From IMG/VR virus record IMGVR_UViG_3300033121_002101, positions 32,001 through 96,000 of that record: a stretch of DNA of 64,000 nucleotides, one strand, 5' to 3'. How positions within the stretch are numbered: the stretch's first letter is position 1; each line of letters starts with the position of its first letter. A program made the position numbers and the translations under genes. Source of the stretch: a virus (taxonomy: Duplodnaviria; Caudoviricetes). Shown here in pieces: positions 1 to 64,000 of the stretch. Below the pieces are notes generated by a model that worked only from the letters and a program-made list of their open reading frames with translations, was not told the origin of the DNA and did no database searches.

Positions 1-2
1 AG

Positions 3-557
3 CACGAAGCTTTGTACCAACTAGAAGTAGCAGAAAACATCACAAACACCAAATCAGAAAAAGTAGATTCCTCTTTCTTCGAGTCTAGTGAAATACCATG
101 CGAAAACAGTGTGTTTTTAGGTGTTGGATACAAAAGAGATTCTGCGAATTTTTGGAATGTAAAACACTGGGGTGATGAAAACTTTTTTAGATTCGCGCAA
201 CTAGTTTTGTCTGAAAATGAAAATACAAAAATTGTTTTGACTGGAAACAGTTTGGACATTCAAAATGCCGGAAGACTTGTTGCAATGCTTGGTAGTAGGG
301 TTACAATCGCAACTGGGATTAGAAAAAGCATAGAGCTATTATGGAAATGCGGTTCGTATGTTGGTAATGACACTGGCATGATGCATGTTGCTGCAAGCAT
401 GAATAAGAAAGTTATTGGAATTTTTAACTTGGAAGGAACTGAAACAAAGAATCCTCCATTGTGTGACGTTAATAAAGTTATATTAGGATATCATCCACAT
501 AGCAATCCTAGTGCAAAATTTGTGTATGATACATGGAAGGAGCTTATTACAAAATGA
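3..557 (+). CDS. Glycosyltransferase family 9 (heptosyltransferase-like), 5'-truncated by window edge
   Basis: C-terminal GT9 signature YVGNDTGMMHVAASMNKKVIGIF and K-x-W motif (VKHWG); frame stays open to the window start (HEALYQ...). Confidence 0.85.
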   Translation, partial: HEALYQLEVAENITNTKSEKVDSSFFESSEIPCENSVFLGVGYKRDSANFWNVKHWGDENFFRFAQLVLSENENTKIVLTGNSLDIQNAGRLVAMLGSRVTIATGIRKSIELLWKCGSYVGNDTGMMHVAASMNKKVIGIFNLEGTETKNPPLCDVNKVILGYHPHSNPSAKFVYDTWKELITK

Positions 558-1519
558 ATATTCTTTTAACTGGTGCGTTTGGCTTTATAGGCAGAGAAAT
601 AGCAAAAGAGCTGACAAACGCAAAAATAAGGTTTGACGTTTGTGATACAGGGCAAAGCATTTCTAAAAATTATAGATATATGCCGCTTGGGTATACATTG
701 ATTTATGATACTGTTGTTGGTAGCATACCAAACAATATCTTAAGAGAATATGATTGTATAATTCATTGCGGTGCAATTTCAAATTCAAGAGAAAATAATT
801 TTGATCTTTTATGGGATGCGAATTATAATGAAGTTGGAAGATTGCTTTCTTCTATGAAGCACAATGCAAAACTTATTTTCTTTTCATCTGCTTCAGTATA
901 TGGAGACACAAAGTTACCAAATCAAGATTATCCAGTAACATGTGCAGAATCAAAAATTTTTGATCCTCAAACAAAGTATGCATTCTCTAAACTGTCTGCT
1001 GAAAAATTGATACTATTAAACAGCGATCTTGATCAGAATGCTGTAATATTGAGACCATTTAACGTTTATGGCCCTGGCGAGTTTACAAAACAAGATATAA
1101 CGCAATCTATTGTTTATAAACTTTGTGCGTATAAACAACATTTAGATGCTTCTAAAACTGCAAGAGATAAAATAAAATTGCATTCTTTAGATTCTTCAAG
1201 AGATTATGTTAGTGTCAAAGTTGTTTCTAATCTAGTTTTAGATCTGATTAACAAATGGCCAAATAATCAACTCCTTAGTTCTAGGACAATAAACGTAGGA
1301 TCATGCGAAAAAACTTCTTTATACACTCTTACACATTTTGTTGGATTAACAAGAGATGAATATTTCGAAGTTCAAAATCCGTGGGGTAAAGACTATCAAA
1401 GTTGTACAGAAGCAAGTATAATGAATGATTATTATAGAGAACTCATATTAAAGCTTTCTAAAGAATTTAACCTCGTAGATGGAATTAAAGAAATAAAAGA
1501 AAGTATAAAAAATGCTTAA
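554..1519 (+). CDS. hldD: NAD-dependent epimerase, ADP-L-glycero-D-manno-heptose 6-epimerase-like
   Basis: TGAFGFIG Rossmann motif, IIHCGAIS, SSASVYG, YAFSK (YxxxK), RPFNVYGPGE, RDYV; start moved to ATG 554 (ATGA overlap with upstream stop). Confidence 0.7.
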   Translation: MNILLTGAFGFIGREIAKELTNAKIRFDVCDTGQSISKNYRYMPLGYTLIYDTVVGSIPNNILREYDCIIHCGAISNSRENNFDLLWDANYNEVGRLLSSMKHNAKLIFFSSASVYGDTKLPNQDYPVTCAESKIFDPQTKYAFSKLSAEKLILLNSDLDQNAVILRPFNVYGPGEFTKQDITQSIVYKLCAYKQHLDASKTARDKIKLHSLDSSRDYVSVKVVSNLVLDLINKWPNNQLLSSRTINVGSCEKTSLYTLTHFVGLTRDEYFEVQNPWGKDYQSCTEASIMNDYYRELILKLSKEFNLVDGIKEIKESIKNA

Positions 1520-1916
1520 TGTTTGTAACATTTACGATTATACACATGTTGAAAAGTCATGGGGATATGAACTATGGCTTGTAAACAATAATGAATATTG
1601 TGGGAAAGAGTTGTATTTTGATAAACCTGGTGCTCGTACATCGTTACATTACCATGTTGAAAAAAGAGAAACGATGTATTGTAGAAACGGTATATTTGTA
1701 ATTGCATTTCTAACAGAAGATGGTCAATTAGATAAAGTAAAACTAGAGCCTAGACAATCAGTTGAAATACCAAGAGAGTGTGTACATTCCATAATATGCA
1801 TTAAGCCTGGTATGCTTATGGAATTTAGCACTACACATAAAGATGAAGATTCTTATAGAGTCAGCGGCGAAGGTTGGCTAAAAGCTGATTTAAAGAATTT
1901 CAACATAGAAATTTGA
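1512..1916 (+). CDS. Cupin-fold sugar isomerase-like protein
   Basis: KSWGYE..., TSLHYHVEKRETMY cupin motif 1, IPRECVH motif 2, EFST...DSYR. Confidence 0.8.
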   Translation: MLNVCNIYDYTHVEKSWGYELWLVNNNEYCGKELYFDKPGARTSLHYHVEKRETMYCRNGIFVIAFLTEDGQLDKVKLEPRQSVEIPRECVHSIICIKPGMLMEFSTTHKDEDSYRVSGEGWLKADLKNFNIEI

Positions 1917-1920
1917 TTTT

Positions 1921-2805
1921 ATGATAATAAACATAGTAGGACCTCACATAGTAAACAGCCCTTTTGCAACTGAACTTGCTTTCATAAAAGGACTTGTTGA
2001 AATTGGTCATAAAGTTGTACCATTTGACCCAAATGTAGAAAGTCCAGATGTTTTAGACAGAAATGCTGATTATACGCTAATTTTTAAAAATGCACTGTCA
2101 CACAATGATGTTGTATGTTCTTTAGGACCAAAAGTTGTAGTTTATCAGCCTGACGATTTAAGATTTTCGCATGTTAAAAACATGGTAAGTGAGATGCGAA
2201 AATATTCATCGAGATTAATAACTTTTAGAAAATACAAAGACAATTTTGGCTTTATTGACGGTCTTGAACTAACTCAGTTTGAAGAACTTGCAGTTACTGC
2301 AAATCCAGATGTTTACTACAAAAAAGATCTTGAGAAAGATATAGATTTTTGTTTTGTTGGATCACTTGGCGATCCAGCATCACATTGGCAGAGAATTAGA
2401 ATGATAGATCTTCTCAGCAAAAACGGCTATAATACATTTGCTTGTGAGACAAGAGATATAGAATTTATTAGAAATATATTGTCTAGATCTAAAGTTGTGT
2501 TAAACCACGCATCTGATTTGTCACTGCCGTTCGGTCAAGGATACGGATACCAGTGCAGACATTTTGAAGCAGCAATGGCTGAATGTTGTTTGCTTTCAAA
2601 TTCAATTTTAGATGATGAATATACAATAGAAAACTTTGTTCGCTTTGGTTCATTTAAAGATTTTTTTGAAAAAGCAATAATGTTAATTGATTCTGGTGAA
2701 GGATACAGAGCAAATATTGCTAAAAGTTTTAAAGAAGAAGTAATGGCAAACCATTCGCCTAAAATTAGAGCACAACAACTTGTTAATATATTGGAGAAAA
2801 TATGA
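1921..2805 (+). CDS. Glycosyltransferase (CgeB/Glyco_trans_1_2-like)
   Basis: DFCFVGS, SKVVLN, RHFEAAMAECCLLS; GT-B C-terminal pattern. Confidence 0.75.
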   Translation: MIINIVGPHIVNSPFATELAFIKGLVEIGHKVVPFDPNVESPDVLDRNADYTLIFKNALSHNDVVCSLGPKVVVYQPDDLRFSHVKNMVSEMRKYSSRLITFRKYKDNFGFIDGLELTQFEELAVTANPDVYYKKDLEKDIDFCFVGSLGDPASHWQRIRMIDLLSKNGYNTFACETRDIEFIRNILSRSKVVLNHASDLSLPFGQGYGYQCRHFEAAMAECCLLSNSILDDEYTIENFVRFGSFKDFFEKAIMLIDSGEGYRANIAKSFKEEVMANHSPKIRAQQLVNILEKI

Positions 2806-3356
2806 AGCTTAATTTAGGGTGTGGAGAAGACATTAAACAAGGTTACTTGAATGTTGATTTTAGAAAAACGCATCCTCTTGTATTTGAATGCGATCTTTCT
2901 AAATTTCCATGGCCGTGGAAGACTAATTCTGTTGAAACAGTCATGATGTTAGACTTTCTTGAACACTTTAAAATGTCAATGACTGATGTATTGATGTCAG
3001 AAGTTACTAGAATATTGGCGCCAAATGGCGAAGTTATAATACAAGTTCCTGATATGGATATTTTATCCAGTGCTGTATTATGTTTGCCCGCTGTTCCGTG
3101 TAATGTTTGCGGATCGCATTTTGGTTCTGAAGATGATTGCGCAGGTGGATGTTTGCAGACAAGAAGCGGCTTAGCAAAAGCAGCATTCGGAAGAATGTAT
3201 GGTGGCCAAGACTATAATGGCAATTATCACATGACGGGCTTTAATCATTTAACGATTGTAGAGCTGCTAAAAAAGCATGGCTTCAGAGGCTTTTCTTTTG
3301 TAGAAAAAGAACATCAATTTAAAAACTGGAATTTGAAAGTAAAAGCATCACTATGA
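2802..3356 (+). CDS. SAM-dependent methyltransferase
   Basis: KLNLGCG motif I, NVD, FLEH, RILAPNG...VPD. Confidence 0.85.
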   Translation: MKLNLGCGEDIKQGYLNVDFRKTHPLVFECDLSKFPWPWKTNSVETVMMLDFLEHFKMSMTDVLMSEVTRILAPNGEVIIQVPDMDILSSAVLCLPAVPCNVCGSHFGSEDDCAGGCLQTRSGLAKAAFGRMYGGQDYNGNYHMTGFNHLTIVELLKKHGFRGFSFVEKEHQFKNWNLKVKASL

Positions 3357-4411
3357 GTTGCAGTTTAGCGTTCGTTGGAATTAAAAAGAAATTTTCTTCA
3401 ATAGAAAATGAGCTGCAAATATCTGTTTCAGATTTTGTCAGATACCATTTAGAGCTTCCGTGGTATTATTCTTTTTATGGGAAAAATAAAGTTTTCATAA
3501 CAACAGTCGACCAAAAAGATCAATGTTTACTTCCAAATTCGTCTGTTGACGTTACACTTGTTAATGAAACAGATCTTTCAAAATGTGCAGTTGATGTTGT
3601 TATACATTGGAGATCGTGGCAACAGTGGGCATTTGATAGTTTACCAAATTCTTTACATCTACTTCAAACGCAAGATCATTCATTTTCAAATGAATGGATT
3701 AACAATGTAACAAAAGCTATTAGAGAAAAAGCACTTTCTCATATAATAGCTTTTGAAACATGGCATGCAAATAATACACATCTTGAAATACAATCAATTG
3801 AAAAGAATTTTGATCGCAGTTCTATTTTGACAAAGCTCCATCTTGGAGTAGATACTACAATTTACAAACCAAAAGAAAAAGACCCATATAAGCTTTTATG
3901 GGCATCAGATCCAGGAAGAGGTCTACAAAAATGTATAGAAGTATTTTCTATACTTTACAGATTAGATAAAAGGTATAAACTGCATGTTTTATGCCCTGAT
4001 TATGCTAGAAATCCATTTAGCGGAATAAATCATCCCGGAATTGTTACTCACAACAATATAAGAAATTCTCCAGAACTTTGGGATATGTTCAATACATCAA
4101 CATATATCCCATATACATCAACATTCATGGAGCCTTCATCTAGAGTGCACAGGCAAGGACAAGCAGCTGGATGTTGTGTTATATACCCTGAAAATATGGG
4201 GACGCCGTCTGAGCTTATAGTTCACGGTGTCAATGGTGTAATAATGAATGAATGTTCAAAACCATTTGATTGGGCAAATATGATATTATTATTAAATGGT
4301 GATAATTCAAAATCAATCGGAAAATCATCAAGAATGTTTGCATTGACAGAAGACTGGTCTGTGCAAGCTGTTAGATTTAACAATGTTTGTAGTGAGCTTT
4401 TAAACAAATGA
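3353..4411 (+). CDS. Glycosyltransferase (GT4-like)
   Basis: GVDTTIY, WASDPGRGL, YTSTFMEP...QAAGC, ELIVHGVNG. Confidence 0.75.
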   Translation: MSCSLAFVGIKKKFSSIENELQISVSDFVRYHLELPWYYSFYGKNKVFITTVDQKDQCLLPNSSVDVTLVNETDLSKCAVDVVIHWRSWQQWAFDSLPNSLHLLQTQDHSFSNEWINNVTKAIREKALSHIIAFETWHANNTHLEIQSIEKNFDRSSILTKLHLGVDTTIYKPKEKDPYKLLWASDPGRGLQKCIEVFSILYRLDKRYKLHVLCPDYARNPFSGINHPGIVTHNNIRNSPELWDMFNTSTYIPYTSTFMEPSSRVHRQGQAAGCCVIYPENMGTPSELIVHGVNGVIMNECSKPFDWANMILLLNGDNSKSIGKSSRMFALTEDWSVQAVRFNNVCSELLNK

Positions 4412-5328
4412 CAAAATCAATAAATTCCCCAGATTTTAAAAAAAGTTTTATAGACGATAACCACGTAGTTGGATTAATTGGTTATGGTTATATTGGAAAA
4501 GCCGTTCATGCATTATTTGATGGCTTTTTTGATGTGAAAATATATGATGTTGCCAACAAGAATTTAGGTACGCTAGAAGATGTCGTTAAGAATTCTAGCG
4601 TTATTTTTGTTGCAGTACCAACACCAATGAATAAAGATGGATCATGTCATACAGATATTGTTGAGTCTGTACTGAAATCAATACAAGATACTGCAATTTC
4701 TATATCAAGAGATGTAGAAGAGTTCATTGTAGTAATAAAAAGCACTGTTCCACCTGGATTCACTGAAAGAATGTCTGAAAAGCATGCTTTAAGAATAGTT
4801 TTTTCACCTGAATTTTTAACTGAAAAGGACAGTATCGGTGATTTTAAATTTGCATCAAGATTAGTTTTGGGTGGTGCTGAAGAAGATTCTGAAATTGTTC
4901 GTAGTTTTTTTGTTGTTGCATGGTCTGATAGAATACAGGATGAACGCGACAGCGGTTTAGTATTTGTATTTTGTGACAGTACAACAGCAGAACTCGTCAA
5001 ATACTTTACGAATGTCTACTTGACTACGATTGTTATGTTTGCAAATGAGTTCTATAATGTTTGCAAAAACCTTGGTGTCGACTATGACACTGTAAAAGAA
5101 ATTGCTTTGCTTGATAGAAGAATTTCTCATTCGCATCTTAATGTTCCCGGTCACGACGGTAGTTTTGGATTCGGCGGCTCTTGTTTTCCAAAAGACATCA
5201 ACAGTTTAAAGCATATTTGCAATCAACTTGGAATAAATGAAAGATTGTTTTCAGCTATTATTGAAAGAAATAATGAGCTTAGACCGTCACGTGACTGGGA
5301 AGAGTTAAAGGGCAGAGCTGTTGTATGA
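4408..5328 (+). CDS. ugd: UDP-glucose/GDP-mannose dehydrogenase family (short form)
   Basis: GYGYIG, AVPTP, IKSTVPPG, SPEFL, AELVKY, GFGGSCFPKD (catalytic Cys). Confidence 0.9.
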   Translation: MTKSINSPDFKKSFIDDNHVVGLIGYGYIGKAVHALFDGFFDVKIYDVANKNLGTLEDVVKNSSVIFVAVPTPMNKDGSCHTDIVESVLKSIQDTAISISRDVEEFIVVIKSTVPPGFTERMSEKHALRIVFSPEFLTEKDSIGDFKFASRLVLGGAEEDSEIVRSFFVVAWSDRIQDERDSGLVFVFCDSTTAELVKYFTNVYLTTIVMFANEFYNVCKNLGVDYDTVKEIALLDRRISHSHLNVPGHDGSFGFGGSCFPKDINSLKHICNQLGINERLFSAIIERNNELRPSRDWEELKGRAVV

Positions 5329-5876
5329 GAATATTGGTTGATGTTGATGGTGTTGTTGCCGATTTAATCGGCGAATTTTGTAAACGTTGGATGTATGGAA
5401 TAATAACACCAGAGATGATAACACATCACAAAATAGTAAAAAGTCCTGAAATAATTGAATTCCAAATAAAAACAAGCATTAATGTAGGAAAAAATTTTGA
5501 TGAGTTTATGAAAAGCTCACCGTACACTTTTGTTGAACGTATTAAAGGTGCACGTGAAGGAGTAAAAGAACTCATTAAGTTGGGGCATGAAATTGTATTT
5601 TTAACTTCATTATCAGATTATCCAGAGAGTTTTCAATCAAAATATGAATGGATTTCTAGTAATTTTGATAATTTGCCAGTCATAACGTGCCCATCATCAA
5701 TGAAACATTGGGTGCAAGCAGATGCTATAATTGATGATAGAGAAGATATTTGTAAAGCATTTGAAGATTCAGGAATGAATTCATTTTTGTTTGCGCAGCC
5801 ATGGAATTCATCTGAAAAAGTTCGTTACGATTGGGAATCAATCGTAGATTTTTTATCAAAGTATGACAATTTTTGA
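5325..5876 (+). CDS. HAD phosphatase, 5'(3')-nucleotidase (NT5C)-like
   Basis: DVDGVVAD motif I, FLTS motif II, K, IIDD motif IV, FAQPWN. Confidence 0.8.
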   Translation: MRILVDVDGVVADLIGEFCKRWMYGIITPEMITHHKIVKSPEIIEFQIKTSINVGKNFDEFMKSSPYTFVERIKGAREGVKELIKLGHEIVFLTSLSDYPESFQSKYEWISSNFDNLPVITCPSSMKHWVQADAIIDDREDICKAFEDSGMNSFLFAQPWNSSEKVRYDWESIVDFLSKYDNF

Positions 5877-6321
5877 ATATCCAAAAGATTTAGAAAAAAT
5901 TAAAAAGTTTATAGAACACTCAAATATCGTTTTTACAAACGGTTGTTTTGATGTTTTACATGCAGGTCACATGAAAGTTTTAGATGAATCTGTTAGAATA
6001 TCTGATTCATTTTATGGAATTGTTATTGTTGGAGTAGATAGCGATGAGTCTGTTAAAAAATTAAAAGGAAACGATAGACCAATATTTGATGAATATTATA
6101 GATCATATCTTATTTCTAGATTAAGAGGAATTTGTTGTGTTATAATATTTGATACTGGCAGTTTGTTAAGTCTAGTTGAAACTATTTCTCCAAAAGTTAT
6201 AGTCAAAGGCTCTGAATATAAAGAAAAAGATTTTGAATCTTCATACGGAAATAGAAAAGTTACATTTGTTGAAATGTTTAATGACTTGCATACCACTAAA
6301 ATAATTGAGTTTTTAAAATGA
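5863..6321 (+). CDS. hldC: Heptose-1-phosphate adenylyltransferase-like (RfaE domain II)
   Basis: VFTNGCFDVLHAGH, GVDSDESVKKLKGNDRP, VKGSEY. Confidence 0.85.
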   Translation: MTIFEYPKDLEKIKKFIEHSNIVFTNGCFDVLHAGHMKVLDESVRISDSFYGIVIVGVDSDESVKKLKGNDRPIFDEYYRSYLISRLRGICCVIIFDTGSLLSLVETISPKVIVKGSEYKEKDFESSYGNRKVTFVEMFNDLHTTKIIEFLK

Positions 6322-7211
6322 AAATAGCATTGTACGGTGATTTTATAACAGATATTTATAGCTGGGCGTCATTAACAAGATTTTGCCCAGAGCAAGCAGA
6401 TGCACCAATTTATGATTTGCTGACAGATGATAGAGAATTTTTAGGCTGTGCTGGAAATGTTGCAGCAAATATCGCAGCAGCTGTTAGATTTTTTGATAAT
6501 AGTAGCGAAAATGAATTGACAATTTTTGGCTCGATAGGGAGATCTACTCTTGGGAAATTGTTTAGATCACCTATTATGAAAAATGTAAAATTAAATACAG
6601 AAAATGTAAAGTGTTACGATAATTCAATAGTAAAACAAAGAATTGTTTTAGATGAAAAAATTGCTTGCAGAATAGATTCATCAAGATATTTTTGCGGTAG
6701 TCATGATGACAGAGAAGTCACTGTTGGAAGATACGATTTACTCATTATTTCTGACTACTGTTTTGGCGGAGTTGAAGAAAAACTTTGCCGCGATCTTATA
6801 AATAATTCAGAGATTTCAGTTGTCGACACAAAAAGAAAAGACTTATCATTTTATAATGGTGCAACGGCATTTAAATTCAACAGAAGTGAATATGAAAAAT
6901 TTATTTCTGGTGAAATAATACCAAGTGACTGGATAGTTGTTTCAAAGGGCTCTCATGGTTGCTCTGTAATAGAGTCAAGCAAAAGAGTTGTAAGAACAAA
7001 TATGCCCGCCTGGCCAGCAAATGAAATAGATGTAACTGGGTGTGGTGATACATTTACATCAGTACTTGGTCTTGCATTGGCACATGGTAAAGGAATTGAA
7101 ATGGCTGCATACGCAGCAAATTACATTGCTTCAAAAGTTGTCTCAAGGTTTGGTCCAGCTGTACCAACAGGCGAAGAATTACTTACTGCTTTAGAAAAAG
7201 GAATAATATGA
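6318..7211 (+). CDS. hldA: PfkB kinase, heptose-7-phosphate kinase-like (RfaE domain I)
   Basis: GDFITDIY, GCAGNVAANI, ISDY, VDTK, DVTGCGDTF. Confidence 0.8.
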   Translation: MKIALYGDFITDIYSWASLTRFCPEQADAPIYDLLTDDREFLGCAGNVAANIAAAVRFFDNSSENELTIFGSIGRSTLGKLFRSPIMKNVKLNTENVKCYDNSIVKQRIVLDEKIACRIDSSRYFCGSHDDREVTVGRYDLLIISDYCFGGVEEKLCRDLINNSEISVVDTKRKDLSFYNGATAFKFNRSEYEKFISGEIIPSDWIVVSKGSHGCSVIESSKRVVRTNMPAWPANEIDVTGCGDTFTSVLGLALAHGKGIEMAAYAANYIASKVVSRFGPAVPTGEELLTALEKGII

Positions 7212-7390
7212 AATTAGCACCAGAAGTCATAGCTGAATTGATCGATGCCTTCATAGAAGGTATAACTGAACAAAAAGATATTTCAGATAGAATTAGATCA
7301 ATTGATTTAGTTGAAAATAATGATTCAAATTTAATTGATTTTTCAGATGAGTGGAAATCAAAAAAATCTCAAAGCCCAGTAAGTGAATAA
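7208..7390 (+). CDS. Hypothetical protein
   Basis: ATGA-coupled ORF with typical codon usage. Confidence 0.7.
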   Translation: MKLAPEVIAELIDAFIEGITEQKDISDRIRSIDLVENNDSNLIDFSDEWKSKKSQSPVSE

Positions 7391-7392
7391 AC

Positions 7393-7575
7393 ATGCCTGT
7401 TTATACGTACGAATGCAAAAATGAAAATTGCAAAAAAACACAAGAATTGACAAGATCTATTTCTGAAAGAAATGATGAAGTCAATTGCGTCTGTGGTAAA
7501 GAAATGAATCTTATCATTTCAACATGCTCGTTTTCACTTGTTGGTAGCTGTTGGGCAAAAGATGGATACAAATGA
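7393..7575 (+). CDS. FmdB-family zinc-ribbon protein
   Basis: MPVYTYECKNENC...CVCG...FSLVGSCW. Confidence 0.85.
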   Translation: MPVYTYECKNENCKKTQELTRSISERNDEVNCVCGKEMNLIISTCSFSLVGSCWAKDGYK

Positions 7576-7832
7576 TATACTTTTTGATATTGAGCATATT
7601 ATTAAATGCAGTTCTTGCATTTTCTATTTTTAAGCTTTTTAAACGCTTAATAGAAGCAGAAAATTCAATGAATGATGTTAGTTCTAACATAGATTCTCTA
7701 GCAGAGTTTTGTGAATCACTAAAAAAGAAGTCATTAGCATATCATTCGCCTGAAGTTGTTGCTTTCCACAAACTTGTAGTTCAGGTATCAAATTCATTTT
7801 CAAAAGAAAAGGAAGCAAAAACAAATGGCTGA
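7572..7832 (+). CDS. Small membrane-anchored coiled-coil protein
   Basis: N-terminal hydrophobic helix MIYFLILSILLNAVLAFSIF; ATG 7572 overlaps upstream stop. Confidence 0.7.
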   Translation: MIYFLILSILLNAVLAFSIFKLFKRLIEAENSMNDVSSNIDSLAEFCESLKKKSLAYHSPEVVAFHKLVVQVSNSFSKEKEAKTNG

Positions 7833-8505
7833 TTATTTTGGTCCAGAAGCTGATGTCAGTATAAAGTTTTTTCTTAACACCGTTGATCCTGAAGAAAAAA
7901 ATAGAATATTTGATACAGAAATACGACCAGTTTTTGAAAAATTAATACACAGTCTAATTTACGTCTATAGATTTCAAGGACTTGATGAGATACAAACACT
8001 GAAAGATGAGTGTTTGGCTCATTTGTATGAGAATGTTAGAAAGTTTAAACCAGATCTTGGGACAAAAGCTTTTTCTTATTTCAATGTTGTAGCTAGAAAT
8101 TGGTTTATAAACAGATCAAAAGAAATTAAAAAAAGAGAAAGAAACGAGTCTGATCTGCCAATAGGGTTGGATCACGAGCAGTTTAAAAATGACTCTACAA
8201 GTGGAAATTCTTCAAATTTTGAAGATGATGTAATAGAAAAAGAATTTTGGGTAAAGTTCTCAAAAGCTCTTGAAGAATGGCAAGACAATCCAGAAATAAA
8301 ACCGCAAGAAAAAAAGATATTAGACACAATTATCTTTCTATTTCAAAATGCAGATTTGATTTCTGTGTATAATAGAAAAGCAATTAACATATACATTAGA
8401 GAATTAACAAATTTAAGCAACAAACAAGTCGCTGCATCCTTACAAAGATTAAAAACTATGTATTTAAGCTTTAAGGATAAGTATGACAATGAAAATCCAG
8501 ACTGA
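7825..8505 (+). CDS. Phage late-transcription sigma factor (gp55-like)
   Basis: DYF N-terminus; KFKPDLGTKAFSYFNVVARNWFI resembles sigma region 2 of gp55-type proteins. Confidence 0.7.
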   Translation: MADYFGPEADVSIKFFLNTVDPEEKNRIFDTEIRPVFEKLIHSLIYVYRFQGLDEIQTLKDECLAHLYENVRKFKPDLGTKAFSYFNVVARNWFINRSKEIKKRERNESDLPIGLDHEQFKNDSTSGNSSNFEDDVIEKEFWVKFSKALEEWQDNPEIKPQEKKILDTIIFLFQNADLISVYNRKAINIYIRELTNLSNKQVAASLQRLKTMYLSFKDKYDNENPD

Positions 8506-8812
8506 GCTTTTAACATTTGAAGATGTAGCTGCTAACATAATTTCTGAGCAAAAGGCTGATCGTGAAGGCTTTCTAGAAGTAATAAAAGGAATGAAACAGC
8601 TTGCTACTGAAAATTCTGAAACAAGCATCATGATGGTAGAACAAATTGTTAAAGCATATGATGTACTTAATAAAATGGCAATGGCAAAGCTTGGTATTGC
8701 AAATTCTATTTTAAAGAGCAATAAATCTGTTAAAGATGAAAATGAAAATGATGATGTTTTTAGTGAAATAGGTGATATAAATGAAAGGATGATAAGCGGT
8801 GGAGAACATTGA
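8483..8812 (+). CDS. Helical hypothetical protein (possible terminase small subunit)
   Basis: Helical pattern loosely like gp16-type proteins; weak. Confidence 0.35.
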   Translation: MTMKIQTELLTFEDVAANIISEQKADREGFLEVIKGMKQLATENSETSIMMVEQIVKAYDVLNKMAMAKLGIANSILKSNKSVKDENENDDVFSEIGDINERMISGGEH

Positions 8813-8987
8813 TTTATCATCTGTACAGACAAGCGAGCTTAAAAGAAGATTAGATTCTTTGTTAAAAGAGTATGATACAGTCATGGCTTCTGCTATGAAA
8901 AATCTTCTTAAACTTGAAAAGCTTAGAGAAGAAATGTCAAATCCAATATCTGAACTTTCAAGAAGAGAAGCAGATGGTGAAAAATGA
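8799..8987 (+). CDS. Small coiled-coil hypothetical protein
   Basis: Overlapping, translationally coupled ORF. Confidence 0.6.
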   Translation: MENIDLSSVQTSELKRRLDSLLKEYDTVMASAMKNLLKLEKLREEMSNPISELSRREADGEK

Positions 8988-9601
8988 CAAATAACTCAGG
9001 CGAGTCTATACGCAGGCCAGAACTTGTTCTTGGTGACCTGCTAAAAAAACATGCAAGAGGAGAGATAGTAACATCTGACTTTTTGCCTAAAATATTGTAC
9101 AGGGCTGTTGTGCTTGCCGTAGATGTAGAAGGTGGTAAGCTGTCTGGCGCAAATATTGGTAATGACACTGTAAACGGCGTAGGAGTTGATGGCCGCGAAA
9201 GAGATTATACAAGAATCTCAGGGCCAAGCAATCCAAGAGGAAGTATAAAAGCAATAGTTATAGATTCTGCAAGAGATTCATTTTATGATGAAGATAGTGC
9301 TAGAATCTTGTGGCCATTTTTTCCAAATGACCAAATGTCATTGCCAGTTTCTCCAGGAGAGCATGTATATTGTATATTTGAAGATGAATTAATGGAGCAC
9401 GGATTGTGGGTGTGTAGAGTTTCTGGTCATGATACTGCGAACGTATCAAAAGGTGCTGATTTTTTGTCTGGAGATAAAAAGCAGCTTAATGATTTGTTCT
9501 CTGGTGAAAAATCTAAAACAGAAATAAGAACATCTGATGATGTTTCTACAAGAATTAAACCATCTAGAAAAAGATTGGTAAAACTGTTTAATGGCGAGTA
9601 A
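8984..9601 (+). CDS. Baseplate hub/spike N-terminal (gp5 OB-fold-like) protein
   Basis: RAVVLAVD...WPFFP...LPVSPGEHV pattern; lies before spike and gp25 genes. Confidence 0.5.
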   Translation: MTNNSGESIRRPELVLGDLLKKHARGEIVTSDFLPKILYRAVVLAVDVEGGKLSGANIGNDTVNGVGVDGRERDYTRISGPSNPRGSIKAIVIDSARDSFYDEDSARILWPFFPNDQMSLPVSPGEHVYCIFEDELMEHGLWVCRVSGHDTANVSKGADFLSGDKKQLNDLFSGEKSKTEIRTSDDVSTRIKPSRKRLVKLFNGE

Positions 9602-10160
9602 TGTACCAATAGAAAAAATTCCAAGGTTCAAGCAAAGAGTCGGTGATACTGTTCTTGCTGGGCCTAGCAATTCTATTGTGGTTTTGGGTAGAGACAGATC
9701 AAAAGATGGATCAGATGATATGTCTGCTGCTAATGACGCAGGTTCTGTTTCTATAGTTGCGGGCAGAAAAACAGAAGGATTTGATCCTGAAATAGATGCT
9801 GCATCTGTTTACATTTGTGCATTGACAGATGTTGATAATACATTTAAAGGTACTTTAGAAACAGGAGAAGTTGGTTCTGCTGTTGTTTCGTTAGGTGATT
9901 CTGTAAGAATAAAAGCTAGAAATAGCGTAATAATAGTATGCGGTAGCAGTACAATAAAGATTACAAGTGACGGTAAAATCACAATAGATGGTGATGTTGA
10001 AATAGGCAAAGATGCAATAAGCAGAGCTGTCAAAGAGGCTGCAGTTGATTATCTTTTGACACATACGCATGCAGTACCAACAGGTGGTGGAATATCTGGT
10101 CCACCTACACCAACTGCATCGAGAGAATCTTTTTTGTCTAATAACTGCAAGCTAAAATAA
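9591..10160 (+). CDS. Baseplate central spike (beta-helix with HxH apex)
   Basis: Beta-strand repeats and C-terminal HTHAVPTGGGISGPP. Confidence 0.7.
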   Translation: MASNVPIEKIPRFKQRVGDTVLAGPSNSIVVLGRDRSKDGSDDMSAANDAGSVSIVAGRKTEGFDPEIDAASVYICALTDVDNTFKGTLETGEVGSAVVSLGDSVRIKARNSVIIVCGSSTIKITSDGKITIDGDVEIGKDAISRAVKEAAVDYLLTHTHAVPTGGGISGPPTPTASRESFLSNNCKLK

Positions 10161-10176
10161 TGTAAAGAAAGTAAAT

Positions 10177-10202
10177 CATTGCACAGCTACTTATGTGCAG
10201 TG
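10177..10202 (+). promoter_or_regulatory. Late-promoter-like motif CTACTTA in a hairpin loop; 3' arm contains the GTG start
   Basis: cattgcaca-gctactta-tgtgcagtg (9 bp, one G-U). Confidence 0.6.
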
Positions 10203-10589
10203 CCGTACAATTTTACATTACCTTTTAGTTTGTCTACTGGTTCAGGTGGTTATTTTGAAGTAACAAATGACGTATTGTCAGCTACTGCTTCAAATATAAG
10301 ATCTGTACTTGTAACTAATTGGGGCGAAAGGCCAATGCATTATCGCTTTGGATGCAACCTCAAAGAATTTCTATTTGAAAATAGAAGTGATCAGTTAAGA
10401 AGAAGAATAGCTGATAGAATTTTGAAGCAAATAAATGAATGGATGCCATTTATTGTAATATCTGAAATGGATATTTTGTTTTCATCAGATAATGCTTCAA
10501 TTGGTGAAAATGCTATAGGAATATATCTCGTGTTTAGATTTTCTGAAAATGAAGAACTCGCTTCGAGCATTTCATTGATTGTAGGGTGA
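10200..10589 (+). CDS. Baseplate wedge gp25-like protein
   Basis: NIRSVLVTNWGERPMHYRFGCNLKEFLFE...WMPFI; GTG 10200 start (MPYNFTLPF) preferred over TTG 10179. Confidence 0.85.
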   Translation: MPYNFTLPFSLSTGSGGYFEVTNDVLSATASNIRSVLVTNWGERPMHYRFGCNLKEFLFENRSDQLRRRIADRILKQINEWMPFIVISEMDILFSSDNASIGENAIGIYLVFRFSENEELASSISLIVG

Positions 10590-10596
10590 GGATTAA

Positions 10597-12414
10597 ATGG
10601 CTAGAAATATAGAAAAAACTAGATCTACGTCGCTTTTGAATAAAGATTTTGATTCTTTCAAAAAAGATGCGATAAGATTTATGGATGCGTATGCATCTGG
10701 AAGTATTGTAGATAAAAGCACACCATCAAGTGCAATGGTTTTAATAGAATTGATGGCTTTTATTGGAGATACACTAGCGTTTGGAATAGACCAATCATTT
10801 AATGAACTTAGAGAAGATACGTCTTCTCAAGTAGAGAACGTTGTTGAGTTTGCAAGAATGAGGGGTTATAAAGTAAAAGGAAAAACACCTGCTAGAGGAA
10901 AGCTTCCAATAATGATAGAAGTTCCTGCAGCTGTTGTTTCTGGGTCTGTTGTCCCAGATCCTCTTTATCTACCGACACTACCAAAGGGCGCGCAAGCACA
11001 ATCAAAAAATGGCGTTTTATTTGAAACACTTGAAGAAATAGACTATTCAAATTCAACTGGAAGAGATGTCACTGGATCACTTTTTAATTCAAGCGGAATT
11101 CCAACATATTTCGCTGTAAGAAAATCAGCTGAAATTATATCTGGACAAACAAAAACAGAGTCTTTTTCAATAACAGACTTTAAGCAATTTAGGACAATAG
11201 AACTGTCAGATCAGGATGTCACCGAGATCATCTCTGTTGTTGACAGCGACAACAATGAATGGGTTGAAGTGGAATACCTTGCCAACGATTGGGTGTTCAG
11301 CGCCGACTCTAATGAAACGTCTGATGCAGAAGATGTTCCATATGTTTTGAAAGTAGTAGCTGCACCCCGTAGATTCATTTCTAAATGGAATCCAGTTACA
11401 AAAAAGACGACTATTACATTTGGTTCTGGTGATGGTATTAGTTCTGATGATGAATTAATACCAAATGTCGCTGACTATTCAATACCTCTTTATGGTAAGA
11501 GAACTATTTCAAGCGTCCCAATTGATCCAAGAAACTTCTTAAAAACAAGAACACTTGGAATGAGTCCATTTAATACAACATTAACTGTTACATATAGATC
11601 TGGCGGTGGTAAAGATGGAAATGTCGAGCCGGGTTCTATAGATTCAATGGTGAAAGCTGATTTGTCTTTTGCAACAACAAATTTGGATTCTATAAAAAAA
11701 GGTGATATCGAATCATCTATACAATGTTTCAATACAGACAGAACAGATGGCGGCGCTGAAGAAGAAACTGTAAAAGAAATAAAAGCCAATTCAGCAGCAT
11801 TCTTTTCAGCTCAAGACAGATGTGTGACAAGAGATGATATGATTGCCCGTGTTCTTTCACTGCCAGCTAAATTTGGTAAGCCTGCAAAAGTTTTCGCAAA
11901 AACATCAAGACAAAATGATGGTTCTGTAGACATATATATGCTTGCAAAAAACTCTGAAGGTCATTTTATTTCTCCTTCTAACACACTGAGAAATAACGTT
12001 GCAACTTATATCAACAAGTACAGAATGCTGACTGATGGTTTTAACATTTTTAATGGAAATGTTATAAACATGAGGTGTAGATTTGGAATAGTTGTTTCTC
12101 CATCATTTAATAAAAGTGAAACAATTTCTAGATGTATAAGTGCTCTTAAAAAATATTTTGACAGTGATTTAGCACAGATTGGGCAACCAATAGTGCTGTC
12201 AAATGTTATATCAACAATTGATGATGTTGAAGGTGTCGTGTCAGTATACGAATTAAACATGACGAACGTTTTTGGTACAATTGATGGTTTACAATATTCA
12301 TCTACTAGGTTTGATTTTGAAAGTGCAACAAAAAACGGAATGATAATTTGTCCAGATAATTCTTTGATAGAATTACGTTATCCAAGAAGAGATATTGTTG
12401 GAGTTGCTAAATGA
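10597..12414 (+). CDS. Baseplate wedge gp6-like protein
   Basis: KDFDS, ARMRGYK, ITFGSGDG, GGAEEETVKEIK...AQDRCVTRDD. Confidence 0.85.
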   Translation: MARNIEKTRSTSLLNKDFDSFKKDAIRFMDAYASGSIVDKSTPSSAMVLIELMAFIGDTLAFGIDQSFNELREDTSSQVENVVEFARMRGYKVKGKTPARGKLPIMIEVPAAVVSGSVVPDPLYLPTLPKGAQAQSKNGVLFETLEEIDYSNSTGRDVTGSLFNSSGIPTYFAVRKSAEIISGQTKTESFSITDFKQFRTIELSDQDVTEIISVVDSDNNEWVEVEYLANDWVFSADSNETSDAEDVPYVLKVVAAPRRFISKWNPVTKKTTITFGSGDGISSDDELIPNVADYSIPLYGKRTISSVPIDPRNFLKTRTLGMSPFNTTLTVTYRSGGGKDGNVEPGSIDSMVKADLSFATTNLDSIKKGDIESSIQCFNTDRTDGGAEEETVKEIKANSAAFFSAQDRCVTRDDMIARVLSLPAKFGKPAKVFAKTSRQNDGSVDIYMLAKNSEGHFISPSNTLRNNVATYINKYRMLTDGFNIFNGNVINMRCRFGIVVSPSFNKSETISRCISALKKYFDSDLAQIGQPIVLSNVISTIDDVEGVVSVYELNMTNVFGTIDGLQYSSTRFDFESATKNGMIICPDNSLIELRYPRRDIVGVAK

Positions 12415-13775
12415 TATACAGAATTTATCCAGATAAAGATACATTTATATCGAATGCTGTTGTTGCAAGTGTGCAGCAAACAGGCTCAAATTATGGATAT
12501 GCTGAATCACTTGAAGTTTTTAAAATTGCTGGTGTGTCAGGTGCGCAAAGTGTGCTGTCTGGATCGCAGCTGTCAAGAATATTAATACATTTTCAGACAG
12601 CATCACTTGATAATTTCTTGTCTACAAATCCTGTTTCATCTGCTGCAAAGTCATATAGACTTTTTATGCAACATGAAACGACAGGTGATGGTTTACCACA
12701 AGCATTTACATTAAGAGTTAGAGCAGTATCTGGTTCATGGCTTGAAGGAAGAGGAATTGACACAGTAGACAGGTCTGATTATGGTGTTGCAAACTGGTGG
12801 AAATTTGATTCTTCAAATTTTTGGGTACAGAGGGGTGGAGATTGTTATGCAAGTCCAGACCTGTCTCAAACATTTGATATAGGTGATGAGAATTTAGATC
12901 TTGATGTAACAGATGCATTTAACTTATGGTCATCAGGTACAAGGAATGATGGCTTTTGTATATCACTTGCGTCTGCACATGAGAGTGACACTGTATATGA
13001 TGATTTTTACAAAAAAAGCTTTTACAGCAGACACACACAGTGGGATGAAAGAAAGCCATATGTTGAAGTTAGATGGAATGACTTCATAGGTGATGATAGA
13101 AGCAAAATGACTTGGGGAATGACAGGGTCATTGTTCTTGCATAACATAGTAGATGGACAATACACTGCATTATCAATAGGTCAATCAGCATTAATCGTTT
13201 CAATTTCAGATTTATCAGGAACAATAACAAGAGTCACAGCGTCTGCAACACAACTTGTTGGAATATACAGCGCAAGCATTTGCCTACCAAGTGCATCATA
13301 TTCAGGTTCAATTTTTTATGACTCATGGGGTTCTGGTTCATTTGCTTTTATGACAGGCTCTTTTACTTTTAAAAGTAAAACAGCGTATAAATCTTCTCAA
13401 ACGCAACAGTATACAGTAAACGTACCGAACATTAGAGAATTTTATGATGCTGAAGAAGTAGTTAGATTCAACGTCAACATAAGAAGCAGGTCATATAGAC
13501 AAGGTGTTGTTGCAACTGCATCACTTAGAGTTACACCAGATATTGTAGAAAAATGCTACTATTCTATAGAAAATGAGTCTACTAGAAGAAAAGTCATTCC
13601 TTTTGGCACAGGTTCACAACAGCATACAAGACTTTCGTATGATGAAAATGGAAACTATTTCATGTTTCCAATGACAAATTTACATTCAGGTGAAGTTTAT
13701 AGATTATATGTTTTAGTTGACAGGGATGGCCAGAGACAAATTATCGATTGCAATTCTAAATTTAGGGTAAAATGA
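12411..13775 (+). CDS. Baseplate-associated structural protein
   Basis: KDTFI/SRILIHF/W.EG.G/F.SR...P pattern (DNRLRE-like); position in baseplate cluster. Confidence 0.6.
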   Translation: MIYRIYPDKDTFISNAVVASVQQTGSNYGYAESLEVFKIAGVSGAQSVLSGSQLSRILIHFQTASLDNFLSTNPVSSAAKSYRLFMQHETTGDGLPQAFTLRVRAVSGSWLEGRGIDTVDRSDYGVANWWKFDSSNFWVQRGGDCYASPDLSQTFDIGDENLDLDVTDAFNLWSSGTRNDGFCISLASAHESDTVYDDFYKKSFYSRHTQWDERKPYVEVRWNDFIGDDRSKMTWGMTGSLFLHNIVDGQYTALSIGQSALIVSISDLSGTITRVTASATQLVGIYSASICLPSASYSGSIFYDSWGSGSFAFMTGSFTFKSKTAYKSSQTQQYTVNVPNIREFYDAEEVVRFNVNIRSRSYRQGVVATASLRVTPDIVEKCYYSIENESTRRKVIPFGTGSQQHTRLSYDENGNYFMFPMTNLHSGEVYRLYVLVDRDGQRQIIDCNSKFRVK

Positions 13776-16654
13776 GTAGAGATTTATTTAGACTATTTGG
13801 AAACGGCAATCAAGCCGCTGAGGGAAAATCAGCGACTGCACCACAAAATTTGTTTGATATGACAAATGATGATGGTGAGCAAGATGCTTTACTAAAAAAA
13901 GCAGAAAAATCACTTGAAACGTCATTAAGAGTTGATTATTCTGATTTTGCAAATCACGTGTTTCTTAATAGTGCATTAAGTTATTTTGACATTACTGGCG
14001 AAAAAATATTAAGTGAATACCCAAAAGACGGCTCAAGAGGTGAGTTGGAAGCATTCACAAATGACTTGGACGGCTACCAAAAGTACATATTAAACAATTG
14101 GCCTGTAAGATCAGGTCATATCGTGTTTAAACCGTCAGTATCTTCATCTTACGTTCAGATAGATGACGTTGGAAATTTTGACAATGTAACAAAAAATGGA
14201 ATGCTTAGCCCAGGTACTGGTTCATGGGCACTAGAAATGTGGTATAATTCTGCAAGAACGCTTACTGCATCTCAAGGAATATCTGTATTAGCACAAAAAG
14301 ATGACAGAGTAGGCGTTTCTTTAACACTTTATCTAAGCGGTAGTTCTGTTTACTTGAATTTAAAATCTGGTTCAAGTACTACAGAAGTTAGTGCGCCTGC
14401 GCACATCAACACAAGTGGTTATGTTTTAGGTGTTGTTGACAGGTCACTTGTTTCTGGTACATTGACAATATACACAGGTTCACAAAGTAAATTTCCAACT
14501 GTTGTTTCAAGTGCTTCAATAAGTTTTGGAGGAGCATTGACACTTGCAAGTGCTTCTTTATTCATTGGAAGTGGCACTTTAACATCAAAAAATCACGTTC
14601 CATATTCAGGAACAGTTGATGAAGTAAGAGTGTGGAACTGTGCACTTGCGTTAGCAGATGTAACTTCGTCTTTTAATAGAAAAATATATTCAAACAAAAA
14701 TCTTGTTGGAATGTGGCGTTTCAATGAGACAGGTTCTACTGGTTTATCTGGTGTAGACAGTATAGTGGCTGATACAAGCGGTCACATGGTGAACGGCAGA
14801 ATAAAAAACTATTGGAATGGAGCAAGAGGTTCTGGCTCTTTTGTGTATGAAACGCCAGATATAATTTGTGATGTAAGATGTGCAGAGGTTCTTTCGTTTA
14901 TAGTCGAACAAAGAACATCTGGCTCAGACTATGACAGAAATAATAGCGGAAAAATAACAGATATGTTTCCGCAAGAGCTGCTAAGAGGGCAAGAAGAACA
15001 AGAACATGACATTATAAAAAACTTTTTATATGTCATGGGCCGTTATTTCGATAAAATTAGATTGTATGCGCAGCATTTACAATACTCACTTAGAGCAAGT
15101 GAATGTACATCAAATGATGTACCAGATTCAAAACTTGAAGACTTAGCAAGATTTTTTGGTATAGAATTACCAGGAAGCTTTTCAGATACAAGTGCTTTAC
15201 AGTATCTAATTGGAAGAGATATAAAACCTGGTGAACTTGGCAACTATGAATTAGACGTAAAATTAGATGAAATTAAAAAGAAAATTTGGCGTAGACTGTT
15301 AAGCAATCTTTCTACGATTTATAAGAAAAAAGGAACAAGAGACAGCGTAAATGCTGTGATGAATGCACATGGAATTCCAAGCAACATTTTTCGTTTAAAA
15401 GAATACGGTTATTTGGAAAAATCTGCAATACGCGAAGAAAGAATTCCGTCACAAATAACGACAAGGAATGTTTTTATAAATTCAACTGACACTTTGCAGA
15501 TAAAAATGAGTCAATCGTATACTGACTTTACAATAGAAGGAAGACTAAAACTTCATCAATCAACAGGTGCGCAACAAGATATGATCATTTTTGAACATCC
15601 TGTAACTGGCCAGGCAAGCGGCTATATTAGCGCTTATCAACAAGGCGCAGGATCAACAACAGGTGCACTGTATTTTTTTGCACAAAGCGGCGAATTTGTT
15701 GGTGTGACCGGCCCCATTTTTAATGATGAATGGTTTAATTTCAGTGTTGTAAAAAAATCGCTGTCATCAGATTTATCAAATTTTAAAATAGAAGTTAATA
15801 GATTTAAAGAAAACAGAATATATTATTCTGCTTCATACGAAGAACAACTTGCTGATGTTCAGACATATCAAACGACAGATCCACAATTTTATTGTAGCAC
15901 TCAACAAAACTCATATAGCTTAGATGAATTTAGATTTTGGACTAGAGCACTTGAGCAAAATGAATTAGAAGATCACTGCTTAAACTTTAGAAGTTTTGGG
16001 TCGAATTATCCGTTAAATTTAAAAAATGATTTAATCGTACATTTAAGATGTGATGAAACATTCACTTCAGGTGCTTTCACTGTTTTATTAGACCACTCAA
16101 TGCATGGGCATAATGCAATTTGCTCAGGCACACAAGTATCAGGTACTGAATATCTTAATGAATATTCTTATATGGCATCACCAGATTTAGGGTGGACAGA
16201 TGAAAAAGTGAGAGTATTCTCAGATGAAATAAATGAAGAAGATAGACCAAGAGATATACCGGTTTTGTCTCTTGAAATGAATATGATAGATCAGCTAAAT
16301 GAAGACATATCACAAATGATGTCTTCAATTGATACAATTAATGATGCAATTGGTCATCCAACGTCACAATACAGATCAACATATGATTCTTTAGATAAAC
16401 TGAAAAAAGAATATTTTAGAAGAATGACAGATAAGTTAAATTTTAGAATATTCATTGATGCACTTGACTTTTTCGATAGATCATTTATCGATGTAATTAA
16501 AAAATTAATACCTGCAAAAGCAAGATTTTTTGGTGGAGAAACAGTGATTGAATCGCATACTTTTGAAAGATCAAAAACGCAATATGCACCGCCAGCAGAT
16601 GATAATGTTGTTGATTCAATCATAAGTTGCACGATAAATGTTTTTAGGAGATGA
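13772..16654 (+). CDS. Baseplate wedge (gp7/tail protein I-like) with two LamG-like domains
   Basis: IYKKKGTRDSV motif; DEVRVWN and DEFRFWT LamG motifs; IPAKA. Confidence 0.7.
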   Translation: MSRDLFRLFGNGNQAAEGKSATAPQNLFDMTNDDGEQDALLKKAEKSLETSLRVDYSDFANHVFLNSALSYFDITGEKILSEYPKDGSRGELEAFTNDLDGYQKYILNNWPVRSGHIVFKPSVSSSYVQIDDVGNFDNVTKNGMLSPGTGSWALEMWYNSARTLTASQGISVLAQKDDRVGVSLTLYLSGSSVYLNLKSGSSTTEVSAPAHINTSGYVLGVVDRSLVSGTLTIYTGSQSKFPTVVSSASISFGGALTLASASLFIGSGTLTSKNHVPYSGTVDEVRVWNCALALADVTSSFNRKIYSNKNLVGMWRFNETGSTGLSGVDSIVADTSGHMVNGRIKNYWNGARGSGSFVYETPDIICDVRCAEVLSFIVEQRTSGSDYDRNNSGKITDMFPQELLRGQEEQEHDIIKNFLYVMGRYFDKIRLYAQHLQYSLRASECTSNDVPDSKLEDLARFFGIELPGSFSDTSALQYLIGRDIKPGELGNYELDVKLDEIKKKIWRRLLSNLSTIYKKKGTRDSVNAVMNAHGIPSNIFRLKEYGYLEKSAIREERIPSQITTRNVFINSTDTLQIKMSQSYTDFTIEGRLKLHQSTGAQQDMIIFEHPVTGQASGYISAYQQGAGSTTGALYFFAQSGEFVGVTGPIFNDEWFNFSVVKKSLSSDLSNFKIEVNRFKENRIYYSASYEEQLADVQTYQTTDPQFYCSTQQNSYSLDEFRFWTRALEQNELEDHCLNFRSFGSNYPLNLKNDLIVHLRCDETFTSGAFTVLLDHSMHGHNAICSGTQVSGTEYLNEYSYMASPDLGWTDEKVRVFSDEINEEDRPRDIPVLSLEMNMIDQLNEDISQMMSSIDTINDAIGHPTSQYRSTYDSLDKLKKEYFRRMTDKLNFRIFIDALDFFDRSFIDVIKKLIPAKARFFGGETVIESHTFERSKTQYAPPADDNVVDSIISCTINVFRR

Positions 16655-16657
16655 ATT

Positions 16658-18595
16658 TTGTCAAACGTAATTCGCTTTTTTTCAGATAGTAAAGATGTTG
16701 TTGTTAATCAACAAACAGACAGCGCCGTTTCTGTTTCTGTTACAGGGACTTATCAGAAGCAAGTTACACATGTGTACGATCAAGTTGTTTTAGGCAATTC
16801 TGGAAAATATCCAAGATCAGCACCTGTTTTTGCTAGTTCATCTGTTGAAGTTTATACGTCTGTAAAAACGAAAAACGCAAGACAAAGAAAATCATTTGTA
16901 AGTACTTTAATTTCAACTGGTTCTGAAAGTACGTCTTTGATGTCAATTGGTTTGGGAAACCAAGAGTTTGTACAGAGACCAATATCAGCATCTAGACATG
17001 AAGTTACTGTTTTGGGTGCATATTACAGCGGCACAAACGTTATTGAAGGAGCTGTGCCGTATACATCATCTTTATATTACGCAATCAGCAGAGATATACG
17101 CAAAGTAACATTTAAACTAACAGCGAGCGCAGACATGGGGGGATATGTTGCGCATAGAGGTTTGTCTATTCACAGTAGTGCAAGTATAACAGCTCCGCAT
17201 ATCATTACATGCAATTTAGAAAACATGGAAAATAGCCAGGCAAAGTTTACTGAAAATGGTAAAATAATAGATATAAAAATATGGGTTGAGATTTTACAAG
17301 TGTCTGGTGCTTTAATACATCCACCGCTTGGACAGTTTGCGCTAGCAGTAAGAAGTCCAAATTTATCTTGGGGTCATGCACATCCATTAAGAAATTACAA
17401 TAAAGATGGTACAGTGTGGGGACCATATGAAGACCCGCCTGAATTTTATAAAAACTCTTTTTTGCTTTGGGAGCCCGCTTCTATATTCAGAGGCGTAAAA
17501 GTTCCGTACAGTGGATCACCAACATCTGACACAGATGGATTAGATCCTGCTTTTAGGTCACCATGTTGGGATCGTGATATGGGAATGAGAACAATTTTTT
17601 GTGATGGTGCGCAAGTAAGAAATCCAAGAGACATACACCAAGTCTATAAGAGAGAATTTTCAAGTGTTTTACAAGGAAATAGAGCATATTCAGCACCAAA
17701 TTATGGTTTGCTTCAGCTACCAGAAAACCCAACTGCAAGCATGTTTGGTAATGGGTGGCCGTGGTTTGATAGTGGCCACCTAAGTTCATCAAATGGTAGC
17801 GATTCTGGTTCGCCACCAAATGGGTGGCTTACAGGCGCTGGTGGTGTTGCAAGCGGTATTGAGTGGCCAACAACTGGGTCTAACATAGGACCAATTTATA
17901 TGCGTCCAGTGTATCCGCTGCTTGATGATATTTTCGTTAAAAAACTGTATCACACAGATGGATTTGCATCTGATGAAGGAAATGGAAATGTAAGACAATA
18001 TTGGCAGAGTTGGGTTGTTAAAAGGCCAGGACTAAGAGGAACAGACATGCTTGGCGTTTGGCATCTAATGATTGCAAATGGTTTTTTGAGCACAAAGACA
18101 TATACACCAACTTATTTTAGACAAGTTCGCTTTGAAATAACATATGAAGTTACGCCAGGTACAAAAAGGCAGCACGTCTATTCAGCAAATAGAGTTAAAA
18201 GATCTGGTGTTGTACCTTACAAAAAGGGTTTGAATTTAATAAGTGTCATATCTGGTTCAAAAGACTTTACATTTATTAAAAGTAATTTGACAGATGCGCC
18301 AGCAGATTATTATTCAACTGGCATATACATCGAAGCAGGAAGTGAACTTGAAATAAATAGAGCAATAGGAATTACAGACAGTGCTGATGATTTCTATAAA
18401 GAAAACTTGGCTGTTTATACAAGTGGTACATCTGTATTTACAACAACTGCAAGTTATGATCGTTCTCTCGTAGCATCTGTGTTGTCTCCGTCTGTAAGCA
18501 GTATGGGCCCAAGAACGCTGAAACAGATTGTAAACAACACTGATTTCATGACAACATCACAGATTGCTCAGTTGGTATTAAGCGGAACAATCTAA
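16658..18595 (+). CDS. Structural protein with interrupted P-domain-like beta-sandwich
   Basis: IIDIKIWVEI...LAVRSP ... LRGTDMLGVWHLMI; TTG start. Confidence 0.5.
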   Translation: MSNVIRFFSDSKDVVVNQQTDSAVSVSVTGTYQKQVTHVYDQVVLGNSGKYPRSAPVFASSSVEVYTSVKTKNARQRKSFVSTLISTGSESTSLMSIGLGNQEFVQRPISASRHEVTVLGAYYSGTNVIEGAVPYTSSLYYAISRDIRKVTFKLTASADMGGYVAHRGLSIHSSASITAPHIITCNLENMENSQAKFTENGKIIDIKIWVEILQVSGALIHPPLGQFALAVRSPNLSWGHAHPLRNYNKDGTVWGPYEDPPEFYKNSFLLWEPASIFRGVKVPYSGSPTSDTDGLDPAFRSPCWDRDMGMRTIFCDGAQVRNPRDIHQVYKREFSSVLQGNRAYSAPNYGLLQLPENPTASMFGNGWPWFDSGHLSSSNGSDSGSPPNGWLTGAGGVASGIEWPTTGSNIGPIYMRPVYPLLDDIFVKKLYHTDGFASDEGNGNVRQYWQSWVVKRPGLRGTDMLGVWHLMIANGFLSTKTYTPTYFRQVRFEITYEVTPGTKRQHVYSANRVKRSGVVPYKKGLNLISVISGSKDFTFIKSNLTDAPADYYSTGIYIEAGSELEINRAIGITDSADDFYKENLAVYTSGTSVFTTTASYDRSLVASVLSPSVSSMGPRTLKQIVNNTDFMTTSQIAQLVLSGTI

Positions 18596-18618
18596 ATGTA
18601 TAGCAAGATATATAATCT

Positions 18619-19212
18619 GTGGGCTTCTTAGATCCAACAGAGCAGATAGTAGATTTAGTTCTAACACCAGAAGGCAAAAGACAACTTGCTTCTGGTGATT
18701 TGTCTTTTGAGTATTTTTCACTTCACGACGATGAAATAGATTACAGACCACTTTTTTATCTTTCATCATCATTTACAGACGCAGACATAGAATCTATTAC
18801 TCCTCTAATGATAGAAGACACTCCGATATTAGAAGCAATCGTTGGCCGCTCTCACGGTGGCTCAAATGATTCTGTAAAACCAACATCTTTTCTTTTTGAT
18901 TCATCTGGAAAAGATGAACAGATTCCATCTATGGAAATTTCTCCGAATGTTACTGGAAGTTTACTCACTACAAACCAGCAGATCGGAACCAATAGAAATT
19001 TAATAAAAGTTGACAGAAGTTCAAATGATTTTTTACTAGTGTCTGTAAAAATGATAAATGATTCTGGAATAAAAAATCAATATGTTATTTCTTTGTTTGA
19101 GTCTGGATCAGATGGGTTCAATGAAATATTCCCAATGTATGATTCAGCTGGAAGAAGGTCATATGGAAATGATTTTATTCTAGAAATTGATTCAGAGATA
19201 GGTTCAATATGA
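18619..19212 (+). CDS. Baseplate/tail-collar-like protein (paralog of 25871)
   Basis: LVLTPEGKRQLA...FSLHDDEIDY...PILEA. Confidence 0.6.
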   Translation: MGFLDPTEQIVDLVLTPEGKRQLASGDLSFEYFSLHDDEIDYRPLFYLSSSFTDADIESITPLMIEDTPILEAIVGRSHGGSNDSVKPTSFLFDSSGKDEQIPSMEISPNVTGSLLTTNQQIGTNRNLIKVDRSSNDFLLVSVKMINDSGIKNQYVISLFESGSDGFNEIFPMYDSAGRRSYGNDFILEIDSEIGSI

Positions 19213-21608
19213 AACCTGTAGACACAAAAACAAATGTAGCTTCTGAGCCTATACAGAACAAAAAACTGAGATCTGGTATCTCTGTCTCATCTTCTTTTGC
19301 ATCTTCTTTTGATGTTGCGAAAATTAAGAGTGAATCTTTAGAAGTTGCAAAAAGTGTGTCTTCTTACGCTGCATCTGGAGACAAAAGATCGATAGAAATC
19401 GCTGCACTCGACATATCACAGTATTCAAATTCAGTTAAATCACTGTTGAATTCTCAAACTGTAAACAATTTCTTTAACAACAATAATGTACAAGAGCCAA
19501 GCACAGCTGAAAAAGAAATAAAAAAAGCAGGTGTGTCAATAGATTCTTGCAAAATTTCTTTCAATAAAGATAGTGGAATACTTGATGCTTTTTCAGTTGA
19601 GATAGAAGTTTCTGTACCTGAATTTGTTCAAGACATTATATTGATGAGAAGAGATAATGGATTAATATCAGATTTGTTTCCAATGTCAAAAAGAGGAATG
19701 GACTTAATATCATCACATGTCAGTGATTTTATGGGTGGCAGCCAGTTTTCTGATGTAGAACTTGCAACAACTGTGTCAAGAATTCCAGTCAATGATGGAA
19801 AATCTATTGGCGTTACATCTTTTTCTTCAAAAGATGACAAATCATCTGATGTAAGACCGTTTTTGCAACAAACAGAAAATCAATCTACGCTATCAGTTAA
19901 ACTTCTTAAAGGTGTTGTAAACCCAGCAACTGCGTCTTATATGGATGCATCTTTGGTTTATGACATAAACACAATAGAAAGACTGTCAAAAAGACAGAAT
20001 GAAGTTTCAAAAAATGATAAACTAGATGAAAAAGAAGACAATAAACCAAAAGAATTTAAATCTATTGGTAGACACGTTACAACACAGACTAAAAAAATAA
20101 GAATTGTTGACAAATCTGTTATCAGAGGATATTCTTATTCATATTATGCATATTACAAAAATAAGACGAAAGACAGTTTAAGGTCTCAAATTGTAAGTAT
20201 AAATGTTGATAAGACCAACCAGGTCATACAAACACCAACAGTTTATTCTACGGTGCTCAACACGAGCATTTTATTAAATGTTGGTATACCAACCAACATT
20301 GAAAAAATAGAAGTCTACAGGGAAAACAGCAATGCATGGTCTATCATAGGATCTGTCGATGCATCGTCTGCTGGCTGTGTGTTCACAGACAAGAATGTTA
20401 GACCGGGAATAAATTATTCATATAGAGTATATGCAGTTGACCCATTTGGGAATAAATCGCAAGTACCAGCGACATGCACTGCAAGAATACCAGTTGGTTT
20501 GTATCATCCTGTATTACCACCAACTTTAAGTGTTGGTGTTGATAGAACAACTGGTAGATCTTTCATTGATATTTTTGTTGAAGATAAAAACACAAAAATA
20601 ATCAGAATTTCAAGAAAAGATATTTCATTGTATGAAAAGCAATTTTCTATAATAGGTGGACAAGGCCAAGTTTCACTTGGTGTACATGATAAAAAAAGAT
20701 CACAAGATGGATCATTACGTGACATTTCTTCTACACAAAACGGCATATTAGAAATTAATGGGCCTGGTCACTATAAATTCTATGACGTATACTCAAGAGT
20801 AGACCACACTTATCAATATTCATGTGTTGCTATTGATAAGTCTGGAAGAACGTCAATTGATGTCGCAACTGAAAATGTTTTTGTGTCTAAGAAACCGCTG
20901 ATTACACCTCCATCAACGTTGAGTGCATCAATTGATAAGTCAGATATTACCTTGTCATGGGTTGAACAAAACTTAGCTGTATCACCAGATGAAATGTTAG
21001 GTAACAGAGAAACACTATCATTTCACTCTGTAAGAAATCTATATCAAGTTCAAAGAATGAATGTAAAAAATGGAAAATGGATAAGTTTTCCTTTAGTTGA
21101 TACAATTTCAATCATTGATTCTTCAAATGAAATTATAGATGGACGTCCAGAAGCGCCAGTTGTCGGGAATTCTTACATGTATAGAGTTGCAACTTTCCAA
21201 ACAGGTGGATATTATAGCAGCTATACTGATCCAATACTTGTTGAGATTAAAAATGAAGTGAAACAAATTGTTGATTTGAAAGCATCATTGGTTGATTTCA
21301 ACGTAAAGCTTTCTTTTAATTCTGACGGATTTGATGGTGAATGGAGAATTGAAAAAGCTACAATTGGTGCAAAAAATTCAATCGTTGAAGATTTTGTTAC
21401 TTTAGGAAGCATATACAGAGAGTGTAGTAGAATGCGCTCACAATTAGCTGATAAAATTTGTTCACTTAATAAAAAAGAAAGAATTTTTATTGACAGCGAT
21501 GTACAGAGCGGAAAAAACTATTTGTATAGAGTTACTCCAATAACAAAAGACGGAATAGTTGGCAAATCTGAAACTATTGGCATTTCATTGGCAAAGGCGG
21601 TAAAGTAA
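19209..21608 (+). CDS. Fibronectin-III-like repeat protein
   Basis: About five D..V..G..Y.Y.V-type motifs (e.g. DKNVRPGINYSYRV, DSDVQSGKNYLYRV). Confidence 0.6.
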   Translation: MKPVDTKTNVASEPIQNKKLRSGISVSSSFASSFDVAKIKSESLEVAKSVSSYAASGDKRSIEIAALDISQYSNSVKSLLNSQTVNNFFNNNNVQEPSTAEKEIKKAGVSIDSCKISFNKDSGILDAFSVEIEVSVPEFVQDIILMRRDNGLISDLFPMSKRGMDLISSHVSDFMGGSQFSDVELATTVSRIPVNDGKSIGVTSFSSKDDKSSDVRPFLQQTENQSTLSVKLLKGVVNPATASYMDASLVYDINTIERLSKRQNEVSKNDKLDEKEDNKPKEFKSIGRHVTTQTKKIRIVDKSVIRGYSYSYYAYYKNKTKDSLRSQIVSINVDKTNQVIQTPTVYSTVLNTSILLNVGIPTNIEKIEVYRENSNAWSIIGSVDASSAGCVFTDKNVRPGINYSYRVYAVDPFGNKSQVPATCTARIPVGLYHPVLPPTLSVGVDRTTGRSFIDIFVEDKNTKIIRISRKDISLYEKQFSIIGGQGQVSLGVHDKKRSQDGSLRDISSTQNGILEINGPGHYKFYDVYSRVDHTYQYSCVAIDKSGRTSIDVATENVFVSKKPLITPPSTLSASIDKSDITLSWVEQNLAVSPDEMLGNRETLSFHSVRNLYQVQRMNVKNGKWISFPLVDTISIIDSSNEIIDGRPEAPVVGNSYMYRVATFQTGGYYSSYTDPILVEIKNEVKQIVDLKASLVDFNVKLSFNSDGFDGEWRIEKATIGAKNSIVEDFVTLGSIYRECSRMRSQLADKICSLNKKERIFIDSDVQSGKNYLYRVTPITKDGIVGKSETIGISLAKAVK

Positions 21609-21609
21609 A

Positions 21610-23181
21610 TTGTCTGATAAAAGTGATTTACAATCAATATGCGACTGCATGTTGTCACCACCATCTCTCGATCCTGGCAATCCCAGAGTGATTGCTTATT
21701 TTTCAAGAATAGATACAGCTGCGTCAATTTTTGGAATTGAACTTGCTAGTTCTTCATTTGGATTCTCAGCTAATATTATAAAAAGAAATCAATGCTTAGA
21801 AAAAATAAGAGAATGCATTGACATGTATGAAAACATATCAGCTGCTGGCTTGTTTATGAATGAAAACCCATTCACAAGAATAGATGCAATAAACTCTTCA
21901 AGAAGAGTTGTAGATGATATTGGCAATAGCAATGAAATTTTTTCATCTACAATGAAAAATATCCGTACTCTTCTTGACTTAATCACCAGAAGAGATGCTG
22001 GTTCTTTTGACATATCAGGCGCAAGGCCACAAGTAAGTGCGCTTGATATATCATTTGGCGGAATGACAGGAATACCATCATCTATTTTTAATGCAGATGA
22101 TTTAAAGCGCCAACAATCTCTTAACGCTCTAAGAGAACTTGACTTTTCAAAAAGAAAACCAAAAGTTTTATTTGTCTCTGAAAGAGAAGGAGAGACATAT
22201 GACATAGTGGTCGGCTGGCTAAAGATGAGAGATGCATCATCTTACATGTTAACTCTTTCAGATAGAGTTTTTCAGCATACGATTCACGTTACAATACAAT
22301 CACAGAATTTAGAAAACGTTGATGAAACAACTAAATCATTTTACAAGTCTGTGATAGCTCCAGTTATTGGTAATTCAATAAAAGAAAAAGATATTGCATT
22401 ATACAGATTTTCAAATGTGTTAAGAGATAGTGTGTACTCATTTTCAATTTTGCCAATGCAGAATATAAACTCTGGAAGAAATAATCTGTTTAGAATGACT
22501 CTTAATAGAGTTGTCATGACAGATAGACAAATGAGCAATATTTTATCTGCAATACAACTCGCTGGTTTTTCAAATACAGATGAAATCACTCCATATCCGT
22601 TTATATCAAAAGAACTGTATGGAACAGATAAATACGGATGGCTTTTAGCAGGCGTCAATTTGTTATCTGCATTTGACAAAAATGAGCAAGCTGCAAAAGT
22701 AAGATCATATTCGTACATTGGTGCTAAATGGTCACAAATATCGCAGCTTATTTTGTCTGGTGAATTTTATGCTCCATCAAATGTATCTTCGTTTGAACAG
22801 GCTTTGAATAATTCATTTTCAACATATGGCTTATCATCTACAATGATAGAAATTTTAGATAAGTGCGGAATGTTGCTATTTTTTGATGATAGAGAAGGAT
22901 TTGATACAACAATAGTATCAACTGGCAATTCAAATGCTATAAAAGAAACAGGTCTTGCAAGAGCAATAATTTCAGCAATAGATCCAGTTAGTGCAACTGT
23001 CACACCTAGTGCAATATACGCAGCCACTGAAATTAATTCAGGCAATTGGCGTACTTTATTTGCATCACAAGTACTAACACCAAGACTTGATAATTCAAGT
23101 GATGAAATAGATATTATTTCATATGAAGGTGTTACAAGGTTTTTAAACGTTATGATTGATGCATCAAGAAGGGCTTCATAA
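21610..23181 (+). CDS. Hypothetical (probable structural) protein
   Basis: Long ORF within the structural block; TTG start. Confidence 0.6.
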   Translation: MSDKSDLQSICDCMLSPPSLDPGNPRVIAYFSRIDTAASIFGIELASSSFGFSANIIKRNQCLEKIRECIDMYENISAAGLFMNENPFTRIDAINSSRRVVDDIGNSNEIFSSTMKNIRTLLDLITRRDAGSFDISGARPQVSALDISFGGMTGIPSSIFNADDLKRQQSLNALRELDFSKRKPKVLFVSEREGETYDIVVGWLKMRDASSYMLTLSDRVFQHTIHVTIQSQNLENVDETTKSFYKSVIAPVIGNSIKEKDIALYRFSNVLRDSVYSFSILPMQNINSGRNNLFRMTLNRVVMTDRQMSNILSAIQLAGFSNTDEITPYPFISKELYGTDKYGWLLAGVNLLSAFDKNEQAAKVRSYSYIGAKWSQISQLILSGEFYAPSNVSSFEQALNNSFSTYGLSSTMIEILDKCGMLLFFDDREGFDTTIVSTGNSNAIKETGLARAIISAIDPVSATVTPSAIYAATEINSGNWRTLFASQVLTPRLDNSSDEIDIISYEGVTRFLNVMIDASRRAS

Positions 23182-25817
23182 TGCCATCTAGACAAATCAT
23201 AAGAGATAGTATAACAACTATTCTTACGCCTACACAGAATGACAGCAGAGATCTACCCTCTACAACAACAGAAGTAACAACTGTTCTTTCACCAACTGAA
23301 AACAGCGGTCATGGGTCGTCTACAACTGAAATTGATTCTGTTCTTGTTGGGTATGTTACAGGTTCATACTCAAAAAGTGTTTTTTTTGAAACGTTATTTG
23401 ATAGCTTTAATTTAAACTGTAAGCCAGTCTATAAAAAGTATACAGATGATGAATCAAAAAATGAACCAGAAAACAGTTTATCACTAGAACTAAGTGATTA
23501 TCCTCGCTATATTGAAATTACATGGAACACATGTCCAGCAATAGAGTATGCTCTTCAAGAACAAGCTCAGCAGACATTTGATACATCTGGCATTTTTACA
23601 GTTCCGCAGATAAATGATTTTATGAACCCAGGCGCGGGTTCGATGAAATTAACAACTCAATCTAAAAATAAAAATTTGCCTGAAGAGTTTGATGAAAGTA
23701 AAGTGCTTTCGTCAAATAAGATGGTAGGTATAAAAGTTTCAGACATAATCTCTAATTTAAAAATAGCAGATAGAACTGGCATTATTATTGATGACTTAGA
23801 GACAAGGGCAAAAGTACCACAAACACAGCAAAATAGTTTTGAATCTTTCTTAGACAAAAGAAGTAATGAGCTAGAGCAAACCAACATTGTAATAACACCA
23901 AAAGCTGCACTTGAATTGTTATCAGCGCCATCATTCCCAAATGATTCAAGAGAGCATGTAGAATCATCACTTGTTGTATCTGCATTTTCAACTGAGATAG
24001 GTTTAGCAGATTCTCTTGAAGATCAAATAGATCAGACAACCGTTGACCCTCCATACATTGAAACAAGTGCAATAATGCCGTCATTTTCATATGCTGGCTA
24101 TTTGATACAAAGACAAAAACTATCACGTGATGGTATTTTTGTAGATGATAAAGTTTTTAAAATAGTTGGAAGAAATTCCAATGTTTATAGAGATGTGTCT
24201 GTTGCATACGGTACAGTATACAGATACAGAATATCATCAATAGCAAAATGGGTTCATAATCAAGAATTGAGATTAGATGGTTTTGTCGATGTAGAACAAA
24301 CTACGCAAAACGGGCAGATGGTAATAAGGACAGTGAGATCTTCATGGAGCCCATATGTAAATGCTGTTGTTTTAGATACAGATTTACCAACACCGCCAAA
24401 AGAGTTGTCTATTATCATTGATAAAAAAAGAAAAGGCGCAATTTTATTTTGGAAAGTTCCAGACAATCAACAATCAGACATTATATTCTTCAATTTATAC
24501 AGAAGAAAAGTGTCAGAATTTGGACATTTTAGTGAATGGGAACAAATATCTAGAAATATAAAACCATCAAATGGATCATTTTTCAATAAATTGGAAGAAA
24601 ATGATAGTGGTAAAGTCATATATGCGATGACGTCAGTGTCTATACACGGACAAGAATCATCATTGTCTGAACAGATTTCATGTCAATCGTCTCTAATATC
24701 AAGAGATACAAACATTAATTTAGAGTCTTTTCCTGGTGTTTCGATTGAAAATCACGGAGCACTTTCTGTAAACCCACCACTTAAATCACTTGAAAAAGTA
24801 GAATTTTTAAATAGATTTTCATTAAAACCAAGAACTGGAACTACGAAAACAGTTGGTTCTGACAGGTCTGTTATTGTAAGAATAATGTCTACACAAACAG
24901 GTGAAAATATAGACATACCAGTTAATTTGCTTTATAAAAATTCTACTGTGTCTTTGCCCGCTTTTATAAAACGAGTGCAAGCAGATAGAAGAAATTTGCA
25001 AGTTCAATTTCCGCAAGACAATATATCTCAGCTTGTTCAATCACCAACTGCACAAACAACTACTGCAACAGCAGACAATACAATAATATTTCCAGACACA
25101 ATGTCTTCATTTTTATTATCAACTGGAAAAACAGTTGATGCTTTGTGGATAGGAAATGAAGCAACTGCATCTCTTACAGACAGAACTGGAAATGGTAATA
25201 ACTTAGCGCCAGTTGGTTCACCTATATACCAGTTTTTAGGACCTGGAAATCATTATGGTGTAAAATATGAAGCAGCAAACAACTTAGCTCACAGAGCAGA
25301 CGTGGGATTGATTGCTAGCGGGTCTTTCATATATGGTGCTGTGATAAGCATTGCCAGTGATATTGACTACTTACAAACATTAGTTGGTAGGTCTGCAACA
25401 GCTTTTGATCCATGTTGTATTGCTTATTTGTTTACATATATATCTCCAAGATGGCCTGTTTTATTAATTCGAGATGCAGCCGCAGGTCAGTTGATTGTTG
25501 CTATGAACACCGCAATCGATTGGATGAATTTATATCCAGGAGAATGGCTTGTTCAAATACAAGTAGATCGTGAAACAGTTCCGCCTGTCGCAAGAATGCG
25601 AGTATCTTCAAATAATTCTTTAATTGATGAAAAATCAGGGTCTATGACAGGGATTGGAAGTTTAAGTGGGTCAACTGGTGCATTTGGCTTCGGAGCGTCA
25701 CTTGGAAACAATACTGTCGGAGGAAGTGCATTCTATTATGGATATTATATGACAGGATCACAGTGCTGTGGACCGAATGTGCTAAGTTCAATTGCATCAA
25801 GTTTAGGATATGAGTGA
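23181..25817 (+). CDS. FN3-containing structural protein with C-terminal LamG/lectin-like module
   Basis: DVSVAYGTVYRYRI, PTPPKEL...W...YRR; Thr-rich linker, then LWIGNEATASLTDRTGNGNNL. Confidence 0.55.
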   Translation: MPSRQIIRDSITTILTPTQNDSRDLPSTTTEVTTVLSPTENSGHGSSTTEIDSVLVGYVTGSYSKSVFFETLFDSFNLNCKPVYKKYTDDESKNEPENSLSLELSDYPRYIEITWNTCPAIEYALQEQAQQTFDTSGIFTVPQINDFMNPGAGSMKLTTQSKNKNLPEEFDESKVLSSNKMVGIKVSDIISNLKIADRTGIIIDDLETRAKVPQTQQNSFESFLDKRSNELEQTNIVITPKAALELLSAPSFPNDSREHVESSLVVSAFSTEIGLADSLEDQIDQTTVDPPYIETSAIMPSFSYAGYLIQRQKLSRDGIFVDDKVFKIVGRNSNVYRDVSVAYGTVYRYRISSIAKWVHNQELRLDGFVDVEQTTQNGQMVIRTVRSSWSPYVNAVVLDTDLPTPPKELSIIIDKKRKGAILFWKVPDNQQSDIIFFNLYRRKVSEFGHFSEWEQISRNIKPSNGSFFNKLEENDSGKVIYAMTSVSIHGQESSLSEQISCQSSLISRDTNINLESFPGVSIENHGALSVNPPLKSLEKVEFLNRFSLKPRTGTTKTVGSDRSVIVRIMSTQTGENIDIPVNLLYKNSTVSLPAFIKRVQADRRNLQVQFPQDNISQLVQSPTAQTTTATADNTIIFPDTMSSFLLSTGKTVDALWIGNEATASLTDRTGNGNNLAPVGSPIYQFLGPGNHYGVKYEAANNLAHRADVGLIASGSFIYGAVISIASDIDYLQTLVGRSATAFDPCCIAYLFTYISPRWPVLLIRDAAAGQLIVAMNTAIDWMNLYPGEWLVQIQVDRETVPPVARMRVSSNNSLIDEKSGSMTGIGSLSGSTGAFGFGASLGNNTVGGSAFYYGYYMTGSQCCGPNVLSSIASSLGYE

Positions 25818-25845
25818 AGCGACATATAAGTTTATAATCAGACTA

Positions 25846-25852
25846 CTAAATA
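25846..25852 (+). promoter_or_regulatory. Candidate late promoter CTAAATA
   Basis: Matches the T4-type late box core; same as 35675. Confidence 0.5.
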
Positions 25853-25870
25853 ATCTAACTGGAGATATTC

Positions 25871-26584
25871 ATGGGAATAAATGATAATAGCGGCGAGGTG
25901 TTCATAGAAGCAACACTTACAGATCTCGGAAGAGAACGTCTTGCAAGAAATGATGGAAGCTTTAATATTGTACAATTTAGACTTGGTGACGACGAAATTG
26001 ATTATCGTTCTTGGAACGAACTAACTGGTTCTACATCAAAAGATGCGTCAATTATAGATGCACCGTTGTTTGAAGCATTTGGAAATGAATCAATAGCTTT
26101 AAAATATCCATTGATAACAATAGCTAACCCATACTTGAAATATATTCCAGAGTTTTCGTCTAGGCCAACATCTATTACTCTAAGAGAAAACATAGACTCA
26201 CTTGGCGGAGGGCAAACTGTTTCTGTATATCCACAGTTTTTAAGAAATCAGCAGGTTATACCTCCAGAAATAGTTGACGTCGCATATTCAGTTGAAGTAG
26301 ATAATGATTTACTTTTCATTTCTGCTGAATTACCAGTAGCAAAAACAAGACATGGGTTTGCAAGGTATGTGCTTCCAGCAGATAGCGGTATAACGTCTGC
26401 TGGAGGTTCTCAAGTTACATTTAATGTAAGAGTTCAAACATTAAATCCACAAATATTTGATACTATGGCCGGTGCTTCTGCTGCAAAGCCAAGAAGCATA
26501 ACAACATCAATAATTGTAACAGGACACCAAAGTGGTTTAAATGTTACAATACCAGTAACAATAACAGAATTCGCAACAAGCTGA
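25871..26584 (+). CDS. Baseplate/tail-collar-like protein (paralog of 18619)
   Basis: ATLTDLGRERLA...FRLGDDEIDY...PLFEA; SD GGAG. Confidence 0.65.
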   Translation: MGINDNSGEVFIEATLTDLGRERLARNDGSFNIVQFRLGDDEIDYRSWNELTGSTSKDASIIDAPLFEAFGNESIALKYPLITIANPYLKYIPEFSSRPTSITLRENIDSLGGGQTVSVYPQFLRNQQVIPPEIVDVAYSVEVDNDLLFISAELPVAKTRHGFARYVLPADSGITSAGGSQVTFNVRVQTLNPQIFDTMAGASAAKPRSITTSIIVTGHQSGLNVTIPVTITEFATS

Positions 26585-26591
26585 GGAATGA

Positions 26592-27587
26592 ATGTCATTT
26601 AAACTTTTTGATCCAGAAAACGATATAGTTACGTTGCGCAGTTCTGTAAATGAAGTGCTAGACGTAACTGGTTCTATTATGTTGACAGATGCAAATGTTA
26701 AGTTTTTTAAAAACATTGCATCATCTTCTGTAGATCCAGACCTTGGAGGCTATTGGGAATCTGTTTTTGACAGCTCACCAACATCGTCACTCAGTACAGC
26801 ACTGTTTGATGTGACTTATGGAGTTGCAACAGGATCTTCATACAATGTTTTAAGCTCAAACAGCTCTTCACAAAGCCAAAAAGTAAAAGTTTATCGTGAA
26901 ATGGCTGGAGTTTTGCTTGGCAATAAAGATTCTCTGTTCACAATCGGCGGGACAGAAAGAAAAGAAGCTCTCTTTATCTCAGTGAAAAGAGATATTTTCA
27001 AAGATGAGATTAAAAAAGGTGCAACTTCAATAACGATTAATTCAGCTGCTCCAACACAGTATTCAGCAAGTGATGCTGGTGCAAACAGCACATTCAAACA
27101 AAGTATTGGTGGAGATTATGCGCCACTAAAGTACAACGGAACAGGATCTGAAGTTGGACAAGTTTGGTATGATGCGGGTATCATTATACTGCACCCAGAT
27201 ACAGCATATGGAGCTATTACAATTTGGTCTGGAAGCAAAACGCTGATAAATGTTCAGAGTTCTGGAAATATCAACCAAGTTGTAGATGGTTTCAGAAGAA
27301 AAACAGAAAAAGTAGTTTTCCACAACCAGTTAAACATTTATTCTACTTCTTATTATGTTAGAGCAAGGAATAGAGAATTCAATTATTCTTCAAACCCAAC
27401 GTTTACAGATGACAACATGAGAATTAGAGTAACATCTGGAAGCAATGAGCAGCTTACAAGAACGTACATAACATCAATCGCTCTTTGTGATCCAAATGGA
27501 AATATTCTTGCAATTGCAAAAACAAACAAACCAGTCGCAAAAGGTCCAGAAAACGAAGTCACATTAAGAGTTCGTTTGGATTTCTGA
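26592..27587 (+). CDS. Baseplate structural protein (C-terminus shared with 27610)
   Basis: VGQVWYDAG, EFNYSSNPTF, TYITSIALCD...IAK...RVRLDF. Confidence 0.65.
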   Translation: MSFKLFDPENDIVTLRSSVNEVLDVTGSIMLTDANVKFFKNIASSSVDPDLGGYWESVFDSSPTSSLSTALFDVTYGVATGSSYNVLSSNSSSQSQKVKVYREMAGVLLGNKDSLFTIGGTERKEALFISVKRDIFKDEIKKGATSITINSAAPTQYSASDAGANSTFKQSIGGDYAPLKYNGTGSEVGQVWYDAGIIILHPDTAYGAITIWSGSKTLINVQSSGNINQVVDGFRRKTEKVVFHNQLNIYSTSYYVRARNREFNYSSNPTFTDDNMRIRVTSGSNEQLTRTYITSIALCDPNGNILAIAKTNKPVAKGPENEVTLRVRLDF

Positions 27588-27609
27588 GGTCATCTTGTGA
27601 GGAACACGG

Positions 27610-29361
27610 ATGTCCGCAATAAAAAAATTAGATAAAACAGATGTATTAAACACTGTACTCGTACCATCATACGGAATTGAAATAGTTTCTGGAACTGCTG
27701 GGTGGACTGGTGGAGATGTTTCTGGGTCTATTTCTTTATTCGGCGGAATTAGAATACCAGGTAGGTCTACTTGTATAAGACCTACATCTGGTTCTTTTAC
27801 AACAGCTTCAATATCATATTCTTCAGTCAGATTATCTGATATTACTGAAAGTGAAACAGAAAAAGGAAATAGAACTTGGCGTACAGTAGACAGCCTTTAT
27901 AGATACTATTCTTCTTTTAATCCACTATATTCTACATCTAGTTACGATTATCAGTGTTTGTTCTTTAAAAACAAAAGCAATAATATTGCAATATGTAATG
28001 ATGCAATATCAATGCAGCCGTGGAGAAGCATAACTTCTTCGTTGTGTTTAGAAGCTTGGGTTAAACCGTTTATGTCTTCAAGCGAAGATAACAGCGGTAG
28101 AACAATCTTAAGCAGAACAGGTTTGTATTGGTTTGGTGTGACCGGTTCGGCAGGCGACATGAGAGTTACATTCTCATCGTCATTGGGTTTCTATACTTCT
28201 AGTTTAACGTTAAGTGTTGGAAAATGGTCACACGTAGCTGTTTCTGTTGGATCAAACACAGGCAGCATATATGTCGGTTTAAAAGAAACAAATAGATTTA
28301 CATACGCAGCAGCTGGCTTGGCATCATCAAATACTGCAAGTTTCAGCCCAGCGTTCTGCGTAGGCAATGTGTACACAGGATCAATTGTATCACTCGGCGG
28401 AAAAAATTCATATGAGTCACCAGATACAGTGTCTTCTGGTAGTGGAAGATCATTTCATGGGCTTATTCATGAAGTTAGAGAATGGAAAATAGCAAGAACT
28501 TGGCAGCAAATATCATCATCACATGATAAAAGAATACAATATGGTGATACTGGTTATTTGCCAATTTACATGCCAATGCTTGATGCACATAAAAGCTCAT
28601 CTGCTGGTTATGCTGTTGGCAGTGGTTCAAATTGTCCAACAATAAGTGGAAGTGCAAATGATATAGCATTTAACATAAAAGGTTATACAAACAATCCAAG
28701 TTGGTTTCCAAACGGAAATCCAAATTTTCATCCAGATAAAACAATTGCAACAGAAGCTACAAATTATGCAAGACCGCTGTTAAAACTATTGAATATACCA
28801 AGAGCAATGTATGGATCATCAATAGCGACAGGGTCGTTTACATTGACATGCAAATCATTTTCTGGTGATAATGCTGAAATCATAAGAGTAATAAAAGATG
28901 ATGGTAAAGGCCAACTGTACATGCACAGTTGCATGTCAGCGTCATTCTACGAGTCACAGTGGAGTGAGAATGTACCATGGAATAGGGTAGGCAATATATT
29001 TTATTCTGAGGGCGTGGTCGTCATCTCTGATGACTCTGTATTGGATTTGTGCCAAGATGTTGCATCTTTGTCTAAATTCCCAACAACACAAATGACAGTA
29101 TCATTTAATGGCGTGTCGCCAGTTCCTGTTTCTGTTGTATCATGTCATATTCAGGGAGACGAATGTAATTTATCTACAAATGATTCATTTTCAGAAACAG
29201 ACTCATCTGGTATTGCAAGACCTGTTTTAAATGAAACATATATTTCTTCTGTAGTGTTGTATGATAAACTGTTAAGACCAGTTGGCATTGCAAAACTAGC
29301 AATGCCGCTGAGAAAAAGAAAAAATGACAGTATAAACATACGTCTCAGAAGGGATTTCTAA
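27610..29361 (+). CDS. Baseplate structural protein with LamG domain
   Basis: LEAWVKP, WSHVAVS, HEVREW; VGNIFYSEG; TYISSVVLYD...IAK...RLRRDF. Confidence 0.65.
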   Translation: MSAIKKLDKTDVLNTVLVPSYGIEIVSGTAGWTGGDVSGSISLFGGIRIPGRSTCIRPTSGSFTTASISYSSVRLSDITESETEKGNRTWRTVDSLYRYYSSFNPLYSTSSYDYQCLFFKNKSNNIAICNDAISMQPWRSITSSLCLEAWVKPFMSSSEDNSGRTILSRTGLYWFGVTGSAGDMRVTFSSSLGFYTSSLTLSVGKWSHVAVSVGSNTGSIYVGLKETNRFTYAAAGLASSNTASFSPAFCVGNVYTGSIVSLGGKNSYESPDTVSSGSGRSFHGLIHEVREWKIARTWQQISSSHDKRIQYGDTGYLPIYMPMLDAHKSSSAGYAVGSGSNCPTISGSANDIAFNIKGYTNNPSWFPNGNPNFHPDKTIATEATNYARPLLKLLNIPRAMYGSSIATGSFTLTCKSFSGDNAEIIRVIKDDGKGQLYMHSCMSASFYESQWSENVPWNRVGNIFYSEGVVVISDDSVLDLCQDVASLSKFPTTQMTVSFNGVSPVPVSVVSCHIQGDECNLSTNDSFSETDSSGIARPVLNETYISSVVLYDKLLRPVGIAKLAMPLRKRKNDSINIRLRRDF

Positions 29362-29966
29362 TGATATATTTTGGTTGGGATATAAGCACAGCGAATATCG
29401 GCATGTGTGCTGTTGATGATAAACAAAACGTTGTAGCTATCGATGTTTTACGGTTAAGCAAAGAGTCAAAAAATATAAACGAAAAATTCGTTATAGCTGC
29501 AAAAGGTGTTAGAGAATTTATAAAGTCAGTAAGAAATAAATTTCCAAATGAAATTGAAAGACATTCGATAGAAGAAAGACTCAAGAGCTGCGGCAGAGTG
29601 ACAAACAAGAATACTTTATTGTCGCTTGCATCAATTAATGCGGTTGTTACACATGTTATAATAGAGGAATGCGCTGCCAATTATTTATCGGTCGTTCATC
29701 TTCATCCAAATGAAGTAAAGAAACTGATGAATATAAAAGTCGCTAAAGGCGAAGATAAGAAAAAAATTACAGTTGACATTGTAAGATCTTTGTACCCTGA
29801 ATTTCCATTCAAACTTAACAAAAAAGGTGTAAATCCAGTTGAAGGTACTGAAGATATGGCAGATGCATATGTCACAGCTGTCGCTCTTTTGAGAAAAGAT
29901 ATTGAACAAAATAAGAAAAGAATATCTGCTAACAAAGGCGCTGGGAAAACCAGCGTCAAGGAATGA
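29361..29966 (+). CDS. RuvC-like Holliday junction resolvase
   Basis: GWDISTANIG, IEE, EDMADA acidic catalytic motifs. Confidence 0.8.
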   Translation: MIYFGWDISTANIGMCAVDDKQNVVAIDVLRLSKESKNINEKFVIAAKGVREFIKSVRNKFPNEIERHSIEERLKSCGRVTNKNTLLSLASINAVVTHVIIEECAANYLSVVHLHPNEVKKLMNIKVAKGEDKKKITVDIVRSLYPEFPFKLNKKGVNPVEGTEDMADAYVTAVALLRKDIEQNKKRISANKGAGKTSVKE

Positions 29967-30855
29967 TTTTAAATCAGAATTAGTATTCTTTTGCCCAAAG
30001 TGTCGTCACAAAAAACCAAAGCTATCTGTAAACATAAAAACAGATGAATACAACTGTTGGACATGCGAATCAAATTTAGGCAAGAGAACTTGTGGCAAAA
30101 CATTAACAGGATTACTCTATAATAGAGTGTCTCATGATGAGCTTGGCGAATATATCGAAAGCTTAGATGACATTAAAAACAAGCATGTAATTGCTAGTTT
30201 TGAAAATGATGTTGTCGAACAAAAAGCAGAATTGCCAGAAGAGTATAGACCAATTTTATATTCAGCAAATAACGAATATAAAAACTATCTTAAAAAAAGA
30301 AATGTGTCAGATGAAGACTCTCTTTTTTATAGAATTGGATATTGTAATACTGGCAAATTTTCTGGTAGAGTAATCTTTCCATCATTTGATGATGCCGGTG
30401 ATTTGAACTTTTTTACAGGTAGAAAAATATCTAAAAATATTGATGGACAAAATTACATGACATGTTCTTCAACAAAAGACATCATTTTTAATGATTGTCT
30501 AATTGATTGGACACTGCCAATTATAATTGTTGAAGGCCCATTTGATATGTTATCTGTTGGCAGAAATGCAATACCACTTCAAGGAAAAATGCTTAGACCA
30601 AGTTCAAAGCTTTTCAAAAAACTTGTTAAGTCTGGTTCAAGAGTGTATGTTGCTTTAGACAAAGACGCGAAGGGCGATCAGATATCAATTGAGCATATGC
30701 TTTATAAATATTGTGTAGACGTAAGAGGTGTGTATCTCGATAATTTCAAAGATTTTGGTGAAATGAACAGAACTGAGATCTTTCAAGCATTGAAAAATGC
30801 AAAGCCTTATAATCAAATTGAAAGAGTAAAATTACTGTGCGAATTATACACATAA
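29902..30855 (+). CDS. DNA primase (zinc finger plus TOPRIM)
   Basis: CPKC...CWTC, RVIFP, IIVEGPFD, VALDKD, KDFGEM. Confidence 0.85.
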   Translation: MNKIRKEYLLTKALGKPASRNDFKSELVFFCPKCRHKKPKLSVNIKTDEYNCWTCESNLGKRTCGKTLTGLLYNRVSHDELGEYIESLDDIKNKHVIASFENDVVEQKAELPEEYRPILYSANNEYKNYLKKRNVSDEDSLFYRIGYCNTGKFSGRVIFPSFDDAGDLNFFTGRKISKNIDGQNYMTCSSTKDIIFNDCLIDWTLPIIIVEGPFDMLSVGRNAIPLQGKMLRPSSKLFKKLVKSGSRVYVALDKDAKGDQISIEHMLYKYCVDVRGVYLDNFKDFGEMNRTEIFQALKNAKPYNQIERVKLLCELYT

Positions 30856-33800
30856 GCGATGTTCACATAAGAAACTTCAAGTATCACAAAGAATATAGAT
30901 CTGCTTTTCGATCTCTTGCAAATAGATTAAAAGAACTGAAGCCAGATCTTATAATAAACACAGGTGACACTGTACATGCAAAAACGCAAATAACACCAGA
31001 ATTGGTTGATATGCTTTCAGAACATATCATAACGATTGCAAATATTGCGCCATACAGAATGATACTTGGAAATCACGATTTGAATTTAAAAAATCTTGAT
31101 AGGAAAGATGCAGTATCACCAGTTGTGGAATCTTTAAAAAAGTCAGGTGTTGATGTCGATTTGTGGAGAGATGTTGGACCGTATGATGTAAAATACAAAA
31201 ACGGTAATGGAGCATCATTAGATTGTTTCTTTTGGGTATTCCCAATAGATTCTGAAAAGAAACCATCTGTTGAGCAGATTACTAAGATGAGAAACTATAA
31301 ACCATATTTTCCGCAAATCTGCTTGTTTCACGGTGCAATATCCGGATGCTCAACTGATTCAGAATGGACAATGGATTCATTGGAACATGACGTTTCAATG
31401 TTTAAAGATTTTGATTACGTGATGATGGGTGATATCCATAAGCATCAATCATGGAGAAACGGAAGAGTATGCTACGCAGGTTCTCTCATACAACAGAATT
31501 TCGGAGAAAGCCAAGATAAGGGATTCCTTATATGGGACATAGTAGATAAAGATAAATTTTCAGTTAAGCATGAAAAGCTTACTTGGAATGAAAATAAACT
31601 ATCTTTTCACACAGTCGATCTAGATGAAACTCTTTTATTAGATGAATCAATTGAGATACCAAACAATTCTTACGTGAGAGTAAGGACAGTAGGGTCGTAT
31701 ACAGCATCTGAACAAAGACAGATTGTGTCTTTTATAAAGTCAAAAGGTGCAAAAGATGTGATGGTTATAAAGCCATTTGATTCTTCTGCGAAGCAAACTA
31801 TCAAATTAACAGTTGGGAAAGATGAAATACAGGCATCTGAAAAAGAAAATAATGATATTCTTTTAAGAGAATACATGAAAAGCATGTTTTTGGATGAAAA
31901 TACAGTCGACACTGTTATTGAACTTGATAAGAACATCAGGGCTGAAATTGAAAGCGAAGATGAAAATAATCGCGGAAAATGCTGGAAAATAAACAAGATT
32001 GCATGGTCTAATTTTTGTCAGTATGGAGCTGATAATATAATAGACATGACAAAAGTTAATGGCGTCTATGGTATTTTCGGCCAAAACAATCTTGGAAAGA
32101 GTACGATATTCGAATTAATAACGCAAGCTCTTTTTGACAAGGTGACAAAAGATGTTTCAAGAAATGTTGACCTTGTAAATGATGAGAAAGATATACTCTC
32201 AATAATAATGGAATTGTCAGTCGACGACAATGAATACATGATTGAAAGAAAAGTAGAAAGAATAAAATCAAACAAATCAAGAGAATGGGGAAAAACATCT
32301 CTTGATTTTTATCAAATCGTAGATGATGAGAAAGTATTACTAAACGGCGAAACAAGACCAGAAACAGAAAAAGCAATAAGACAATTGCTAGGTGGATTTG
32401 AAGATTTTTGTTTAACTTCTCTATCACCTCAACATCAAGTAAGTTCATTGCCTGGCGGAGGAGACTTAATAAACTGTAAAGATACAGATAGAAGAAGAAT
32501 ACTCTATAGATTTTTAGGATTAGATTCGTTTGAAAAAAGATTCTCTCTAGCAAGAGAAACACTAAAGTCACTTGTTGTTCCGCAACAACAAGCAGATACT
32601 TTCGAATCTGATAAAAATGAATTGGAAATAAAAGAAAAAGAACTTGTAGAAGTATCAAAAAATGTAATTGATTTGGATAGCAGTTTAATTGAATCAGAAG
32701 GAAAAAAAGCAGTTGTACAGTCAGAGATAAAAAGAATTTCTGATTTACTTTTTGATTTTAAAGATAAAGATTCTTCTAGCTTAGAAGATCTTGATCATTA
32801 CAAATCATCTGTCGAATTCGCTGAAAAAAAGATAGATCGTTTGCAAAAAGATATTGAAAGCAGTGAAGAAAGCATAAAAGAACTAAATGAAAAGTGTGAA
32901 CATCTTCCAGATAATGTTGAAATACCAGAAGATCCAACTGCAAAAATTAGAAAAGTTTCAAATGAAATATCATCATTGGAATTATCGATTGCAAAGCTGA
33001 AAGAAAGGTCAGAATCTTCTAAAAAGAAAATTTCTATTTTATCAGATGTTCCATGTGGAGATAATTTCCCACATTGTAAGTTTCTTATAGATGCATTTGC
33101 TGCAAAAAATGAATTGCCTGCAAAAGTTAACGAAATTAATTCTCTTGAATTGTTGTTAAATGATTCACGCAATGAATTAGATTCTCTTAGAAAATATGAA
33201 AAAAAGTGGAAAGAAGCAGTAACAGAAGCAGCAAATAATGAAAATATAAGAAATCAGCTTGCAAGATCAAAGCAGAAGCATGAATTGTTACAACTGCACT
33301 TGAAACAAGCACATTCTATATTGCAGAGTGCAAATGAAGAATTAAAAAACTTTGTTTCATTTGGAGATGATATAGTTAAACTGAACAAACTTAGACTTGA
33401 ACTAACGGACATTGAAAGAATGCAAAAGAAAGCAAGAACAAATCTTGTTTCTTTTAGAACAAATGAAAAAAATATCTGTTCTAGAATAACAGTTTTAAAA
33501 GAAAAAATTTCGAATTTTATTTCTTTCGAGAAAAGAAGGAAAGAAATAGAAAAACACAGAGAAATATTAGAACTATACTGTAAGATAGTTGGAAAAGATG
33601 GAATACCAAAATCAATATTGGTGTCCGCTTTGCCGTCAATTTCAAAAGAAGTAAATCAAATTATATCTTCTATCTCTGACATAGCTGTTTCACTTGAAAA
33701 TAATGATGATGAACAAAGTTTATCACTTTGCGTTTCATCAAAAAACAGTAGGCTTAGAGCAATTTCATTATCTGGCGGTGCTGAAAAGTTTATAGTTTCA

Positions 33801-34049
33801 CTTGCTTTAAGAGCTGCTCTTTGCAGAATTACATCACTCCCTAGATCTAATATGTTTATTGTAGATGAAGGATTTGGTAAGTTAGACACAGATAATTCAA
33901 GTGCAATACAAAAAATGTTTCACTATTTAAAAGAAATGTTTGATCATGTTATTATAGTATCTCATACAGAGACGATGAGAGATGTTGTTGACGGAACAAT
34001 AGATATTGGTATCGACAAAGAAGGATTTGCACACATTTCACATTTATGA
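30837..34049 (+). CDS. Fused Mre11/SbcD (gp47) nuclease and Rad50/SbcC (gp46) ATPase
   Basis: HISDVH, GD, GNHD, HG, GDIH phosphoesterase motifs; Walker A GQNNLGKST, coiled coil, LSGGAE, Walker B VDEGFG, VSH. Confidence 0.9.
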   Translation: MRIIHISDVHIRNFKYHKEYRSAFRSLANRLKELKPDLIINTGDTVHAKTQITPELVDMLSEHIITIANIAPYRMILGNHDLNLKNLDRKDAVSPVVESLKKSGVDVDLWRDVGPYDVKYKNGNGASLDCFFWVFPIDSEKKPSVEQITKMRNYKPYFPQICLFHGAISGCSTDSEWTMDSLEHDVSMFKDFDYVMMGDIHKHQSWRNGRVCYAGSLIQQNFGESQDKGFLIWDIVDKDKFSVKHEKLTWNENKLSFHTVDLDETLLLDESIEIPNNSYVRVRTVGSYTASEQRQIVSFIKSKGAKDVMVIKPFDSSAKQTIKLTVGKDEIQASEKENNDILLREYMKSMFLDENTVDTVIELDKNIRAEIESEDENNRGKCWKINKIAWSNFCQYGADNIIDMTKVNGVYGIFGQNNLGKSTIFELITQALFDKVTKDVSRNVDLVNDEKDILSIIMELSVDDNEYMIERKVERIKSNKSREWGKTSLDFYQIVDDEKVLLNGETRPETEKAIRQLLGGFEDFCLTSLSPQHQVSSLPGGGDLINCKDTDRRRILYRFLGLDSFEKRFSLARETLKSLVVPQQQADTFESDKNELEIKEKELVEVSKNVIDLDSSLIESEGKKAVVQSEIKRISDLLFDFKDKDSSSLEDLDHYKSSVEFAEKKIDRLQKDIESSEESIKELNEKCEHLPDNVEIPEDPTAKIRKVSNEISSLELSIAKLKERSESSKKKISILSDVPCGDNFPHCKFLIDAFAAKNELPAKVNEINSLELLLNDSRNELDSLRKYEKKWKEAVTEAANNENIRNQLARSKQKHELLQLHLKQAHSILQSANEELKNFVSFGDDIVKLNKLRLELTDIERMQKKARTNLVSFRTNEKNICSRITVLKEKISNFISFEKRRKEIEKHREILELYCKIVGKDGIPKSILVSALPSISKEVNQIISSISDIAVSLENNDDEQSLSLCVSSKNSRLRAISLSGGAEKFIVSLALRAALCRITSLPRSNMFIVDEGFGKLDTDNSSAIQKMFHYLKEMFDHVIIVSHTETMRDVVDGTIDIGIDKEGFAHISHL

Positions 34050-34059
34050 AAGGTAATTT

Positions 34060-34323
34060 ATGAGACTTTGGATTAAAAATACAGACGGTAAACCAGATGC
34101 AATGTTGACAATGACACTGCTTACATTTGTTGTTGTTTTGCTTAAAGTTGTTTTTGGTGGTTCTACATTTGCAATTGGATCATCGAATTTTTCATTCCAG
34201 CCTATATCTCCTGAGCTTGTTGGAATGTTGTTAGGACCGAATATTGCTGGCTATGTTGCAAGAAGATATACAGATAGATCAATTACAAATGATCAAAAAG
34301 TAGACGAGCAAGAGAATGCTTGA
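34060..34323 (+). CDS. Small membrane protein (holin-like)
   Basis: Two hydrophobic segments and a charged C-terminal tail. Confidence 0.45.
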   Translation: MRLWIKNTDGKPDAMLTMTLLTFVVVLLKVVFGGSTFAIGSSNFSFQPISPELVGMLLGPNIAGYVARRYTDRSITNDQKVDEQENA

Positions 34324-35131
34324 TTTAAAGACAAGATTAAAAGATGCGATTGCGCTTTTAGCAATATTCGTTCTATGCATTCTTTTGATTAGAGAGCACT
34401 TATCAAAAAATGCATTAGAAAAATCTTTAAACACTGTGTCAAATGCATTAATCGAAAGTTCTAAAACAATAGAAGTACAGAAAGGTGTTTTTGAGAAAAG
34501 ATCAGTAGAGTTAGAAAACATAAAAATTCTACTGGCAAAAAAAGACAACGAGTTGTTGGATGTAACAGCACAACTTAAAAAAGAACATTCACAAGCACTA
34601 GCATATTCAGAACTTTCAATAATGTGGAAGAAAAAATATGAAGGTGCAGCTCGTGCTAAACAAACTGTTGTTGTTGACAACTCAACCAACAATACAAACA
34701 CTGAAAATAAAGAACAAAGACTAAGAGTAGACTTTTCTAAAGAAGCTGGCCCTTTTGATATTTCTGGTTATACAGTGACATCACCACCAGAAGCTTTTGT
34801 TTCTTTAAAACAATCAAGACCAATAAAGCTTGGAGTTGTTGTTTCTAGATCAGATGACGGTAAATGGTCTTCTATCGTTTCAACACCAAAAGACGCAGAT
34901 TATGGCGTTGACATAGTTGTGTCTGCTATAGACAAAGACCTCCATGTAAAGAGCTGGAGAGATAAGTTTTCTATAGATTTCAGAATGGGAATATACGAAG
35001 ATCCGTCTATAGGTGCTGGATTAAAGTATGGAGAAAAATTATCATTTGGTCCAGACTGTTCTGTATATTCAAATGGTGAGCTTTCGTGGTCATGTGGTGT
35101 TTCTATGTCATGGAGACCATTTTTAAAATGA
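34316..35131 (+). CDS. N-terminally anchored coiled-coil protein with beta-rich C-terminus (spanin candidate)
   Basis: TM AIALLAIFVLCILLI, heptad region, C-terminal strands ending GVSMSWRPFLK. Confidence 0.45.
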   Translation: MLDLKTRLKDAIALLAIFVLCILLIREHLSKNALEKSLNTVSNALIESSKTIEVQKGVFEKRSVELENIKILLAKKDNELLDVTAQLKKEHSQALAYSELSIMWKKKYEGAARAKQTVVVDNSTNNTNTENKEQRLRVDFSKEAGPFDISGYTVTSPPEAFVSLKQSRPIKLGVVVSRSDDGKWSSIVSTPKDADYGVDIVVSAIDKDLHVKSWRDKFSIDFRMGIYEDPSIGAGLKYGEKLSFGPDCSVYSNGELSWSCGVSMSWRPFLK

Positions 35132-35433
35132 TAAGTAAAAATGACATTGTTATTGAAGACGTTCCCGAAATTCACTTAGGGTATAAAGTTCTTAAAATTA
35201 AATTAACATTTAATTCAGATGTTCATAAAAACTGTCATGGTTTTGAAACAGTTATCTTAGACAGTTCTGGAAAAGGAGTTGACCACATCATAAACAGATG
35301 GGGCAGCAGAATGAGAGTGGAGTTGATGTTTAGAGAGAAAAACGAAGAAGGTGTCGTACAGATTTTTGTTAAAGAATCAAACTGTGAACAGCAAGAAAAT
35401 ATTTTGTTAAGTACATTCTGGTTTGTAAAATGA
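35128..35433 (+). CDS. Hypothetical protein
   Basis: ATG 35128 forms ATGA overlap with upstream stop. Confidence 0.6.
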   Translation: MISKNDIVIEDVPEIHLGYKVLKIKLTFNSDVHKNCHGFETVILDSSGKGVDHIINRWGSRMRVELMFREKNEEGVVQIFVKESNCEQQENILLSTFWFVK

Positions 35434-35651
35434 GTGAATCTTTAAAATATAGAGTTCCAGCTTTTTGTCCTTTATGTGAATGTGTCATGAAAGGGACAAA
35501 ATCAATAGCTACTTATTATGATTTTCAATGCTGTGTAAACTGTTGGATAGAATGGATAGACGGAAGAGAAGAAAAATGGAAATCTGGCTGGCGACCAACA
35601 ACTGAACAAGTTGAAAACTTTAAAAATAAAAACAGTCTTATCTATCGATAA
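35430..35651 (+). CDS. Small Cys-rich (zinc-finger-like) protein
   Basis: CPLC...CCVNC, GWRP. Confidence 0.7.
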   Translation: MSESLKYRVPAFCPLCECVMKGTKSIATYYDFQCCVNCWIEWIDGREEKWKSGWRPTTEQVENFKNKNSLIYR

Positions 35652-35660
35652 GACATATGT

Positions 35661-35695
35661 ACATTCCTATGATACTAAATATATGATAGGAGTGT
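35661..35695 (+). promoter_or_regulatory. Late-promoter-like motif CTAAATA in a hairpin loop; 3' arm contains the SD
   Basis: acattcctat-g-ata-ctaaata-tat-g-ataggagtgt. Confidence 0.65.
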
Positions 35696-35699
35696 CAGA

Positions 35700-36137
35700 A
35701 TGCAAGAAGAATTACACGGTTTCGAGGTATACGGAAACCGCTATGAAAGAAAAGAAGATACAGTTGCAGTACTTCTGCAGTGTTTTAATGAGCTTAATAC
35801 AGTAACGAATCCAGATCATCCTGGGATTAATAACGTTTCTGGAAAGTTCATTTGCAAAAGACAAGGTGATAATGTTTTACTTGAATATCACCTGATGGAA
35901 CTTCATCTTGATGATCCGACAAGGTGTGAATCTTTTGTAAAAGAATGTGATTCAGCTGTCAAGAAAATGGCAAAAAAGCTGAAATCTGCATTTAAAAAAG
36001 CAACAAAATCTGCGTTAACACTTAAAGACAACAATAAGTCTGGATGGCATAGAGAGCAAGTTTCTCTTAATGGTCGTTGGTACTTACGAGTATGGAGAAA
36101 CTATTCTGTTAGCCCAAGTGTTACAGAGGATGAGTGA
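35700..36137 (+). CDS. Hypothetical protein preceding terminase
   Basis: SD AGGAG and upstream late-motif hairpin. Confidence 0.7.
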   Translation: MQEELHGFEVYGNRYERKEDTVAVLLQCFNELNTVTNPDHPGINNVSGKFICKRQGDNVLLEYHLMELHLDDPTRCESFVKECDSAVKKMAKKLKSAFKKATKSALTLKDNNKSGWHREQVSLNGRWYLRVWRNYSVSPSVTEDE

Positions 36138-36140
36138 AAA

Positions 36141-37883
36141 GTGTCTGTTTCTGGTGACTCTTCAAAAAAGAAGAGGACATATCAAAAAGCTAAGATAAGA
36201 GAAGAAATAGTATCTTGTGGAAGAAACCCGAAGTACTTTATAAACAAGTACGTAAAAATCAAACACCCAACAAGAGGTATAGTACCTTTTAGTCTTTGGG
36301 ATTTTCAAAAAAATTTAATTGACAACTACATGGAACACAGATTCAATGTAGTTTTAAAAGCAAGACAACTCGGAGCAACAGAAACGACACAAGCATTTTG
36401 TTTGTGGATGTTGCTGTTTTATAGAAACAAGAACATTCTTTGTATCGCAACTAAAGCAGAAACAGCTAAAAATATCATTAAAAGAGTAAGAACAGCTTAT
36501 TCGAATTTACCTGCTTGGTTGAAAGTTTCAAAAGTTGTCGTAGACAACAAGATGTCATTAGAATTTGATAATGGCTCTGTTATAAAAGCAATTGCATCAT
36601 CAGATGACGCAGGTAGATCAGAAGCTGTTTCTCTGCTTCTTGTAGACGAGGCTGCGTTTATTAAAAATTTAGATACTCTTTGGACTGGCTTATTACCAAC
36701 AGTAAGCGCTGGTGGTAGAGTAATAATGATTAGTACTCCAAATGGAGTTGGCAACGTATTTCACAAGACATTTACAGAAGCACACTCAAAGAAAAATGAG
36801 TTTCATGCAAATATTTTGTATTGGTGGTTTCATCCAGAACACATAGAAGATCTAGAAGAAGACCCGAATAGAAAAGGTACAGTCTTCGGAAACAGATATA
36901 AAACGTCTACATGGTTCAGAAATGAAACAAAAAACATGTCAGATAGAGATAAAGCTCAAGAGCATGATCTTGACTTTTTATCATCTGGCGATACGTTTAT
37001 TGGAAAAACAGGAATAGAATACGTTGAATCTACAGCTATAGATCCTGTTTTTGTTGAAAATGAAGATGGCGGACTTTACATTTGGTCTACACCAACTTCA
37101 AAAACAAAAAAATATTTTGTGTCTGCAGACGTTGCTAGAGGAGATGGAGACGACAACGGTGGATTTCATGTCTTTGAAACAGAAGATATGATGCAAGCAG
37201 CTGAATATAATGGCAAATTAAAAGTAGACGAATTCACTAAACTTATGTGTGATACTGCTTTTAGATATAACAAAGCAGTTGTCATTGTTGAGAATAACTC
37301 ACTTGGTTTAGCTGTACTGGAAAGTGTTAGAAAATGGACACATCCAGAAATGCCAGGCAGAATTGGGTATCCAAACGTATACTGTACTGTAAGAGGAGAG
37401 ACAGAAAAGGGTGAATGTGTAGACAGTTCAGATGATATTCCTGATAGACTCATACTGGGATTTTCAACTACTTCAAAAACAAGACCACTTATTCTCAATA
37501 AGCTTGAAGAATACATTAGAACGAAACAAGCAACATTTCGTTCTAAGAGATACTATAATGAACTGACAACATTTATATGGCGTGATGGCAGACCAGAAGC
37601 TATAAGTGGAGCAACTGACGACTTGATATTGTCAAGTGCAATAGGTGTATACGTAAGAGATATTACATTGGCTCCAGGATTTAATTCTGGAGAGATGCAA
37701 AAAGCAATGATAGCCGCTTCTCAGTTCAACAAGATAACGAATAACCAAATTGAAGGTGCTTCAAAAAATCCAACATTTGTACCGAGACAAGCATTGGGAT
37801 CTTTCTTTAGACAGAAGGATACATATAGGATACCAATGGGTAGAGGTATACTTGATTTGAGATCACTTTTGAAGGAAGAATGA
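36141..37883 (+). CDS. gp17: Terminase large subunit
   Basis: KARQLG Walker A region, LLLVDEAAF Walker B, STPNG, ADVARGDG, DDLIL nuclease motifs. Confidence 0.95.
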   Translation: MSVSGDSSKKKRTYQKAKIREEIVSCGRNPKYFINKYVKIKHPTRGIVPFSLWDFQKNLIDNYMEHRFNVVLKARQLGATETTQAFCLWMLLFYRNKNILCIATKAETAKNIIKRVRTAYSNLPAWLKVSKVVVDNKMSLEFDNGSVIKAIASSDDAGRSEAVSLLLVDEAAFIKNLDTLWTGLLPTVSAGGRVIMISTPNGVGNVFHKTFTEAHSKKNEFHANILYWWFHPEHIEDLEEDPNRKGTVFGNRYKTSTWFRNETKNMSDRDKAQEHDLDFLSSGDTFIGKTGIEYVESTAIDPVFVENEDGGLYIWSTPTSKTKKYFVSADVARGDGDDNGGFHVFETEDMMQAAEYNGKLKVDEFTKLMCDTAFRYNKAVVIVENNSLGLAVLESVRKWTHPEMPGRIGYPNVYCTVRGETEKGECVDSSDDIPDRLILGFSTTSKTRPLILNKLEEYIRTKQATFRSKRYYNELTTFIWRDGRPEAISGATDDLILSSAIGVYVRDITLAPGFNSGEMQKAMIAASQFNKITNNQIEGASKNPTFVPRQALGSFFRQKDTYRIPMGRGILDLRSLLKEE

Positions 37884-37886
37884 TAA

Positions 37887-39755
37887 ATGAGTGATAAAGA
37901 AAATATATGGCGTAAGCTAACACGCTTGTTTAGAAGCGGACCAGTTGTACGCCATAAAATTTCACGAGCTGAACCTATTGTTGAGCCGATTGGAACTGCT
38001 CGTGCATATCGTAAACAAGTATCATCTCTTTATGTTAACAGTCAAGCTGGCTTCGGACAGTACGAAAGACTGTCAAGATACAGTGATTATCATGAAATGA
38101 CATTCACACCAGAATTGTCATCTGGTCTTGACATTTATGCAGATGAGATTTGTGCAACTGACGAAAATGCTCAGATAATAAAGATACACTCAAAAGACAA
38201 TGAAATAAAAAGCATACTTGAAACTCTATTCTTTGACATAATAGACATCAACTTCAATATCTGGAGTTGGGCAAGAAACATGTGCAAAAATGGAGATTTT
38301 GTTTTATTCATAGATGCAAATGAAGACAACGGCATTTTGAACTTAATGCCTATTCCTATTAATGAAATAGAGCGTGAAGAAGGCTTTGATAAAGATGACC
38401 CGTTTGCTGTTAGATACAGATGGCTTTCTAACAACAACATGAAACTTGAAAACTGGCAAATAATTCACTTTAGATTGCTTGGTGATGATTCGACATTGCC
38501 ATACGGAACATCGATATTAGAACCTGCAAGACGCATTTGGAGACAGCTTGTTCTTATAGAAGACGCAATGTTAGTCTATAGAATTGTAAGATCTCCAGAA
38601 CGCAGAAAATTTAAGATTCCAGTTGGAAACATACCGCCAGAAGAAGTTCCACGTTTCATAGAAGAATTCGCTTCAGAGATGAAGCGCAATAGAATCGTTG
38701 ATCCAACAACTGGTAGAGTTGATTTAAGATACAACGCTTTGTCTGTTGACGAAGATTACTTCTTACCAATGAGAGGTGATGTTGGCCCAGATATTGATAC
38801 ACTTCCGGGTGGTCAGTTTACTGGTGACATCGATGACGTTCAATACATACAAGCTAAGCTTTTTGCAGCAATAAAAATCCCAAGAGCGTATCTTGGATAC
38901 GATCAGGATGTTGGAAGCAAAGCAACACTTGCACAAGAAGATGTAAGATTCGCAAAAACAATAGAAAGAATACAAAAGATAGTAATTGCAGAACTTAATA
39001 AAATTGCAATTATTCATTTGTTTTTAATGGGATATAGAGGAGAAGATCTTACAAACTTCTCTATAACAATGTCTGCACCATCACATATCGCTGAGCAACA
39101 AAAGCTTGAACTGTGGAGATCAAGATTTGAAGTTGCTGGTATGGCGCAAGAAGGTATGTTTGATCGTGATACAGTTCGTAAAAGAATTTTCAATCTTAAT
39201 GATGTAGAAATAGAAGATATTAAAGAAGGACAAAAAAGAGATAAGCTTTTTGATTCTACAATTGAAGGAATTCAAGCGCCAGGGCCAAGCAATAGTGCTC
39301 CTGGTAAAGAAGGTGAAGGAGAAGTTGTTCCTGGAACTCCACTTGATGCTGCTCCTGGCGCAGATGAATTACCGAAAACTCTTGGTGGTGAAGAACCTGG
39401 CCCAGTCAATGCATCATTTGAATTGCATGGACAAACGATCGCAGAAGACGAAAACCCTGGTTCTGAAGGTGATGACGCGTTTATATCAACAAATAAAGGA
39501 AAAGATTTATTTTCGACGCATGATGATCTTTACACGACAGTTTTCGGCACTGAAAAGCAAACTGCAAGTGATCCGTATGATTCAAGAGCAATGTCTAGAT
39601 TAATATCAAAACCTTTCTCTGAAGAAAAAGAAAATGAGTGGCAGAATATTGTTTCAGAAGGATTTGAAGATTTAGAAGAAACTCTTAAAAAAATTACATC
39701 TTCTGGCTTACCTAAAAAAAGAGCAACTCCCAGAAGCAAGAAACTACTTAAGTGA
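37887..39755 (+). CDS. gp20: Portal protein with acidic C-terminal extension
   Basis: EDAMLVYRIVRSPERR, EDYFLPMRG, IDTLPGG, EDVRFAKTIERIQ. Confidence 0.95.
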   Translation: MSDKENIWRKLTRLFRSGPVVRHKISRAEPIVEPIGTARAYRKQVSSLYVNSQAGFGQYERLSRYSDYHEMTFTPELSSGLDIYADEICATDENAQIIKIHSKDNEIKSILETLFFDIIDINFNIWSWARNMCKNGDFVLFIDANEDNGILNLMPIPINEIEREEGFDKDDPFAVRYRWLSNNNMKLENWQIIHFRLLGDDSTLPYGTSILEPARRIWRQLVLIEDAMLVYRIVRSPERRKFKIPVGNIPPEEVPRFIEEFASEMKRNRIVDPTTGRVDLRYNALSVDEDYFLPMRGDVGPDIDTLPGGQFTGDIDDVQYIQAKLFAAIKIPRAYLGYDQDVGSKATLAQEDVRFAKTIERIQKIVIAELNKIAIIHLFLMGYRGEDLTNFSITMSAPSHIAEQQKLELWRSRFEVAGMAQEGMFDRDTVRKRIFNLNDVEIEDIKEGQKRDKLFDSTIEGIQAPGPSNSAPGKEGEGEVVPGTPLDAAPGADELPKTLGGEEPGPVNASFELHGQTIAEDENPGSEGDDAFISTNKGKDLFSTHDDLYTTVFGTEKQTASDPYDSRAMSRLISKPFSEEKENEWQNIVSEGFEDLEETLKKITSSGLPKKRATPRSKKLLK

Positions 39756-39760
39756 CCAAT

Positions 39761-40606
39761 ATGATGAAACACAACAAGAAAAAAAATGCTCGCATAATGC
39801 ATGGGTCACTTGTAAGATTCATAGCAGAGGCAACATTTAATAAAGATTCAAGTAAAGCTGAGAAAGGTATTGCTGTTGCATATCTGTTTCGTCCAGGAAC
39901 AGCGCTGAACAATGAACTTGAAATACATAAAACTATTTCGACACCGATAGGTTGCTCAAAAGATAAAGCAAGAAGAATAATCGAGACAGCTGCTGACTTA
40001 ATTGATGCAGTTGATGCTGATACACTCTCTGAATGCTTACGTGAAGCCGATGAGGCCTGTATTAAGCTAATGGGGGGCAACTATTATGAAAAATACAAGA
40101 TGGCAGAGAGTGATCTAGAAGCTGCTACGATATCACAAGTGTTTATAGATTATTGTAGAAAACCAGCAATTGTGTCTGAATCTGTTGATAGAAACATAAT
40201 AAAAGATGCATTAGTTTCTATTGTTTCTTCAACACCAAAATCAAAGCAGGTGAATGCTGACCCTGATAAAAACTTTACTGCTTTTGGCTTGGCTAATGAA
40301 ATGTTTAAGAAAGAATACACAAAGTCTCTTAACAAAGAACAGCTTGAAGTTCTTGACGCTCACATGGTTGGAGCAATAAAGAAAGACTATACAAGATATT
40401 CAAGAATTGCAAAAGCAAGAACTACAGAAGCAATTAACAAAATTAAAGCTTTTTCAAAAGAAAAAGATGTAATGTTAGACTGTGATCTCGCTTCTCGCAT
40501 TGATGAAGTTGTAAAAATTGCAAACAATATAGATGTAAACAATCCAGATTCAATTAATACTGTCCTTGGATTGCAGACGATAGTCGAGGAGATAGTACGT
40601 GAGTGA
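39761..40606 (+). CDS. Prohead core-associated hypothetical protein
   Basis: MKHNKKKN start; helical; IVSE site; directly after portal. Confidence 0.65.
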   Translation: MMKHNKKKNARIMHGSLVRFIAEATFNKDSSKAEKGIAVAYLFRPGTALNNELEIHKTISTPIGCSKDKARRIIETAADLIDAVDADTLSECLREADEACIKLMGGNYYEKYKMAESDLEAATISQVFIDYCRKPAIVSESVDRNIIKDALVSIVSSTPKSKQVNADPDKNFTAFGLANEMFKKEYTKSLNKEQLEVLDAHMVGAIKKDYTRYSRIAKARTTEAINKIKAFSKEKDVMLDCDLASRIDEVVKIANNIDVNNPDSINTVLGLQTIVEEIVRE

Positions 40607-41663
40607 AGATAAAAAAACAGAATCAAGCTCAGCTTCTGGAGCAGGCGGATTTAGTTTACCAATCGGTCAAGAAGAACAAATTATCAAGTCGTTTATAAAA
40701 GGAAAAGTACGCGAAATCGTCAGAAAAAAGAACGGTAAGTACATTCTTTACGGACCAAACAAGGGTAAAAAGAAGAGAGCTTCAAAAGTCGGAGAATTTC
40801 CAACAAAAGCTCTTGCAAAACAAGCTGAGCTTAATAGATTTCCGCCAAGAGATCCTGAAAAATTAGCAAAGGCAAGAAAGAATGTAGATTCAATGTTAAA
40901 AAGAAAAAGAAAAGTTGAATCTAAGATTTTTAATTCGCTGCTTGAAGCTGCTGAAGAAGCATTAGATGATAATGAAGAAGATACTGCTATTGATCAGCCA
41001 GATGATCAAGATGCATCACTTGATGCAGATACACAAGGCATGCAGCAACCAGATGATGGTATTCAACAAGAACCAGATGCTGTAGCACCTGCTGTTTTGA
41101 AACCATCACATGATGACAAGAACCAAGACATTCCTCCGTCAAAGTGGGATGAGCTACTTGGTTCTATACCAAAAGATGTACTTAAAAGAGATAGTCGTTT
41201 AAGATCTTTACGTCAAAGAATAGAAAATCAGTCTATAAAAGCACTTGAAAAATCTGTTAAAAGATTGTCATCTGCAATTTCATACAAAGTGTCGCGTGGT
41301 GACGTTGGTCATGATAAGCTTGATAGACCATATATTACATGCACTATACAAACAGATAATGGAAAAGTTGGTCCAATATTCATGTTTGTCAAAGAAGGAT
41401 TGCTTCATGTTGTGTCAGATGGAAAAGTTAAATCTGATATTATGAAGCTTGCTCCAGAAGAAGCAAAAGAAATCAACTCTGCTTTAAGAGACTTGCCATC
41501 TTCATTTGATGAAGCAAAAATAGAACAAGCAATAGAAGGAAGAGATGAGTATCTGTCTGGGATAGAAGACAGTATAGATGATTTCTTGTCTGATTTAAAT
41601 GGTTTAGAAATGAGAATACTTAAAAGGTTACTTGTAGATAAGTATTCTTCGGAGGAAGTATGA
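40599..41663 (+). CDS. Prohead core/internal head protein
   Basis: Basic domain and acidic linker with I/L/V-x-E sites; head operon. Confidence 0.6.
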   Translation: MSEDKKTESSSASGAGGFSLPIGQEEQIIKSFIKGKVREIVRKKNGKYILYGPNKGKKKRASKVGEFPTKALAKQAELNRFPPRDPEKLAKARKNVDSMLKRKRKVESKIFNSLLEAAEEALDDNEEDTAIDQPDDQDASLDADTQGMQQPDDGIQQEPDAVAPAVLKPSHDDKNQDIPPSKWDELLGSIPKDVLKRDSRLRSLRQRIENQSIKALEKSVKRLSSAISYKVSRGDVGHDKLDRPYITCTIQTDNGKVGPIFMFVKEGLLHVVSDGKVKSDIMKLAPEEAKEINSALRDLPSSFDEAKIEQAIEGRDEYLSGIEDSIDDFLSDLNGLEMRILKRLLVDKYSSEEV

Positions 41664-42253
41664 AAAGACAGCTTTTAAGAGAATTTATATCTCTGCCTCA
41701 AACATTAACTGAAGGTGAAACATTGCCAAATGGAAAGTTAATGATAAAAGGAATAATACAGAGAGCAGAGACAAAAAATCAAAACAATAGAATCTATCCA
41801 AGATCTCTATTAATGAGAGAGATAGAATCATATCAAAAAGCAGTTAAAGAAAATAGAGCTGTTGGAGAACTAGACCACCCTGAATCTTCTACTGTGTCAT
41901 TTGACAGAGTTTCTCATATTGTTAGAGAGATGAATTGGAATGGTAATGACGTACACGGAATAATAGAAGTTCTTGATACACCAAAAGGCCAGATATTAAA
42001 AACTCTTTATAAGAGTGGAGTTGCGATCGGCATATCTTCTAGAGGTGTAGGTTCTACTTCAAAAAATGAATCTGGTTGTGACACTGTTCAAGATGACTTT
42101 AATTTAGTTGCTTTTGATATAGTTTCAGAGCCATCGACGCCAGGTGCTTACCTAAGAGAAGGCAAAGAAATAGACTGGGAACCAAATTCAGTACCAAGAG
42201 TTGATAGAGTCAATAGAGCAATCATTGGATTTTTGAATGGTAAGAAACAATGA
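41660..42253 (+). CDS. gp21: Prohead protease
   Basis: NQNNRIYP, GELDHP, TPKG, GISSRGVGS, FDIVSEPSTPGA. Confidence 0.95.
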   Translation: MKRQLLREFISLPQTLTEGETLPNGKLMIKGIIQRAETKNQNNRIYPRSLLMREIESYQKAVKENRAVGELDHPESSTVSFDRVSHIVREMNWNGNDVHGIIEVLDTPKGQILKTLYKSGVAIGISSRGVGSTSKNESGCDTVQDDFNLVAFDIVSEPSTPGAYLREGKEIDWEPNSVPRVDRVNRAIIGFLNGKKQ

Positions 42254-42687
42254 AACTATCAATTAGTGAACTGAATAAGATAATTTCAACTGCTGTAAAA
42301 GAAGAAGTTTCTAGAATACTTCCTGAAATTGTTGCAAATCATTTATCTGAAAGATTTATCAAAGCAGTCGCTGCTGACGTTTTAAGTGAATCAACACAAA
42401 CTACTAGCGTTAAACGTAAAGAAACAAAAGTAGAAAATAAAAAGAAAAATCCTATACTTTCAAAAATTATAGAATCACATGCAAAAGATGTTCTTGGTGA
42501 AGAAGAAGAATTGCCAAAAACAGTTATAAAAAGCAATAATGCAAACCCTCTGATGAGTAAGTCTAATCCATTTAGTTCACTTTATGAAAATGTAAATAAT
42601 GATGAACAAGATGCTTCTGAAGGTGTCTCTGTTGAGGCATTATGCTTTCTAGATCCAAGTACATTAAGAAAAATGGCGGGAATATGA
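42250..42687 (+). CDS. Internal head protein
   Basis: MKLSISELNKII..VKEE leader; several L/I-x-E sites; C-terminal LRKMAGI. Confidence 0.6.
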   Translation: MKLSISELNKIISTAVKEEVSRILPEIVANHLSERFIKAVAADVLSESTQTTSVKRKETKVENKKKNPILSKIIESHAKDVLGEEEELPKTVIKSNNANPLMSKSNPFSSLYENVNNDEQDASEGVSVEALCFLDPSTLRKMAGI

Positions 42688-43331
42688 GCGGCAATAAAAG
42701 AAGAGAAACTGTAAAAGTAGACGATCATGAAGCTCAACTATTCCCACAAGCTACTCCCCCTTCTTCGCCAGGTTCTGGGCAATCAAGACCTGATATGTCA
42801 GGTATTCGCGGCGGTTCTTTTTCTCAGTTATCTGTAGCATCAGGAGATGAATTTCCGTATGACAGAGATGGCAGAGGGAAAATAATGGGTAGAAGCTTTA
42901 CTCCAGGCTCTGTTAAATCAAGCGCATCAGATGAAACAACACCTAGACTTGTACCTGCAAATGAAAAAGATGATGAAGAATTAGAATCACCTTGGGAAAA
43001 ACTAGGTGAAGCAATGGGAATACCATTTAGCGTGTCATTATCATCTAGACAAGGCGCTAATTCTGGTATGTCATCAGTACCAGCTGCGTATACAGATAAT
43101 ACGCATGATGTAGACGATGATGATATTGAAAAAGCTGGCAGTTCTTCTGTTTGGGAAGAAATGGCGAGAATTTTAGATTCTCTTCTTTTGAGAAATAAAG
43201 CAGATAGCCGTGAAACAGTAGAAGATGATGATGATAATGAAACAGTTGATGATGATGACAATGATGATGAATTAGAAGCTAGCAGAACGTGGCGTGGATT
43301 ATCTCAGCCTAATTTTGCAAAAATAGAGTAA
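42684..43331 (+). CDS. Acidic, probably disordered head-region protein
   Basis: ATG 42684 in ATGA overlap; Asp-rich; W..L.E motif. Confidence 0.6.
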   Translation: MSGNKRRETVKVDDHEAQLFPQATPPSSPGSGQSRPDMSGIRGGSFSQLSVASGDEFPYDRDGRGKIMGRSFTPGSVKSSASDETTPRLVPANEKDDEELESPWEKLGEAMGIPFSVSLSSRQGANSGMSSVPAAYTDNTHDVDDDDIEKAGSSSVWEEMARILDSLLLRNKADSRETVEDDDDNETVDDDDNDDELEASRTWRGLSQPNFAKIE

Positions 43332-43366
43332 TAGTTTCGTTATTCATCCATATATGCAGTGAAGAC

Positions 43367-43660
43367 ATGAAGATTACAGTAAAAGAGCTAAAACGACTTG
43401 TTTATGAAGCAGTCGCTGAAGCAAGAAAGAACGATGATCGTTCTAAAAAAAATAAAAAGAAGGGAGCAGCACCTAAAACAAAAAGGGGCCCTGATGGATA
43501 TTTGGAAGATCCCGTACTTGACCTTTCTCGTCCGCCAAGCGGAGGAGGCCGTCTTAAAAGACAAGGTGCGGTTGTCGCTCCACCTGTTTTAACATCTGAA
43601 CAAAAAATTTCTGTAATGATTCAAGGTCTAGTAAAAGAAGCATTAAAAAATAAGAAGTAA
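43367..43660 (+). CDS. Small basic internal head protein
   Basis: MKITVKELKRLVYE leader; Lys-rich. Confidence 0.65.
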   Translation: MKITVKELKRLVYEAVAEARKNDDRSKKNKKKGAAPKTKRGPDGYLEDPVLDLSRPPSGGGRLKRQGAVVAPPVLTSEQKISVMIQGLVKEALKNKK

Positions 43661-43695
43661 GATTTTTGAAATAAAGCGTAAAAAATTACTAGCTT

Positions 43696-43702
43696 CTACT
43701 TA
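43696..43702 (+). promoter_or_regulatory. Candidate late promoter CTACTTA upstream of scaffold/MCP
   Basis: Identical to the motif at 10187; intergenic; precedes SD GAGG. Confidence 0.5.
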
Positions 43703-43724
43703 AACACCAAGAGGACAATAAACG

Positions 43725-44723
43725 ATGGGCGATAGTATTACTGATAAAGCTGTGAGGGACGCGAAAGAGATCGCTGAACTTGCACGTGAAGCGGCGAGGA
43801 ATGAAATATTGGAGAGTATGTCTCCAGGCATTTCAAGACTTGTCGACAGAGCTGTCAAAGATCGACTTGCACAAACGAACATTCTTTCTGAAGGAGATAC
43901 TAAAATGAGTGGTAGCAACAACGACGATCTCGAGCTCGAGTCGATCGCAGGCGTTTTCAGCGGCATTAATGAAGAAGAAGATGAGGGCGACGGTGTGCAT
44001 GTTGACATCGGTTCTCATGACTTAGAAGAAGCAGAAATTCCAGATCTCGATCAAATGGAATCTCTTGATAGTGACCTTGATGAGGAAATAGAAATTGATG
44101 AGGCCGAATTGAACAAACATATGGAAGAAAGCTTAAAGCTTGAAGTTCAAATGTCTAAGGGACTTGCCGACCTAGACCTCTCAGGTAAAGAGGAAGTTGA
44201 CCAAGGAAATGCTGTACACGATGTAAAAGGTGGAGAGCAGTATTTCGGTGATGTAGAGCCTCCTGCAAAGAAAGATTTTACTGTAAAAGAGATTAAAGCT
44301 CTTATACGCAAGGGTCTTGCTGAGAATGAGCGTCTGCGTAAGGAAAACAGAGTTCTTCGCGAGAAATCACAGAAGCTCATGGAACATCTTTCACGCACAA
44401 ACCTTTTCAACTCAAAGGTTCAAGCTGTAAACAGCATTTTCTCTGAGAATCGTGAGCTCAATGGAAAGCAGAAGCGTAGAGTTGTAGAGTCAATTGACAA
44501 AGCAAAGACAGTTTCTGAAGTAAAGAATATTGCGAATGCAATATCAAGCACGCTTGATAAGAGACAAGTCCAAGAGTCTAAGCAGAAGCCAAGAGCAAAT
44601 GCACAAAGACCACGTGGCAAAGGTGCAGACAACAGAACCATTAGAGAGTCTGTAGACAAGTCATCAAACGAATCTCCACTGTATAATCGTTGGCAAGAAC
44701 TTAGTGGAATTGTCAACGGTTGA
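43725..44723 (+). CDS. Prohead scaffolding protein (gp22-like)
   Basis: Acidic and coiled-coil; NLFNSK, RWQELSG terminus; immediately before MCP. Confidence 0.8.
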   Translation: MGDSITDKAVRDAKEIAELAREAARNEILESMSPGISRLVDRAVKDRLAQTNILSEGDTKMSGSNNDDLELESIAGVFSGINEEEDEGDGVHVDIGSHDLEEAEIPDLDQMESLDSDLDEEIEIDEAELNKHMEESLKLEVQMSKGLADLDLSGKEEVDQGNAVHDVKGGEQYFGDVEPPAKKDFTVKEIKALIRKGLAENERLRKENRVLREKSQKLMEHLSRTNLFNSKVQAVNSIFSENRELNGKQKRRVVESIDKAKTVSEVKNIANAISSTLDKRQVQESKQKPRANAQRPRGKGADNRTIRESVDKSSNESPLYNRWQELSGIVNG

Positions 44724-44792
44724 TTTAACAACAACATAGATATTAGATTATAGTAGTAATTTTTAAAGAAAGTAACGAAAGGAAACACGACG

Positions 44793-46481
44793 ATGGGTCT
44801 CAACGTACTGAACGAGCAGCTCACAGAGGGGCTCGTCGAGCGCAACATGATAAAAGAGTCAAAGAGATTAGTAGAAAAGTGGTCAAAGACTGGTCTACTC
44901 GCAGGAAACATCAGCGAAGGTCGCAAGGCAACACTTGCGAGACTGATGGAAAACCAAGCAGGCTGGCTTCTGAAAGAAGCGAACGTTCAAGCTGATATTA
45001 TCGGCTTCCAAAACGTTGCTTTCCCAATGATTAGACGTGTATTCGGTGGGCTCATCGCAAATGAGCTTGTCGGTGTACAACCGATGTCATTACCATCAGG
45101 ACTCATCTTCTACATGGACTATCGCTATGACACTGTAAAGGCTGGTAACACAGCAGATGACTTTGCAGTTGGTTCAAGCGTGTTCGGTACAAGACAGAAC
45201 CTGCAATCGCAAGATGGTGCTGGCGCGTTCTACAACTTGGGTGGAACTTCTTTCTCACAACGTGAACGCGTATCGACAGCCACATTCTCAGGTTCATGGT
45301 CAACTCCAAACATGGGAGATATTGATCACGATCCAGATCTTTCAGGTTCATTCTCAGCTTTAAGGAAGTTGACACTGACATCTGCATACTCAATCCTGCA
45401 AGGATCGGGTTCTCTTTACGGAACGGCTGACCTTAAGCAGTGGGTACCACTGTCTGGTACATCAACGTCGTTTACATCGACAAGTGATGGTACACCAGTA
45501 GCTGTTGGTGCAACAACAACAGACGTTGCAAAGGTTTACAGACGCTTTACAAAAGTATCTGGTAACGATCTTGTGTTTATCGTTTCAGGTTCTGCTGCAA
45601 CACTTGGAAACATTGCTGGTAATACAGCACTCAAGGTTTCATACCTTGTAGGTGCTACACTGACAGGTGGTACATCAGGTACAATGGTACTTGACCCATA
45701 TGAGTCAGACATGGCAGCTTCGCCAACACCACAAATTCCAGAACTTGACTTTAGAATTCAGAGTGAAGCTGTTACAGCTCAGTCAAGAAAACTGAAAGCT
45801 AAGTGGACCCCAGAGCTTGCTCAGGACCTCGCAGCTTACCAGAACCTTGACGCAGAAGTAGAGCTCACAACTCTGATGTCAGAGCAAGTTGCTCTTGAAA
45901 TCGATCGTGAAATTCTGCAAGATATTCTTGTTGGTGCAACTGGCGCACGCATGTACTGGTCACGTAAGCCAGGTAACTTTGTTGATAAGAACACTGGTGC
46001 TGCTCTCACAGGCACATCATTCACAGGTAACGTACAAGATTGGTACTCAACTCTCGTTGAGAGATGTATTGATGCTGGAAACGCTATCCACAACAAGACA
46101 CTGCGTGGAACTGCAAACTTCCTGGTATGTAACCCAGTTGTTTGCACAATCCTTGAGTTCACACTCGCATTCAAGGCGCAAATGTCGCTCGATCCAAAGG
46201 AGTCTACTTTCACAGTAGGTGCTGAAAAGGCTGGTAGCTTGTCAAACAAGTATACAGTTTATAAGGACCCATACTTCCCAAAGAGCAAGATTCTGATTGG
46301 ATATAAGGGAACTGGATATCTTGAAGTTGGTTATATCTACGCTCCATATGTGCCACTGATTGTAACACCAACAATCTATGCACCAGAAGACGGTACACCA
46401 CGCAAGATGATGATGACGAGATATGCTAAGAAGATGGTTCGCTCTGACTTCTATGCAACAATCACTGTAATGGACCTCTGA
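44793..46481 (+). CDS. gp23: Major capsid protein
   Basis: KWSKTGLL, VQPMSLPSGLIFY, SRKLKAKWTPELAQDL, EIDREI, YAPYVPL, MTRY. Confidence 0.97.
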   Translation: MGLNVLNEQLTEGLVERNMIKESKRLVEKWSKTGLLAGNISEGRKATLARLMENQAGWLLKEANVQADIIGFQNVAFPMIRRVFGGLIANELVGVQPMSLPSGLIFYMDYRYDTVKAGNTADDFAVGSSVFGTRQNLQSQDGAGAFYNLGGTSFSQRERVSTATFSGSWSTPNMGDIDHDPDLSGSFSALRKLTLTSAYSILQGSGSLYGTADLKQWVPLSGTSTSFTSTSDGTPVAVGATTTDVAKVYRRFTKVSGNDLVFIVSGSAATLGNIAGNTALKVSYLVGATLTGGTSGTMVLDPYESDMAASPTPQIPELDFRIQSEAVTAQSRKLKAKWTPELAQDLAAYQNLDAEVELTTLMSEQVALEIDREILQDILVGATGARMYWSRKPGNFVDKNTGAALTGTSFTGNVQDWYSTLVERCIDAGNAIHNKTLRGTANFLVCNPVVCTILEFTLAFKAQMSLDPKESTFTVGAEKAGSLSNKYTVYKDPYFPKSKILIGYKGTGYLEVGYIYAPYVPLIVTPTIYAPEDGTPRKMMMTRYAKKMVRSDFYATITVMDL

Positions 46482-46507
46482 TAGAGTAACGAAGATTGTT
46501 AACTAAC

Positions 46508-46544
46508 ATGGCAACCAACGGAAGTTGGTTGCCATTGTGTTATT
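46508..46544 (+). terminator. Intrinsic terminator after major capsid gene
   Basis: Perfect 12-bp stem atggcaaccaac/gttggttgccat with GGAA (GNRA) loop, then a T-rich tract. Confidence 0.8.
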
Positions 46545-46551
46545 ATAATTC

Positions 46552-46887
46552 ATGTCATCGGTAAAAACAAAGGCAAAAACAAAAAAGAAGACAAAACAGA
46601 AAATTAATTCTGTGCGAGATGATATTGATTTAGAATCATATAACTTTAAAAGAAAGTTTGTTTTAGTAAAAGTAGATGAATTAGCAGATGACTTCAAGTA
46701 TCCACCAGATGTTTGGCTTCTTGGAAATGATTTAGAATCTGCAAAAAAGAAATTTATTGAAATGACTAAAACAGGACAAGTCTGTGTTAGTGATTGTGAT
46801 TATGCAATTTGCGTGCTGGATATAGCTTGTCTTGTTAATCCACCAGAAGTTATTACATTTACTGATTCTGTGAATTTTTATTCGTAA
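46552..46887 (+). CDS. Hypothetical protein, Lys-rich N-terminus
   Basis: KTKAKTKKKTKQK tail; similar layout to the next two ORFs. Confidence 0.7.
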   Translation: MSSVKTKAKTKKKTKQKINSVRDDIDLESYNFKRKFVLVKVDELADDFKYPPDVWLLGNDLESAKKKFIEMTKTGQVCVSDCDYAICVLDIACLVNPPEVITFTDSVNFYS

Positions 46888-46915
46888 AAAAGTGATTGAA
46901 AAAAGGAGAAATTTT

Positions 46916-47215
46916 ATGGCTAAGAAGAAGACTGCGACTGCAAACGATAAGAAGTTGAAGGCTCTTGAGAAGAAGCTTTATTTTATTTGTGATAAAGACG
47001 ATCTTGATGATGAGAATGAGTCTGAATGCATTGAAGGAGCGAACCTTTTTATTGCAACTGAAGAGTGCCTTGAAGAGCACATTTCAAAGTATGCAAAAGA
47101 TAGAGCTGATGATCAAGGGTATGATCTTGATGAATTGAGCTTTGTTGTTTTTGAGGTGAAGAAAGTTGGAGATGTATCTGTTTCTTCGAATCCTGTCGTT
47201 AAACTTTCAAAGTGA
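46916..47215 (+). CDS. Hypothetical acidic protein, Lys-rich N-terminus
   Basis: SD AAGGAG before ATG 46916. Confidence 0.7.
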   Translation: MAKKKTATANDKKLKALEKKLYFICDKDDLDDENESECIEGANLFIATEECLEEHISKYAKDRADDQGYDLDELSFVVFEVKKVGDVSVSSNPVVKLSK

Positions 47216-47218
47216 TAA

Positions 47219-47485
47219 ATGATTATGGCTTCTAAAAAAACTTCAAAGAGAGCAGTAGAAAAAGTTAAAAAGTATGTTTTTTGGAGACTTGAAGATGAAC
47301 ACTCAAGTTCTATTGATGAAGTATTCCACGTTGAATGTTTGAAATGTGATTTGCCAAAAAAGATAGAAGAATTCTTTGACGCAAGAACAATCAATTATTC
47401 AGATTCTACTTTTTGCGTTTTTGAATTAGCTGAAGTTGACGGCAAATCGCTTTTTAAATTTGAAAAGAAAGTAACACTTTACTAA
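47219..47485 (+). CDS. Hypothetical protein, Lys-rich N-terminus
   Basis: Shares F.VFE motif with the upstream ORF. Confidence 0.7.
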   Translation: MIMASKKTSKRAVEKVKKYVFWRLEDEHSSSIDEVFHVECLKCDLPKKIEEFFDARTINYSDSTFCVFELAEVDGKSLFKFEKKVTLY

Positions 47486-47785
47486 ATGATAGTAATTCCA
47501 AAAGATGATTATGTTTTAGTCGTGCCATCTGAAATATCAGATCGACTTGAATCTGGCTTATACGTTCCTCAGACAGCTGAAGATCGTGGTGCAGTTAGGT
47601 GCACTGTCGTAGATGTCGGTCTTGGCAACTTTGTGAATGGTGCAAGAGTACACCCTGATGTACGCAAGGGTGATGAAGTTCTTCTTGCTCCGTATTGTAA
47701 TAACAGTGGAATTGAAGTAAGAATCTCTGGCAAGAAACATTTGCTTGTAAGATCAAATGATATTGTTGCGATTATAAGAGATTAA
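47486..47785 (+). CDS. groES: Co-chaperonin GroES
   Basis: PKDDYVLV, SGLYVP, VVDVGLG, VRKGDEV, DIVAI. Confidence 0.9.
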   Translation: MIVIPKDDYVLVVPSEISDRLESGLYVPQTAEDRGAVRCTVVDVGLGNFVNGARVHPDVRKGDEVLLAPYCNNSGIEVRISGKKHLLVRSNDIVAIIRD

Positions 47786-47814
47786 GTATTTAAAATTTAA
47801 ATTCTCTGTAAGCC

Positions 47815-47858
47815 AAAGGCCAATCATTAGCGAATAATTAAGCTAATGATTGGCCTTT
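47815..47858 (+). promoter_or_regulatory. Perfect 17-bp hairpin with ATAATTA in the loop; 3' arm contains ATG 47846
   Basis: aaaggccaatcattagc-gaataattaa-gctaatgattggccttt. Confidence 0.75.
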
Positions 47859-50569
47859 CTGCTATTGATAAGAGACTGCAAGAGTCATTTGGAATCAAGA
47901 AAAACATTGATGAAGTGACTGTTGGCAATATGGTTAGATTGATGGGAATCCCTGAAACAGATGCTATTAGATTACATTCACTTTATGGCAACTCAAATGT
48001 AATCGCAGAAGCATATAAAGTTTATTACGATTTTTACAAAAAAAATCAAATATCTGATCAAGTGTTCATGTATTTGCTTTCTAATTTTGTAAAGCAATAT
48101 AAAAACTTACTCGAAGAAATGAGAGAATTCTTCAAAAGATTCCCAAAAGAAGAATTAATATTCGTTAAAAGAATAAAAAACAAAGAGTTTACAGATGTTG
48201 ATGATTTGTTTTCTGCGTTTAAACATTTAAGCATTGAAAAACAGTATAGAAAGCCAAACTTACCAGTTGTATTGTCGTTTGATGATGGATTTAGATGGGT
48301 CTTATTAAGGAATCAAAAAGACTGTGATGATGAGGGTATCTTGATGAAGCACTGCGGAGGAGCACATGGAACAATGTATTCTCTCAGAGATTCAAATGAT
48401 AAGCCACACGTCACTGCAGACGTAGAATATTTGGGTAATGAAGACTGGAAAAACATGATTTCTCAACTTAGAGGAAGAGCAAACACACAACCAAAAGAAC
48501 AATATACTGCTTACATTGTCGCGTTTGCTAAAAAAATGAATGCAATTTTATATGACAAAGAACTTGATAAAGAATATAAAAAAAATATAAACTTAAAAGC
48601 TTTCTTTGATAAGAAAATAGACAATGATTCGTTAACTGAAATGACTGTAGGAAATATGGTCAGGTTAATGAAAATTCAAGAAAAAGATGCTAAAATATTG
48701 TATTCTGCTTTTGGAAATTCAAACATAGCACCTGTAATGTATAAGCTTTATATCAGTGCATTTCAAAATTACGATGACAGTGATGACTCTTTTAGTATGG
48801 CTGATAACTTTATTAAGCAATACAGTAAAACAGTTGAAGAAATGAAAGAGTTCTTTAAAAGATTTCCAAAAATAGAATCTTCTTTTATAAAGAAGATACA
48901 AAGCGAAGAAATAACTGAAATTTCAGAATTTATATATCAATTTAAGCATTTAGAATCTGAAAAAATACCACAGAAAAATCATGAAAAATTATTAAGTTTT
49001 GAAGATGGTTATAGTTGGGTTTTGATAGACGATGAAAAAGGATGTAGAGATGAAGGAGGTTTAATGAAACACTGTGGACAAGCAGTTGGTAAAATGCTCT
49101 CACTGAGAGATGAATATAACAAACCGCATGTAACAGTTGATCTTATACCAAGAAGCAAAATAAGGAGATCAGATGAGCTTGACAAGTTCAAAGATATAAT
49201 ACATCAACTCAGAGGATATGCAAATTCAATACCAAAACAAAAATATTTTGGTAAAATTATTGCTTTGATGAAAAAAGTAAATGCACCAATAACAGATAAA
49301 ATGGTTAAAGGTGAAATTGTACATGCTTTAAATTTAAAAGCTCTTGGATTTGATTATCCAAAAGATTTAGAAGAATGGGATGAAGAATACTTTGGAGACA
49401 ACGATGACATGATTGACAATGAGTCAGTTGTTCATGAAGCTCCGACAAAAAAAGATTCTCCTGCAATAACAGCTCAGAGAAATTTGCCAAGAGAAATTGT
49501 TAATGCAATAACTTCACAGTCTACTTTAAGACAAACAGTTTGGTCGCTTTCACATCTGCCAAAAGGAACACAATCTGCTCGTTTAATTCGCTACATGGAA
49601 GATAAAGGTTGGAGATCTTTTACAGTAAATGGTAAAAAGCTTTTCTATCATGCTAGAACTTATAAACTAAGAGAGCCAGTAAAGTCAGTTCCGCAAACTC
49701 TATACGGCATCTATTCTCTTCTGAAACCACTTGAACAAGATGACATGGGAAGAGAAATGGTTGATTTAAAGCTGCAAAAGCTTTGGGGAATCAGAGAAAT
49801 ACCAGGGTCTAGCGGAATGGAATTTGTGCAGTCTTCTGTTCCATCTGAAAGACTTCTTAGATATCTTACATCTGTTGCTCCTAATGCAAACGAATTAGCT
49901 GATCAGCTATACAGACATACTGGAATATCAATTGAGCCAATAACTTCTACAATGGAAATTGGTACGCCAGTAGATTACAAAAACGCTTCAAGAACTGATT
50001 TACCGGACGGTGTGTTACCAGAAGATATTATTGTAATTGCAGAAGGTGGGTCAATGTATTCACTTCTTGCAAAAAACTTTACCGCAGGTGTAGTTCATGA
50101 TTCGAGTGCAGTTATTGATTCAGGATCTATAAAAGTACAAGGAAAACAAGACCCAACACCAAGTTCTGCACGTGGAGAACCGTCAGCGTCTGGTCTTGGA
50201 AAAGACTGGGAAGATTTAAGAAGCAAATATGGAATGAACAAAAATAAAGATTTTGGAAAAGAAAATTTTGATGATGTTCAAGAAGACAATGTAAAAATTG
50301 TTGGCACAGGATTTCTTTGGAGAGTTTATAAAAAAGCAAAAGAATCAAATGTTCAGTCAATATTCTTGGTCCAAGAAGGATCAAAATCGATCGATACAAT
50401 GAGAGCTTCACTTAGCTACTCACGCGGCGGAATATACGATGAAAATGTTAGAGTTGCAAGAAATATAAGAAAAACGGGTGGGCTTCCAATAAGAGCTGGA
50501 AAGTGGGAAACAGAAGATCTTGGCAAGTATCTAAGAATGTTTCACAGAGATTATGGAACCACGCTGTGA
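47846..50569 (+). CDS. Multidomain protein with two tandem PcfJ-like domains
   Basis: Two copies of EG.LMKHCG...SLRD..KPHVT...QLRG.AN..P. Confidence 0.75.
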   Translation: MIGLSAIDKRLQESFGIKKNIDEVTVGNMVRLMGIPETDAIRLHSLYGNSNVIAEAYKVYYDFYKKNQISDQVFMYLLSNFVKQYKNLLEEMREFFKRFPKEELIFVKRIKNKEFTDVDDLFSAFKHLSIEKQYRKPNLPVVLSFDDGFRWVLLRNQKDCDDEGILMKHCGGAHGTMYSLRDSNDKPHVTADVEYLGNEDWKNMISQLRGRANTQPKEQYTAYIVAFAKKMNAILYDKELDKEYKKNINLKAFFDKKIDNDSLTEMTVGNMVRLMKIQEKDAKILYSAFGNSNIAPVMYKLYISAFQNYDDSDDSFSMADNFIKQYSKTVEEMKEFFKRFPKIESSFIKKIQSEEITEISEFIYQFKHLESEKIPQKNHEKLLSFEDGYSWVLIDDEKGCRDEGGLMKHCGQAVGKMLSLRDEYNKPHVTVDLIPRSKIRRSDELDKFKDIIHQLRGYANSIPKQKYFGKIIALMKKVNAPITDKMVKGEIVHALNLKALGFDYPKDLEEWDEEYFGDNDDMIDNESVVHEAPTKKDSPAITAQRNLPREIVNAITSQSTLRQTVWSLSHLPKGTQSARLIRYMEDKGWRSFTVNGKKLFYHARTYKLREPVKSVPQTLYGIYSLLKPLEQDDMGREMVDLKLQKLWGIREIPGSSGMEFVQSSVPSERLLRYLTSVAPNANELADQLYRHTGISIEPITSTMEIGTPVDYKNASRTDLPDGVLPEDIIVIAEGGSMYSLLAKNFTAGVVHDSSAVIDSGSIKVQGKQDPTPSSARGEPSASGLGKDWEDLRSKYGMNKNKDFGKENFDDVQEDNVKIVGTGFLWRVYKKAKESNVQSIFLVQEGSKSIDTMRASLSYSRGGIYDENVRVARNIRKTGGLPIRAGKWETEDLGKYLRMFHRDYGTTL
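47915..49345 (+). repeat. Internal tandem duplication, period 726 bp (242 aa)
   Basis: TVGNMVRLM units start at 47915 and 48641; both end NLKA. Confidence 0.9.
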
Positions 50570-50574
50570 CAGTA

Positions 50575-50581
50575 ATACTTA
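50575..50581 (+). promoter_or_regulatory. Candidate late promoter ATACTTA
   Basis: Intergenic, within short hairpin agtaa-tac-ttact. Confidence 0.45.
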
Positions 50582-50596
50582 CTTGAAGGGATTAAA

Positions 50597-50911
50597 ATGT
50601 TTACACCATCAATATTCGCGCCGATAGTTTCTGGAAGCTGGAAAATAAGTAGAGTACAAGCCAGTGCAACACCTGTTTTACTGCTTTCTGGGTCTTCATT
50701 TGGAAGAAGAGAAGCTGCAATTTATAACCACGGAAGCGGTTCACTTTACATTGCACCGGGCCCAAACGTTAGCGTAAATTATTTTGCAGCTAAAATAGGA
50801 TCTGGTTCATATTACGAAATGCCAATTCCAACATACCAAGGAGAGGTGTATGGAATATGGGATGCAGCAAATGGCTGGGCAATGATAAGCGATAAACAAT
50901 CAGGAGAATGA
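50597..50911 (+). CDS. Small beta-sandwich virion decoration-like protein (paralog of 58866)
   Basis: RR...IYN.G..SLYI...PIPTYQGEVY; four SGS. Confidence 0.6.
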   Translation: MFTPSIFAPIVSGSWKISRVQASATPVLLLSGSSFGRREAAIYNHGSGSLYIAPGPNVSVNYFAAKIGSGSYYEMPIPTYQGEVYGIWDAANGWAMISDKQSGE

Positions 50912-51016
50912 GTCGGTGGATATCCACAGATCACAAGGTTATACGTTGTATATGCATACCATATATGCCTTGGCCTATATTAAACAAGTTGGCTGTGTGA
51001 ACGGTGGAGGTTATGT

Positions 51017-52150
51017 ATGACATTTGCAAGCGGCAGTAGCACACCATTCGGAATATTTGATGGAGACGCAGCATTCAGATTAGATGCTGATAAAGTACTT
51101 GAATACGTTGCTAGAAGATTGGGAGATTCTCACGTTCAAGTAGAATTAAGCTCATCAGATGTTTATGCAGCATTTGAAGAATCTGCTATGGAATATAGCA
51201 GCTTAGTAAACGCATATCAAGCAAAATCTGTCATGTCATCTTTCTTGGGCACGTCGACTGGCAGCATGACAGGTGCTGAAAATACATACCCACAAAATAG
51301 CTTAGAGTGGGCAAGACGTCAAGCAGAATCTTATTCTGAGCTTGCTGGATTAAACTCTCATGCTGCTTTGCATAAGACTTCTATTACACTTACATCTGGT
51401 CAACAAGACTATGATTTGCAGCTGTTGATTTCACCAACAGGATCAGATGGTCTTCCTAGAAGAATGATTATATCAGAAATATATCATTACGCTCCGCTTA
51501 CAGCACAAAGAATGTTCGGAACAACTTCATTCTTGAACTATTTGGATTCACAGTTTAAATTTGAGAGCTACACTCCAGAGACGGTGTTTTATCTTCTACC
51601 GATCTGGGAAGACATTCTACGTGGTATGCAGTTTGAAACGTCAAACAGAGTAAGAAGAAGCAATTACAGTTATGCACTCCATGACAATGTTCTTACTTTA
51701 TATCCGCAACCAACAACTGGTGGAACTTTATGGTTGACATACAGAATAGCTGAAGCAACTCCGCTCGGCGGGTCTGGTACATCTGCAGATCCATCTGTTC
51801 ATGGCGTTGCAAATGTGTCAAATATTCCATTTGGAAATATAGAATATTCAAAGCTCAATTCTCTCAGCAAGAGGTGGATATGGCAAATGACTCTTGCCAT
51901 TTCAAAAGAGACAATGGGATATATTAGAAGAAAGATAAACAGCATACCAGTGCCAGGTGGTGATTCTGTTACACTAGACGGAGCTGATCTTGTTTCAGAT
52001 GCACGTTCAGAAATGGAAAGACTCAGGTCAGATCTAAAAGAATTGCTTGAAGATATGACATATGACAAGCTTGCTGAAAGAGAATCTCAGAAAACTCAAT
52101 CACTATTAGATGCAATGAAACAAGTCCCACTGAAAATATTCGTAGGATAA
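51017..52150 (+). CDS. Neck/head-tail adaptor (gp13-like)
   Basis: RRLG...VELS, IPVPGGDSVTLDG; position. Confidence 0.8.
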   Translation: MTFASGSSTPFGIFDGDAAFRLDADKVLEYVARRLGDSHVQVELSSSDVYAAFEESAMEYSSLVNAYQAKSVMSSFLGTSTGSMTGAENTYPQNSLEWARRQAESYSELAGLNSHAALHKTSITLTSGQQDYDLQLLISPTGSDGLPRRMIISEIYHYAPLTAQRMFGTTSFLNYLDSQFKFESYTPETVFYLLPIWEDILRGMQFETSNRVRRSNYSYALHDNVLTLYPQPTTGGTLWLTYRIAEATPLGGSGTSADPSVHGVANVSNIPFGNIEYSKLNSLSKRWIWQMTLAISKETMGYIRRKINSIPVPGGDSVTLDGADLVSDARSEMERLRSDLKELLEDMTYDKLAERESQKTQSLLDAMKQVPLKIFVG

Positions 52151-52151
52151 A

Positions 52152-52670
52152 ATGGCAAGACTGTTTATAACAACAAAAGAATATGCTTTAATTTCAGCAA
52201 TTAACAAAGAGTTGATTCAGCATATTAGTTTGCAAGAAGTCATATACTATTCTATATCAAGAGACTTTACAGATGTAAAAAACATTTATGGAGAAACAAT
52301 AGAGAAAAGGTATTTAGATCCTGTTCGCTTGAACTGTCTTGTAAGATTTGACAATCCAACAGTTAAGTCTACTGATTTGGGATTAGATTCTGTTTATAGT
52401 CTTGAAGTATATGCTTTAAATGATGAACTAACAGAAAGAAACCTGTCTCCAACAGAAGGTGACTTCTTAGAGTACGGTCAGATATTTTTTGAAGTAACAG
52501 CAGTAACACAGCCGCAGTTAGTATACGGACACATAGATAACAAGTTGATGAGAAAGTTAATTTGTGTGCCCTCAAGAGAGGGACAATTCTCAGCTGAATC
52601 CTATTCAGGAGAAGGGGTTGATAATAGTCATCAAGTACAACCTCCTTTGCCGAAAAACCCAAGACGTTAA
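52152..52670 (+). CDS. Neck protein (gp14-like)
   Basis: NIYGE, PTEGDFL...FFEV; follows gp13. Confidence 0.75.
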   Translation: MARLFITTKEYALISAINKELIQHISLQEVIYYSISRDFTDVKNIYGETIEKRYLDPVRLNCLVRFDNPTVKSTDLGLDSVYSLEVYALNDELTERNLSPTEGDFLEYGQIFFEVTAVTQPQLVYGHIDNKLMRKLICVPSREGQFSAESYSGEGVDNSHQVQPPLPKNPRR

Positions 52671-52681
52671 TAGGAGACAGT

Positions 52682-53320
52682 ATGAAATTTCGAGTTTGTA
52701 TTCTTGTTGTTTTGTTAGCTTTTTTTGCTTCATGCACACAGATTAAAATACAGCCGAAAGATTCTCATACTGCATTCATTAAGCTTTATGATCTAAACGG
52801 TGAACCGCTTGCGTTTGCATCTGGATGGTTTATAGCATCTAAGAATGGAGTTTCTATTTTAGCAACTGCAGGTCACGTTTGCTCAATGGTATCAGGTGGC
52901 AAAATAACAGAAACAGACAGAGATAATGATGATCGTGAAGCGTACCCAGTTTATTATGAAAATGATGATGATTCTGGGCTTGATGCTTGTTTGCTAATTG
53001 TTTTAGGAAATTCACCAAAAGTAATGAATGTTGGAAAAACATTCTTTGGTGAAACAGTTTGGTATGTTGGATGGCCTGCTGGACAAAAATCTCTTATTTA
53101 TGGACACACAGGAGAAGCAACAAGTGATGGTTACGTATCAATGGCTTTGCCAGCAGCTGGGGGAGCATCTGGTAGTGCAATTGTAGATGAATATGGCACC
53201 GTAGTTGGAATGATAGTAGAAGTAGATTTAAGATTCAACCAAATATCGTATGCTGTTTATGGCAAAAGACTGTTTGAGTTAAAGAGCATGGCAGAACAGA
53301 TAGTTGATCGTGTACAATGA
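52682..53320 (+). CDS. Trypsin-like serine protease, probable lipoprotein
   Basis: Signal peptide ending FAS-C; TAGHV, D, GWP, GGASGS catalytic triad motifs. Confidence 0.85.
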   Translation: MKFRVCILVVLLAFFASCTQIKIQPKDSHTAFIKLYDLNGEPLAFASGWFIASKNGVSILATAGHVCSMVSGGKITETDRDNDDREAYPVYYENDDDSGLDACLLIVLGNSPKVMNVGKTFFGETVWYVGWPAGQKSLIYGHTGEATSDGYVSMALPAAGGASGSAIVDEYGTVVGMIVEVDLRFNQISYAVYGKRLFELKSMAEQIVDRVQ

Positions 53321-54225
53321 AAACAATACCAGAATCTTACAGGGAAATAAGGATAGAAGATATAGACAAAGCAATTCTTAATTGGTTTGATAGAATTGTT
53401 GATGCTCATGTTTCATTTCCTGACGGCCGTAGGTGGAAGGTTCCTGTAAACATTGGTATGAATGAAAGATGGTCTGCAGCAAAAGGTGGAATGCCTAGAG
53501 ACAGTGCTGGAAGACTTATACTACCGATGATTTCTGTTTCAAGAAAAGACTTAGACCCAACAAACGGAATGTTAGGTCTTGGATCAAATGTACCAAGACT
53601 GCAATTGTCAAAAAAAGTTTCAAGCAAAACAGACAATGCTATAAATGCAATTTCACTTAGAAGTCAATCTTTATTGTCAGCCGTACCTGTACGCACTGTG
53701 TACGAAGTTTCTACAATACCATTTCCATTCAATGGTCTTGCACACTATGAAGTAAAAATATATGCACAATACGTTGGGCATGTTAATACAATCATAGAAA
53801 GAATAATGTATGAACTTGAATTCTTTGATGTTCCATCATTCGTTGCACCAATAAAAGTAGACGGTTTGCCAGAAGGAACTGGTCCAACTGAGGGTGAGCT
53901 TGAAGAATCTGAACACTTACCATTTGAAGATAGAAAGCTTGGAGAAGATTATTACGTTTGCGGATACTTTGAGTCTTCATTTTCACCAAATGGAAATTCA
54001 GATGACTTTTCAGAGCAAGAAAGAGTCTTAGAATATGACTCTTCATTCATGGTTCCAGTATTTTTGCACTTAAATCCGCCTGATAAACATGAAGCAGTAA
54101 CGACAGAATACACATCTTTTGGGATAGAATTTGGTAAGGAAAAAGTCATTGTTCCAGATAATGAAGATGAAATTGAATTAATTTTATCTGGAAGACCAAT
54201 CGTTGAAAAAGTTCGCACCCGCTGA
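53317..54225 (+). CDS. Tail terminator/completion (gp15-like)
   Basis: DIDKAI, VPV...ERW, LPMISVSR. Confidence 0.75.
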   Translation: MKTIPESYREIRIEDIDKAILNWFDRIVDAHVSFPDGRRWKVPVNIGMNERWSAAKGGMPRDSAGRLILPMISVSRKDLDPTNGMLGLGSNVPRLQLSKKVSSKTDNAINAISLRSQSLLSAVPVRTVYEVSTIPFPFNGLAHYEVKIYAQYVGHVNTIIERIMYELEFFDVPSFVAPIKVDGLPEGTGPTEGELEESEHLPFEDRKLGEDYYVCGYFESSFSPNGNSDDFSEQERVLEYDSSFMVPVFLHLNPPDKHEAVTTEYTSFGIEFGKEKVIVPDNEDEIELILSGRPIVEKVRTR

Positions 54226-54245
54226 GGCTTTTGCGAACTCTTGCT
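54210..54245 (+). terminator. Possible intrinsic terminator
   Basis: Stem agttcgca/tgcgaact followed by a pyrimidine-rich tract. Confidence 0.35.
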
Positions 54246-54247
54246 CT

Positions 54248-54254
54248 ATAGTTA
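54248..54254 (+). promoter_or_regulatory. Candidate late promoter ATAGTTA upstream of sheath
   Basis: Within hairpin ttgctcta-tagt-tagagacaa. Confidence 0.45.
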
Positions 54255-54302
54255 GAGACAACCTAGTGTTTTGTTTTTTATATTTGAGAGTGAGAATAAG
54301 AG

Positions 54303-56669
54303 ATGTCAAATACGTTTAGTTCACCCTCTGTTTCTGCCAACGAAATAGATCAGTCATTTAGCGCAACAGAAGGACCATCAAATGGTGCTGCACTTGTTGG
54401 TACTACACCAAAAGGTCCAGCTTTTAAACCTGTTGTTGTTAGAAAATTTGATGAATTTAGGCAAGTGTTTGGAGAACTTGATCCAGCACATCCGCTTACA
54501 TTCGCTGCATTTAACTATTTAAAGAACGGAAGTTCTCTAAGAGTTATTAGAGTTCTTGGTAACGATGACGGAACGTCAACTCAAACTGGATACAACGTCG
54601 ACGGAATTGTCGGCATTTCAGATGTAAGTGGAGCAATTGGTGCAACTGGATCAATTCTTGCTGAAATACACTATTCTGGAACAAAACCAACAGTCGTTGG
54701 TGTAGCTTCTGACGCAAACAGGTTTGTTATTTCATTTGGAAGCGTATTCTCAGCAACAGCTTCATTCCAAACAAGTTCAGCTGACTATATTGGAAAAGTT
54801 CTTAATACCGATCCAACGAAATATTCAACGTATTACCACTATGTCTCTTCAGTTTACAAGTATCAGCCGCAAGCAGCTTCTGCTTCATGGTGGTCTGTAA
54901 GTACGCTATCAGCATCATGGAAAACATTTGATCGTGACCACGAGCAAGGACAAACACCATGGTTCAAGTCACAATTGCTTGGTGGACAGGAATTTGATTT
55001 ATTCAAACTGTTTACGCGTGCAGATGGCCGTTCAACAAATGACGACGTAAAAGTTACAATCGCAAATGTTAGACCGTCTGCAAATCCAACAATTTATCCG
55101 TACGGCACATTTGATTTAGCAGTTAGAGATTTCAATGATTCAGATACAAGGCCAGTTGTTCTTGAGTCATTCACTGGATTGAACTTCGATCCAGATGATA
55201 GAAACTACATTCTAAGAAAAATTGGAGATGTTAACGAAACATTCTCAGATACAGAGAGAAAGTTCCAAGTAACTGATGGATCTTGGCCGGGTTCACCTGG
55301 TTCAAGATACATTAGAGTTAAACTTTCAGATTCTAACTTCCCAGCAGAAGCTCTTCCGTGGGGACACAGAGGATTTCCGAAGTTACTCTATTCTGGCTCT
55401 GCTGGTACAACAGGTGCAGGTGGACAGAACAAAGTTCCAGATCTGATTTACAATGCATTCCAACGTGATTCGCAAGGTAATCCAAATGATTTAGTTTGTT
55501 TCGGAGTACTCTTCGTTTCTGGCGGTGTTGCAGACAGAATGAGAGCATTCCCAGATATCCCAACAAGTGATGCTGCAATGACAGGATCAGATGCTGGCTT
55601 CTCACTCAAGGGACTTACATCATTCAGTGACAATGGAACTACACGCTGGTATTGGTCATCTGCTGGTACAGCATATCAGCCACTTTATGCATCTGGTTCT
55701 GTACAGAAGTTCACAGTTCCATTCTACGGTGGATTTGATGGGTGGGATTTAAGAGTTCAAAACCCAATCGGCCAGTGGACATTAACAAATGATGCGCTTG
55801 AAGCTTCAAGCATTGGTGTTGTATCTCTTAAGAGAGCAATCGATGTAATTCGCAATCCAGACTTACTTGACATGAACGTTCTTGCAATACCGGGTGTTCA
55901 CAACAAGAGAGTTACAGATTATGCACGTTCGATGGCGAATGAACGCAAAGATGTTCTCTACATCGTCGATGTTACAGGTTCAACTGTTTCTGAAGTTGAG
56001 TCTGCATTGACAGCTCGTGAGATTGATGACAACTACGCAGCATGCTATTATCCAGACGTAAAGCAAGAGCACCCAAATGTTCCAGGAAGACTAGTAAGAG
56101 TTCCAGCTTCAGTCGCTGCTATTGCTGCTATTGGTTACACAGATAGAGTTGCGCAACCATTCTTTGCACCAGCTGGTATGAATCGTGGTGGTTTAACAGA
56201 CAACTTTGGAATTAAAGATGTTGTTGACAGACTTGATTTCAAGGATCGCGATAGACTTTATGATGCAAGAATTAACCCAATTGGTACGTTTACAAAAGAA
56301 GGCGTTGTAATCTACGGACAAAAGACGCTGCAAGCAAGACCAAGTGCTCTTGATAGAGTAAATGTAAGAAGACTGCTTATTCTTGCAAAGAAGAGCGTTC
56401 TGCAAGAAGCAAAAGAATTACTGTTTGAACCGAACAATGCAGGAACATGGACACGCTTTGTCAACAAGGTAAATCCAATACTTGACCGTATTAGACGTGA
56501 CCAGGGAATCGAGCGCTTCCGTGTAGTGATGGATTCTACGACAAATACACCAGACATAATCGATCGTAATGCAATGTACGGAAAAATCATACTCCAACCA
56601 ACAAAAGCAGTTGAGTTTGTATCAATTGACTTTGTAATAACAAATGCTGGAGTTGCTTTCGGTAGCTGA
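54303..56669 (+). CDS. gp18: Tail sheath protein
   Basis: SPSV...EIDQS, GPAFKP, FAPAGMNRG, LYDARINPI, LDRVNVRRLL. Confidence 0.95.
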   Translation: MSNTFSSPSVSANEIDQSFSATEGPSNGAALVGTTPKGPAFKPVVVRKFDEFRQVFGELDPAHPLTFAAFNYLKNGSSLRVIRVLGNDDGTSTQTGYNVDGIVGISDVSGAIGATGSILAEIHYSGTKPTVVGVASDANRFVISFGSVFSATASFQTSSADYIGKVLNTDPTKYSTYYHYVSSVYKYQPQAASASWWSVSTLSASWKTFDRDHEQGQTPWFKSQLLGGQEFDLFKLFTRADGRSTNDDVKVTIANVRPSANPTIYPYGTFDLAVRDFNDSDTRPVVLESFTGLNFDPDDRNYILRKIGDVNETFSDTERKFQVTDGSWPGSPGSRYIRVKLSDSNFPAEALPWGHRGFPKLLYSGSAGTTGAGGQNKVPDLIYNAFQRDSQGNPNDLVCFGVLFVSGGVADRMRAFPDIPTSDAAMTGSDAGFSLKGLTSFSDNGTTRWYWSSAGTAYQPLYASGSVQKFTVPFYGGFDGWDLRVQNPIGQWTLTNDALEASSIGVVSLKRAIDVIRNPDLLDMNVLAIPGVHNKRVTDYARSMANERKDVLYIVDVTGSTVSEVESALTAREIDDNYAACYYPDVKQEHPNVPGRLVRVPASVAAIAAIGYTDRVAQPFFAPAGMNRGGLTDNFGIKDVVDRLDFKDRDRLYDARINPIGTFTKEGVVIYGQKTLQARPSALDRVNVRRLLILAKKSVLQEAKELLFEPNNAGTWTRFVNKVNPILDRIRRDQGIERFRVVMDSTTNTPDIIDRNAMYGKIILQPTKAVEFVSIDFVITNAGVAFGS

Positions 56670-56678
56670 TAGGTTTTT

Positions 56679-57140
56679 ATGAATAAAGCTTGGAAAATAT
56701 TAGAAGCATCTTTTGGATTGGGTAAGTTTGGAGATTATAGGTTTGATCAAGATTTAGAAGATCTGCCTTCAAAATCTCCAATGAGAATGTCAAGAAATGA
56801 TCAATATCATAATGACTACACTGATTCAAATGATAAAAAAAGTAGAAGAGATCATTTAGTTGGATCACCAAAAATAGGAGAAGAAAAATCAGCGAATTGT
56901 CCTATGTGCGGATCTGAAACTAATTCTGACTTAGGCGAAGCAGTTGGCGGAATGGACACATTTGATATTGGTGCTGGAGTTTCTGGGACAGATCCAACTG
57001 CATTAGATGAGCCAATCAAGCTTACAATTGGAAAGAAACAATTATCATTTACAGCAGATGACATGGTTGAACTTATCAAAAGCGGTGAGCTGCAAAAAAT
57101 GATACAAGCTAGAAAGATTAGAAAACTTCCAGGAGTGTGA
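56679..57140 (+). CDS. Hypothetical protein with AW..L.E-type leader
   Basis: MNKAWKILE; CPMC. Confidence 0.7.
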   Translation: MNKAWKILEASFGLGKFGDYRFDQDLEDLPSKSPMRMSRNDQYHNDYTDSNDKKSRRDHLVGSPKIGEEKSANCPMCGSETNSDLGEAVGGMDTFDIGAGVSGTDPTALDEPIKLTIGKKQLSFTADDMVELIKSGELQKMIQARKIRKLPGV

Positions 57141-57628
57141 TTTCAATGAAAAGCGCTTGGCATTTGCTTTATGAAACATTAAGCACGGGTACAACTAGAG
57201 TTTTCAGAGGAACAAACAGTAGTAAAGATCAGCTTGATATTACTCACAGTGGCGGATCTGATTACGGTCCTGGTTTGTACTTTGCTACAAGTGTAGAAGA
57301 TGCAAAAATTTATGGTTACAGAATAGAACAGTATGATGTAATTGTGAATAATCCTATACACGTTGGTGAAAATGAAAATTTAGAACTGATTGAAAAATTA
57401 ATGAAAGTTCTAAAAATAGATGAAGAGATGATGATTGAAGGAAAAAACTGGTTGCAGCTGATGTCATTGGTTGGTGTATTAGTCGAAATCGGTCAGTTGT
57501 CATGGAAGAGTTTCATGAATTACTTGAAGAAATTGGGTTATGATGGAATTTATGTTCACAAACCTAAAAATGCTGCAGGCGAGTACATAGCTGTTTTTGA
57601 TAAATCACAAGTTAGTCCAGTAGTGTGA
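57137..57628 (+). CDS. ADP-ribosyltransferase-like (ART-PolyVal-like) protein
   Basis: VFRGT, YGPGLYFA, A..YG, NP, GYDGI, EYIAVFDKSQV. Confidence 0.7.
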   Translation: MISMKSAWHLLYETLSTGTTRVFRGTNSSKDQLDITHSGGSDYGPGLYFATSVEDAKIYGYRIEQYDVIVNNPIHVGENENLELIEKLMKVLKIDEEMMIEGKNWLQLMSLVGVLVEIGQLSWKSFMNYLKKLGYDGIYVHKPKNAAGEYIAVFDKSQVSPVV

Positions 57629-57668
57629 TTCACTTTAGTCTACCACATACTATTAAATCACCATGACC

Positions 57669-57675
57669 CTAGTTA
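57669..57675 (+). promoter_or_regulatory. Candidate late promoter CTAGTTA upstream of tube
   Basis: Intergenic; flanked by tgac/gtca. Confidence 0.45.
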
Positions 57676-57725
57676 TCGTCAGAGCAGCTGATTGCTCATA
57701 TTAATGACTTAAATAGGAGAGTGAG

Positions 57726-58214
57726 ATGGCAGAGATACTTGAAACCCAGCAACTGCTGGCTAATACATACGAAGCTAAGCGTAAATTTCGCTGGATCCTT
57801 CAAATTGATGGAGTAGATGCGTTTGTTTTGAAAACGTGCCAACGCCCTCAGCAGACATTTGAAGAAACAGTTATTGATTATATCAATACTAAAAGATACC
57901 TGTCAGGAAAGGGCGCTTGGAATCCAATTTCAATTACGATGAATGATCCAATTGCTCCGTCTGCAGCGCAGAAAGTGATGAACTGGGTAAGACTAAACTA
58001 CGAACCGCTTACAGGAAGAATGGGTTACGCAGTACAATATAAGAAAGATATTTCATTAAAGATACTTGATCCAGCTGGTGTCGTTGTTGAACTTTGGGAT
58101 TTGATAGGTTGTTGGGTACAAGATTCAAACTTTGGTGACTTAGACTATTCTTCAAGTGATAACCTTGAAATCACAGCGACAATACGTTTTGACAATGCAA
58201 CACTGCAATTCTGA
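57726..58214 (+). CDS. gp19: Tail tube protein
   Basis: EAKRKFRW, W..I.IT..DPI.PS, YKKDI, W.L.G, GDLDY. Confidence 0.9.
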   Translation: MAEILETQQLLANTYEAKRKFRWILQIDGVDAFVLKTCQRPQQTFEETVIDYINTKRYLSGKGAWNPISITMNDPIAPSAAQKVMNWVRLNYEPLTGRMGYAVQYKKDISLKILDPAGVVVELWDLIGCWVQDSNFGDLDYSSSDNLEITATIRFDNATLQF

Positions 58215-58220
58215 GGTATT

Positions 58221-58823
58221 ATGAAAGTTAGTGTAAAAAAAGCATTTCGGATATCTGAGGGTGTTGATGACGGTGACAAAGGAGCTGCACTTGATGCAAT
58301 TGGAGAACTCGAAGGTATAGCAGAGTCTTATAACAACGGAGAATACGCAAGTAGTTCAGAACTTGGAAGAGAACTTGTTAGCTGGTTTAAAACAAATGTT
58401 GATACGATTTTTGCTGCTCTTGGCATTGAAATGGCAAAAGATGAAGCTAAAAAACCACCTTTAGGATCTGGTGATAGGTTTCGTAATTTAACAAATCAAC
58501 TTGCAAATGAAGGAAAACCAAAAGCAAAAGAAGTTGACAAGTCACAAGAAGATGATGCCGAAGATAAAAGCAATGACAGTCAATTGCCAGATGATGTGAC
58601 TCAACAGATACGTGACTTAATTGATGCGTTAGAAAGAATAGTACCTGATGAAAATCCTGAAGGTGATGAAGCAGATACTGTGTTAGATGATGAACCGATT
58701 GGTGACGTTGAAGAAGAAGCTCATGATCCAGCAGCACTTGCTGCGTGGATAGGAAGAGAAAAGTACGGTAATAAAAGATTTCAAAAGTTAGCAATATCAG
58801 GTAAACGACGTTCAAATCACTGA
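58221..58823 (+). CDS. Hypothetical acidic/basic protein (probable internal head protein)
   Basis: KKAFRISE leader, acidic linker, C-terminal DPAALAAWIGREKYG. Confidence 0.65.
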   Translation: MKVSVKKAFRISEGVDDGDKGAALDAIGELEGIAESYNNGEYASSSELGRELVSWFKTNVDTIFAALGIEMAKDEAKKPPLGSGDRFRNLTNQLANEGKPKAKEVDKSQEDDAEDKSNDSQLPDDVTQQIRDLIDALERIVPDENPEGDEADTVLDDEPIGDVEEEAHDPAALAAWIGREKYGNKRFQKLAISGKRRSNH

Positions 58824-58840
58824 TACAAGAATTTTTGTTG

Positions 58841-58873
58841 GCTAACATACCTACCTAATTGTAGTATGTTAGC
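58841..58873 (+). promoter_or_regulatory. Perfect 10-bp hairpin with CTAATTG in the loop; 3' arm contains ATG 58866
   Basis: gctaacatac-ctacctaattgta-gtatgttagc. Confidence 0.65.
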
Positions 58874-59171
58874 ACACACAGCGATATTACCGATATTTCC
58901 TAAATGCGTTACTTCAAAAGAAATTGAATTAGACTCAAGCGGAACAAAAAAAGAAATACTATCAGAAAATGTTGACAGGCGATCATTTTGTGTTTTGAAC
59001 ACAGGTGAGTCGCCTGTTTATATTTCTGTAACAGATGAACATCCGACTTGGGTTTGCAAACCTAATGATCATTTTCAATCTCCTATTCCAACATATGTTG
59101 GAAAATTATATGCATGGTCTATAGATTACAAAACAAAAATAGTTGTAACAGAATTTTTTGTAAAGGAATGA
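58866..59171 (+). CDS. Small beta-sandwich protein (paralog of 50597)
   Basis: RRSFCVLNTG..PVYI...PIPTYVGKLY. Confidence 0.6.
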   Translation: MLAHTAILPIFPKCVTSKEIELDSSGTKKEILSENVDRRSFCVLNTGESPVYISVTDEHPTWVCKPNDHFQSPIPTYVGKLYAWSIDYKTKIVVTEFFVKE

Positions 59172-59174
59172 AAA

Positions 59175-59555
59175 ATGCCAGATGTAAGTTACATTTTAAC
59201 AGTTATTTGTGTTGTTATATCTGCAATTTCTGCTTTTTCTTCATGGAAGAATAAAAAAACGAATAAATCATTTGTTGAAGAATTTAGCGATCAGCTTAAA
59301 TCGACTAGTACAAAAATAGAACAAGTTGAAGAAGCTGTAAAAACAATTTCAACGAATGTTGAAGAAACAGTAAAGACAATTAAAGAAAATGTTGAAAAAA
59401 CATCTATAAAAACAGAAGCGATTTCTAAACGCACTGATTCAATACCTGAATTGTTTTTCTCTAAATTTCTTGAACAAGTTCGTGCAATTGGCGAGCCAAA
59501 CGTACATATTCACGATATAGAAGTAATAGGTAAACGAGTTTTAAAGGAGCTGTGA
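59175..59555 (+). CDS. Membrane-anchored coiled-coil protein
   Basis: N-terminal TM; 11-aa repeats VEE.VKTI..N. Confidence 0.65.
   Translation: MPDVSYILTVICVVISAISAFSSWKNKKTNKSFVEEFSDQLKSTSTKIEQVEEAVKTISTNVEETVKTIKENVEKTSIKTEAISKRTDSIPELFFSKFLEQVRAIGEPNVHIHDIEVIGKRVLKEL
59325..59402 (+). repeat. Imperfect 33-bp tandem repeat (about 2.4 copies)
   Basis: gttgaa units start at 59325, 59358 and 59391. Confidence 0.75.
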
Positions 59556-59556
59556 A

Positions 59557-62500
59557 ATGCCACTGCACCCACCTGGGCCGCCTACAATAAATGTTTCTGG
59601 ATCAGATGCTGCTATAGTACCTGTATCCATTCAACCGCAAACAGTACCTGCGTCTTACGTAACAGTTAGACTTACGAATGGAGATTCATATTATACAGCT
59701 GGTGGAACATCTGTAAGCGGAGGAAGTGTATTAACTGCAGATCAAGGTTCTCCAAATACTATTGGAAATGCATGGCCAGTAAAAATAACAGATGGCACAA
59801 ACATTTATGGCTCTAGAACAGTACCGATACATAGCTTAATTGCGTCTGGCGGTATAGGTGTTGGCGTCAGTAGTGTTTCAAGTATAGGCGCATTACGTGT
59901 TGATGTTGTACAGACAACTGGAATGCCATCTGGTTCACTTACGGGATTACTTGTTGGCGGATTAAATGTAGCAAATTCAAATCCAGTTCCAGTCTCAGAT
60001 GCTGGTGGAAGCATTACAGTTGATGGCACGGTGACCGCTGCACAAGGTACAGCAGCAGCCATTGGGTCACCATGGCCAGTGATAATAGTGTCAGGCAGTG
60101 ACGCAGTAGGGACACAGACACATCCTACGTGGATTACTGGGTCTGTATCAATTACAAATCAAGCAGGTGCTGGTTCAAACGTAACTGTTTTATCTGGTTC
60201 ACTAACAGGTTTGCTCGTCGGAGGTGTAACACTTTCAAATGCAAACCCTGTACCGATTTCAGATGCGGGTGGAAGTTTAACGGTTGACGGAACTGTAGTT
60301 GTAACATCAACTGTAATAAATTCAGGATCAGTTGCTGGTGTTTTAATTGGCGGGCAACCAGCATCAAATGCAAATCCAATTCCAATTTCAGACGCAGGCG
60401 GAAGTATAACTGTTGACGGAACAGTAACAACAGCGCAAGGAACACCAGCAAGCATAGCTTTACCGTGGCCTGTAATCATTGTTTCTGGTAGTGATCCAGT
60501 AGGAACGCAAACACATCCAACGTGGATTACAGGCTCAGTTTCTCTTACAAACCAAGCAGGAGTCTCTGCTAATGTCACAACACAATCTGGTTCAGTTGCT
60601 GGATTACTGATTGGTGGACTCAGCGTTGCTAATTCAAATCCAATTCCTATTTCTGACGCTGGTGGAAGTATAACTGTAGACGGTACTGTAACTGTAACTT
60701 CAACTGCTATAAACTCTGGTTCAATTACTGGACTTTTAATTGGTGGTGTTGCACTTTCAAATGCAAACCCAGCTCCAATTTCAGATGCAGGTGGGTCGAT
60801 CACAGTTGACGGAACTGTAACTGTTACACAAGGTACAGCAGCTGGAATAGGCGCGCCATGGCCAGTTGTTTTGGTTTCTGGCAGTAACGTTGTCGGCTCA
60901 ACGACTAATCCGATATGGGTTACTGGTTCTGTATATACATTAAATCCGGGAGCTGCAGGTTCAAATGTAACTTCTCTTTCAGGTTCAATAACAGGATTGC
61001 TTGTTGGTGGACTCAACGTAGCGAATTCAAACCCGATACCAATCTCTGATGCAGGTGGATCTATTACTGTTGACGGATCGGTCACTGTCACATCTACTGT
61101 GATTAATTCTGGCTCTGTTGCAGGTGTCCTTATTGGTGGACAACCTGCAACAAATGCCAACCCAGTGCCAATATCTGATGCTGGTGGATCACTTACAGTT
61201 GATGGCACTGTTACAACGACGCAAGGTACACCAGCAAGCATTGGTTCACCATGGCCAGTAATACTTGTATCTGGCAGCAACGTTGTTGGTTCAACAACAA
61301 ATCCAATTTGGGTAACAGGATCTGTTTACACGCTTAATCCAGGTGGCGCAGGCTCAAATGTAACTGCTTTATCTGGGTCTATCACTGGATTACTTGTTGG
61401 TGGCTTGAATGTAGCAAACTCAAATCCAGTACCAATCTCAGACGCAGGTGGAAGCATTACAGTTGATGGAAGTGTTACTACAACTCAAGGAACAGCAGCA
61501 AGTATAAATGCTCCATGGCCAGTCATTATCGTTTCTGGTAGCGATCCTGTAGGGACACAGACTCACCCAACTTGGATTACAGGTTCAGTTTCTTTAACAA
61601 ACCAAGCAGGCGTATCTGCGAATGTTACAACACAATCTGGTTCAGTAATAGGATTACTTGTTGGTGGGCTCAACGTAGCGAACGCTAACCCAGTGCCAAT
61701 ATCAGACGCAGGCGGATCAATAACTGTAGACGGAACAGTCACAGCAACTGTTGTTTCAACTGTTATAAACTCTGGTTCATTAACAGGGTTATTACTTGGT
61801 GGAGTAGCTGCATCAAATGCAAATCCAATTCCTATTTCTGATGCTGGCGGATCACTTACAGTAGACGGTACTGTAACAGCTGCTCAAGGTACAGCTGCAA
61901 GTATAGGCGCACCATGGCCAGTTATTATTGTTTCAGGAAGTGACCCTGTAGGAACGCAAACACATCCAACATGGATTACAGGTTCTGTGGCTATTACAAA
62001 TCAAGCAGGTGTTTCTGCTAACGTGACAGTACAGTCAGGATCAACGACTGGGCTACTTGTTGGTGGACTCAACGTTGCAAATAGCAATCCAGTTCCAATA
62101 TCAGACGCAGGTGGAAGTTTAACAATTGATGGAACAGTTGCTGCAACACAAGGAACTCCAGCAGCAATTAGTTCACCGTGGCCAGTAATACTTGTTTCTG
62201 GCAGTGATGTAATTGGGTCTACAACTAATCCAATTTGGGTAACAGGGTCTGTTTATACGTTGAATACTGGAGCAGCAGGATCAAATGTAACAGCGCTTTC
62301 AGGTTCAGTTACAGGACTTTTATTGGGTGGGCTTAGTGTAGCGAATAATAACCCAATTCCTATTTCAGATTCAGGTGGATCAATAACTGTAGACGGAACA
62401 GTTACGGTCACTTCTACAATAATCAATTCTGGTTCAGTTTCTGGAATTCTTATTGGTGGACAACCAGCAACGAATGCAAATCCAGTTCCAATATCAGACG

Positions 62501-63765
62501 CTGGTGGAAGCATTACTGTTGATGGAACAGTTACAGTTACATCAACAGCAATAAATTCTGGCTCACTTACTGGCTTACTTGTTGGTGGTGTTGCACTTTC
62601 AAACGCAAATCCCGTTCCTATCTCTGATGCAGGTGGATCGATTACAGTTGATGGAACTGTAACAGCGACTGTTGCTTCAACTGTTATAAACTCTGGTTCG
62701 TTAACGGGATTGTTGCTTGGTGGAGTAGCTGTATCAAATGCAAACCCAATTCCTATCTCTGATGCGGGCGGAAGTTTAACTGTTGATGGAACTGTAACTG
62801 TTGCATCTACGGTGATCAATTCAGGATCTGTTGCTGGCGTCCTTATTGGTGGTCAACCAGCTTCAAACGCAAACCCCGTACCAATATCTGACGCAGGTGG
62901 AAGCATAACCGTTGATGGCACTGTAACTGCTACAGTTGCTTCGACAATAATAACATCTGGTTCAGTTACTGGATTATTAGTCGGCGGTGTTGCAACATCA
63001 AACGCAAATCCAATCCCAATTTCTGACGCAGGTGGAAGCATCACTGTAGACGGAACAGTTGTCGTTAGCTCTGCTACAATAAGTTCTGGTTCAATTACAG
63101 GATTACTTGTTGGAGGTCTTAACGTAGCAAACAGCAATCCAGTGCCAATTTCTGATGCTGGTGGAAGCATTACAATAGATGGAACTGTAACAGCAACTGT
63201 TGCATCTACTGTAATATCTACAGGTTCAATCACAGGTCTGCTTGTTGGCGGACTTAACGTAGCCAACTCAAATCCAATACCAATTTCTGATGCTGGTGGG
63301 TCACTTACAGTTGATGGTACTGTTACTATTGCATCTGGTTCTGTCACTGGGCTTCTAGTTGGCGGTGTTGCAGTAAGCGGTACAAACCCAGTGCCCGCTA
63401 TAGCATATGACGGAATGGGAGCACAATGGCAATCTGGGTCTATGAGAGAAATCTCATATGCATTTTTAAACTCAGCTACATCTGGTTCTACTCAAATAGT
63501 AGCTGCTCAGGGCGCAGGAATAAAAATAACTGTTTTATCAGTTCACGTAATGACAACATCTGCTGTTAGTGTACAATTTACTTCATCAGGAAGCTCAGGT
63601 AATACTAATAAAACAGGTTTTTATCCTATAGCTGCAAACGGGGGATTTGTTTTACCACACAATCCACACGGCTGGTTCAGAACTAATGCTAACGAACATT
63701 TATGTTTAGGATTAAGCGCAGCTGTATTCACAGCTGCAACGATAACATGGATGCCAAGCATATAA
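59557..63765 (+). CDS. Large repetitive fibre/decoration protein
   Basis: 19 NP.P[IV]SD.GGS.T.DG.V units plus 7 PWPV modules; C-terminal IVAA.GAG...AANGGFVLP.NP.GWF domain. Confidence 0.75.
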   Translation: MPLHPPGPPTINVSGSDAAIVPVSIQPQTVPASYVTVRLTNGDSYYTAGGTSVSGGSVLTADQGSPNTIGNAWPVKITDGTNIYGSRTVPIHSLIASGGIGVGVSSVSSIGALRVDVVQTTGMPSGSLTGLLVGGLNVANSNPVPVSDAGGSITVDGTVTAAQGTAAAIGSPWPVIIVSGSDAVGTQTHPTWITGSVSITNQAGAGSNVTVLSGSLTGLLVGGVTLSNANPVPISDAGGSLTVDGTVVVTSTVINSGSVAGVLIGGQPASNANPIPISDAGGSITVDGTVTTAQGTPASIALPWPVIIVSGSDPVGTQTHPTWITGSVSLTNQAGVSANVTTQSGSVAGLLIGGLSVANSNPIPISDAGGSITVDGTVTVTSTAINSGSITGLLIGGVALSNANPAPISDAGGSITVDGTVTVTQGTAAGIGAPWPVVLVSGSNVVGSTTNPIWVTGSVYTLNPGAAGSNVTSLSGSITGLLVGGLNVANSNPIPISDAGGSITVDGSVTVTSTVINSGSVAGVLIGGQPATNANPVPISDAGGSLTVDGTVTTTQGTPASIGSPWPVILVSGSNVVGSTTNPIWVTGSVYTLNPGGAGSNVTALSGSITGLLVGGLNVANSNPVPISDAGGSITVDGSVTTTQGTAASINAPWPVIIVSGSDPVGTQTHPTWITGSVSLTNQAGVSANVTTQSGSVIGLLVGGLNVANANPVPISDAGGSITVDGTVTATVVSTVINSGSLTGLLLGGVAASNANPIPISDAGGSLTVDGTVTAAQGTAASIGAPWPVIIVSGSDPVGTQTHPTWITGSVAITNQAGVSANVTVQSGSTTGLLVGGLNVANSNPVPISDAGGSLTIDGTVAATQGTPAAISSPWPVILVSGSDVIGSTTNPIWVTGSVYTLNTGAAGSNVTALSGSVTGLLLGGLSVANNNPIPISDSGGSITVDGTVTVTSTIINSGSVSGILIGGQPATNANPVPISDAGGSITVDGTVTVTSTAINSGSLTGLLVGGVALSNANPVPISDAGGSITVDGTVTATVASTVINSGSLTGLLLGGVAVSNANPIPISDAGGSLTVDGTVTVASTVINSGSVAGVLIGGQPASNANPVPISDAGGSITVDGTVTATVASTIITSGSVTGLLVGGVATSNANPIPISDAGGSITVDGTVVVSSATISSGSITGLLVGGLNVANSNPVPISDAGGSITIDGTVTATVASTVISTGSITGLLVGGLNVANSNPIPISDAGGSLTVDGTVTIASGSVTGLLVGGVAVSGTNPVPAIAYDGMGAQWQSGSMREISYAFLNSATSGSTQIVAAQGAGIKITVLSVHVMTTSAVSVQFTSSGSSGNTNKTGFYPIAANGGFVLPHNPHGWFRTNANEHLCLGLSAAVFTAATITWMPSI
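59929..63396 (+). repeat. Two-module protein repeat array
   Basis: Directly visible in the translation; heavily synonymous-diverged at DNA level. Confidence 0.95.
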
Positions 63766-63774
63766 TTTTATTTT

Positions 63775-64000
63775 ATGGCATTTGATTTAGAACTAAGAGC
63801 GCCAAGTCAGTCGTTTAATTTAATATTAAACGCAAGTGCATCAATACAGCCGAGTTCATCTCTTGGTATTGGCGTTGGAATGACACGCCAAAAAATATAT
63901 TCTTCTCAACCATCAACTGGTGTTTTAACAACATGGGATACAAACTGTATTGTAAATTCTGTTGATGTTGGAACAAACAACCTAAATGCACCATTGCATG
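63775..64000 (+). CDS. Probable structural protein, 3'-truncated by window edge
   Basis: ATG 63775 open to the end: MAFDLELRAPSQSFNLILNASASIQPSSSL... Confidence 0.6.
   Translation, partial: MAFDLELRAPSQSFNLILNASASIQPSSSLGIGVGMTRQKIYSSQPSTGVLTTWDTNCIVNSVDVGTNNLNAPLH

What the first reader, a model, noticed from the sequence alone, without database searches (positions are those of the whole stretch)
1..63765. Candidate virion glycosylation system: heptose/GT cluster plus an S-G-S acceptor motif on exterior virion proteins
Seen: a cluster with a GT9, two other GTs, a methyltransferase and HldA/HldC/HldD/Ugd homologues sits just upstream of the late sigma and baseplate genes, while exterior structural proteins repeat S-G-S/T-G-S. 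Established: bacterial AAH/TibC heptosyltransferases use ADP-heptose to modify serines in Ser-Gly turns of AIDA-I/TibA repeats (TV.SGG-like), and some mycobacteriophages glycosylate their virions with phage-encoded GTs. The recurring STVINSGS in the 1402-aa protein resembles such acceptor turns. Inference: the phage makes its own nucleotide-heptose and builds a glycan, possibly extended and methyl-capped, on SGS sites across capsid, sheath, baseplate and fibre. Alternatives are host LPS remodelling or DNA glycosylation.
Basis: partly seen in the sequence, partly recalled or inferred. Interest (0 to 1): 0.92.

Follow-up and report, generated by a model that had tools for sequence, protein, structure and literature searches.

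The report
Probable sugar-attachment motif on phage virions
An uncultured 197-kb T4-like phage and its relatives carry a large set of soluble sugar-building enzymes, and their outward-facing particle proteins hold the tripeptide Ser/Thr-Gly-Ser about four times too often, so the particles are probably sugar-coated at this motif, though no chemistry has tested it.

Summary
The glycan island has about 18 genes (genome 21,847-39,211; the window holds its last ten). It encodes at least 8 glycosyltransferase (GT) domains, two of them GT9, two methyltransferases and HldA/HldC/HldD-like genes. None has a membrane segment.

In 41 virion proteins, leaving out the 1402-aa repeat protein, TGS (31 seen, 6.9 expected) and SGS (38 seen, 11.0 expected) are the two most over-represented of all 8000 tripeptides. 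In the other 228 proteins they are at expectation. The excess depends on residue order and acts at protein level. The sites are conserved in orthologues and lie in the outer parts of capsid and sheath proteins.

The excess recurs in seven relatives (GC 34-66%; Flavobacterium, Microcystis and Rhodothermus phages). It is absent from T4, a cyanophage and one jumbo relative.

Relatives without GT9 or hld genes keep the excess, and the GT9 lacks the TibC/AAH hallmarks. All seven relatives with the excess carry the first of two conserved soluble GT4-type genes that lie upstream of the window, and six carry both. Heptose is probably a variable outer sugar.

Glycosylation remains inferred. Earlier notes of this scan describe the same motif and a conserved GT pair on other genomes.

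The parts
1..557 (+). 3' part of g51, a GT9 (heptosyltransferase-family) gene of 302 aa that starts 351 bases upstream of the window
   Evidence: PF01075 E 7e-13 on the window part and 2e-12 on the whole gene. Best PDB match is WaaF 1PSW, with no TibC hit. It has four Cys and no CxxC.
533..1519 (+). g52, HldD-like SDR epimerase
   Evidence: TIGR02197 heptose_epim E 1.8e-33 over the full length, 116 bits against a cut-off of 274.6.
1512..1916 (+). g53, WbuC-type cupin; a possible non-SIS sugar-phosphate isomerase (speculative)
   Evidence: TIGR04366 E 1e-5 and Cupin_2.
1921..2805 (+). g54, GT-B glycosyltransferase (Glyco_trans_1_2)
   Evidence: PF13524 E 1.2e-9.
2802..3356 (+). g55, SAM methyltransferase
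   Evidence: PF08241 E 3e-4; weak MftM-like match (oligosaccharide methyltransferase).
3353..4411 (+). g56, probable further GT-B glycosyltransferase
   Evidence: PF00534 E 0.011 only; homologue in G002.
4408..5328 (+). g57, nucleotide-sugar dehydrogenase (Ugd-like, 306 aa); one of the island genes conserved in distant relatives
   Evidence: TIGR03026 E 2.5e-48. Homologues lie beside the core GTs in G007 and G009.
5325..5876 (+). g58, HAD/NT5C-type phosphatase; candidate substitute for GmhB
   Evidence: PF06941 E 4e-11. The role is inferred from its position between the kinase and nucleotidyltransferase genes.
5863..6321 (+). g59, HldC-like sugar-1-phosphate adenylyltransferase
   Evidence: TIGR02199 E 2.4e-32 over the full length, below the cut-off.
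6318..7211 (+). g60, HldA-like PfkB sugar-phosphate kinase
   Evidence: TIGR02198 E 2e-34 over the full length, below the cut-off.
10597..12414 (+). g69, baseplate wedge (gp6-like); 3 [ST]GS against 0.7 expected
   Evidence: phrog_219; counts.
12411..13775 (+). g70, baseplate-module protein; 8 [ST]GS against 0.8 expected
   Evidence: Orthologues in G001 and G002 are also motif-rich.
13772..16654 (+). g71, LamG-domain baseplate or fibre protein; 7 [ST]GS against 1.3 expected
   Evidence: PF13385. Its orthologues carry 18 and 21 [ST]G[ST].
16658..18595 (+). g72, baseplate-module protein; 5 against 1.2 expected
23181..25817 (+). g76, baseplate-module protein; 5 against 1.2 expected
26592..27587 (+). 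g78, baseplate-module protein; 5 against 0.6 expected
27610..29361 (+). g79, LamG-domain protein; 9 against 1.7 expected
   Evidence: PF13385 E 3e-13.
44793..46481 (+). g97, major capsid protein (gp23-like). Six of its seven [ST]G[ST] lie in residues 115-310, which include an insert of about 100 aa absent from T4 gp23
   Evidence: phrog_138. PDB alignment to T4 gp23. Site conservation in 7 relatives. Regional counts.
50597..50911 (+). g103, 104-aa protein with four SGS (0.3 expected); function unknown
   Evidence: The G002 orthologue also has 4.
51017..52150 (+). g104, neck/adaptor-like protein; 3 against 0.6 expected
   Evidence: phrog_211.
54303..56669 (+). g108, tail sheath. All 6 [ST]G[ST] lie in the non-conserved middle (residues 105-589); none lies in the conserved N-terminal and C-terminal parts
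   Evidence: phrog_23. Alignment to T4 gp18 covers only 4-104 and 590-786. Counts.
59557..63765 (+). g115, 1402-aa all-beta repeat protein (19 units of 43-45 or 88 aa) with 38 [ST]GS; probable fibre
   Evidence: No Pfam family. The AF2 model is low-confidence and all-beta. A homologue in G002 lies next to the capsid gene.

Best explanation
The phage builds a glycan in the cytoplasm and attaches it by O-linkage to Ser/Thr in a short sequon, [S/T]-[G>A]-[S>T], usually flanked by hydrophobic residues. The sequon sits on the outward-facing parts of capsid, sheath, baseplate, neck and fibre proteins.

The attachment step is most likely done by one or both of two soluble GT4-type enzymes, g43 and the N-terminal domain of g45, which lie just upstream of the window. 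The remaining GTs (including the two GT9 domains), the methyltransferases and the nucleotide-sugar genes extend and cap the glycan. Those sugar genes are the HldA/HldC/HldD-like set, the Ugd-like dehydrogenase and the GalE/TviC-like epimerase. Their make-up differs between relatives: heptose here, amino sugars in Flavobacterium phage immuto.

Shown: the island, its solubility, and the motif's specificity, conservation, location and distribution among relatives. Inferred: that the motif is glycosylated, which GT starts the glycan, which residue carries it and what the sugars are.
For: 1. TGS and SGS rank 1 and 2 of 8000 tripeptides in virion proteins (z 9.2 and 8.1) and are at expectation in the 228 other proteins.
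2. The excess depends on order. SGS 38 against SSG 10 and GSS 12; TGS 31 against 6-18 for its permutations; N/D-G-S is not enriched. Block shuffles give 19.9 +/- 4.3 against 69 observed.
3. Pooled over 8 genomes, each position is specific. At position 1 only T (4.5x) and S (3.9x) are enriched. At position 2, G is enriched 3.9-4.5x and A 2x. At position 3, S is enriched 3.9-4.5x and T 1.5-2.2x.
4. Selection acts on the protein: 43 distinct 9-mers among 69 sites, with background codon usage. The excess holds in relatives with 61-66% GC.
5. The motif-bearing proteins share no BLAST-detectable domain.
6. Motif hydroxyl residues stay S/T in 67-70% of orthologue comparisons, against 41% for other S/T. 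There is also site turnover.
7. Sites lie in the capsid protein's insert region and the sheath's non-conserved middle. Portal, protease, tube and the conserved cores have none.
8. Distribution: the excess is present in G001, G002, G007, G009, immuto, Mel-JY01 and RM378. All carry a g43 homologue, and all but RM378 a g45N homologue. It is absent in T4 and cyanophage P-RSM6, which lack both.
9. The island has no membrane protein, flippase or polymerase.
10. The core GTs are kept in phages of three host phyla, which argues for a phage-borne acceptor.
11. Mel-JY01 and RM378 have no ThyA/dCMP-hydroxymethylase family gene.
12. Precedents: TibC heptosylates Ser in N-S-G-G-A-V and T-S-A-A-V turns (PMC4358343). 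Mycobacteriophage virion glycosylation is cited in the library.
Against: No chemical evidence of any glycan on any of these virions.

All genomes with the excess belong to one broad lineage, so co-occurrence with the GT genes may reflect shared ancestry only. Just three genomes without the excess were tested.

The 484-kb relative LR756508 has a g43 homologue but no excess (z 1.4). RM378 has the excess without a g45N homologue. No single GT therefore predicts the motif perfectly.

A conserved S-G-S turn could be structural. Surface exposure was not shown, because both AF2 models were poor (pLDDT 36 and 48).

Expression timing of the island was not established.

Heptose and multi-sugar glycans on phage 5hmC DNA are published. 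A kinase + HAD phosphatase + nucleotidyltransferase trio makes the DNA sugar donor in RB69/DLP3.
Confidence: 0.55

Rival explanations
1. The [ST]-G-S excess is a lineage-specific structural habit (tight turns between beta strands) or the site of another modification. The island works on something else, most likely the host envelope: LPS core or surface polysaccharide remodelling from the cytoplasmic face during infection.
For: GT9 enzymes are classically LPS core heptosyltransferases, and the best PDB match of g51 is WaaF. Hydrophobic residues flank the motif (59% at position -1 and 56% at +1, against 39% background), as expected for strand-turn-strand. All genomes with the excess are one lineage. 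LR756508 keeps a g43 homologue without the excess.
Against: N-G and D-G, the usual turn formers, are not enriched, and both flanking positions require a hydroxyl residue. T4 and cyanophage homologues of the same folds show no excess; TGS is even the least frequent tripeptide relative to expectation in T4 structural proteins. The core GTs are conserved in phages of Bacteroidota, Cyanobacteria and Rhodothermota, whose envelopes differ. The island has no lipid-carrier, flippase, ligase or other membrane component.
Confidence: 0.2
2. The island, or at least its kinase/phosphatase/nucleotidyltransferase/GT9 branch, makes a sugar donor and glycan for DNA hypermodification (heptosyl or oligosaccharide on 5-hydroxymethylcytosine). 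The protein motif is unrelated.
For: Phage clusters that put mono-heptose, di-heptose and up to trisaccharides on 5hmC are published (bioRxiv 10.1101/2023.12.21.572611). RB69/DLP3 use a GmhB-like HAD phosphatase and a nucleotidyltransferase, among other enzymes, to make the arabinose donor for DNA (PMC13326640). This genome has a ThyA-family gene at 124,678-125,358. Earlier notes describe an hmC plus Bgt-like module there.
Against: That DNA module lies about 85 kb away and is reported to have its own Bgt-like GT (not re-tested here). No island protein matched a T4 alpha- or beta-glucosyltransferase family in Pfam. Eight or more GT domains and two methyltransferases far exceed any known DNA glycan. 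Mel-JY01 and RM378 keep the core GT and the motif but have no ThyA/hydroxymethylase family gene. This reading does not explain the virion-restricted motif.
Confidence: 0.1
3. One reading: the GT9 enzyme acts like AAH/TibC and puts ADP-heptose directly on the serines of S-G-S turns.
For: There are two GT9 domains and HldA/HldC/HldD-like genes. TibC sites N-S-G-G-A-V and T-S-A-A-V resemble V-I-N-S-G-S-V in the repeat protein.
Against: G007, G009 and immuto have no GT9 or hld genes yet keep the full excess. g51 is 302 aa, has no room for TibC's N-terminal beta-barrel, has no CxxC iron finger and gives no TibC hit in the PDB. No GmhA is encoded.
Confidence: 0.1

Closest known systems
Mycobacteriophage virion glycosylation by phage-encoded glycosyltransferases (Che8-type; Freeman et al. 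2023). Known here only through citing papers, e.g. PMC11256854
   Same: Phage-encoded soluble GTs presumed to act in the cytoplasm on the phage's own structural proteins.
   Different: From memory, those phages are siphoviruses of Actinobacteria with one to a few GTs acting on Ser/Thr-rich C-terminal tails of capsid and tail-tube proteins. Here a T4-like myovirus lineage with Gram-negative and cyanobacterial hosts has an island of about 18 genes and a defined internal tripeptide motif on many proteins. The tube has none.
Bacterial autotransporter heptosyltransferases AAH/TibC acting on AIDA-I/TibA (PMC4358343)
   Same: Cytoplasmic O-glycosylation of serines followed by small residues (S-G-G, S-A-A) in beta-rich repeat proteins. 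GT9 chemistry and an ADP-heptose donor are available in this phage.
   Different: The GT9 here lacks the beta-barrel, thumb and iron finger. The motif persists in relatives without any GT9. Many non-repetitive proteins carry it, and position 3 needs Ser/Thr.
Giant-virus capsid glycosylation (chlorovirus PBCV-1 Vp54, Mimivirus fibrils; PMC9614988, PMC5408694)
   Same: A virus-encoded autonomous glycan machinery with unusual sequons. g43 has a weak sequence match to the PBCV-1 GT B736L (3OY2, E 3e-6).
   Different: Those are eukaryotic viruses with mostly N-linked glycans on a single capsid protein. No homology beyond the generic GT4 fold was shown.
Phage DNA sugar hypermodification clusters (5hmC glycans including heptose; bioRxiv 10.1101/2023.12.21.572611)
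   Same: Phage-encoded GTs related to LPS enzymes plus sugar-activation genes; heptose is used.
   Different: Those clusters sit beside a cytosine methyltransferase and a TET-type dioxygenase (the paper's 5mYOX family) and build 1-3 sugars. This island has no such neighbour and many more GTs, and it goes with a protein motif.

Membership tests
BAHT family (TibC/AAH autotransporter heptosyltransferases) | GT9-type nucleotide-heptose-binding C-lobe | tested here: met
   PF01075 E 2e-12 for g51 and 7e-8 for the middle domain of g45.
BAHT family (TibC/AAH autotransporter heptosyltransferases) | N-terminal beta-barrel of about 100 aa and closer sequence kinship to TibC than to LPS heptosyltransferases | tested here: not met
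   g51 is 302 aa. The PDB search finds WaaF 1PSW (E 8e-7) and a GT9 of unknown function, with no TibC chain even at E <= 1.
BAHT family (TibC/AAH autotransporter heptosyltransferases) | Iron finger of four cysteines (TibC C339, C342, C358, C370) | tested here: not met
   g51 has four scattered Cys and no CxxC pair. The feature is taken from PMC4358343.
BAHT family (TibC/AAH autotransporter heptosyltransferases) | Dodecameric ring and processive heptosylation of a beta-helix substrate | not testable with these tools
   Needs biochemistry or cryo-EM.
ADP-L-glycero-D-manno-heptose pathway (GmhA, HldA, GmhB, HldC, HldD) | GmhA, the SIS-domain sedoheptulose-7-phosphate isomerase | tested here: not met
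   No SIS or SIS_2 domain in the 196.5-kb genome. The host enzyme or the cupin g53 would have to supply this step (inference).
ADP-L-glycero-D-manno-heptose pathway (GmhA, HldA, GmhB, HldC, HldD) | HldA kinase, HldC adenylyltransferase and HldD epimerase | tested here: inconclusive
   The best NCBIfam matches cover the full length (E 2e-34, 2.4e-32, 1.8e-33), but all score 35-62% of the equivalog cut-offs. The sugar could be a relative of heptose.
ADP-L-glycero-D-manno-heptose pathway (GmhA, HldA, GmhB, HldC, HldD) | GmhB, the HAD bisphosphate phosphatase | tested here: inconclusive
   g58 is a HAD enzyme of the NT5C type, in the right position but with no GmhB model match.
Phage virion O-glycosylation systems (mycobacteriophage type) | Phage-encoded soluble GTs encoded beside structural genes | tested here: met
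   The island abuts the baseplate genes and has no membrane segments.
Phage virion O-glycosylation systems (mycobacteriophage type) | Glycan covalently bound to virion proteins | not testable with these tools
   Needs glycan staining and mass spectrometry of virions.
Phage DNA sugar hypermodification clusters | GT adjacent to the enzymes that make the hydroxymethyl or hydroxy pyrimidine, or a T4 alpha/beta-GT-like enzyme | tested here: not met
   The only ThyA-family gene lies at 124,678-125,358, about 85 kb from the island. Pfam gives no alpha- or beta-glucosyltransferase family for island proteins. Relatives with the core GT lack a ThyA-family gene.
Wzx/Wzy- or ABC-dependent O-antigen/capsule loci | Initiating phosphoglycosyltransferase, flippase or ABC exporter, polymerase or ligase (membrane proteins) | tested here: not met
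   No island protein has two or more hydrophobic segments. The three single 19-aa windows above threshold lie inside soluble enzyme folds. This is a simple hydropathy scan, not a dedicated predictor.

The most novel reading that the evidence does not exclude
A broad lineage of environmental T4-like phages, with hosts in at least three bacterial phyla, coats its particles by a sequon-directed cytoplasmic O-glycosylation system. One or two soluble GT4 enzymes, conserved in most members, start the glycan on [S/T]-G-S. A rapidly changing set of sugar genes (heptose, amino sugars and, by unchecked notes of this scan, fucose) gives each phage its own glycan type. This would be a viral counterpart of O-antigen serotypes.
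Probability: 0.4. Interest if true: 0.9.

Novelty: new variant of a known kind. Interest (0 to 1): 0.8.

Why it matters
Virion glycosylation by phage-encoded enzymes is documented only for some mycobacteriophages, and no attachment motif is known for any phage.

If [S/T]-G-S is a sequon, glycosylated phage proteins could be predicted from sequence. It would mean that many abundant aquatic phages carry a sugar coat, and that coat could affect adsorption, stability, grazing, aggregation and recognition by host defences or antibodies.

It would also give a soluble O-glycosylation system with a three-residue tag of possible use in glycoengineering. Three cultured relatives (immuto, Mel-JY01, RM378) make the idea directly testable.

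Tried and rejected
- Megablast of 25 kb against 50,697 phage records found nothing, so relatives had to be found by protein.
- The T4 late-promoter consensus TATAAATA is rare (5 copies) and not placed before late genes. Intergenic regions gave no clear motif, so the island's expression timing was not settled.
- The 'late sigma' could not be identified by Pfam, PHROGs, BLAST or phmmer against annotated sigma genes of RM378 and P-RSM6.
- The AF2 model of the capsid protein with an 8-sequence alignment (pLDDT 36) and of the C-terminal third of the repeat protein (pLDDT 48, all-beta) were too poor for surface mapping or fold search.
- A DNA-level origin of the motif was rejected.
- Local S/G/T-rich composition was rejected as the cause.
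- A shared hidden domain was not found by BLAST, but remote homology was not excluded.
- No complex prediction was run, because enzyme-substrate pairs are poor subjects for it.
- Library searches found no paper on glycosylated T4-like virions or on this motif.
Full report
**Setting.** The window is positions 32,001-96,000 of a 196,531-bp IMG/VR virus record estimated 96% complete. It has 37% GC, and all window genes lie on the + strand. PHROGs and Pfam identify these genes:
- gp25- and gp6-like baseplate wedge genes (10179-12414)
- two LamG-domain proteins
- large terminase, portal and prohead protease
- a gp23-like major capsid protein (44793-46481)
- a tail sheath (54303-56669) and a tail tube

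The nearest cultured phages by capsid protein are Flavobacterium phage immuto (42% identity), Microcystis phage Mel-JY01 (35%) and Rhodothermus phage RM378 (31%). T4 is at 26%.

**The gene cluster.**
- a GT9
- an HldD-like epimerase
- a cupin
- a GT-B enzyme
- a methyltransferase
- a Ugd-like dehydrogenase
- a HAD phosphatase
- an HldC-like adenylyltransferase
- an HldA-like kinase

The three Hld matches are full-length best hits, but they score well below NCBI's equivalog cut-offs. 'Heptose' is therefore the best reading, not a proven one.

The window cuts the island. It continues 10 kb upstream with a GT4 (g43), a GalE/TviC-like epimerase, a 1055-aa protein with GT4, GT9 and GT2 domains (g45), another GT4, a DUF2334 protein, a further GT and a second methyltransferase. 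In all there are about 18 tightly packed genes with at least 8 clear GT domains.

None of these proteins has a transmembrane topology, and there is no flippase, polymerase or lipid-carrier transferase. No GmhA (SIS domain) exists anywhere in the genome. The 'late sigma' could not be confirmed.

**The motif.** I called ORFs over the whole genome. For every tripeptide I compared counts with expectation from each protein's own composition.
- In 41 virion-module proteins, with the 1402-aa repeat protein left out, TGS (31 against 6.9) and SGS (38 against 11.0) are the two most over-represented of all 8000 tripeptides. In the 228 other proteins they are at expectation: 9 against 9.4 and 15 against 16.7.
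- The excess depends on residue order. SGS 38 compares with SSG 10 and GSS 12. TGS 31 compares with 6-18 for its five permutations. NGS and DGS are not enriched.
- Shuffling within 30-residue blocks gives 19.9 +/- 4.3 [ST]GS against 69 observed.
- The 69 sites use 43 different 9-mers with ordinary codon usage, so selection acts on the protein.
- The proteins that carry the motif share no BLAST-detectable domains.
- Rich proteins are the baseplate-module proteins g70-g72, g76, g78 and g79, the capsid protein, a 104-aa protein with four SGS, a neck protein and the sheath. Portal, protease, the proteins between protease and capsid gene (presumed scaffold), and the tube have none.
- The 1402-aa protein holds 38 sites, but these come from 19 tandem repeats.

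**Position within proteins.** The sheath aligns to T4 gp18 only at residues 4-104 and 590-786. All six of its [ST]G[ST] sites lie in the non-conserved middle. From memory, that region corresponds to the protruding domains of gp18.

The capsid protein aligns to T4 gp23 with an insert of about 100 residues. Six of its seven sites lie in residues 115-310. Structure models were too poor to show exposure directly.

**Conservation.** In pairwise alignments with orthologues from two relatives (25-60% identity), the motif's hydroxyl residues remain Ser/Thr in 67-70% of cases, against 41% for other Ser/Thr of the same proteins. The whole tripeptide is kept in 48%. Orthologues also gain and lose sites while staying motif-rich or motif-free as a protein. 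In the capsid alignment the first serine of each site is kept in all seven closer relatives, while position 2 varies among G, A and S.

| Genome | g43 homologue | g45N homologue | GT9 / hld genes | TGS and SGS excess |
|---|---|---|---|---|
| G001 (185 kb, 66% GC) | yes | yes | yes | top-ranked in virion proteins only |
| G002 (107 kb, 61% GC) | yes | yes | yes | top-ranked in virion proteins only |
| G007, G009 (capsid about 45% identical) | yes | yes | none | rank 1 and 2 in homologues of our virion proteins |
| Flavobacterium phage immuto | yes | yes | none | SGS first, TGS fourth proteome-wide |
| Microcystis phage Mel-JY01 | yes | yes | GT9 domain only; hld not examined | excess present |
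| Rhodothermus phage RM378 | yes | no | not searched | excess present |
| LR756508 (484 kb) | yes | no | not searched | none (z 1.4) |
| T4 | no | no | not searched | none; 0 TGS against 5.5 expected in structural proteins |
| Cyanophage P-RSM6 (22,900 aa of structural proteins) | no | no | not searched | none |

In immuto, amino-sugar genes follow the same two leading GTs in the island.

Among 50,697 cultured-phage records, g45N homologues occur only in immuto and Mel-JY01. g43 homologues occur in those two plus RM378 and LR756508.

Pooled over eight genomes the motif is sharply defined:
- Position 1: T 4.5x and S 3.9x; nothing else is enriched.
- Position 2: G 3.9-4.5x, A 2x.
- Position 3: S 3.9-4.5x, T 1.5-2.2x.

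**Reading.** The motif is a selected, lineage-specific feature of outward-facing virion proteins. It goes together with a soluble GT island whose first two GTs are widely conserved and whose sugar-supply genes vary.

The conserved GTs persist in phages of Bacteroidota, Cyanobacteria and Rhodothermota. This argues for a phage-borne acceptor and against a host envelope molecule.

DNA is the other phage-borne candidate, and heptosylated 5hmC is published. A kinase/HAD/nucleotidyltransferase trio also makes the DNA arabinose donor in RB69. Three points count against it:
- Earlier notes place the hmC module of this genome about 85 kb away with its own GT; I confirmed only the ThyA-family gene there.
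- Mel-JY01 and RM378 have no ThyA-family gene at all.
- The DNA reading leaves the protein motif unexplained.

I therefore favour sequon-directed O-glycosylation of the virion (0.55). In this reading g43 and/or g45N start the glycan, and GT9 with heptose acts as a variable extension.

- The enrichment survives in relatives without GT9 or hld genes.
- g51 lacks the beta-barrel and iron finger of TibC and matches WaaF instead.
- The resemblance of V-I-N-S-G-S-V to the TibC sites N-S-G-G-A-V and T-S-A-A-V is real, but it does not identify the enzyme.

**Caveats.**
- No chemistry exists.
- All genomes with the excess form one lineage.
- LR756508 and RM378 show that neither conserved GT alone predicts the motif.
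- Exposure and expression timing are unproven.
- The cupin as a GmhA substitute is speculation.

**Earlier notes of this scan** describe the same [S/T]-G-S motif travelling with a conserved GT pair on other genomes, and similar islands with fucose or heptose supply. They are unchecked AI notes, and I count them as leads only.

Noticed in passing
window 30837-34049: A single 1070-aa ORF joins an SbcD-like nuclease (residues 1-376) to an SbcC-like ATPase (206-1063). These are the gp47 and gp46 equivalents, which are separate genes in T4 and in cyanophage P-RSM6.
   Followed up: no
L003:3156-4139 (genome 98,856-99,839, just beyond the window end): A dTDP-glucose 4,6-dehydratase-like gene (phrog_540 E 4.5e-73; TIGR01181 E 4e-53) sits directly after the fibre-like genes. 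It is a further sugar gene outside the main island.
   Followed up: partly
G001 and G002 (loci L017-L032): Two relatives are syntenic with the window in the island and virion modules (25-63% protein identity) but have 66% and 61% GC, against 37% here. This is a very large compositional shift within one phage lineage.
   Followed up: no
window, virion genes: The serine codon TCC is almost unused (4 of 1482 Ser codons) and the threonine codon ACC is rare (20 of 938) in the structural genes.
   Followed up: no
G002:83737-87486 and LR756508:145763-149923: Portal homologues of 1249 and 1386 aa, against 622 aa here, match only in part. This suggests an intein or a fused domain in those relatives.
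   Followed up: no
LR756508:202463-208426: Two sheath paralogues of 824 aa each lie about 1 kb apart in the 484-kb relative.
   Followed up: no
Mel-JY01 (PP395634.1) 83444-84908: The g43 homologue is split into two adjacent ORFs (198 and 313 aa). This could be a frameshift, an intron or a sequencing error.
   Followed up: no
window 44793-46481: Relative to T4 gp23, the major capsid protein has an insert of about 100 residues (about 115-232). It was the only part of the poor AF2 model with pLDDT above 50.
   Followed up: partly

Follow-up and report, generated by a model that had tools for sequence, protein, structure and literature searches.

Late-promoter-like words within hairpins over translation starts: probable translational switches in a distant relative of phage T4

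Hairpins that enclose a promoter are a known means of controlling translation in T4-type phages. This logic is documented for the T4 genes e (lysozyme), soc, I-TevI/II/III and segB, and for mobE of phage Aeh1 (PMC2988022, PMC3014915). The late promoters of these phages are short words, TATAAATA at -13 to -6 in T4 and CTAAATA at -12 to -6 in Aeh1 (PMC1524935). According to reviews, T4-type phages have no fewer than nine or ten hairpin cases of this kind (PMC2988022).

In this study, we analyzed a stretch of 64,000 nucleotides (the window), which corresponds to bases 32001-96000 of a 196.5-kb uncultured phage that is distantly T4-like. Its major capsid protein shows at most 42% identity to that of any cultured phage, and about 60% of its genes lack a strong SD. 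In the window, four clear hairpins cover translation starts (Table 1), and the genes next to them are all co-directional. We consider these hairpin units to be, on balance, translational switches that work as those of T4 e, soc and I-TevI do.

Table 1. Features of the window, numbered from its first base
Feature	Position	Strand	Details
Gene for a divergent sigma factor of the sigma-70 family, 226 aa; may read the motif	7825..8505	+	Profile and structure matches
Hairpin 1	10177..10202	+	Arms 10177-10185 / 10194-10202, loop 10186-10193; 9 bp including one G-U; dG -14.8
Motif CTACTTA in hairpin 1 loop	10187..10193	+	Predicted transcript start ~10199
gp25-like baseplate wedge gene	10200..10589	+	PHROG baseplate wedge; GTG start, without SD
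Promoter-like CTAAATA motif, outside the hairpin class	25846..25852	+	18 nt before ATG 25871; SD present
Hairpin 2	35661..35695	+	Arms 35661-35670 / 35686-35695 (10 bp), inner pairs 35672-74 with 35682-84; dG -16.3
Motif CTAAATA in hairpin 2 loop	35675..35681	+	Identical to Aeh1 consensus; predicted start 35687/35688, just before SD
145-aa gene, putative small terminase by position	35700..36137	+	Directly 5' of TerL 36141-37883
CTACTTA motif	43696..43702	+	22 nt before ATG 43725; SD present
Intrinsic terminator	46508..46535	+	After major capsid gene; 12-bp stem, GGAA loop, T-rich tail; outside hairpin unit
Hairpin 3	47815..47858	+	Perfect 17-bp arms 47815-47831 / 47842-47858; 10-nt loop GAATAATTAA; dG -30.1
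Relaxed motif ATAATTA (A for C at position 1) in hairpin 3 loop	47834..47840	+	Predicted start = A of ATG 47846
907-aa accessory gene, without SD	47846..50569	+	Two near-identical homologues with same N-terminus
Hairpin 4	58841..58873	+	Perfect 10-bp arms 58841-58850 / 58864-58873; dG -18.0
Motif CTACCTA in hairpin 4 loop	58851..58857	+	Predicted start ~58863
101-aa gene, without SD	58866..59171	+	Between tail tube region and 1402-aa gene

The initial annotation of this DNA had described four clear hairpins with an SD or start codon in the 3' arm, and all four were recovered. Each site was folded as RNA and compared with 200 dinucleotide shuffles. Hairpins 1 to 4 gave z scores of -3.30, -4.41, -7.72 and -4.43, with 1, 0, 0 and 0 shuffles, respectively, folding as well, and three more units outside the window gave -7.5, -5.0 and -3.5. 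The weaker stems that had also been proposed, at 18608, 43350, 50575, 54248 and 57669, proved to be at chance level (z of -0.62, +0.09, +1.04, -0.89 and -0.25). The implied generality of the arrangement did not hold either: good motif sites occur without a hairpin at 25846 (fold z +0.79, cross-start pairing p = 0.89) and, at the level of significance, at 43696 (fold z +0.93, p = 0.25), and 11 of the 16 candidate promoter sites tested genome-wide have no significant hairpin. Repeated use of the device, with four units in the window and three outside, is less unusual than first stated, given the number of T4-type cases already reviewed (PMC2988022). Hairpins 1-4 were also considered as intrinsic terminators and rejected as such, being absent from a terminator scan that did call the site at 46508-46535 and having 3' flanks without T runs.

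The loop of each of the four hairpins contains a word of the family [C/A]TANNTA, whose forms in this phage are CTAAATA, CTACTTA, CTACCTA, ATAATTA and ATAAATA; TAAATA is the top enriched intergenic hexamer. The motif has five fixed bases and carries low information in DNA of 35% G+C. Two word calls of the initial annotation were corrected: the ATAATTA of site 3 is a relaxed variant, and at site 4 the fitting word is CTACCTA, not CTAATTG. The word matches the published late promoters of T4 and Aeh1, and in dozens of related contigs CTANNTA precedes orthologues of the small terminase (TerS), post-portal, scaffold-position and gp25 genes. Among relatives, CTACTTA occurs 5' of late genes that include gp25 and TerS, CTACCTA before the TerS orthologue of relative L010, and CTAATTA as a variant at the TerS promoter in closer relatives; in more distant relatives this position is taken by ATATTTA or by ATAATTA, the latter in L047, L052 and L076, for example.

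Transcript starts were predicted by the published spacing rule, which places the word at -12/-13 to -6 (PMC1524935). Every predicted start at the four sites falls 3' of the 5' arm, and therefore the late RNA would be open. In SD-bearing genes, the SD begins 6-9 nt 3' of the word, which fits a transcript start just before it. One could instead suppose that the motif serves translation or some other function of the RNA, for example as an A/U-rich enhancer by the start codon, and that the hairpins are constitutive attenuators that keep expression low on all transcripts. The motif is indeed never more than about 40 nt away from a start codon (3-9 nt in the SD-less class), and with so many genes devoid of a strong SD, non-SD initiation signals must exist. 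This explanation is nevertheless quite unlikely. The word is that of known late promoters, its distance to the SD is the one predicted by a transcript start, and G+C-rich relatives keep the exact CTA..TA word while the SD distance ranges from 8 to 23 nt. In addition, an enhancer shut in a loop next to a buried start makes little sense. We infer that the word acts as a promoter.

A candidate reader of this word is the sigma factor gene upstream of site 1. Pfam Sigma70_r2 is matched by 10 of 32 homologues of its product (best E 1.7e-5), the family profile weakly matches both SigA and the gp55 of T4 (chain 7d7c_F), and the AF2 model (pLDDT 89) finds almost exclusively sigma factors as its top Foldseek PDB matches. 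A second, sigma-4-like domain is also present. The match between phrog_234 (late sigma) and the product is weak (E 0.004), and the hhalign probability to gp55 is low; the protein is weakly gp55-like and not a clear gp55 orthologue. The late sigma factor of T4-type switches, gp55, acts together with gp33 and gp45; in this phage, a match to the gp45 C-terminal family was looked for and none was found.

The mechanism that we propose for these units is as follows. A phage-specific promoter word would lie in the hairpin loop or at the edge of the 5' arm. RNA begun further upstream would hold both arms, fold and hide the SD and/or start codon, leaving the gene silent. RNA from the internal promoter would have its first base some 6 nt past the word, beyond the 5' arm, and would be translated, as no hairpin could form. 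The translation of each gene would thereby be tied to its own promoter. The genes so controlled would be the gp25-like baseplate gene, the putative small terminase, two accessory genes in the window and three genes elsewhere in the genome. Modelled accessibility of the SD and start codon is 0.00-0.32 in read-through RNA versus 0.29-0.99 in late RNA, and it barely changes at motif sites without a hairpin.

Upstream of site 1 on the same strand are sugar-nucleotide enzyme genes and the sigma factor gene, which form a non-structural block, and no terminator-like site was found from the sigma gene up to hairpin 1. The earlier proposal that units follow probable early or middle blocks is supported at this site in so far as the block is non-structural; for sites 2-4, the upstream genes could be late genes as well, so that the switch may not separate early from late there. 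The loop of hairpin 1 reads GCTACTTA, and the GTG start at 10200 lies within the 3' arm. That this is the true start is consistent with two orthologues, in which residue 1 aligns to residue 1. In the folding model, the start codon is 0% unpaired in read-through RNA and 59% unpaired in the predicted late RNA.

Because the gene is a gp25 homologue, a different role for hairpin 1 has to be weighed. T4 genes 25 and 38 have split ribosome binding sites, in which a hairpin brings a distant SD near the start and enhances translation (Nivinskas 1999; Malys and Nivinskas 2009, as cited in PMC3014915). Site 1 shares with them a hairpin at the start of a gp25 homologue, and a purine run, AAGAAAG, is found immediately 5' of the 5' arm. 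Here, however, the GTG is paired within the stem and not 3' of it, AAGAAAG poorly matches the GGAG-type SDs of this genome, and no GGAG-type SD occurs upstream; with the start codon in the stem and no good upstream SD, hairpin 1 should inhibit rather than enhance. Furthermore, gp25 orthologues are of two kinds, those with no SD and the motif 5-9 nt 5' of the start and those with an SD within the 3' arm, and the split arrangement, as far as the cited account in PMC3014915 goes, has been reported only in close T-even phages. We rejected the split-site model for site 1 as highly improbable and retain a switch as the preferred reading.

Hairpin 2 was compared among relatives. Its 3' arm buries the SD AGGAG (35688-35692), with a cross-start pairing p of 0.019. 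The gene that follows has no family match of its own; its orthologues, of 120-150 aa, are located equivalently in the related genomes. Of 14 lineages, 8 (7/13 independent relatives plus this phage) have a hairpin that spans the predicted transcript start, and the arm sequences are all different. Pairing of the 5' flank of the motif with the translation start 3' of the predicted transcript start is significant among these orthologues (Fisher p = 2.6e-7). In the comparison set, promoters of the post-portal gene showed weaker pairing than TerS (3/11, Fisher p = 0.012) and other promoter sites showed none (0/5); the TerS promoter hairpin was not found in any of 24 more distant relatives. As judged from this comparison, the architecture at the TerS-like gene is conserved through complete sequence turnover. 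The initial annotation had proposed covariation in related phages as a check; at TerS, pairing is kept with different arms, and at gp25, orthologues have a weak hairpin or none.

An alternative raised in the initial annotation is that the palindromes act at the DNA level, as extruded hairpins, cruciforms or operators that flank the promoter and modulate how the phage sigma factor recognizes it. In this phage, the strongest stems are perfect Watson-Crick palindromes, equally formable in DNA, and sense and antisense folding energies are near equal at sites 1, 3 and 4. Such a role is unlikely for several reasons. The arms differ at every site, which makes a shared binding protein implausible. Among relatives, the motif may be in the loop or in the 5' arm, the constant feature being pairing with the SD or start. 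G-U pairs occur in the relatives' stems, and the mean folding advantage of sense RNA over antisense is 1.7 kcal/mol (Wilcoxon p = 0.07). Finally, T4-type late promoters require no secondary structure (PMC1524935).

The two other units in the window precede accessory genes, and the terminator scan found no terminator-like site directly before either. Hairpin 3 buries ATG 47846 and hairpin 4 buries ATG 58866 in the 3' arm, both with a cross-start pairing p <= 0.001. For the 907-aa gene at site 3, a search of five related phage records gave a single match, weak and partial (E 3e-4), and no clear homologue; the 101-aa gene at site 4 has no family match and, across five related records, no homologue. 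The perfect 17-bp helix of site 3 is long enough to be a substrate for a double-strand RNase, the hairpins are located 10-31 nt 3' of upstream stop codons, and a hairpin is also present between early genes at genome position 188679. These features would suit RNA processing or stability elements, i.e., RNase III-type sites whose cleavage frees the translation start, or protective 3' hairpins of the upstream message; the hairpins would then adjoin promoters only since both occupy the few intergenic gaps. A genome scan for perfect hairpins of >=9 bp with loops of >=7 nt (n = 374) speaks to this point. The strict motif was in the loop of 4/14 hairpins that cover a translation start versus 0/360 elsewhere (Fisher p = 1.2e-6), and the link between motif in loop and start in 3' arm is highly non-random. 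The 3' arms lie exactly over the SD or start codon and not anywhere in the gap, TerS orthologues keep pairing specifically between the promoter 5' flank and the translation start, and no hairpin has a U-tract or was called terminator-like. RNA processing is therefore an unlikely explanation of these hairpins, and we continue to favor translational switches.

In the SD-less units, the start codon follows the motif by 5-9 nt, about where the transcript should begin, and the late transcript would therefore begin at or within a few bases of the AUG or GUG. The end of the motif is 5-6 nt before the start at 10200 and 47846, at 17278 and 154017 in genome numbering, and also in the relatives L109, L130, L017, L036 and G001. 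Orthologues of gp25 fall into two classes with none between, one with the motif 5-9 nt before the start and no SD (6 lineages) and the other with 15-18 nt and an SD (6 lineages). We tentatively suggest that a subset of the late genes of this phage clade may be expressed from leaderless or near-leaderless mRNAs. If so, the 3' arm of the hairpin would be the extreme 5' end of the coding sequence, and read-through RNA would be doubly silent, lacking an SD and having a paired start codon. Leaderless mRNAs with a 5'-terminal AUG include lambda cI transcribed from PRM and the mRNAs of many mycobacterial genes (PMC4633059). The SD-less units resemble these in placing the start codon at the predicted transcript start; they differ in that leaders of 1-4 nt, and not 0, are predicted for some of them and one start is GTG. 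In a limited literature search, no T4-type phage was reported to have leaderless late mRNAs.

With respect to known late promoters, the word described here is likewise a 7-8 nt A/T-rich element that has no evident -35 element and precedes orthologues of late structural genes, and the exact CTAAATA of Aeh1 occurs at two window sites. It differs in that its two middle positions are free (AA, CT, CC, TT, AT, GT) and in that this phage uses CTANNTA/ATAAATA rather than the TATAAATA of T4; its promoter function and cognate sigma factor are those that we infer above. The closest counterparts of the whole units are the switches of T4 e, soc, I-TevI/II/III and segB and of Aeh1 mobE. In both, a stable hairpin hides (in this phage, is predicted to hide) the ribosome binding site on upstream-started transcripts, the hairpin contains or adjoins a short A/T-rich word of the late promoter kind such that late transcripts lose the 5' arm, and the genes are within long co-directional transcription units. 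As with the homing endonuclease genes of T4, accessory genes are among the targets, in two of the four window cases. On the other hand, this phage is only distantly related and its sigma factor is not a clear counterpart of gp55; its predicted targets include a baseplate gene and the putative small terminase, which a sub-clade conserves; and most of its units bury an SD-less start codon at the predicted transcript start. In view of the T4 precedent, the promoter-in-hairpin arrangement is an extension and not a new principle, and it carries a known trick into a distant phage group.

The four hairpins that the initial annotation had singled out as clear, each holding a late-promoter-like word, [C/A]TANNTA, in its loop, are present on direct reading of the sequence (sites 1-4 in the table; positions are those of the window unless marked genome). 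All four fold more stably than their shuffled controls (z-scores computed against 200 dinucleotide shuffles), and the 17-bp perfect repeat of site 3 was picked up independently by a repeat listing. As had been claimed, the 3' arm contains a translation start in every case: the start codon at sites 1, 3 and 4, and the Shine-Dalgarno sequence (SD) at site 2. N-terminal alignment with two orthologues confirmed GTG 10200 as the start of the gp25-like gene, and ATG 47846 is the first start codon in frame of the 907-aa gene, whose N-terminus is common to near-identical homologues. A terminator scan indicated that sites 1-4 are not of the intrinsic terminator type. Five weaker stems proposed around other motifs were not sustained by the same shuffle test (z between -0.89 and +1.04), and CTAAATA at 25846 and CTACTTA at 43696 are good words with no structure around them. 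The unit of word, hairpin and start is real, but confined to a subset of genes.

Hairpin units and principal genes of the phage
Feature	Position	Strand	Details
Site 1, gp25-like baseplate gene	10177-10202		-14.8 kcal/mol, z -3.30
Site 2, putative small terminase (TerS-like) gene	35661-35695		-16.3 kcal/mol, z -4.41
Site 3, 907-aa gene	47815-47858		-30.1 kcal/mol, z -7.72
Site 4, 101-aa gene	58841-58873		-18.0 kcal/mol, z -4.43
Further unit	genome 17860-17945 (outside window)		-37 kcal/mol, z -7.5; SD and AUG both paired
Further unit	genome 153994 (outside window)		z -5.0
Further unit	genome 155510 (outside window)		z -3.5
Sugar-nucleotide enzyme gene island, immediately preceding the sigma gene	533-7211	+	epimerase, glycosyltransferase, methyltransferase, UDP-glucose dehydrogenase, 5'-nucleotidase, PfkB kinase
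Sigma-70-family ORF, candidate reader of the word	7825-8505	+	226 aa, two-domain; family profile, Pfam, AlphaFold
Baseplate wedge proteins	10200-12414	+	PHROG match
Large terminase	36141-37883	+	PHROG match
Portal	37887-39755	+	PHROG match
Major capsid protein	44793-46481	+	PHROG match
Tail sheath	54303-56669	+	PHROG match
Tail tube	57726-58214	+	PHROG match

The association of word, hairpin and start was also examined blind to the earlier list, by scanning both genome strands end to end for perfect hairpins (stem of at least 9 bp, loop of at least 7 nt). Of the 374 obtained, 14 have a translation start within the 3' arm, and the loop of 4 of these contains the strict word (CTANNTA or NTAAATA), versus 0 of the other 360 (Fisher p = 1.2e-6). 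TAAATA is the top enriched hexamer in intergenic DNA, which makes up 4.7% of the genome. With the three further units, the observation is confirmed at seven sites genome-wide, four of them in the window, and not at the five weaker sites. The arm sequences have nothing in common between sites. The genome does not place hairpins at its starts as a general rule: when perfect stems were profiled around all gene starts, 3' arms at starts were enriched only ~2-fold. A 15-bp hairpin at genome 188679-188713, outside the window, lies across a stop/start gene junction and has no promoter word.

Nolan et al. gave the T4 late promoter as TATAAATA, occupying -13 to -6, and that of Aeromonas phage Aeh1 as CTAAATA, from -12 (PMC1524935). 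CTAAATA occurs exactly at two window sites. In related contigs (80 fetched around the portal gene and 38 around gp25), CTA-NN-TA stands 15-40 nt ahead of orthologues of the TerS-like, post-portal and scaffold-position genes and of gp25, in variants that include CTACTTA, CTATTTA, CTAATTA, CTAGTTA and CTACCTA. Farther out, in relatives rich in A/T, the TerS position is occupied by ATATTTA or ATAATTA; this bears out ATAATTA as the relaxed form of the word at site 3. For site 4, where the word had been given as CTAATTG, the one that fits the family is instead CTACCTA (58851-58857).

A candidate reader of this word is a sigma-70-family ORF. Sigma70_r2 matches were found in 10 of its 32 family members, the family profile weakly matches SigA and T4 gp55 chains, and the AlphaFold model (pLDDT 89) has PDB matches almost exclusively to sigma factors. 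Because the model has two helical domains, the protein is no plain gp55 orthologue, and hhalign support for gp55 is low. No match came from T4 gp55 protein as a direct query, the phrog_12791 search, a PHROG scan of the ORF or the search for the gp45 C-terminal family. The gene, which lies ~1.7 kb 5' of the baseplate module, is also conserved, under the label hypothetical only, in many uncultured contigs and in Flavobacterium phage immuto and Microcystis phage Mel-JY01.

The IMG/VR record is 196,531 bp long and ~96% complete; its bases 32001-96000 form the window, in which every real gene is on the + strand. The phage is a deep-branching, uncultured, T4-like one. Against cultured phages, identity of its major capsid protein reaches 36-42% at most, the nearest by capsid being Flavobacterium phage immuto, Microcystis phage Mel-JY01 and Rhodothermus RM378, and portal proteins 50-80% identical to its own occur in hundreds of uncultured contigs. 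Intein and HNH endonuclease domains (PF14890, PF13392) lie within the portal protein in several homologues, which are 970-1040 aa long. In the stretch 46508-46551, 3' of the capsid gene, a strong terminator hairpin (46508-46535) is followed by TATAAT 2 nt ahead of ATG 46552, which opens a row of four small genes (111, 107, 88 and 99 aa) preceding hairpin 3. In contig L092 of a relative (G003), tRNA-like sequences are clustered 3' of the tail tube gene together with a methyltransferase-like ORF, and this phage's 200-aa and 101-aa genes are missing, so that synteny ends exactly at site 4.

The 907-aa protein (47846-50569) has homologues 96-97% identical on other contigs; searches across collections of viral, metagenome and genome sequences gave no match to the DNA of those near relatives. 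An internal duplication of ~250 residues is missing from its two homologues of this kind (644 and 661 aa), and Pfam gives just a faint PcfJ-like match. Five related records yielded a single weak partial match to the 907-aa gene (E 3e-4) and no orthologue of the 101-aa gene. Pfam and PHROG assign no function to the putatively hairpin-regulated genes, and the idea of their being homing endonucleases is without support; flanking repeats that could mark mobile-element ends around the 907-aa gene are absent.

A T4-type switch, in which read-through RNA would fold and remain silent and late RNA lacking the 5' arm would be translated, is in our judgment the best explanation, and a reasonably probable one. 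With the published spacing, transcripts would start 6 nt past the word, near 10199, 35687, 47846 and 58863, and all four predicted starts fall 3' of the 5' arm. In partition-function folding of RNA from 90 nt upstream, the probability of the SD and start being unpaired averaged 0.00, 0.32, 0.00 and 0.00 at sites 1-4; in RNA from the predicted start it was 0.59, 0.79, 0.63 and 0.29, and hairpin-free motif sites changed little between the two RNAs. The modelled folding thus behaves as expected of a switch, with the start closed in upstream RNA and opened in late RNA. Opening of the hairpins by translational coupling is ruled out by upstream stop codons located 10-31 nt before the 5' arms. The proposed location after a non-late block holds at site 1: the sugar-nucleotide enzyme genes and then the sigma gene precede it, no terminator intervenes, and this context fits silencing of non-late read-through. 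At sites 2-4 the genes upstream may be late too, and the effect would couple translation to the gene's own promoter, not split early from late.

Pairing was compared among relatives between a 33-nt flank ending 3 nt into the motif and the RNA running from the predicted transcript start as far as gene position +12, with 500-1000 shuffles of that flank as the null and p < 0.05 as significant. In this genome, 5 of 16 motif sites were significant (sites 2, 3, 4, 153994 and 155510; Fisher combined p 1.2e-7). For the TerS orthologue, pairing was significant in 7 of 13 independent closer relatives (combined p 2.6e-7) and in 0/24 more distant ones (p 0.99), a null result which indicates that the test is unbiased. 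Post-portal gene promoters gave 3/11 (p 0.012), and other promoter sites 0/5 (p 0.96). The TerS arms are wholly different in sequence in each lineage; since pairing is retained despite this turnover and is absent in distant relatives, the TerS hairpin is a selected, clade-specific feature. The place of the motif varies among relatives (loop or 5' arm), and pairing with the SD or start is constant. Their stems include G-U pairs, and sense RNA is more stable than antisense by 1.7 kcal/mol on average (p = 0.07); both lean towards an RNA-level over a DNA-level role, without settling the matter. For gp25 orthologues without an SD, hairpin conservation is weak (z = -0.6 to -1.5).

The strongest units (sites 1, 3 and 4; genome 153994 and 155510) lack an SD and have the start codon 3-8 nt past the word, giving a predicted leader of 0-3 nt; at genome 155510 the predicted start falls just beyond the AUG. 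Orthologues of gp25 form two classes of 6 lineages each, with the word 5-9 nt ahead of the start in the SD-less class and 15-18 nt in the SD class, and none in between. Spacings of the 5-nt type also occur in relatives L017, L036 and G001. These spacings raise the tentative possibility that some late mRNAs are leaderless. Over all loci, the motif-to-ATG distance has a suggestive peak at 5-6 nt, from counts that are too small. Against a leaderless reading stand these small counts, one start that is GTG, and the 60% of genes without a strong SD regardless. Genome-wide, 88 of 277 genes have an SD that counts as strong (duplex energy against a generic anti-SD <= -5 kcal/mol) and 167 have essentially none, which hints at a host or phage with little reliance on SD pairing. 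If true, leaderless late mRNAs would give T4-type phages a further, new means of coupling translation to late transcription. The TerS orthologue of the distant relative L036 (~6810-6900) has a 15-bp perfect hairpin upstream of an ATATTTA located 5 nt before the ATG, one more spacing of the leaderless type.

The T4 device of a late promoter nested in a start-hiding hairpin is probably no speciality of coliphage T4 or of its homing endonuclease genes. A deeply branching clade of uncultured T4-like phages probably employs it too, under selection, including at a putative core packaging gene, where structure is kept while sequence turns over completely. For this clade, [C/A]TANNTA can serve as a provisional late-promoter word and the sigma-70-family protein as its candidate sigma factor, both of help in transcription-unit annotation in metagenomic phage genomes. 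The 'split' ribosome binding site of T4 gene 25 is a distinct device with an enhancing effect, and it does not fit as a reading of site 1. The same logic is on record for T4 e, soc, I-TevI/II/III and segB and for Aeh1 mobE, all late genes on long polycistronic RNAs (PMC2988022; PMC3014915). The repeated use noted initially is present here but not new, both the logic and its repetition being already established in those reports; the new elements are the lineage, the promoter word, the set of genes concerned and the evidence for conservation.

Follow-up and report, generated by a model that had tools for sequence, protein, structure and literature searches.

[ST]-G-S tripeptides concentrated in the outer virion proteins of a T4-like phage: a putative O-glycosylation tag

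Results

A sugar-enzyme island adjoins the baseplate genes

The window, a 64,000-nucleotide stretch of the 196.5-kb genome of an uncultured T4-like phage, begins with GT9 heptosyltransferase-family and ADP-heptose genes that adjoin the baseplate genes. Its features are listed below with counts of [ST]GS sites and, where given, the counts expected from each protein's own composition; genes are referred to by their first nucleotide.

3..557, + strand, C-terminal part of a GT9 (heptosyltransferase-family) enzyme (Pfam Glyco_transf_9, 2.2e-12)
533..1519, + strand, SDR epimerase/dehydratase, nearest to ADP-glyceromanno-heptose 6-epimerase (Pfam Epimerase, 5.8e-26)
1921..2805, + strand, glycosyltransferase Glyco_trans_1_2 (Pfam, 1.2e-9)
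4408..5328, + strand, NDP-sugar (UDP-glucose-type) dehydrogenase (Pfam UDPG_MGDP_dh, 8e-24; TIGR03026, 2.5e-48)
5325..7211, + strand, three genes: HAD/NT5C-like phosphatase, cytidylyltransferase-like nucleotidyltransferase and PfkB kinase
10597..12414, + strand, gp6-like baseplate wedge protein (PHROG 219/6); 3 sites, 0.73 expected
12411..13775, + strand, baseplate protein whose phage family is large (1063 clusters); 8 sites, 0.82 expected
13772..16654, + strand, LamG-domain baseplate or fibre protein (Pfam Laminin_G_3); 7 sites
16658..19212, + strand, two baseplate-block proteins of 645 aa (5 sites) and 197 aa (2 sites)
19209..23181, + strand, two Ser-rich baseplate-block proteins of 799 and 523 aa, the exceptions; 0 sites
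23181..25817, + strand, 878-aa baseplate-block protein; 5 sites, 1.2 expected
26592..29361, + strand, two outer baseplate proteins of 331 aa (5 sites) and 583 aa (27610; 9 sites)
29361..39755, + strand, motif-poor controls: RuvC-like, primase, SbcCD/Mre11-Rad50 fusion, terminase and portal (PHROGs)
44793..46481, + strand, major capsid protein (MCP), gp23 family (PHROG 138); SGS at residues 166, 184, 205 and 265
50597..50911, + strand, 104-aa virion-module protein; 4 SGS, 3 in the homologue from genome G002
51017..52150, + strand, neck or head-completion-like protein (PHROG 211, weak); 3 sites, 0.57 expected
54303..56669, + strand, tail sheath (PHROG 23); 5 sites
59557..63765, + strand, 1402-aa repeat fibre; one site in each unit, 30 of them SGS and 8 TGS

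The first GT9 gene (L011:17649-18557) has its start 351 nt upstream of the window and encodes a protein of 302 aa that matches the NCBIfam heptosyltransferase I/II models below cut-off and has WaaF (1psw, 7.7e-7) as its sole PDB sequence match. The epimerase matches TIGR02197 at 1.8e-33, again below that model's cut-off. The three genes at 5325..7211 match Pfam NT5C (4e-11), PfkB (6.3e-14) and CTP_transf_like (2.8e-13), with the kinase resembling a heptose-7-phosphate kinase (TIGR02198, rfaE domain I, 2e-34, below cut-off). Judged by these family matches, they would form a near-complete ADP-heptose route together with the epimerase. The whole island spans 20 kb and also includes the NDP-sugar dehydrogenase, a second GT9 domain, more GT4 and GT1_2 enzymes and two methyltransferases.

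Within the island, directly upstream of the window, two adjacent genes encode glycosyltransferases of a virus-only GT4 family: GT-A (454 aa, genome 21847-23211) and GT-B, the domain at the N-terminus of a 1055-aa GT4+GT9+GT2 protein (multi-GT, genome 24190-27357). The enzymes beyond this pair are lineage-variable. Both GT-A and GT-B retain the GT4 E-x7-E motif, and multi-GT carries an invariant four-Cys cluster after its GT9 domain. The modeled GT-A:GT-B complex scored 0.75, compared with 0.00 for the best control; of 80 solved complexes 58 attained this mark, and of 110 mismatched pairs 2 did. At least 92% of contacts recur between runs, and the partner has a pLDDT of at least 88. The two proteins are predicted on this basis to bind as a heterodimer. 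Neither GT-A nor multi-GT contains a transmembrane-grade hydrophobic stretch, and no flippase or polymerase family was matched in the island by Pfam, which fits cytoplasmic targets.

[ST]GS is enriched in outward-facing proteins

The first-pass annotation of the window had proposed, from manual counts, that SGS segregates by predicted protein location. All of its counts proved exact: 30 in fibre 59557, 5 in 27610 and 4 within the 104 aa of 50597; 4 each in MCP 44793, 12411 and 13772; 3 each in 16658 and 23181; and 2 each in sheath 54303, 10597 and 26592. SGS does not occur in terminase 36141, portal 37887, tube 56679, SbcCD/Mre11-Rad50 30837, RuvC-like 29361, any of the sugar enzymes, 19209 or 21610. 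Single copies are found in primase 29902, 43725, 47846 and protease 52682, and two more, in 18619 and 51017, had been overlooked.

Adjusting for Ser and Gly content does not remove the enrichment. Over the whole window, SGS occurs 69 times against 16.3 expected from per-protein composition. With the fibre excluded, SGS (39 versus 12.5 expected) and TGS (28 versus 7.0) rank first and second among the 8000 tripeptides (Poisson ~1e-9 for each), and the permutations GSG, SSG and GSS occur at expectation. The 15 outer non-fibre proteins contain 61 [ST]GS where 12.4 are expected (p 6e-23), about five times chance, and still show a two-fold excess over a first-order Markov expectation of 31.5 (p 2e-6). 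They hold 61 of the 67 non-fibre copies, where 64% of copies would be expected (p 3.5e-7). The proposed segregation holds on one side only: outer proteins are enriched, whereas the 46 remaining proteins are at expectation (6 versus 7.0) rather than depleted. The control genes at 29361..39755 have one [ST]GS in total, and in the genome beyond the window the motif is at background.

Ser and Gly are more abundant in outer proteins than in the enzymes, as would be expected if the signal were an artefact of chance or composition arising from linkers rich in Ser and Gly, biased codon use or a DNA motif. We regard such an origin as very improbable. The excess persists over both the composition and the Markov expectations, the permutations are unenriched, and the residues flanking the motif are hydrophobic and strand-like, not low-complexity. 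The underlying DNA pattern is found 61 times in frame and 0 times in the other two frames, is encoded by 32 different codon combinations, and gives a signal of equal strength in genomes of 37% GC (this phage, G000) and 61% GC (G002). The composition, Markov, permutation, frame, codon and GC controls together refute the artefact, and the in-frame restriction and the presence at both GC contents place the signal at the protein level.

The Ser-rich proteins 19209 and 21610 were correctly singled out as lacking SGS. They contain no [ST]GS (1.08 and 0.63 expected), and the motif is absent from both across the three genomes compared below, with the G001 and G002 orthologues at expectation. Outer location alone is thus not predictive.

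Form and context of the motif

SGS itself is enriched, but the true motif is wider and is better written [ST]-[G>A>S]-[S>T]. Among the best 150 diverse members of the 12411 family (1063 clusters), TGS (422 versus 55, 7.6x) and SGS (403 versus 70, 5.7x) are the top two tripeptides, in contrast to AGS at 0.69x and NGS at 0.49x. These ratios indicate that a hydroxyl is required at position 1, which on the sequence evidence sets the motif apart from an ordinary Asn/Asp-Gly turn.

The sites lie in several unrelated folds. Protein 27610 (Pfam Laminin_G_3, 3.4e-13) has a LamG/pentraxin-like sandwich fold, and its AF2 model, the only usable one (pLDDT 64) and a weak guide to solvent exposure, matches pentraxin and PAPP-A LamG domains by Foldseek; its sites fall at the ends of hairpins and within loops of low confidence, with residues 178 and 217 at strand ends. 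All four SGS of the MCP are outside the best-scoring Pfam Gp23 stretch (residues 305-555), and relatives with 60% identity have SAS, SSS, SGA or SGT in those columns. Four of the five sheath sites (115, 364, 427 and 464) are outside the conserved Pfam sheath domains (29-84 and 523-780). In 13772, all 7 sites lie within residues 149-383, and the orthologues carry 14 and 18. Protein 50597 matches only virus-only hypothetical clusters, and the homologue of 51017 in Flavobacterium phage immuto bears a head-completion annotation.

In the fibre, repeat units of 34, 43 or 54 aa (tandem period 129/264 nt) each carry one copy, which begins a conserved hydrophobic, Gly-rich stretch; the G002 homologue (518 aa) has 17 sites, most of them at intervals of 20-22 aa. 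Because the 30 SGS fall one per tandem unit, they share ancestry and represent few events. The earlier view that the motif recurs in unrelated folds without common descent consequently applies to the several folds above and not to the fibre copies.

Positions turn over among relatives

The motif is typical of a clade that includes immuto, Microcystis phage Mel-JY01 and hundreds of metagenomic relatives. Comparison of this phage's proteins with their counterparts in G001 and G002 showed just 14 of 105 site columns to be common to all three genomes. In G001 (66% GC), the signal is weaker genome-wide, with SGS ranked 12th and TGS 6th. Each of 15 homologues of 27610 (30-55% identity) has 4-14 sites for 1-1.9 expected, and 17-23 loose motifs for 5-9 expected. 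No column is filled in more than 49% of the 12411 family. Sheath orthologues in IMG/VR (n=40) carry 180 sites against 41.8 expected; the immuto sheath has 7 and that of this phage 5, none in common among the columns listed. Such turnover of positions at held density argues for a recognized motif rather than inherited structure. The motif is absent from T4, KVP40 and SPO1; the sheath and MCP of T4 and KVP40 carry 0-2 sites, the sheaths of T4 and LR756508 have none, and the LR756508 orthologues have unrelated residues at the site columns of this phage.

Strong enrichment accompanies the GT4 pair

Across relatives, strong enrichment accompanies the adjacent soluble GT4 pair. Adjacent GT-A and GT-B are present in G000, G001, G002, immuto, Mel-JY01 and G007. 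In G000, G002 and immuto, SGS and TGS rank with the leading tripeptides; the motif is weaker in G001, as TGS is in Mel-JY01, and the G007 sheath, the one protein counted there, has 5 sites where 0.91 are expected. The phages with neither enzyme (T4, KVP40, SPO1 and P-RSM6) show no TGS excess and no motif-dense proteins, and P-RSM6 has a diffuse SGS excess (55 versus 27). LR756508 keeps GT-A only and has a weak motif (baseplate orthologues 5 versus 2.0, sheath 0), and RM378, with one GT, is intermediate; the association is therefore not all-or-none. On the MCP tree, LR756508 falls inside the clade with pair-bearing lineages on either side (98/96 support); the comparison draws on few, related genomes and amounts in effect to one independent loss plus outgroups. 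IMG/VR contigs with a motif-rich sheath and no GT match are just 19-56% complete, too incomplete to count for or against the link.

Discussion

We propose that [ST]-G-S is a putative O-glycosylation acceptor tag on outer virion proteins, used by the phage's own soluble enzymes, an explanation that has in our estimate about an even chance of being right. The tag would take the form [ST]-[G/A/S]-[S/T], usually between hydrophobic residues, at beta-hairpin ends or in loops. The GT-A/GT-B heterodimer may add the first sugar to its Ser or Thr in the cytoplasm, and the lineage-variable remaining enzymes of the island could then extend the glycan. Given the GT9, dehydrogenase and ADP-heptose genes, this glycan would probably contain heptose and a uronic acid. 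A coat of this kind, if present, might serve in shielding or adhesion, for example; we infer its role, the modification and the enzyme that reads the motif. The first-pass suggestion of a recognition sequon is partly supported, by the composition-corrected excess, the location, the unrelated folds, the turnover and the GT pair, and needs correction as to the fibre copies, the motif width, the inner proteins and the two exceptions. The Pfam GT4-conflict match of the pair and the adjacent PD-(D/E)XK nuclease also speak against a tag, pointing to DNA or another target as possible.

The hairpin-end sites could also reflect a purely structural preference, in which solubility, hydration or packing leads surface hairpins and loops to favor a small hydroxyl-Gly-hydroxyl turn and the GT island serves something else. 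We consider this possible, if on balance rather unlikely. The hydrophobic, strand-like flanks agree with it, as do the strand-end and loop sites of the 27610 model, the 14 columns kept in all three genomes and the single fibre site per repeat unit, reminiscent of a solenoid turn. However, in LR756508, T4 and KVP40 these folds dispense with the motif; Ala or Ser often takes the place of Gly, so the motif does not depend on a particular backbone angle; Asn turn formers are depleted; density is held while positions change; and the motif recurs in unrelated folds. Direct O-heptosylation is a further alternative, with a phage GT9, supplied by the ADP-heptose route, reading the tag and the GT4 pair accessory. 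TibC/AAH, which act on TibA/AIDA-I, are soluble GT-B enzymes of the cytoplasm; with ADP-heptose as donor they O-glycosylate numerous serines that lie in short Ser-Gly/Ala-Gly/Ala contexts on a surface protein that is repetitive and beta-rich (PMC4358343). The phage likewise has two GT9 domains and the kinase, nucleotidyltransferase, phosphatase and epimerase of the heptose route, and N-S-G-S followed by hydrophobic residues in every fibre unit resembles N-S-G-G-A of TibA, where Ser is heptosylated, as it is in T-S-A-A-V (PMC4358343). The four-Cys cluster of multi-GT would also suit this reading, but its spacing is unlike the TibC iron finger. The phage GT9s are not TibC-like by sequence, the 302-aa enzyme, with its match to WaaF, lacks the length to accommodate the beta-barrel and thumb of TibC, and the phage substrates are many unrelated proteins. 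The clade-conserved partner of the motif is the GT4 pair, and immuto has both with no GT9 match, so GT9 cannot be the conserved reader. We therefore regard heptosylation by GT9 as improbable. To selection of another kind, through a different Ser modification or direct Ser/Thr binding such as host polysaccharide contact, with the island modifying host envelope or DNA, we assign a similarly small chance. The motif-rich set includes fibres and LamG/pentraxin-like domains of carbohydrate-binding type, the LPS core is the normal GT9 target, and the GT4-conflict match would fit a different role for the pair. Against this, the sheath, MCP and neck protein are marked yet bind no receptor, and no alternative candidate modifying enzyme co-varies with the motif.

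A literature search found no paper on glycans of any phage in this clade; for the O-glycosylation tag, several known systems offer comparisons. GtfA-GtfB, the O-GlcNAc transferase of serine-rich repeat adhesins, is a soluble complex of adjacent GT-B-fold paralogues that glycosylates Ser in Ser-small-Ser contexts, with GtfB non-catalytic. GT-A and GT-B are similarly adjacent and predicted to form a heterodimer. They differ in that no DUF1975 was found in the pair by Pfam, both subunits keep E-x7-E, and the substrates would be folded virion proteins rather than long Ser-rich repeats.

Mycobacteriophages encode their own virion glycosylation, with glycans at the C-termini of capsid and tail-tube subunits (Freeman et al. 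2023, as described in PMC12619734). As proposed for the phage studied here, their GTs are thought, in the account of PMC12619734, to decorate virion proteins in the cytoplasm, with the coat facing outward. The candidate sites here are instead internal and tripeptide-defined, on baseplate, fibre, sheath, MCP and neck with the tube free of them, and belong to T4-like myoviruses of aquatic bacteria with a virus-only GT4 family. Chloroviruses, too, supply their own GTs and sugar-nucleotide enzymes, which glycosylate the MCP in the cytoplasm at non-canonical sites, although their glycans are N-linked and borne by a eukaryotic giant virus (PMC9614988, PMC5408694). GT-A matches the chlorovirus enzyme B736L weakly (3oy2, 2.9e-6).

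[ST]GS tripeptides in the outer virion proteins

The IMG/VR record that holds the window, at its bases 32001-96000, comprises 196,531 bases, with an estimated completeness of 96%, and all large ORFs of the window lie on the + strand. Searches against PHROG and Pfam identified the genes below; coordinates are starts in the window and double as protein names.

10179, +, gp25-like baseplate protein
10597, +, gp6-like baseplate protein
Baseplate block, +, large unannotated proteins, two with LamG domains (13772 and 27610)
+, RuvC-like protein, primase, SbcCD/Mre11-Rad50 fusion, terminase and portal
44793, +, major capsid protein (MCP), gp23 family
+, trypsin-like protease
54303, +, tail sheath
59557, +, 1402-aa repeat protein without a family match (the fibre)

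By MCP, the closest cultured relatives are Microcystis phage Mel-JY01, Flavobacterium phage immuto and Rhodothermus phage RM378 (31–42% identity); the T4 MCP is 26% identical, and a megablast search of 20 kb against cultured phages gave 0 matches.

The first-pass annotation had reported that SGS abounds in exterior proteins and is nearly missing from interior proteins and enzymes, and its counts per protein all proved exact on recount. We observe 69 SGS in the window, compared with 16.3 expected from each protein's own composition. With the fibre left out, SGS (39 versus 12.5) and TGS (28 versus 7.0), together [ST]GS, are the top two over-represented of all 8000 tripeptides. The 15 outer non-fibre proteins, that is, those facing outward in the virion, carry 61 [ST]GS versus 12.4 by composition (p 6e-23), an excess that survives correction for Ser and Gly content, and versus 31.5 under a first-order Markov expectation (p 2e-6). 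They hold 61 of the 67 sites against an expected share of 64% (p 3.5e-7). The exterior half of the earlier claim therefore stands, but the 46 other proteins, with 6 sites versus 7.0 expected, are at expectation rather than depleted. The rest of the genome outside the window is at background. The proteins 19209 and 21610, noted earlier for their lack of SGS, have no [ST]GS; both are rich in Ser (13%), are 799 and 523 aa long (19209-23181) and sit amid the motif-rich baseplate block, and their orthologues in two syntenic relatives, G001 and G002, have [ST]GS at expectation.

The SGS sites are encoded by 32 different codon combinations, and a DNA pattern matching the motif occurs 61 times in frame and 0 times in the other two frames; the signal is therefore at the protein level, with codon bias and a DNA-level motif ruled out as its cause. 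Gly/Ser linkers are likewise ruled out, as hydrophobic residues are over-represented on either side of the sites and charge is scarce upstream, and the permutations GSG, SSG and GSS are at expectation in the window (as are NGS, AGS and SGA); the motif contexts are strand–turn–strand. We also infer that these are not protease cleavage sites, since proteins with 5–18 of them would be shredded and baseplate proteins are not known to be cut by the prohead protease.

Conservation and turnover of the sites

Synteny with the window is seen in two long relatives, G001 (185 kb, 66% GC) and G002 (107 kb, 61% GC), both with an MCP about 60% identical to that of the phage under study (G000, 37% GC). This spread of GC within one clade implies hosts that are very different in GC content. 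The excess falls in the same orthologues across the three genomes.

Number of [ST]GS sites in orthologous proteins (G000, G001, G002)
12411: 8, 6, 5
13772: 7, 14, 18
27610: 9, 10, 11
Sheath: 5, 4, 3
Portal, terminase and SbcCD: 0–1

The sites themselves are largely not the same, with only 14 of 105 site columns common to all three genomes. Each of 15 homologues of 27610 (30–55% identity) has 4–14 [ST]GS (expected 1–1.9) and 17–23 copies of a loose motif, [ST]-[G/A/S]-[S/T] (expected 5–9), some of the sites lying at columns that hold unrelated residues in other members. In the 12411 family, which spans 1063 clusters, the sites of 89 full-length members are scattered over 92 columns, and no column has a site in more than 49% of them. 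Forty IMG/VR sheath orthologues together carry 180 sites versus 41.8 expected, and the sheaths of immuto (7 sites) and G000 (5 sites) share none of the columns listed. Density that is kept while positions move is, as judged from these alignments, the pattern expected of a selected motif and not of inherited structure.

Because the same columns in orthologues often read SAS, SSS, TAS, SGT or TGT, the motif is best written [ST]-[G>A>S]-[S>T]. Among 150 diverse homologues in the 12411 family, TGS occurs at 7.6x expectation, SGS at 5.7x, SAS and TAS at 3.5x, and SGT and TGT at about 2x, with NGS at 0.49x and AGS at 0.69x.

Placement on individual proteins

The fibre contains 30 SGS and 8 TGS. Every repeat unit has one, at the head of a conserved stretch rich in Gly and hydrophobic residues. 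The fibre repeats (59557-63765) are nested, with units of 34, 43 and 54 aa, and in each unit the opening [ST]GS runs into Val, Ile or Leu. A family search returned no Pfam family and a single weak PHROG match of unknown function (E 5e-4). The fibre copies are products of duplication and represent few events. The suggestion that the motif does not go back to shared ancestry is supported by its occurrence in unrelated folds and by the turnover of positions, but it does not apply to these duplicates within the fibre. A 518-aa fibre homologue in G002 (G002:95597-97153) has 17 sites, spaced mostly 20–22 residues apart.

In the MCP, sites lie at residues 166, 184, 205 and 265 of 562, all outside the best-scoring Pfam Gp23 stretch (305–555); in the sheath, 4 of 5 fall outside the conserved sheath domains, and the tail tube (56679) has zero. 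These four SGS of the MCP (44793-46481) are confined to this lineage and an 81%-identical relative (L002), and the corresponding columns in relatives at 60% identity read SAS, SSS, SGA or SGT; recruitment of the capsid to the motif seems to be a recent event.

Mapping the sites on structural models, as the first-pass annotation had proposed, was partly informative. The model of 27610 (pLDDT 64), LamG/pentraxin-like by Foldseek, puts them at strand ends or in low-confidence loops, but the AF2 model of the MCP, built from 7 sequences, has a mean pLDDT of 36, too low to place sites on the fold. Solvent exposure of the sites is plausible from the 27610 model.

The sugar island and its glycosyltransferases

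A 20-kb sugar island, part of which falls within the window, immediately precedes the baseplate genes; its genes, in order, are as follows (L011 denotes the locus overlapping the window start).

L011:6895-7827, PD-(D/E)XK nuclease
454-aa GT4 protein (GT-A)
SDR
L011:10190-13357 (genome 24190-27357), 1055-aa protein with GT4 (GT-B), GT9 and GT2 domains (multi-GT)
Another GT4
DUF2334 protein
Two Glyco_trans_1_2 proteins
Two methyltransferases
302-aa GT9
Window 533-1519, heptose-epimerase-like SDR
WbuC cupin
NDP-sugar dehydrogenase
Window 5325-7211, HAD/NT5C phosphatase, cytidylyltransferase-like nucleotidyltransferase and heptose-kinase-like PfkB

Genome positions 21847-34805 encode at least seven GT domains, including GT4, two GT9, GT2 and two GT1_2. 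The kinase-like, nucleotidyltransferase, HAD phosphatase and heptose-epimerase-like genes, which all score below equivalog cut-offs, amount to a putative near-complete, phage-encoded ADP-heptose route; GmhA, the sedoheptulose-7-phosphate isomerase, was not recognised among the island genes. GT-A and the multi-GT both lack hydrophobic stretches of transmembrane grade, and the island gave no match to flippase or polymerase families. GT-A falls in virus-only GT4 clusters, and all atlas clusters matched were virus-only ones, either hypothetical or GT4; in PDB sequence searches the glycosyltransferases came no nearer than generic GT4 enzymes and WaaF. The gene order nuclease, GT-A, GT-B is the same in immuto (MW353176 47964-51883), where the rest of the island differs.

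Co-variation of the motif with the GT-A/GT-B pair

The GT-A and GT-B genes lie side by side in six genomes: G000, G001, G002, immuto, Mel-JY01 and the IMG/VR record G007. We computed genome-wide tripeptide ranks, or observed versus expected counts, in ten genomes.

SGS and TGS by genome (rank among tripeptides, or observed versus expected)
G000: SGS 1st; TGS 4th
G002: SGS 1st; TGS 2nd
immuto: SGS 1st; TGS 4th
RM378: SGS 4th; TGS 8th
Mel-JY01: SGS 4th; TGS 27th
G001: SGS 12th; TGS 6th
T4: SGS 15 versus 16.1; TGS 5 versus 13.1
SPO1: SGS 10 versus 12.9; TGS 12 versus 11.2
KVP40: SGS 34 versus 20.0; TGS 14 versus 19.3
P-RSM6: SGS 55 versus 27.2; TGS 29 versus 27.9

Both tripeptides are in the top four in pair-bearing G000, G002 and immuto, and the signal is weaker in pair-bearing G001 (SGS 12th, TGS 6th) and Mel-JY01 (TGS 27th). 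For G007 the sheath alone was counted, with 5 sites versus 0.91 expected. The ORFs of immuto in which the motif is frequent carry annotations as tail fibre, tail spike, structural protein or sheath. Neither GT-A nor GT-B was found in T4, KVP40, SPO1 or P-RSM6, and the sheath and MCP of T4 and KVP40 have 0–2 sites. The SGS excess of cyanophage P-RSM6 (W05, NC_020855) is diffuse, spread thinly over many proteins, with no TGS excess, no motif-dense proteins and no GT pair. RM378, with a single GT of this family, shows intermediate enrichment.

The 484-kb phage genome LR756508 keeps GT-A and lacks GT-B, also in a six-frame search. The motif is nearly missing from its orthologues, with no site in the sheath, none in the 12411 orthologue and 5 versus 2.0 expected in the baseplate set, and the columns that hold sites in G000 are occupied by unrelated residues. 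On the MCP tree it is sister to immuto and Mel-JY01 (98/96 support), inside a clade that also holds the G000 group, which makes it one independent joint loss. Among ten IMG/VR contigs with motif-rich sheaths, a GT-A search gave one match, in a 70%-complete contig, the others being 19–56% complete so that absence there is uninformative.

A model of the GT-A/GT-B complex scored 0.75, versus 0.00 for the best of three controls; 58 of 80 solved complexes attain this mark, as do 2 of 110 mismatched pairs, counts that hold roughly here as three-row alignments were used. Runs agreed in at least 92% of contacts with partner pLDDT of at least 88, and the C-terminal tail of GT-A (residues 448–454) packs against residues 255–263 of GT-B. 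The model supports a predicted binding of GT-A to GT-B, and since both retain an invariant E-x7-E, both may be catalytic.

Interpretation of the motif

Our preferred reading, about as likely as not to be right, makes [ST]-G-S an acceptor tag at which outer virion proteins are O-glycosylated. The GT-A/GT-B pair would read the tag, and enzymes of the variable island would extend the glycan, which would be heptose-based in the G000 phage. The immuto island, which has a WecE-type aminotransferase and no GT9, differs outside the pair, as would be expected if the initiating enzyme is conserved and the glycan varies. The first-pass observation is confirmed, and its proposal of a recognition sequon is plausible and sharpened by the pattern of a selected motif and by co-variation with the pair; that the serines are chemically modified is what we infer, and chemically the tag is a candidate only.

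Were [ST]GS instead an unmodified structural habit of surface hairpins, the main rival and one that we consider improbable, the same folds would not be expected without it in LR756508 and T4, nor would Gly be freely replaced by Ala or Ser, Asn–Gly forms be depleted or site positions turn over. Direct heptosylation by a GT9 of the TibC type is attractive for the fibre, as TibA is O-heptosylated at Ser in N-S-G-G-A and T-S-A-A-V (PMC4358343) and the one [ST]GS of each fibre repeat unit often stands in N-S-G-S. However, GT9 is not conserved with the motif, being absent from immuto, and the phage GT9 matches WaaF, not TibC, in the PDB.

On the broader reading that the proposed tag invites, which seems to us slightly less probable than its opposite, a large clade of aquatic T4-like phages of Bacteroidota, Cyanobacteria and other hosts coats the whole virion exterior with O-glycans through a sequon-directed, soluble and virus-only GT4 pair. 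The coat would cover baseplate, fibres and sheath, and the capsid in this lineage, with the islands diversifying the glycan. If true, no earlier case of protein O-glycosylation guided by a short sequon would be known from bacteriophages; the literature yielded nothing on glycosylation in the cultured clade relatives, none on Mel-JY01 and no tripeptide or Ser-Gly-Ser sequon for phage virions. With a real sequon, phage glycan coats would be common and genetically readable in abundant aquatic phages rather than an oddity of a few mycobacteriophages, sites could be predicted from sequence, and coat chemistry could be inferred from the variable island. Such a coat might shield against proteases and defences, confer colloidal stability or promote adhesion to host glycans or mucus, and glyco-engineering could profit from a soluble transferase of two subunits whose recognition signal on folded proteins is three residues long.

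Comparison with known systems

GtfA–GtfB, a two-subunit protein O-glycosyltransferase, consists of two adjacent GT-B-fold paralogues with a DUF1975 substrate-binding insertion, one partner being non-catalytic. The phage pair resembles it as adjacent GT-B-fold paralogues that form a predicted complex, but there is no Pfam DUF1975 match here, and both subunits keep E-x7-E, unlike the non-catalytic partner. Mycobacteriophages, in the cases described in PMC12619734, encode virion glycosylation that places glycans at the C-termini of capsid and tail-tube subunits. The phage studied here likewise encodes its own glycosyltransferases, but it belongs to another phage group, has other enzymes and carries sites of another type: those of the MCP lie at 166–265 of 562, and the tube has none.

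The autotransporter heptosyltransferases TibC/AAH take ADP-heptose as donor and act on Ser in Ser-Gly/Ala-Gly/Ala of a repetitive, β-helical passenger. The PDB search with the 302-aa GT9, which is shorter than a bare LPS heptosyltransferase, gave WaaF 1psw (7.7e-7) as its sole match, TibC chains being absent at E <= 0.01; the multi-GT did not match TibC either, nor did the fibre match Pfam AIDA. TibC has an N-terminal β-barrel, a β-hairpin thumb and a four-Cys iron finger at Cys 339, 342, 358 and 370 (PMC4358343). In the multi-GT, an invariant C-x3-C-x4-C-x7-C at residues 695–712, spaced differently from the TibC finger, directly follows the GT9 domain and is kept in G001 and G002; this cluster may be a metal finger.
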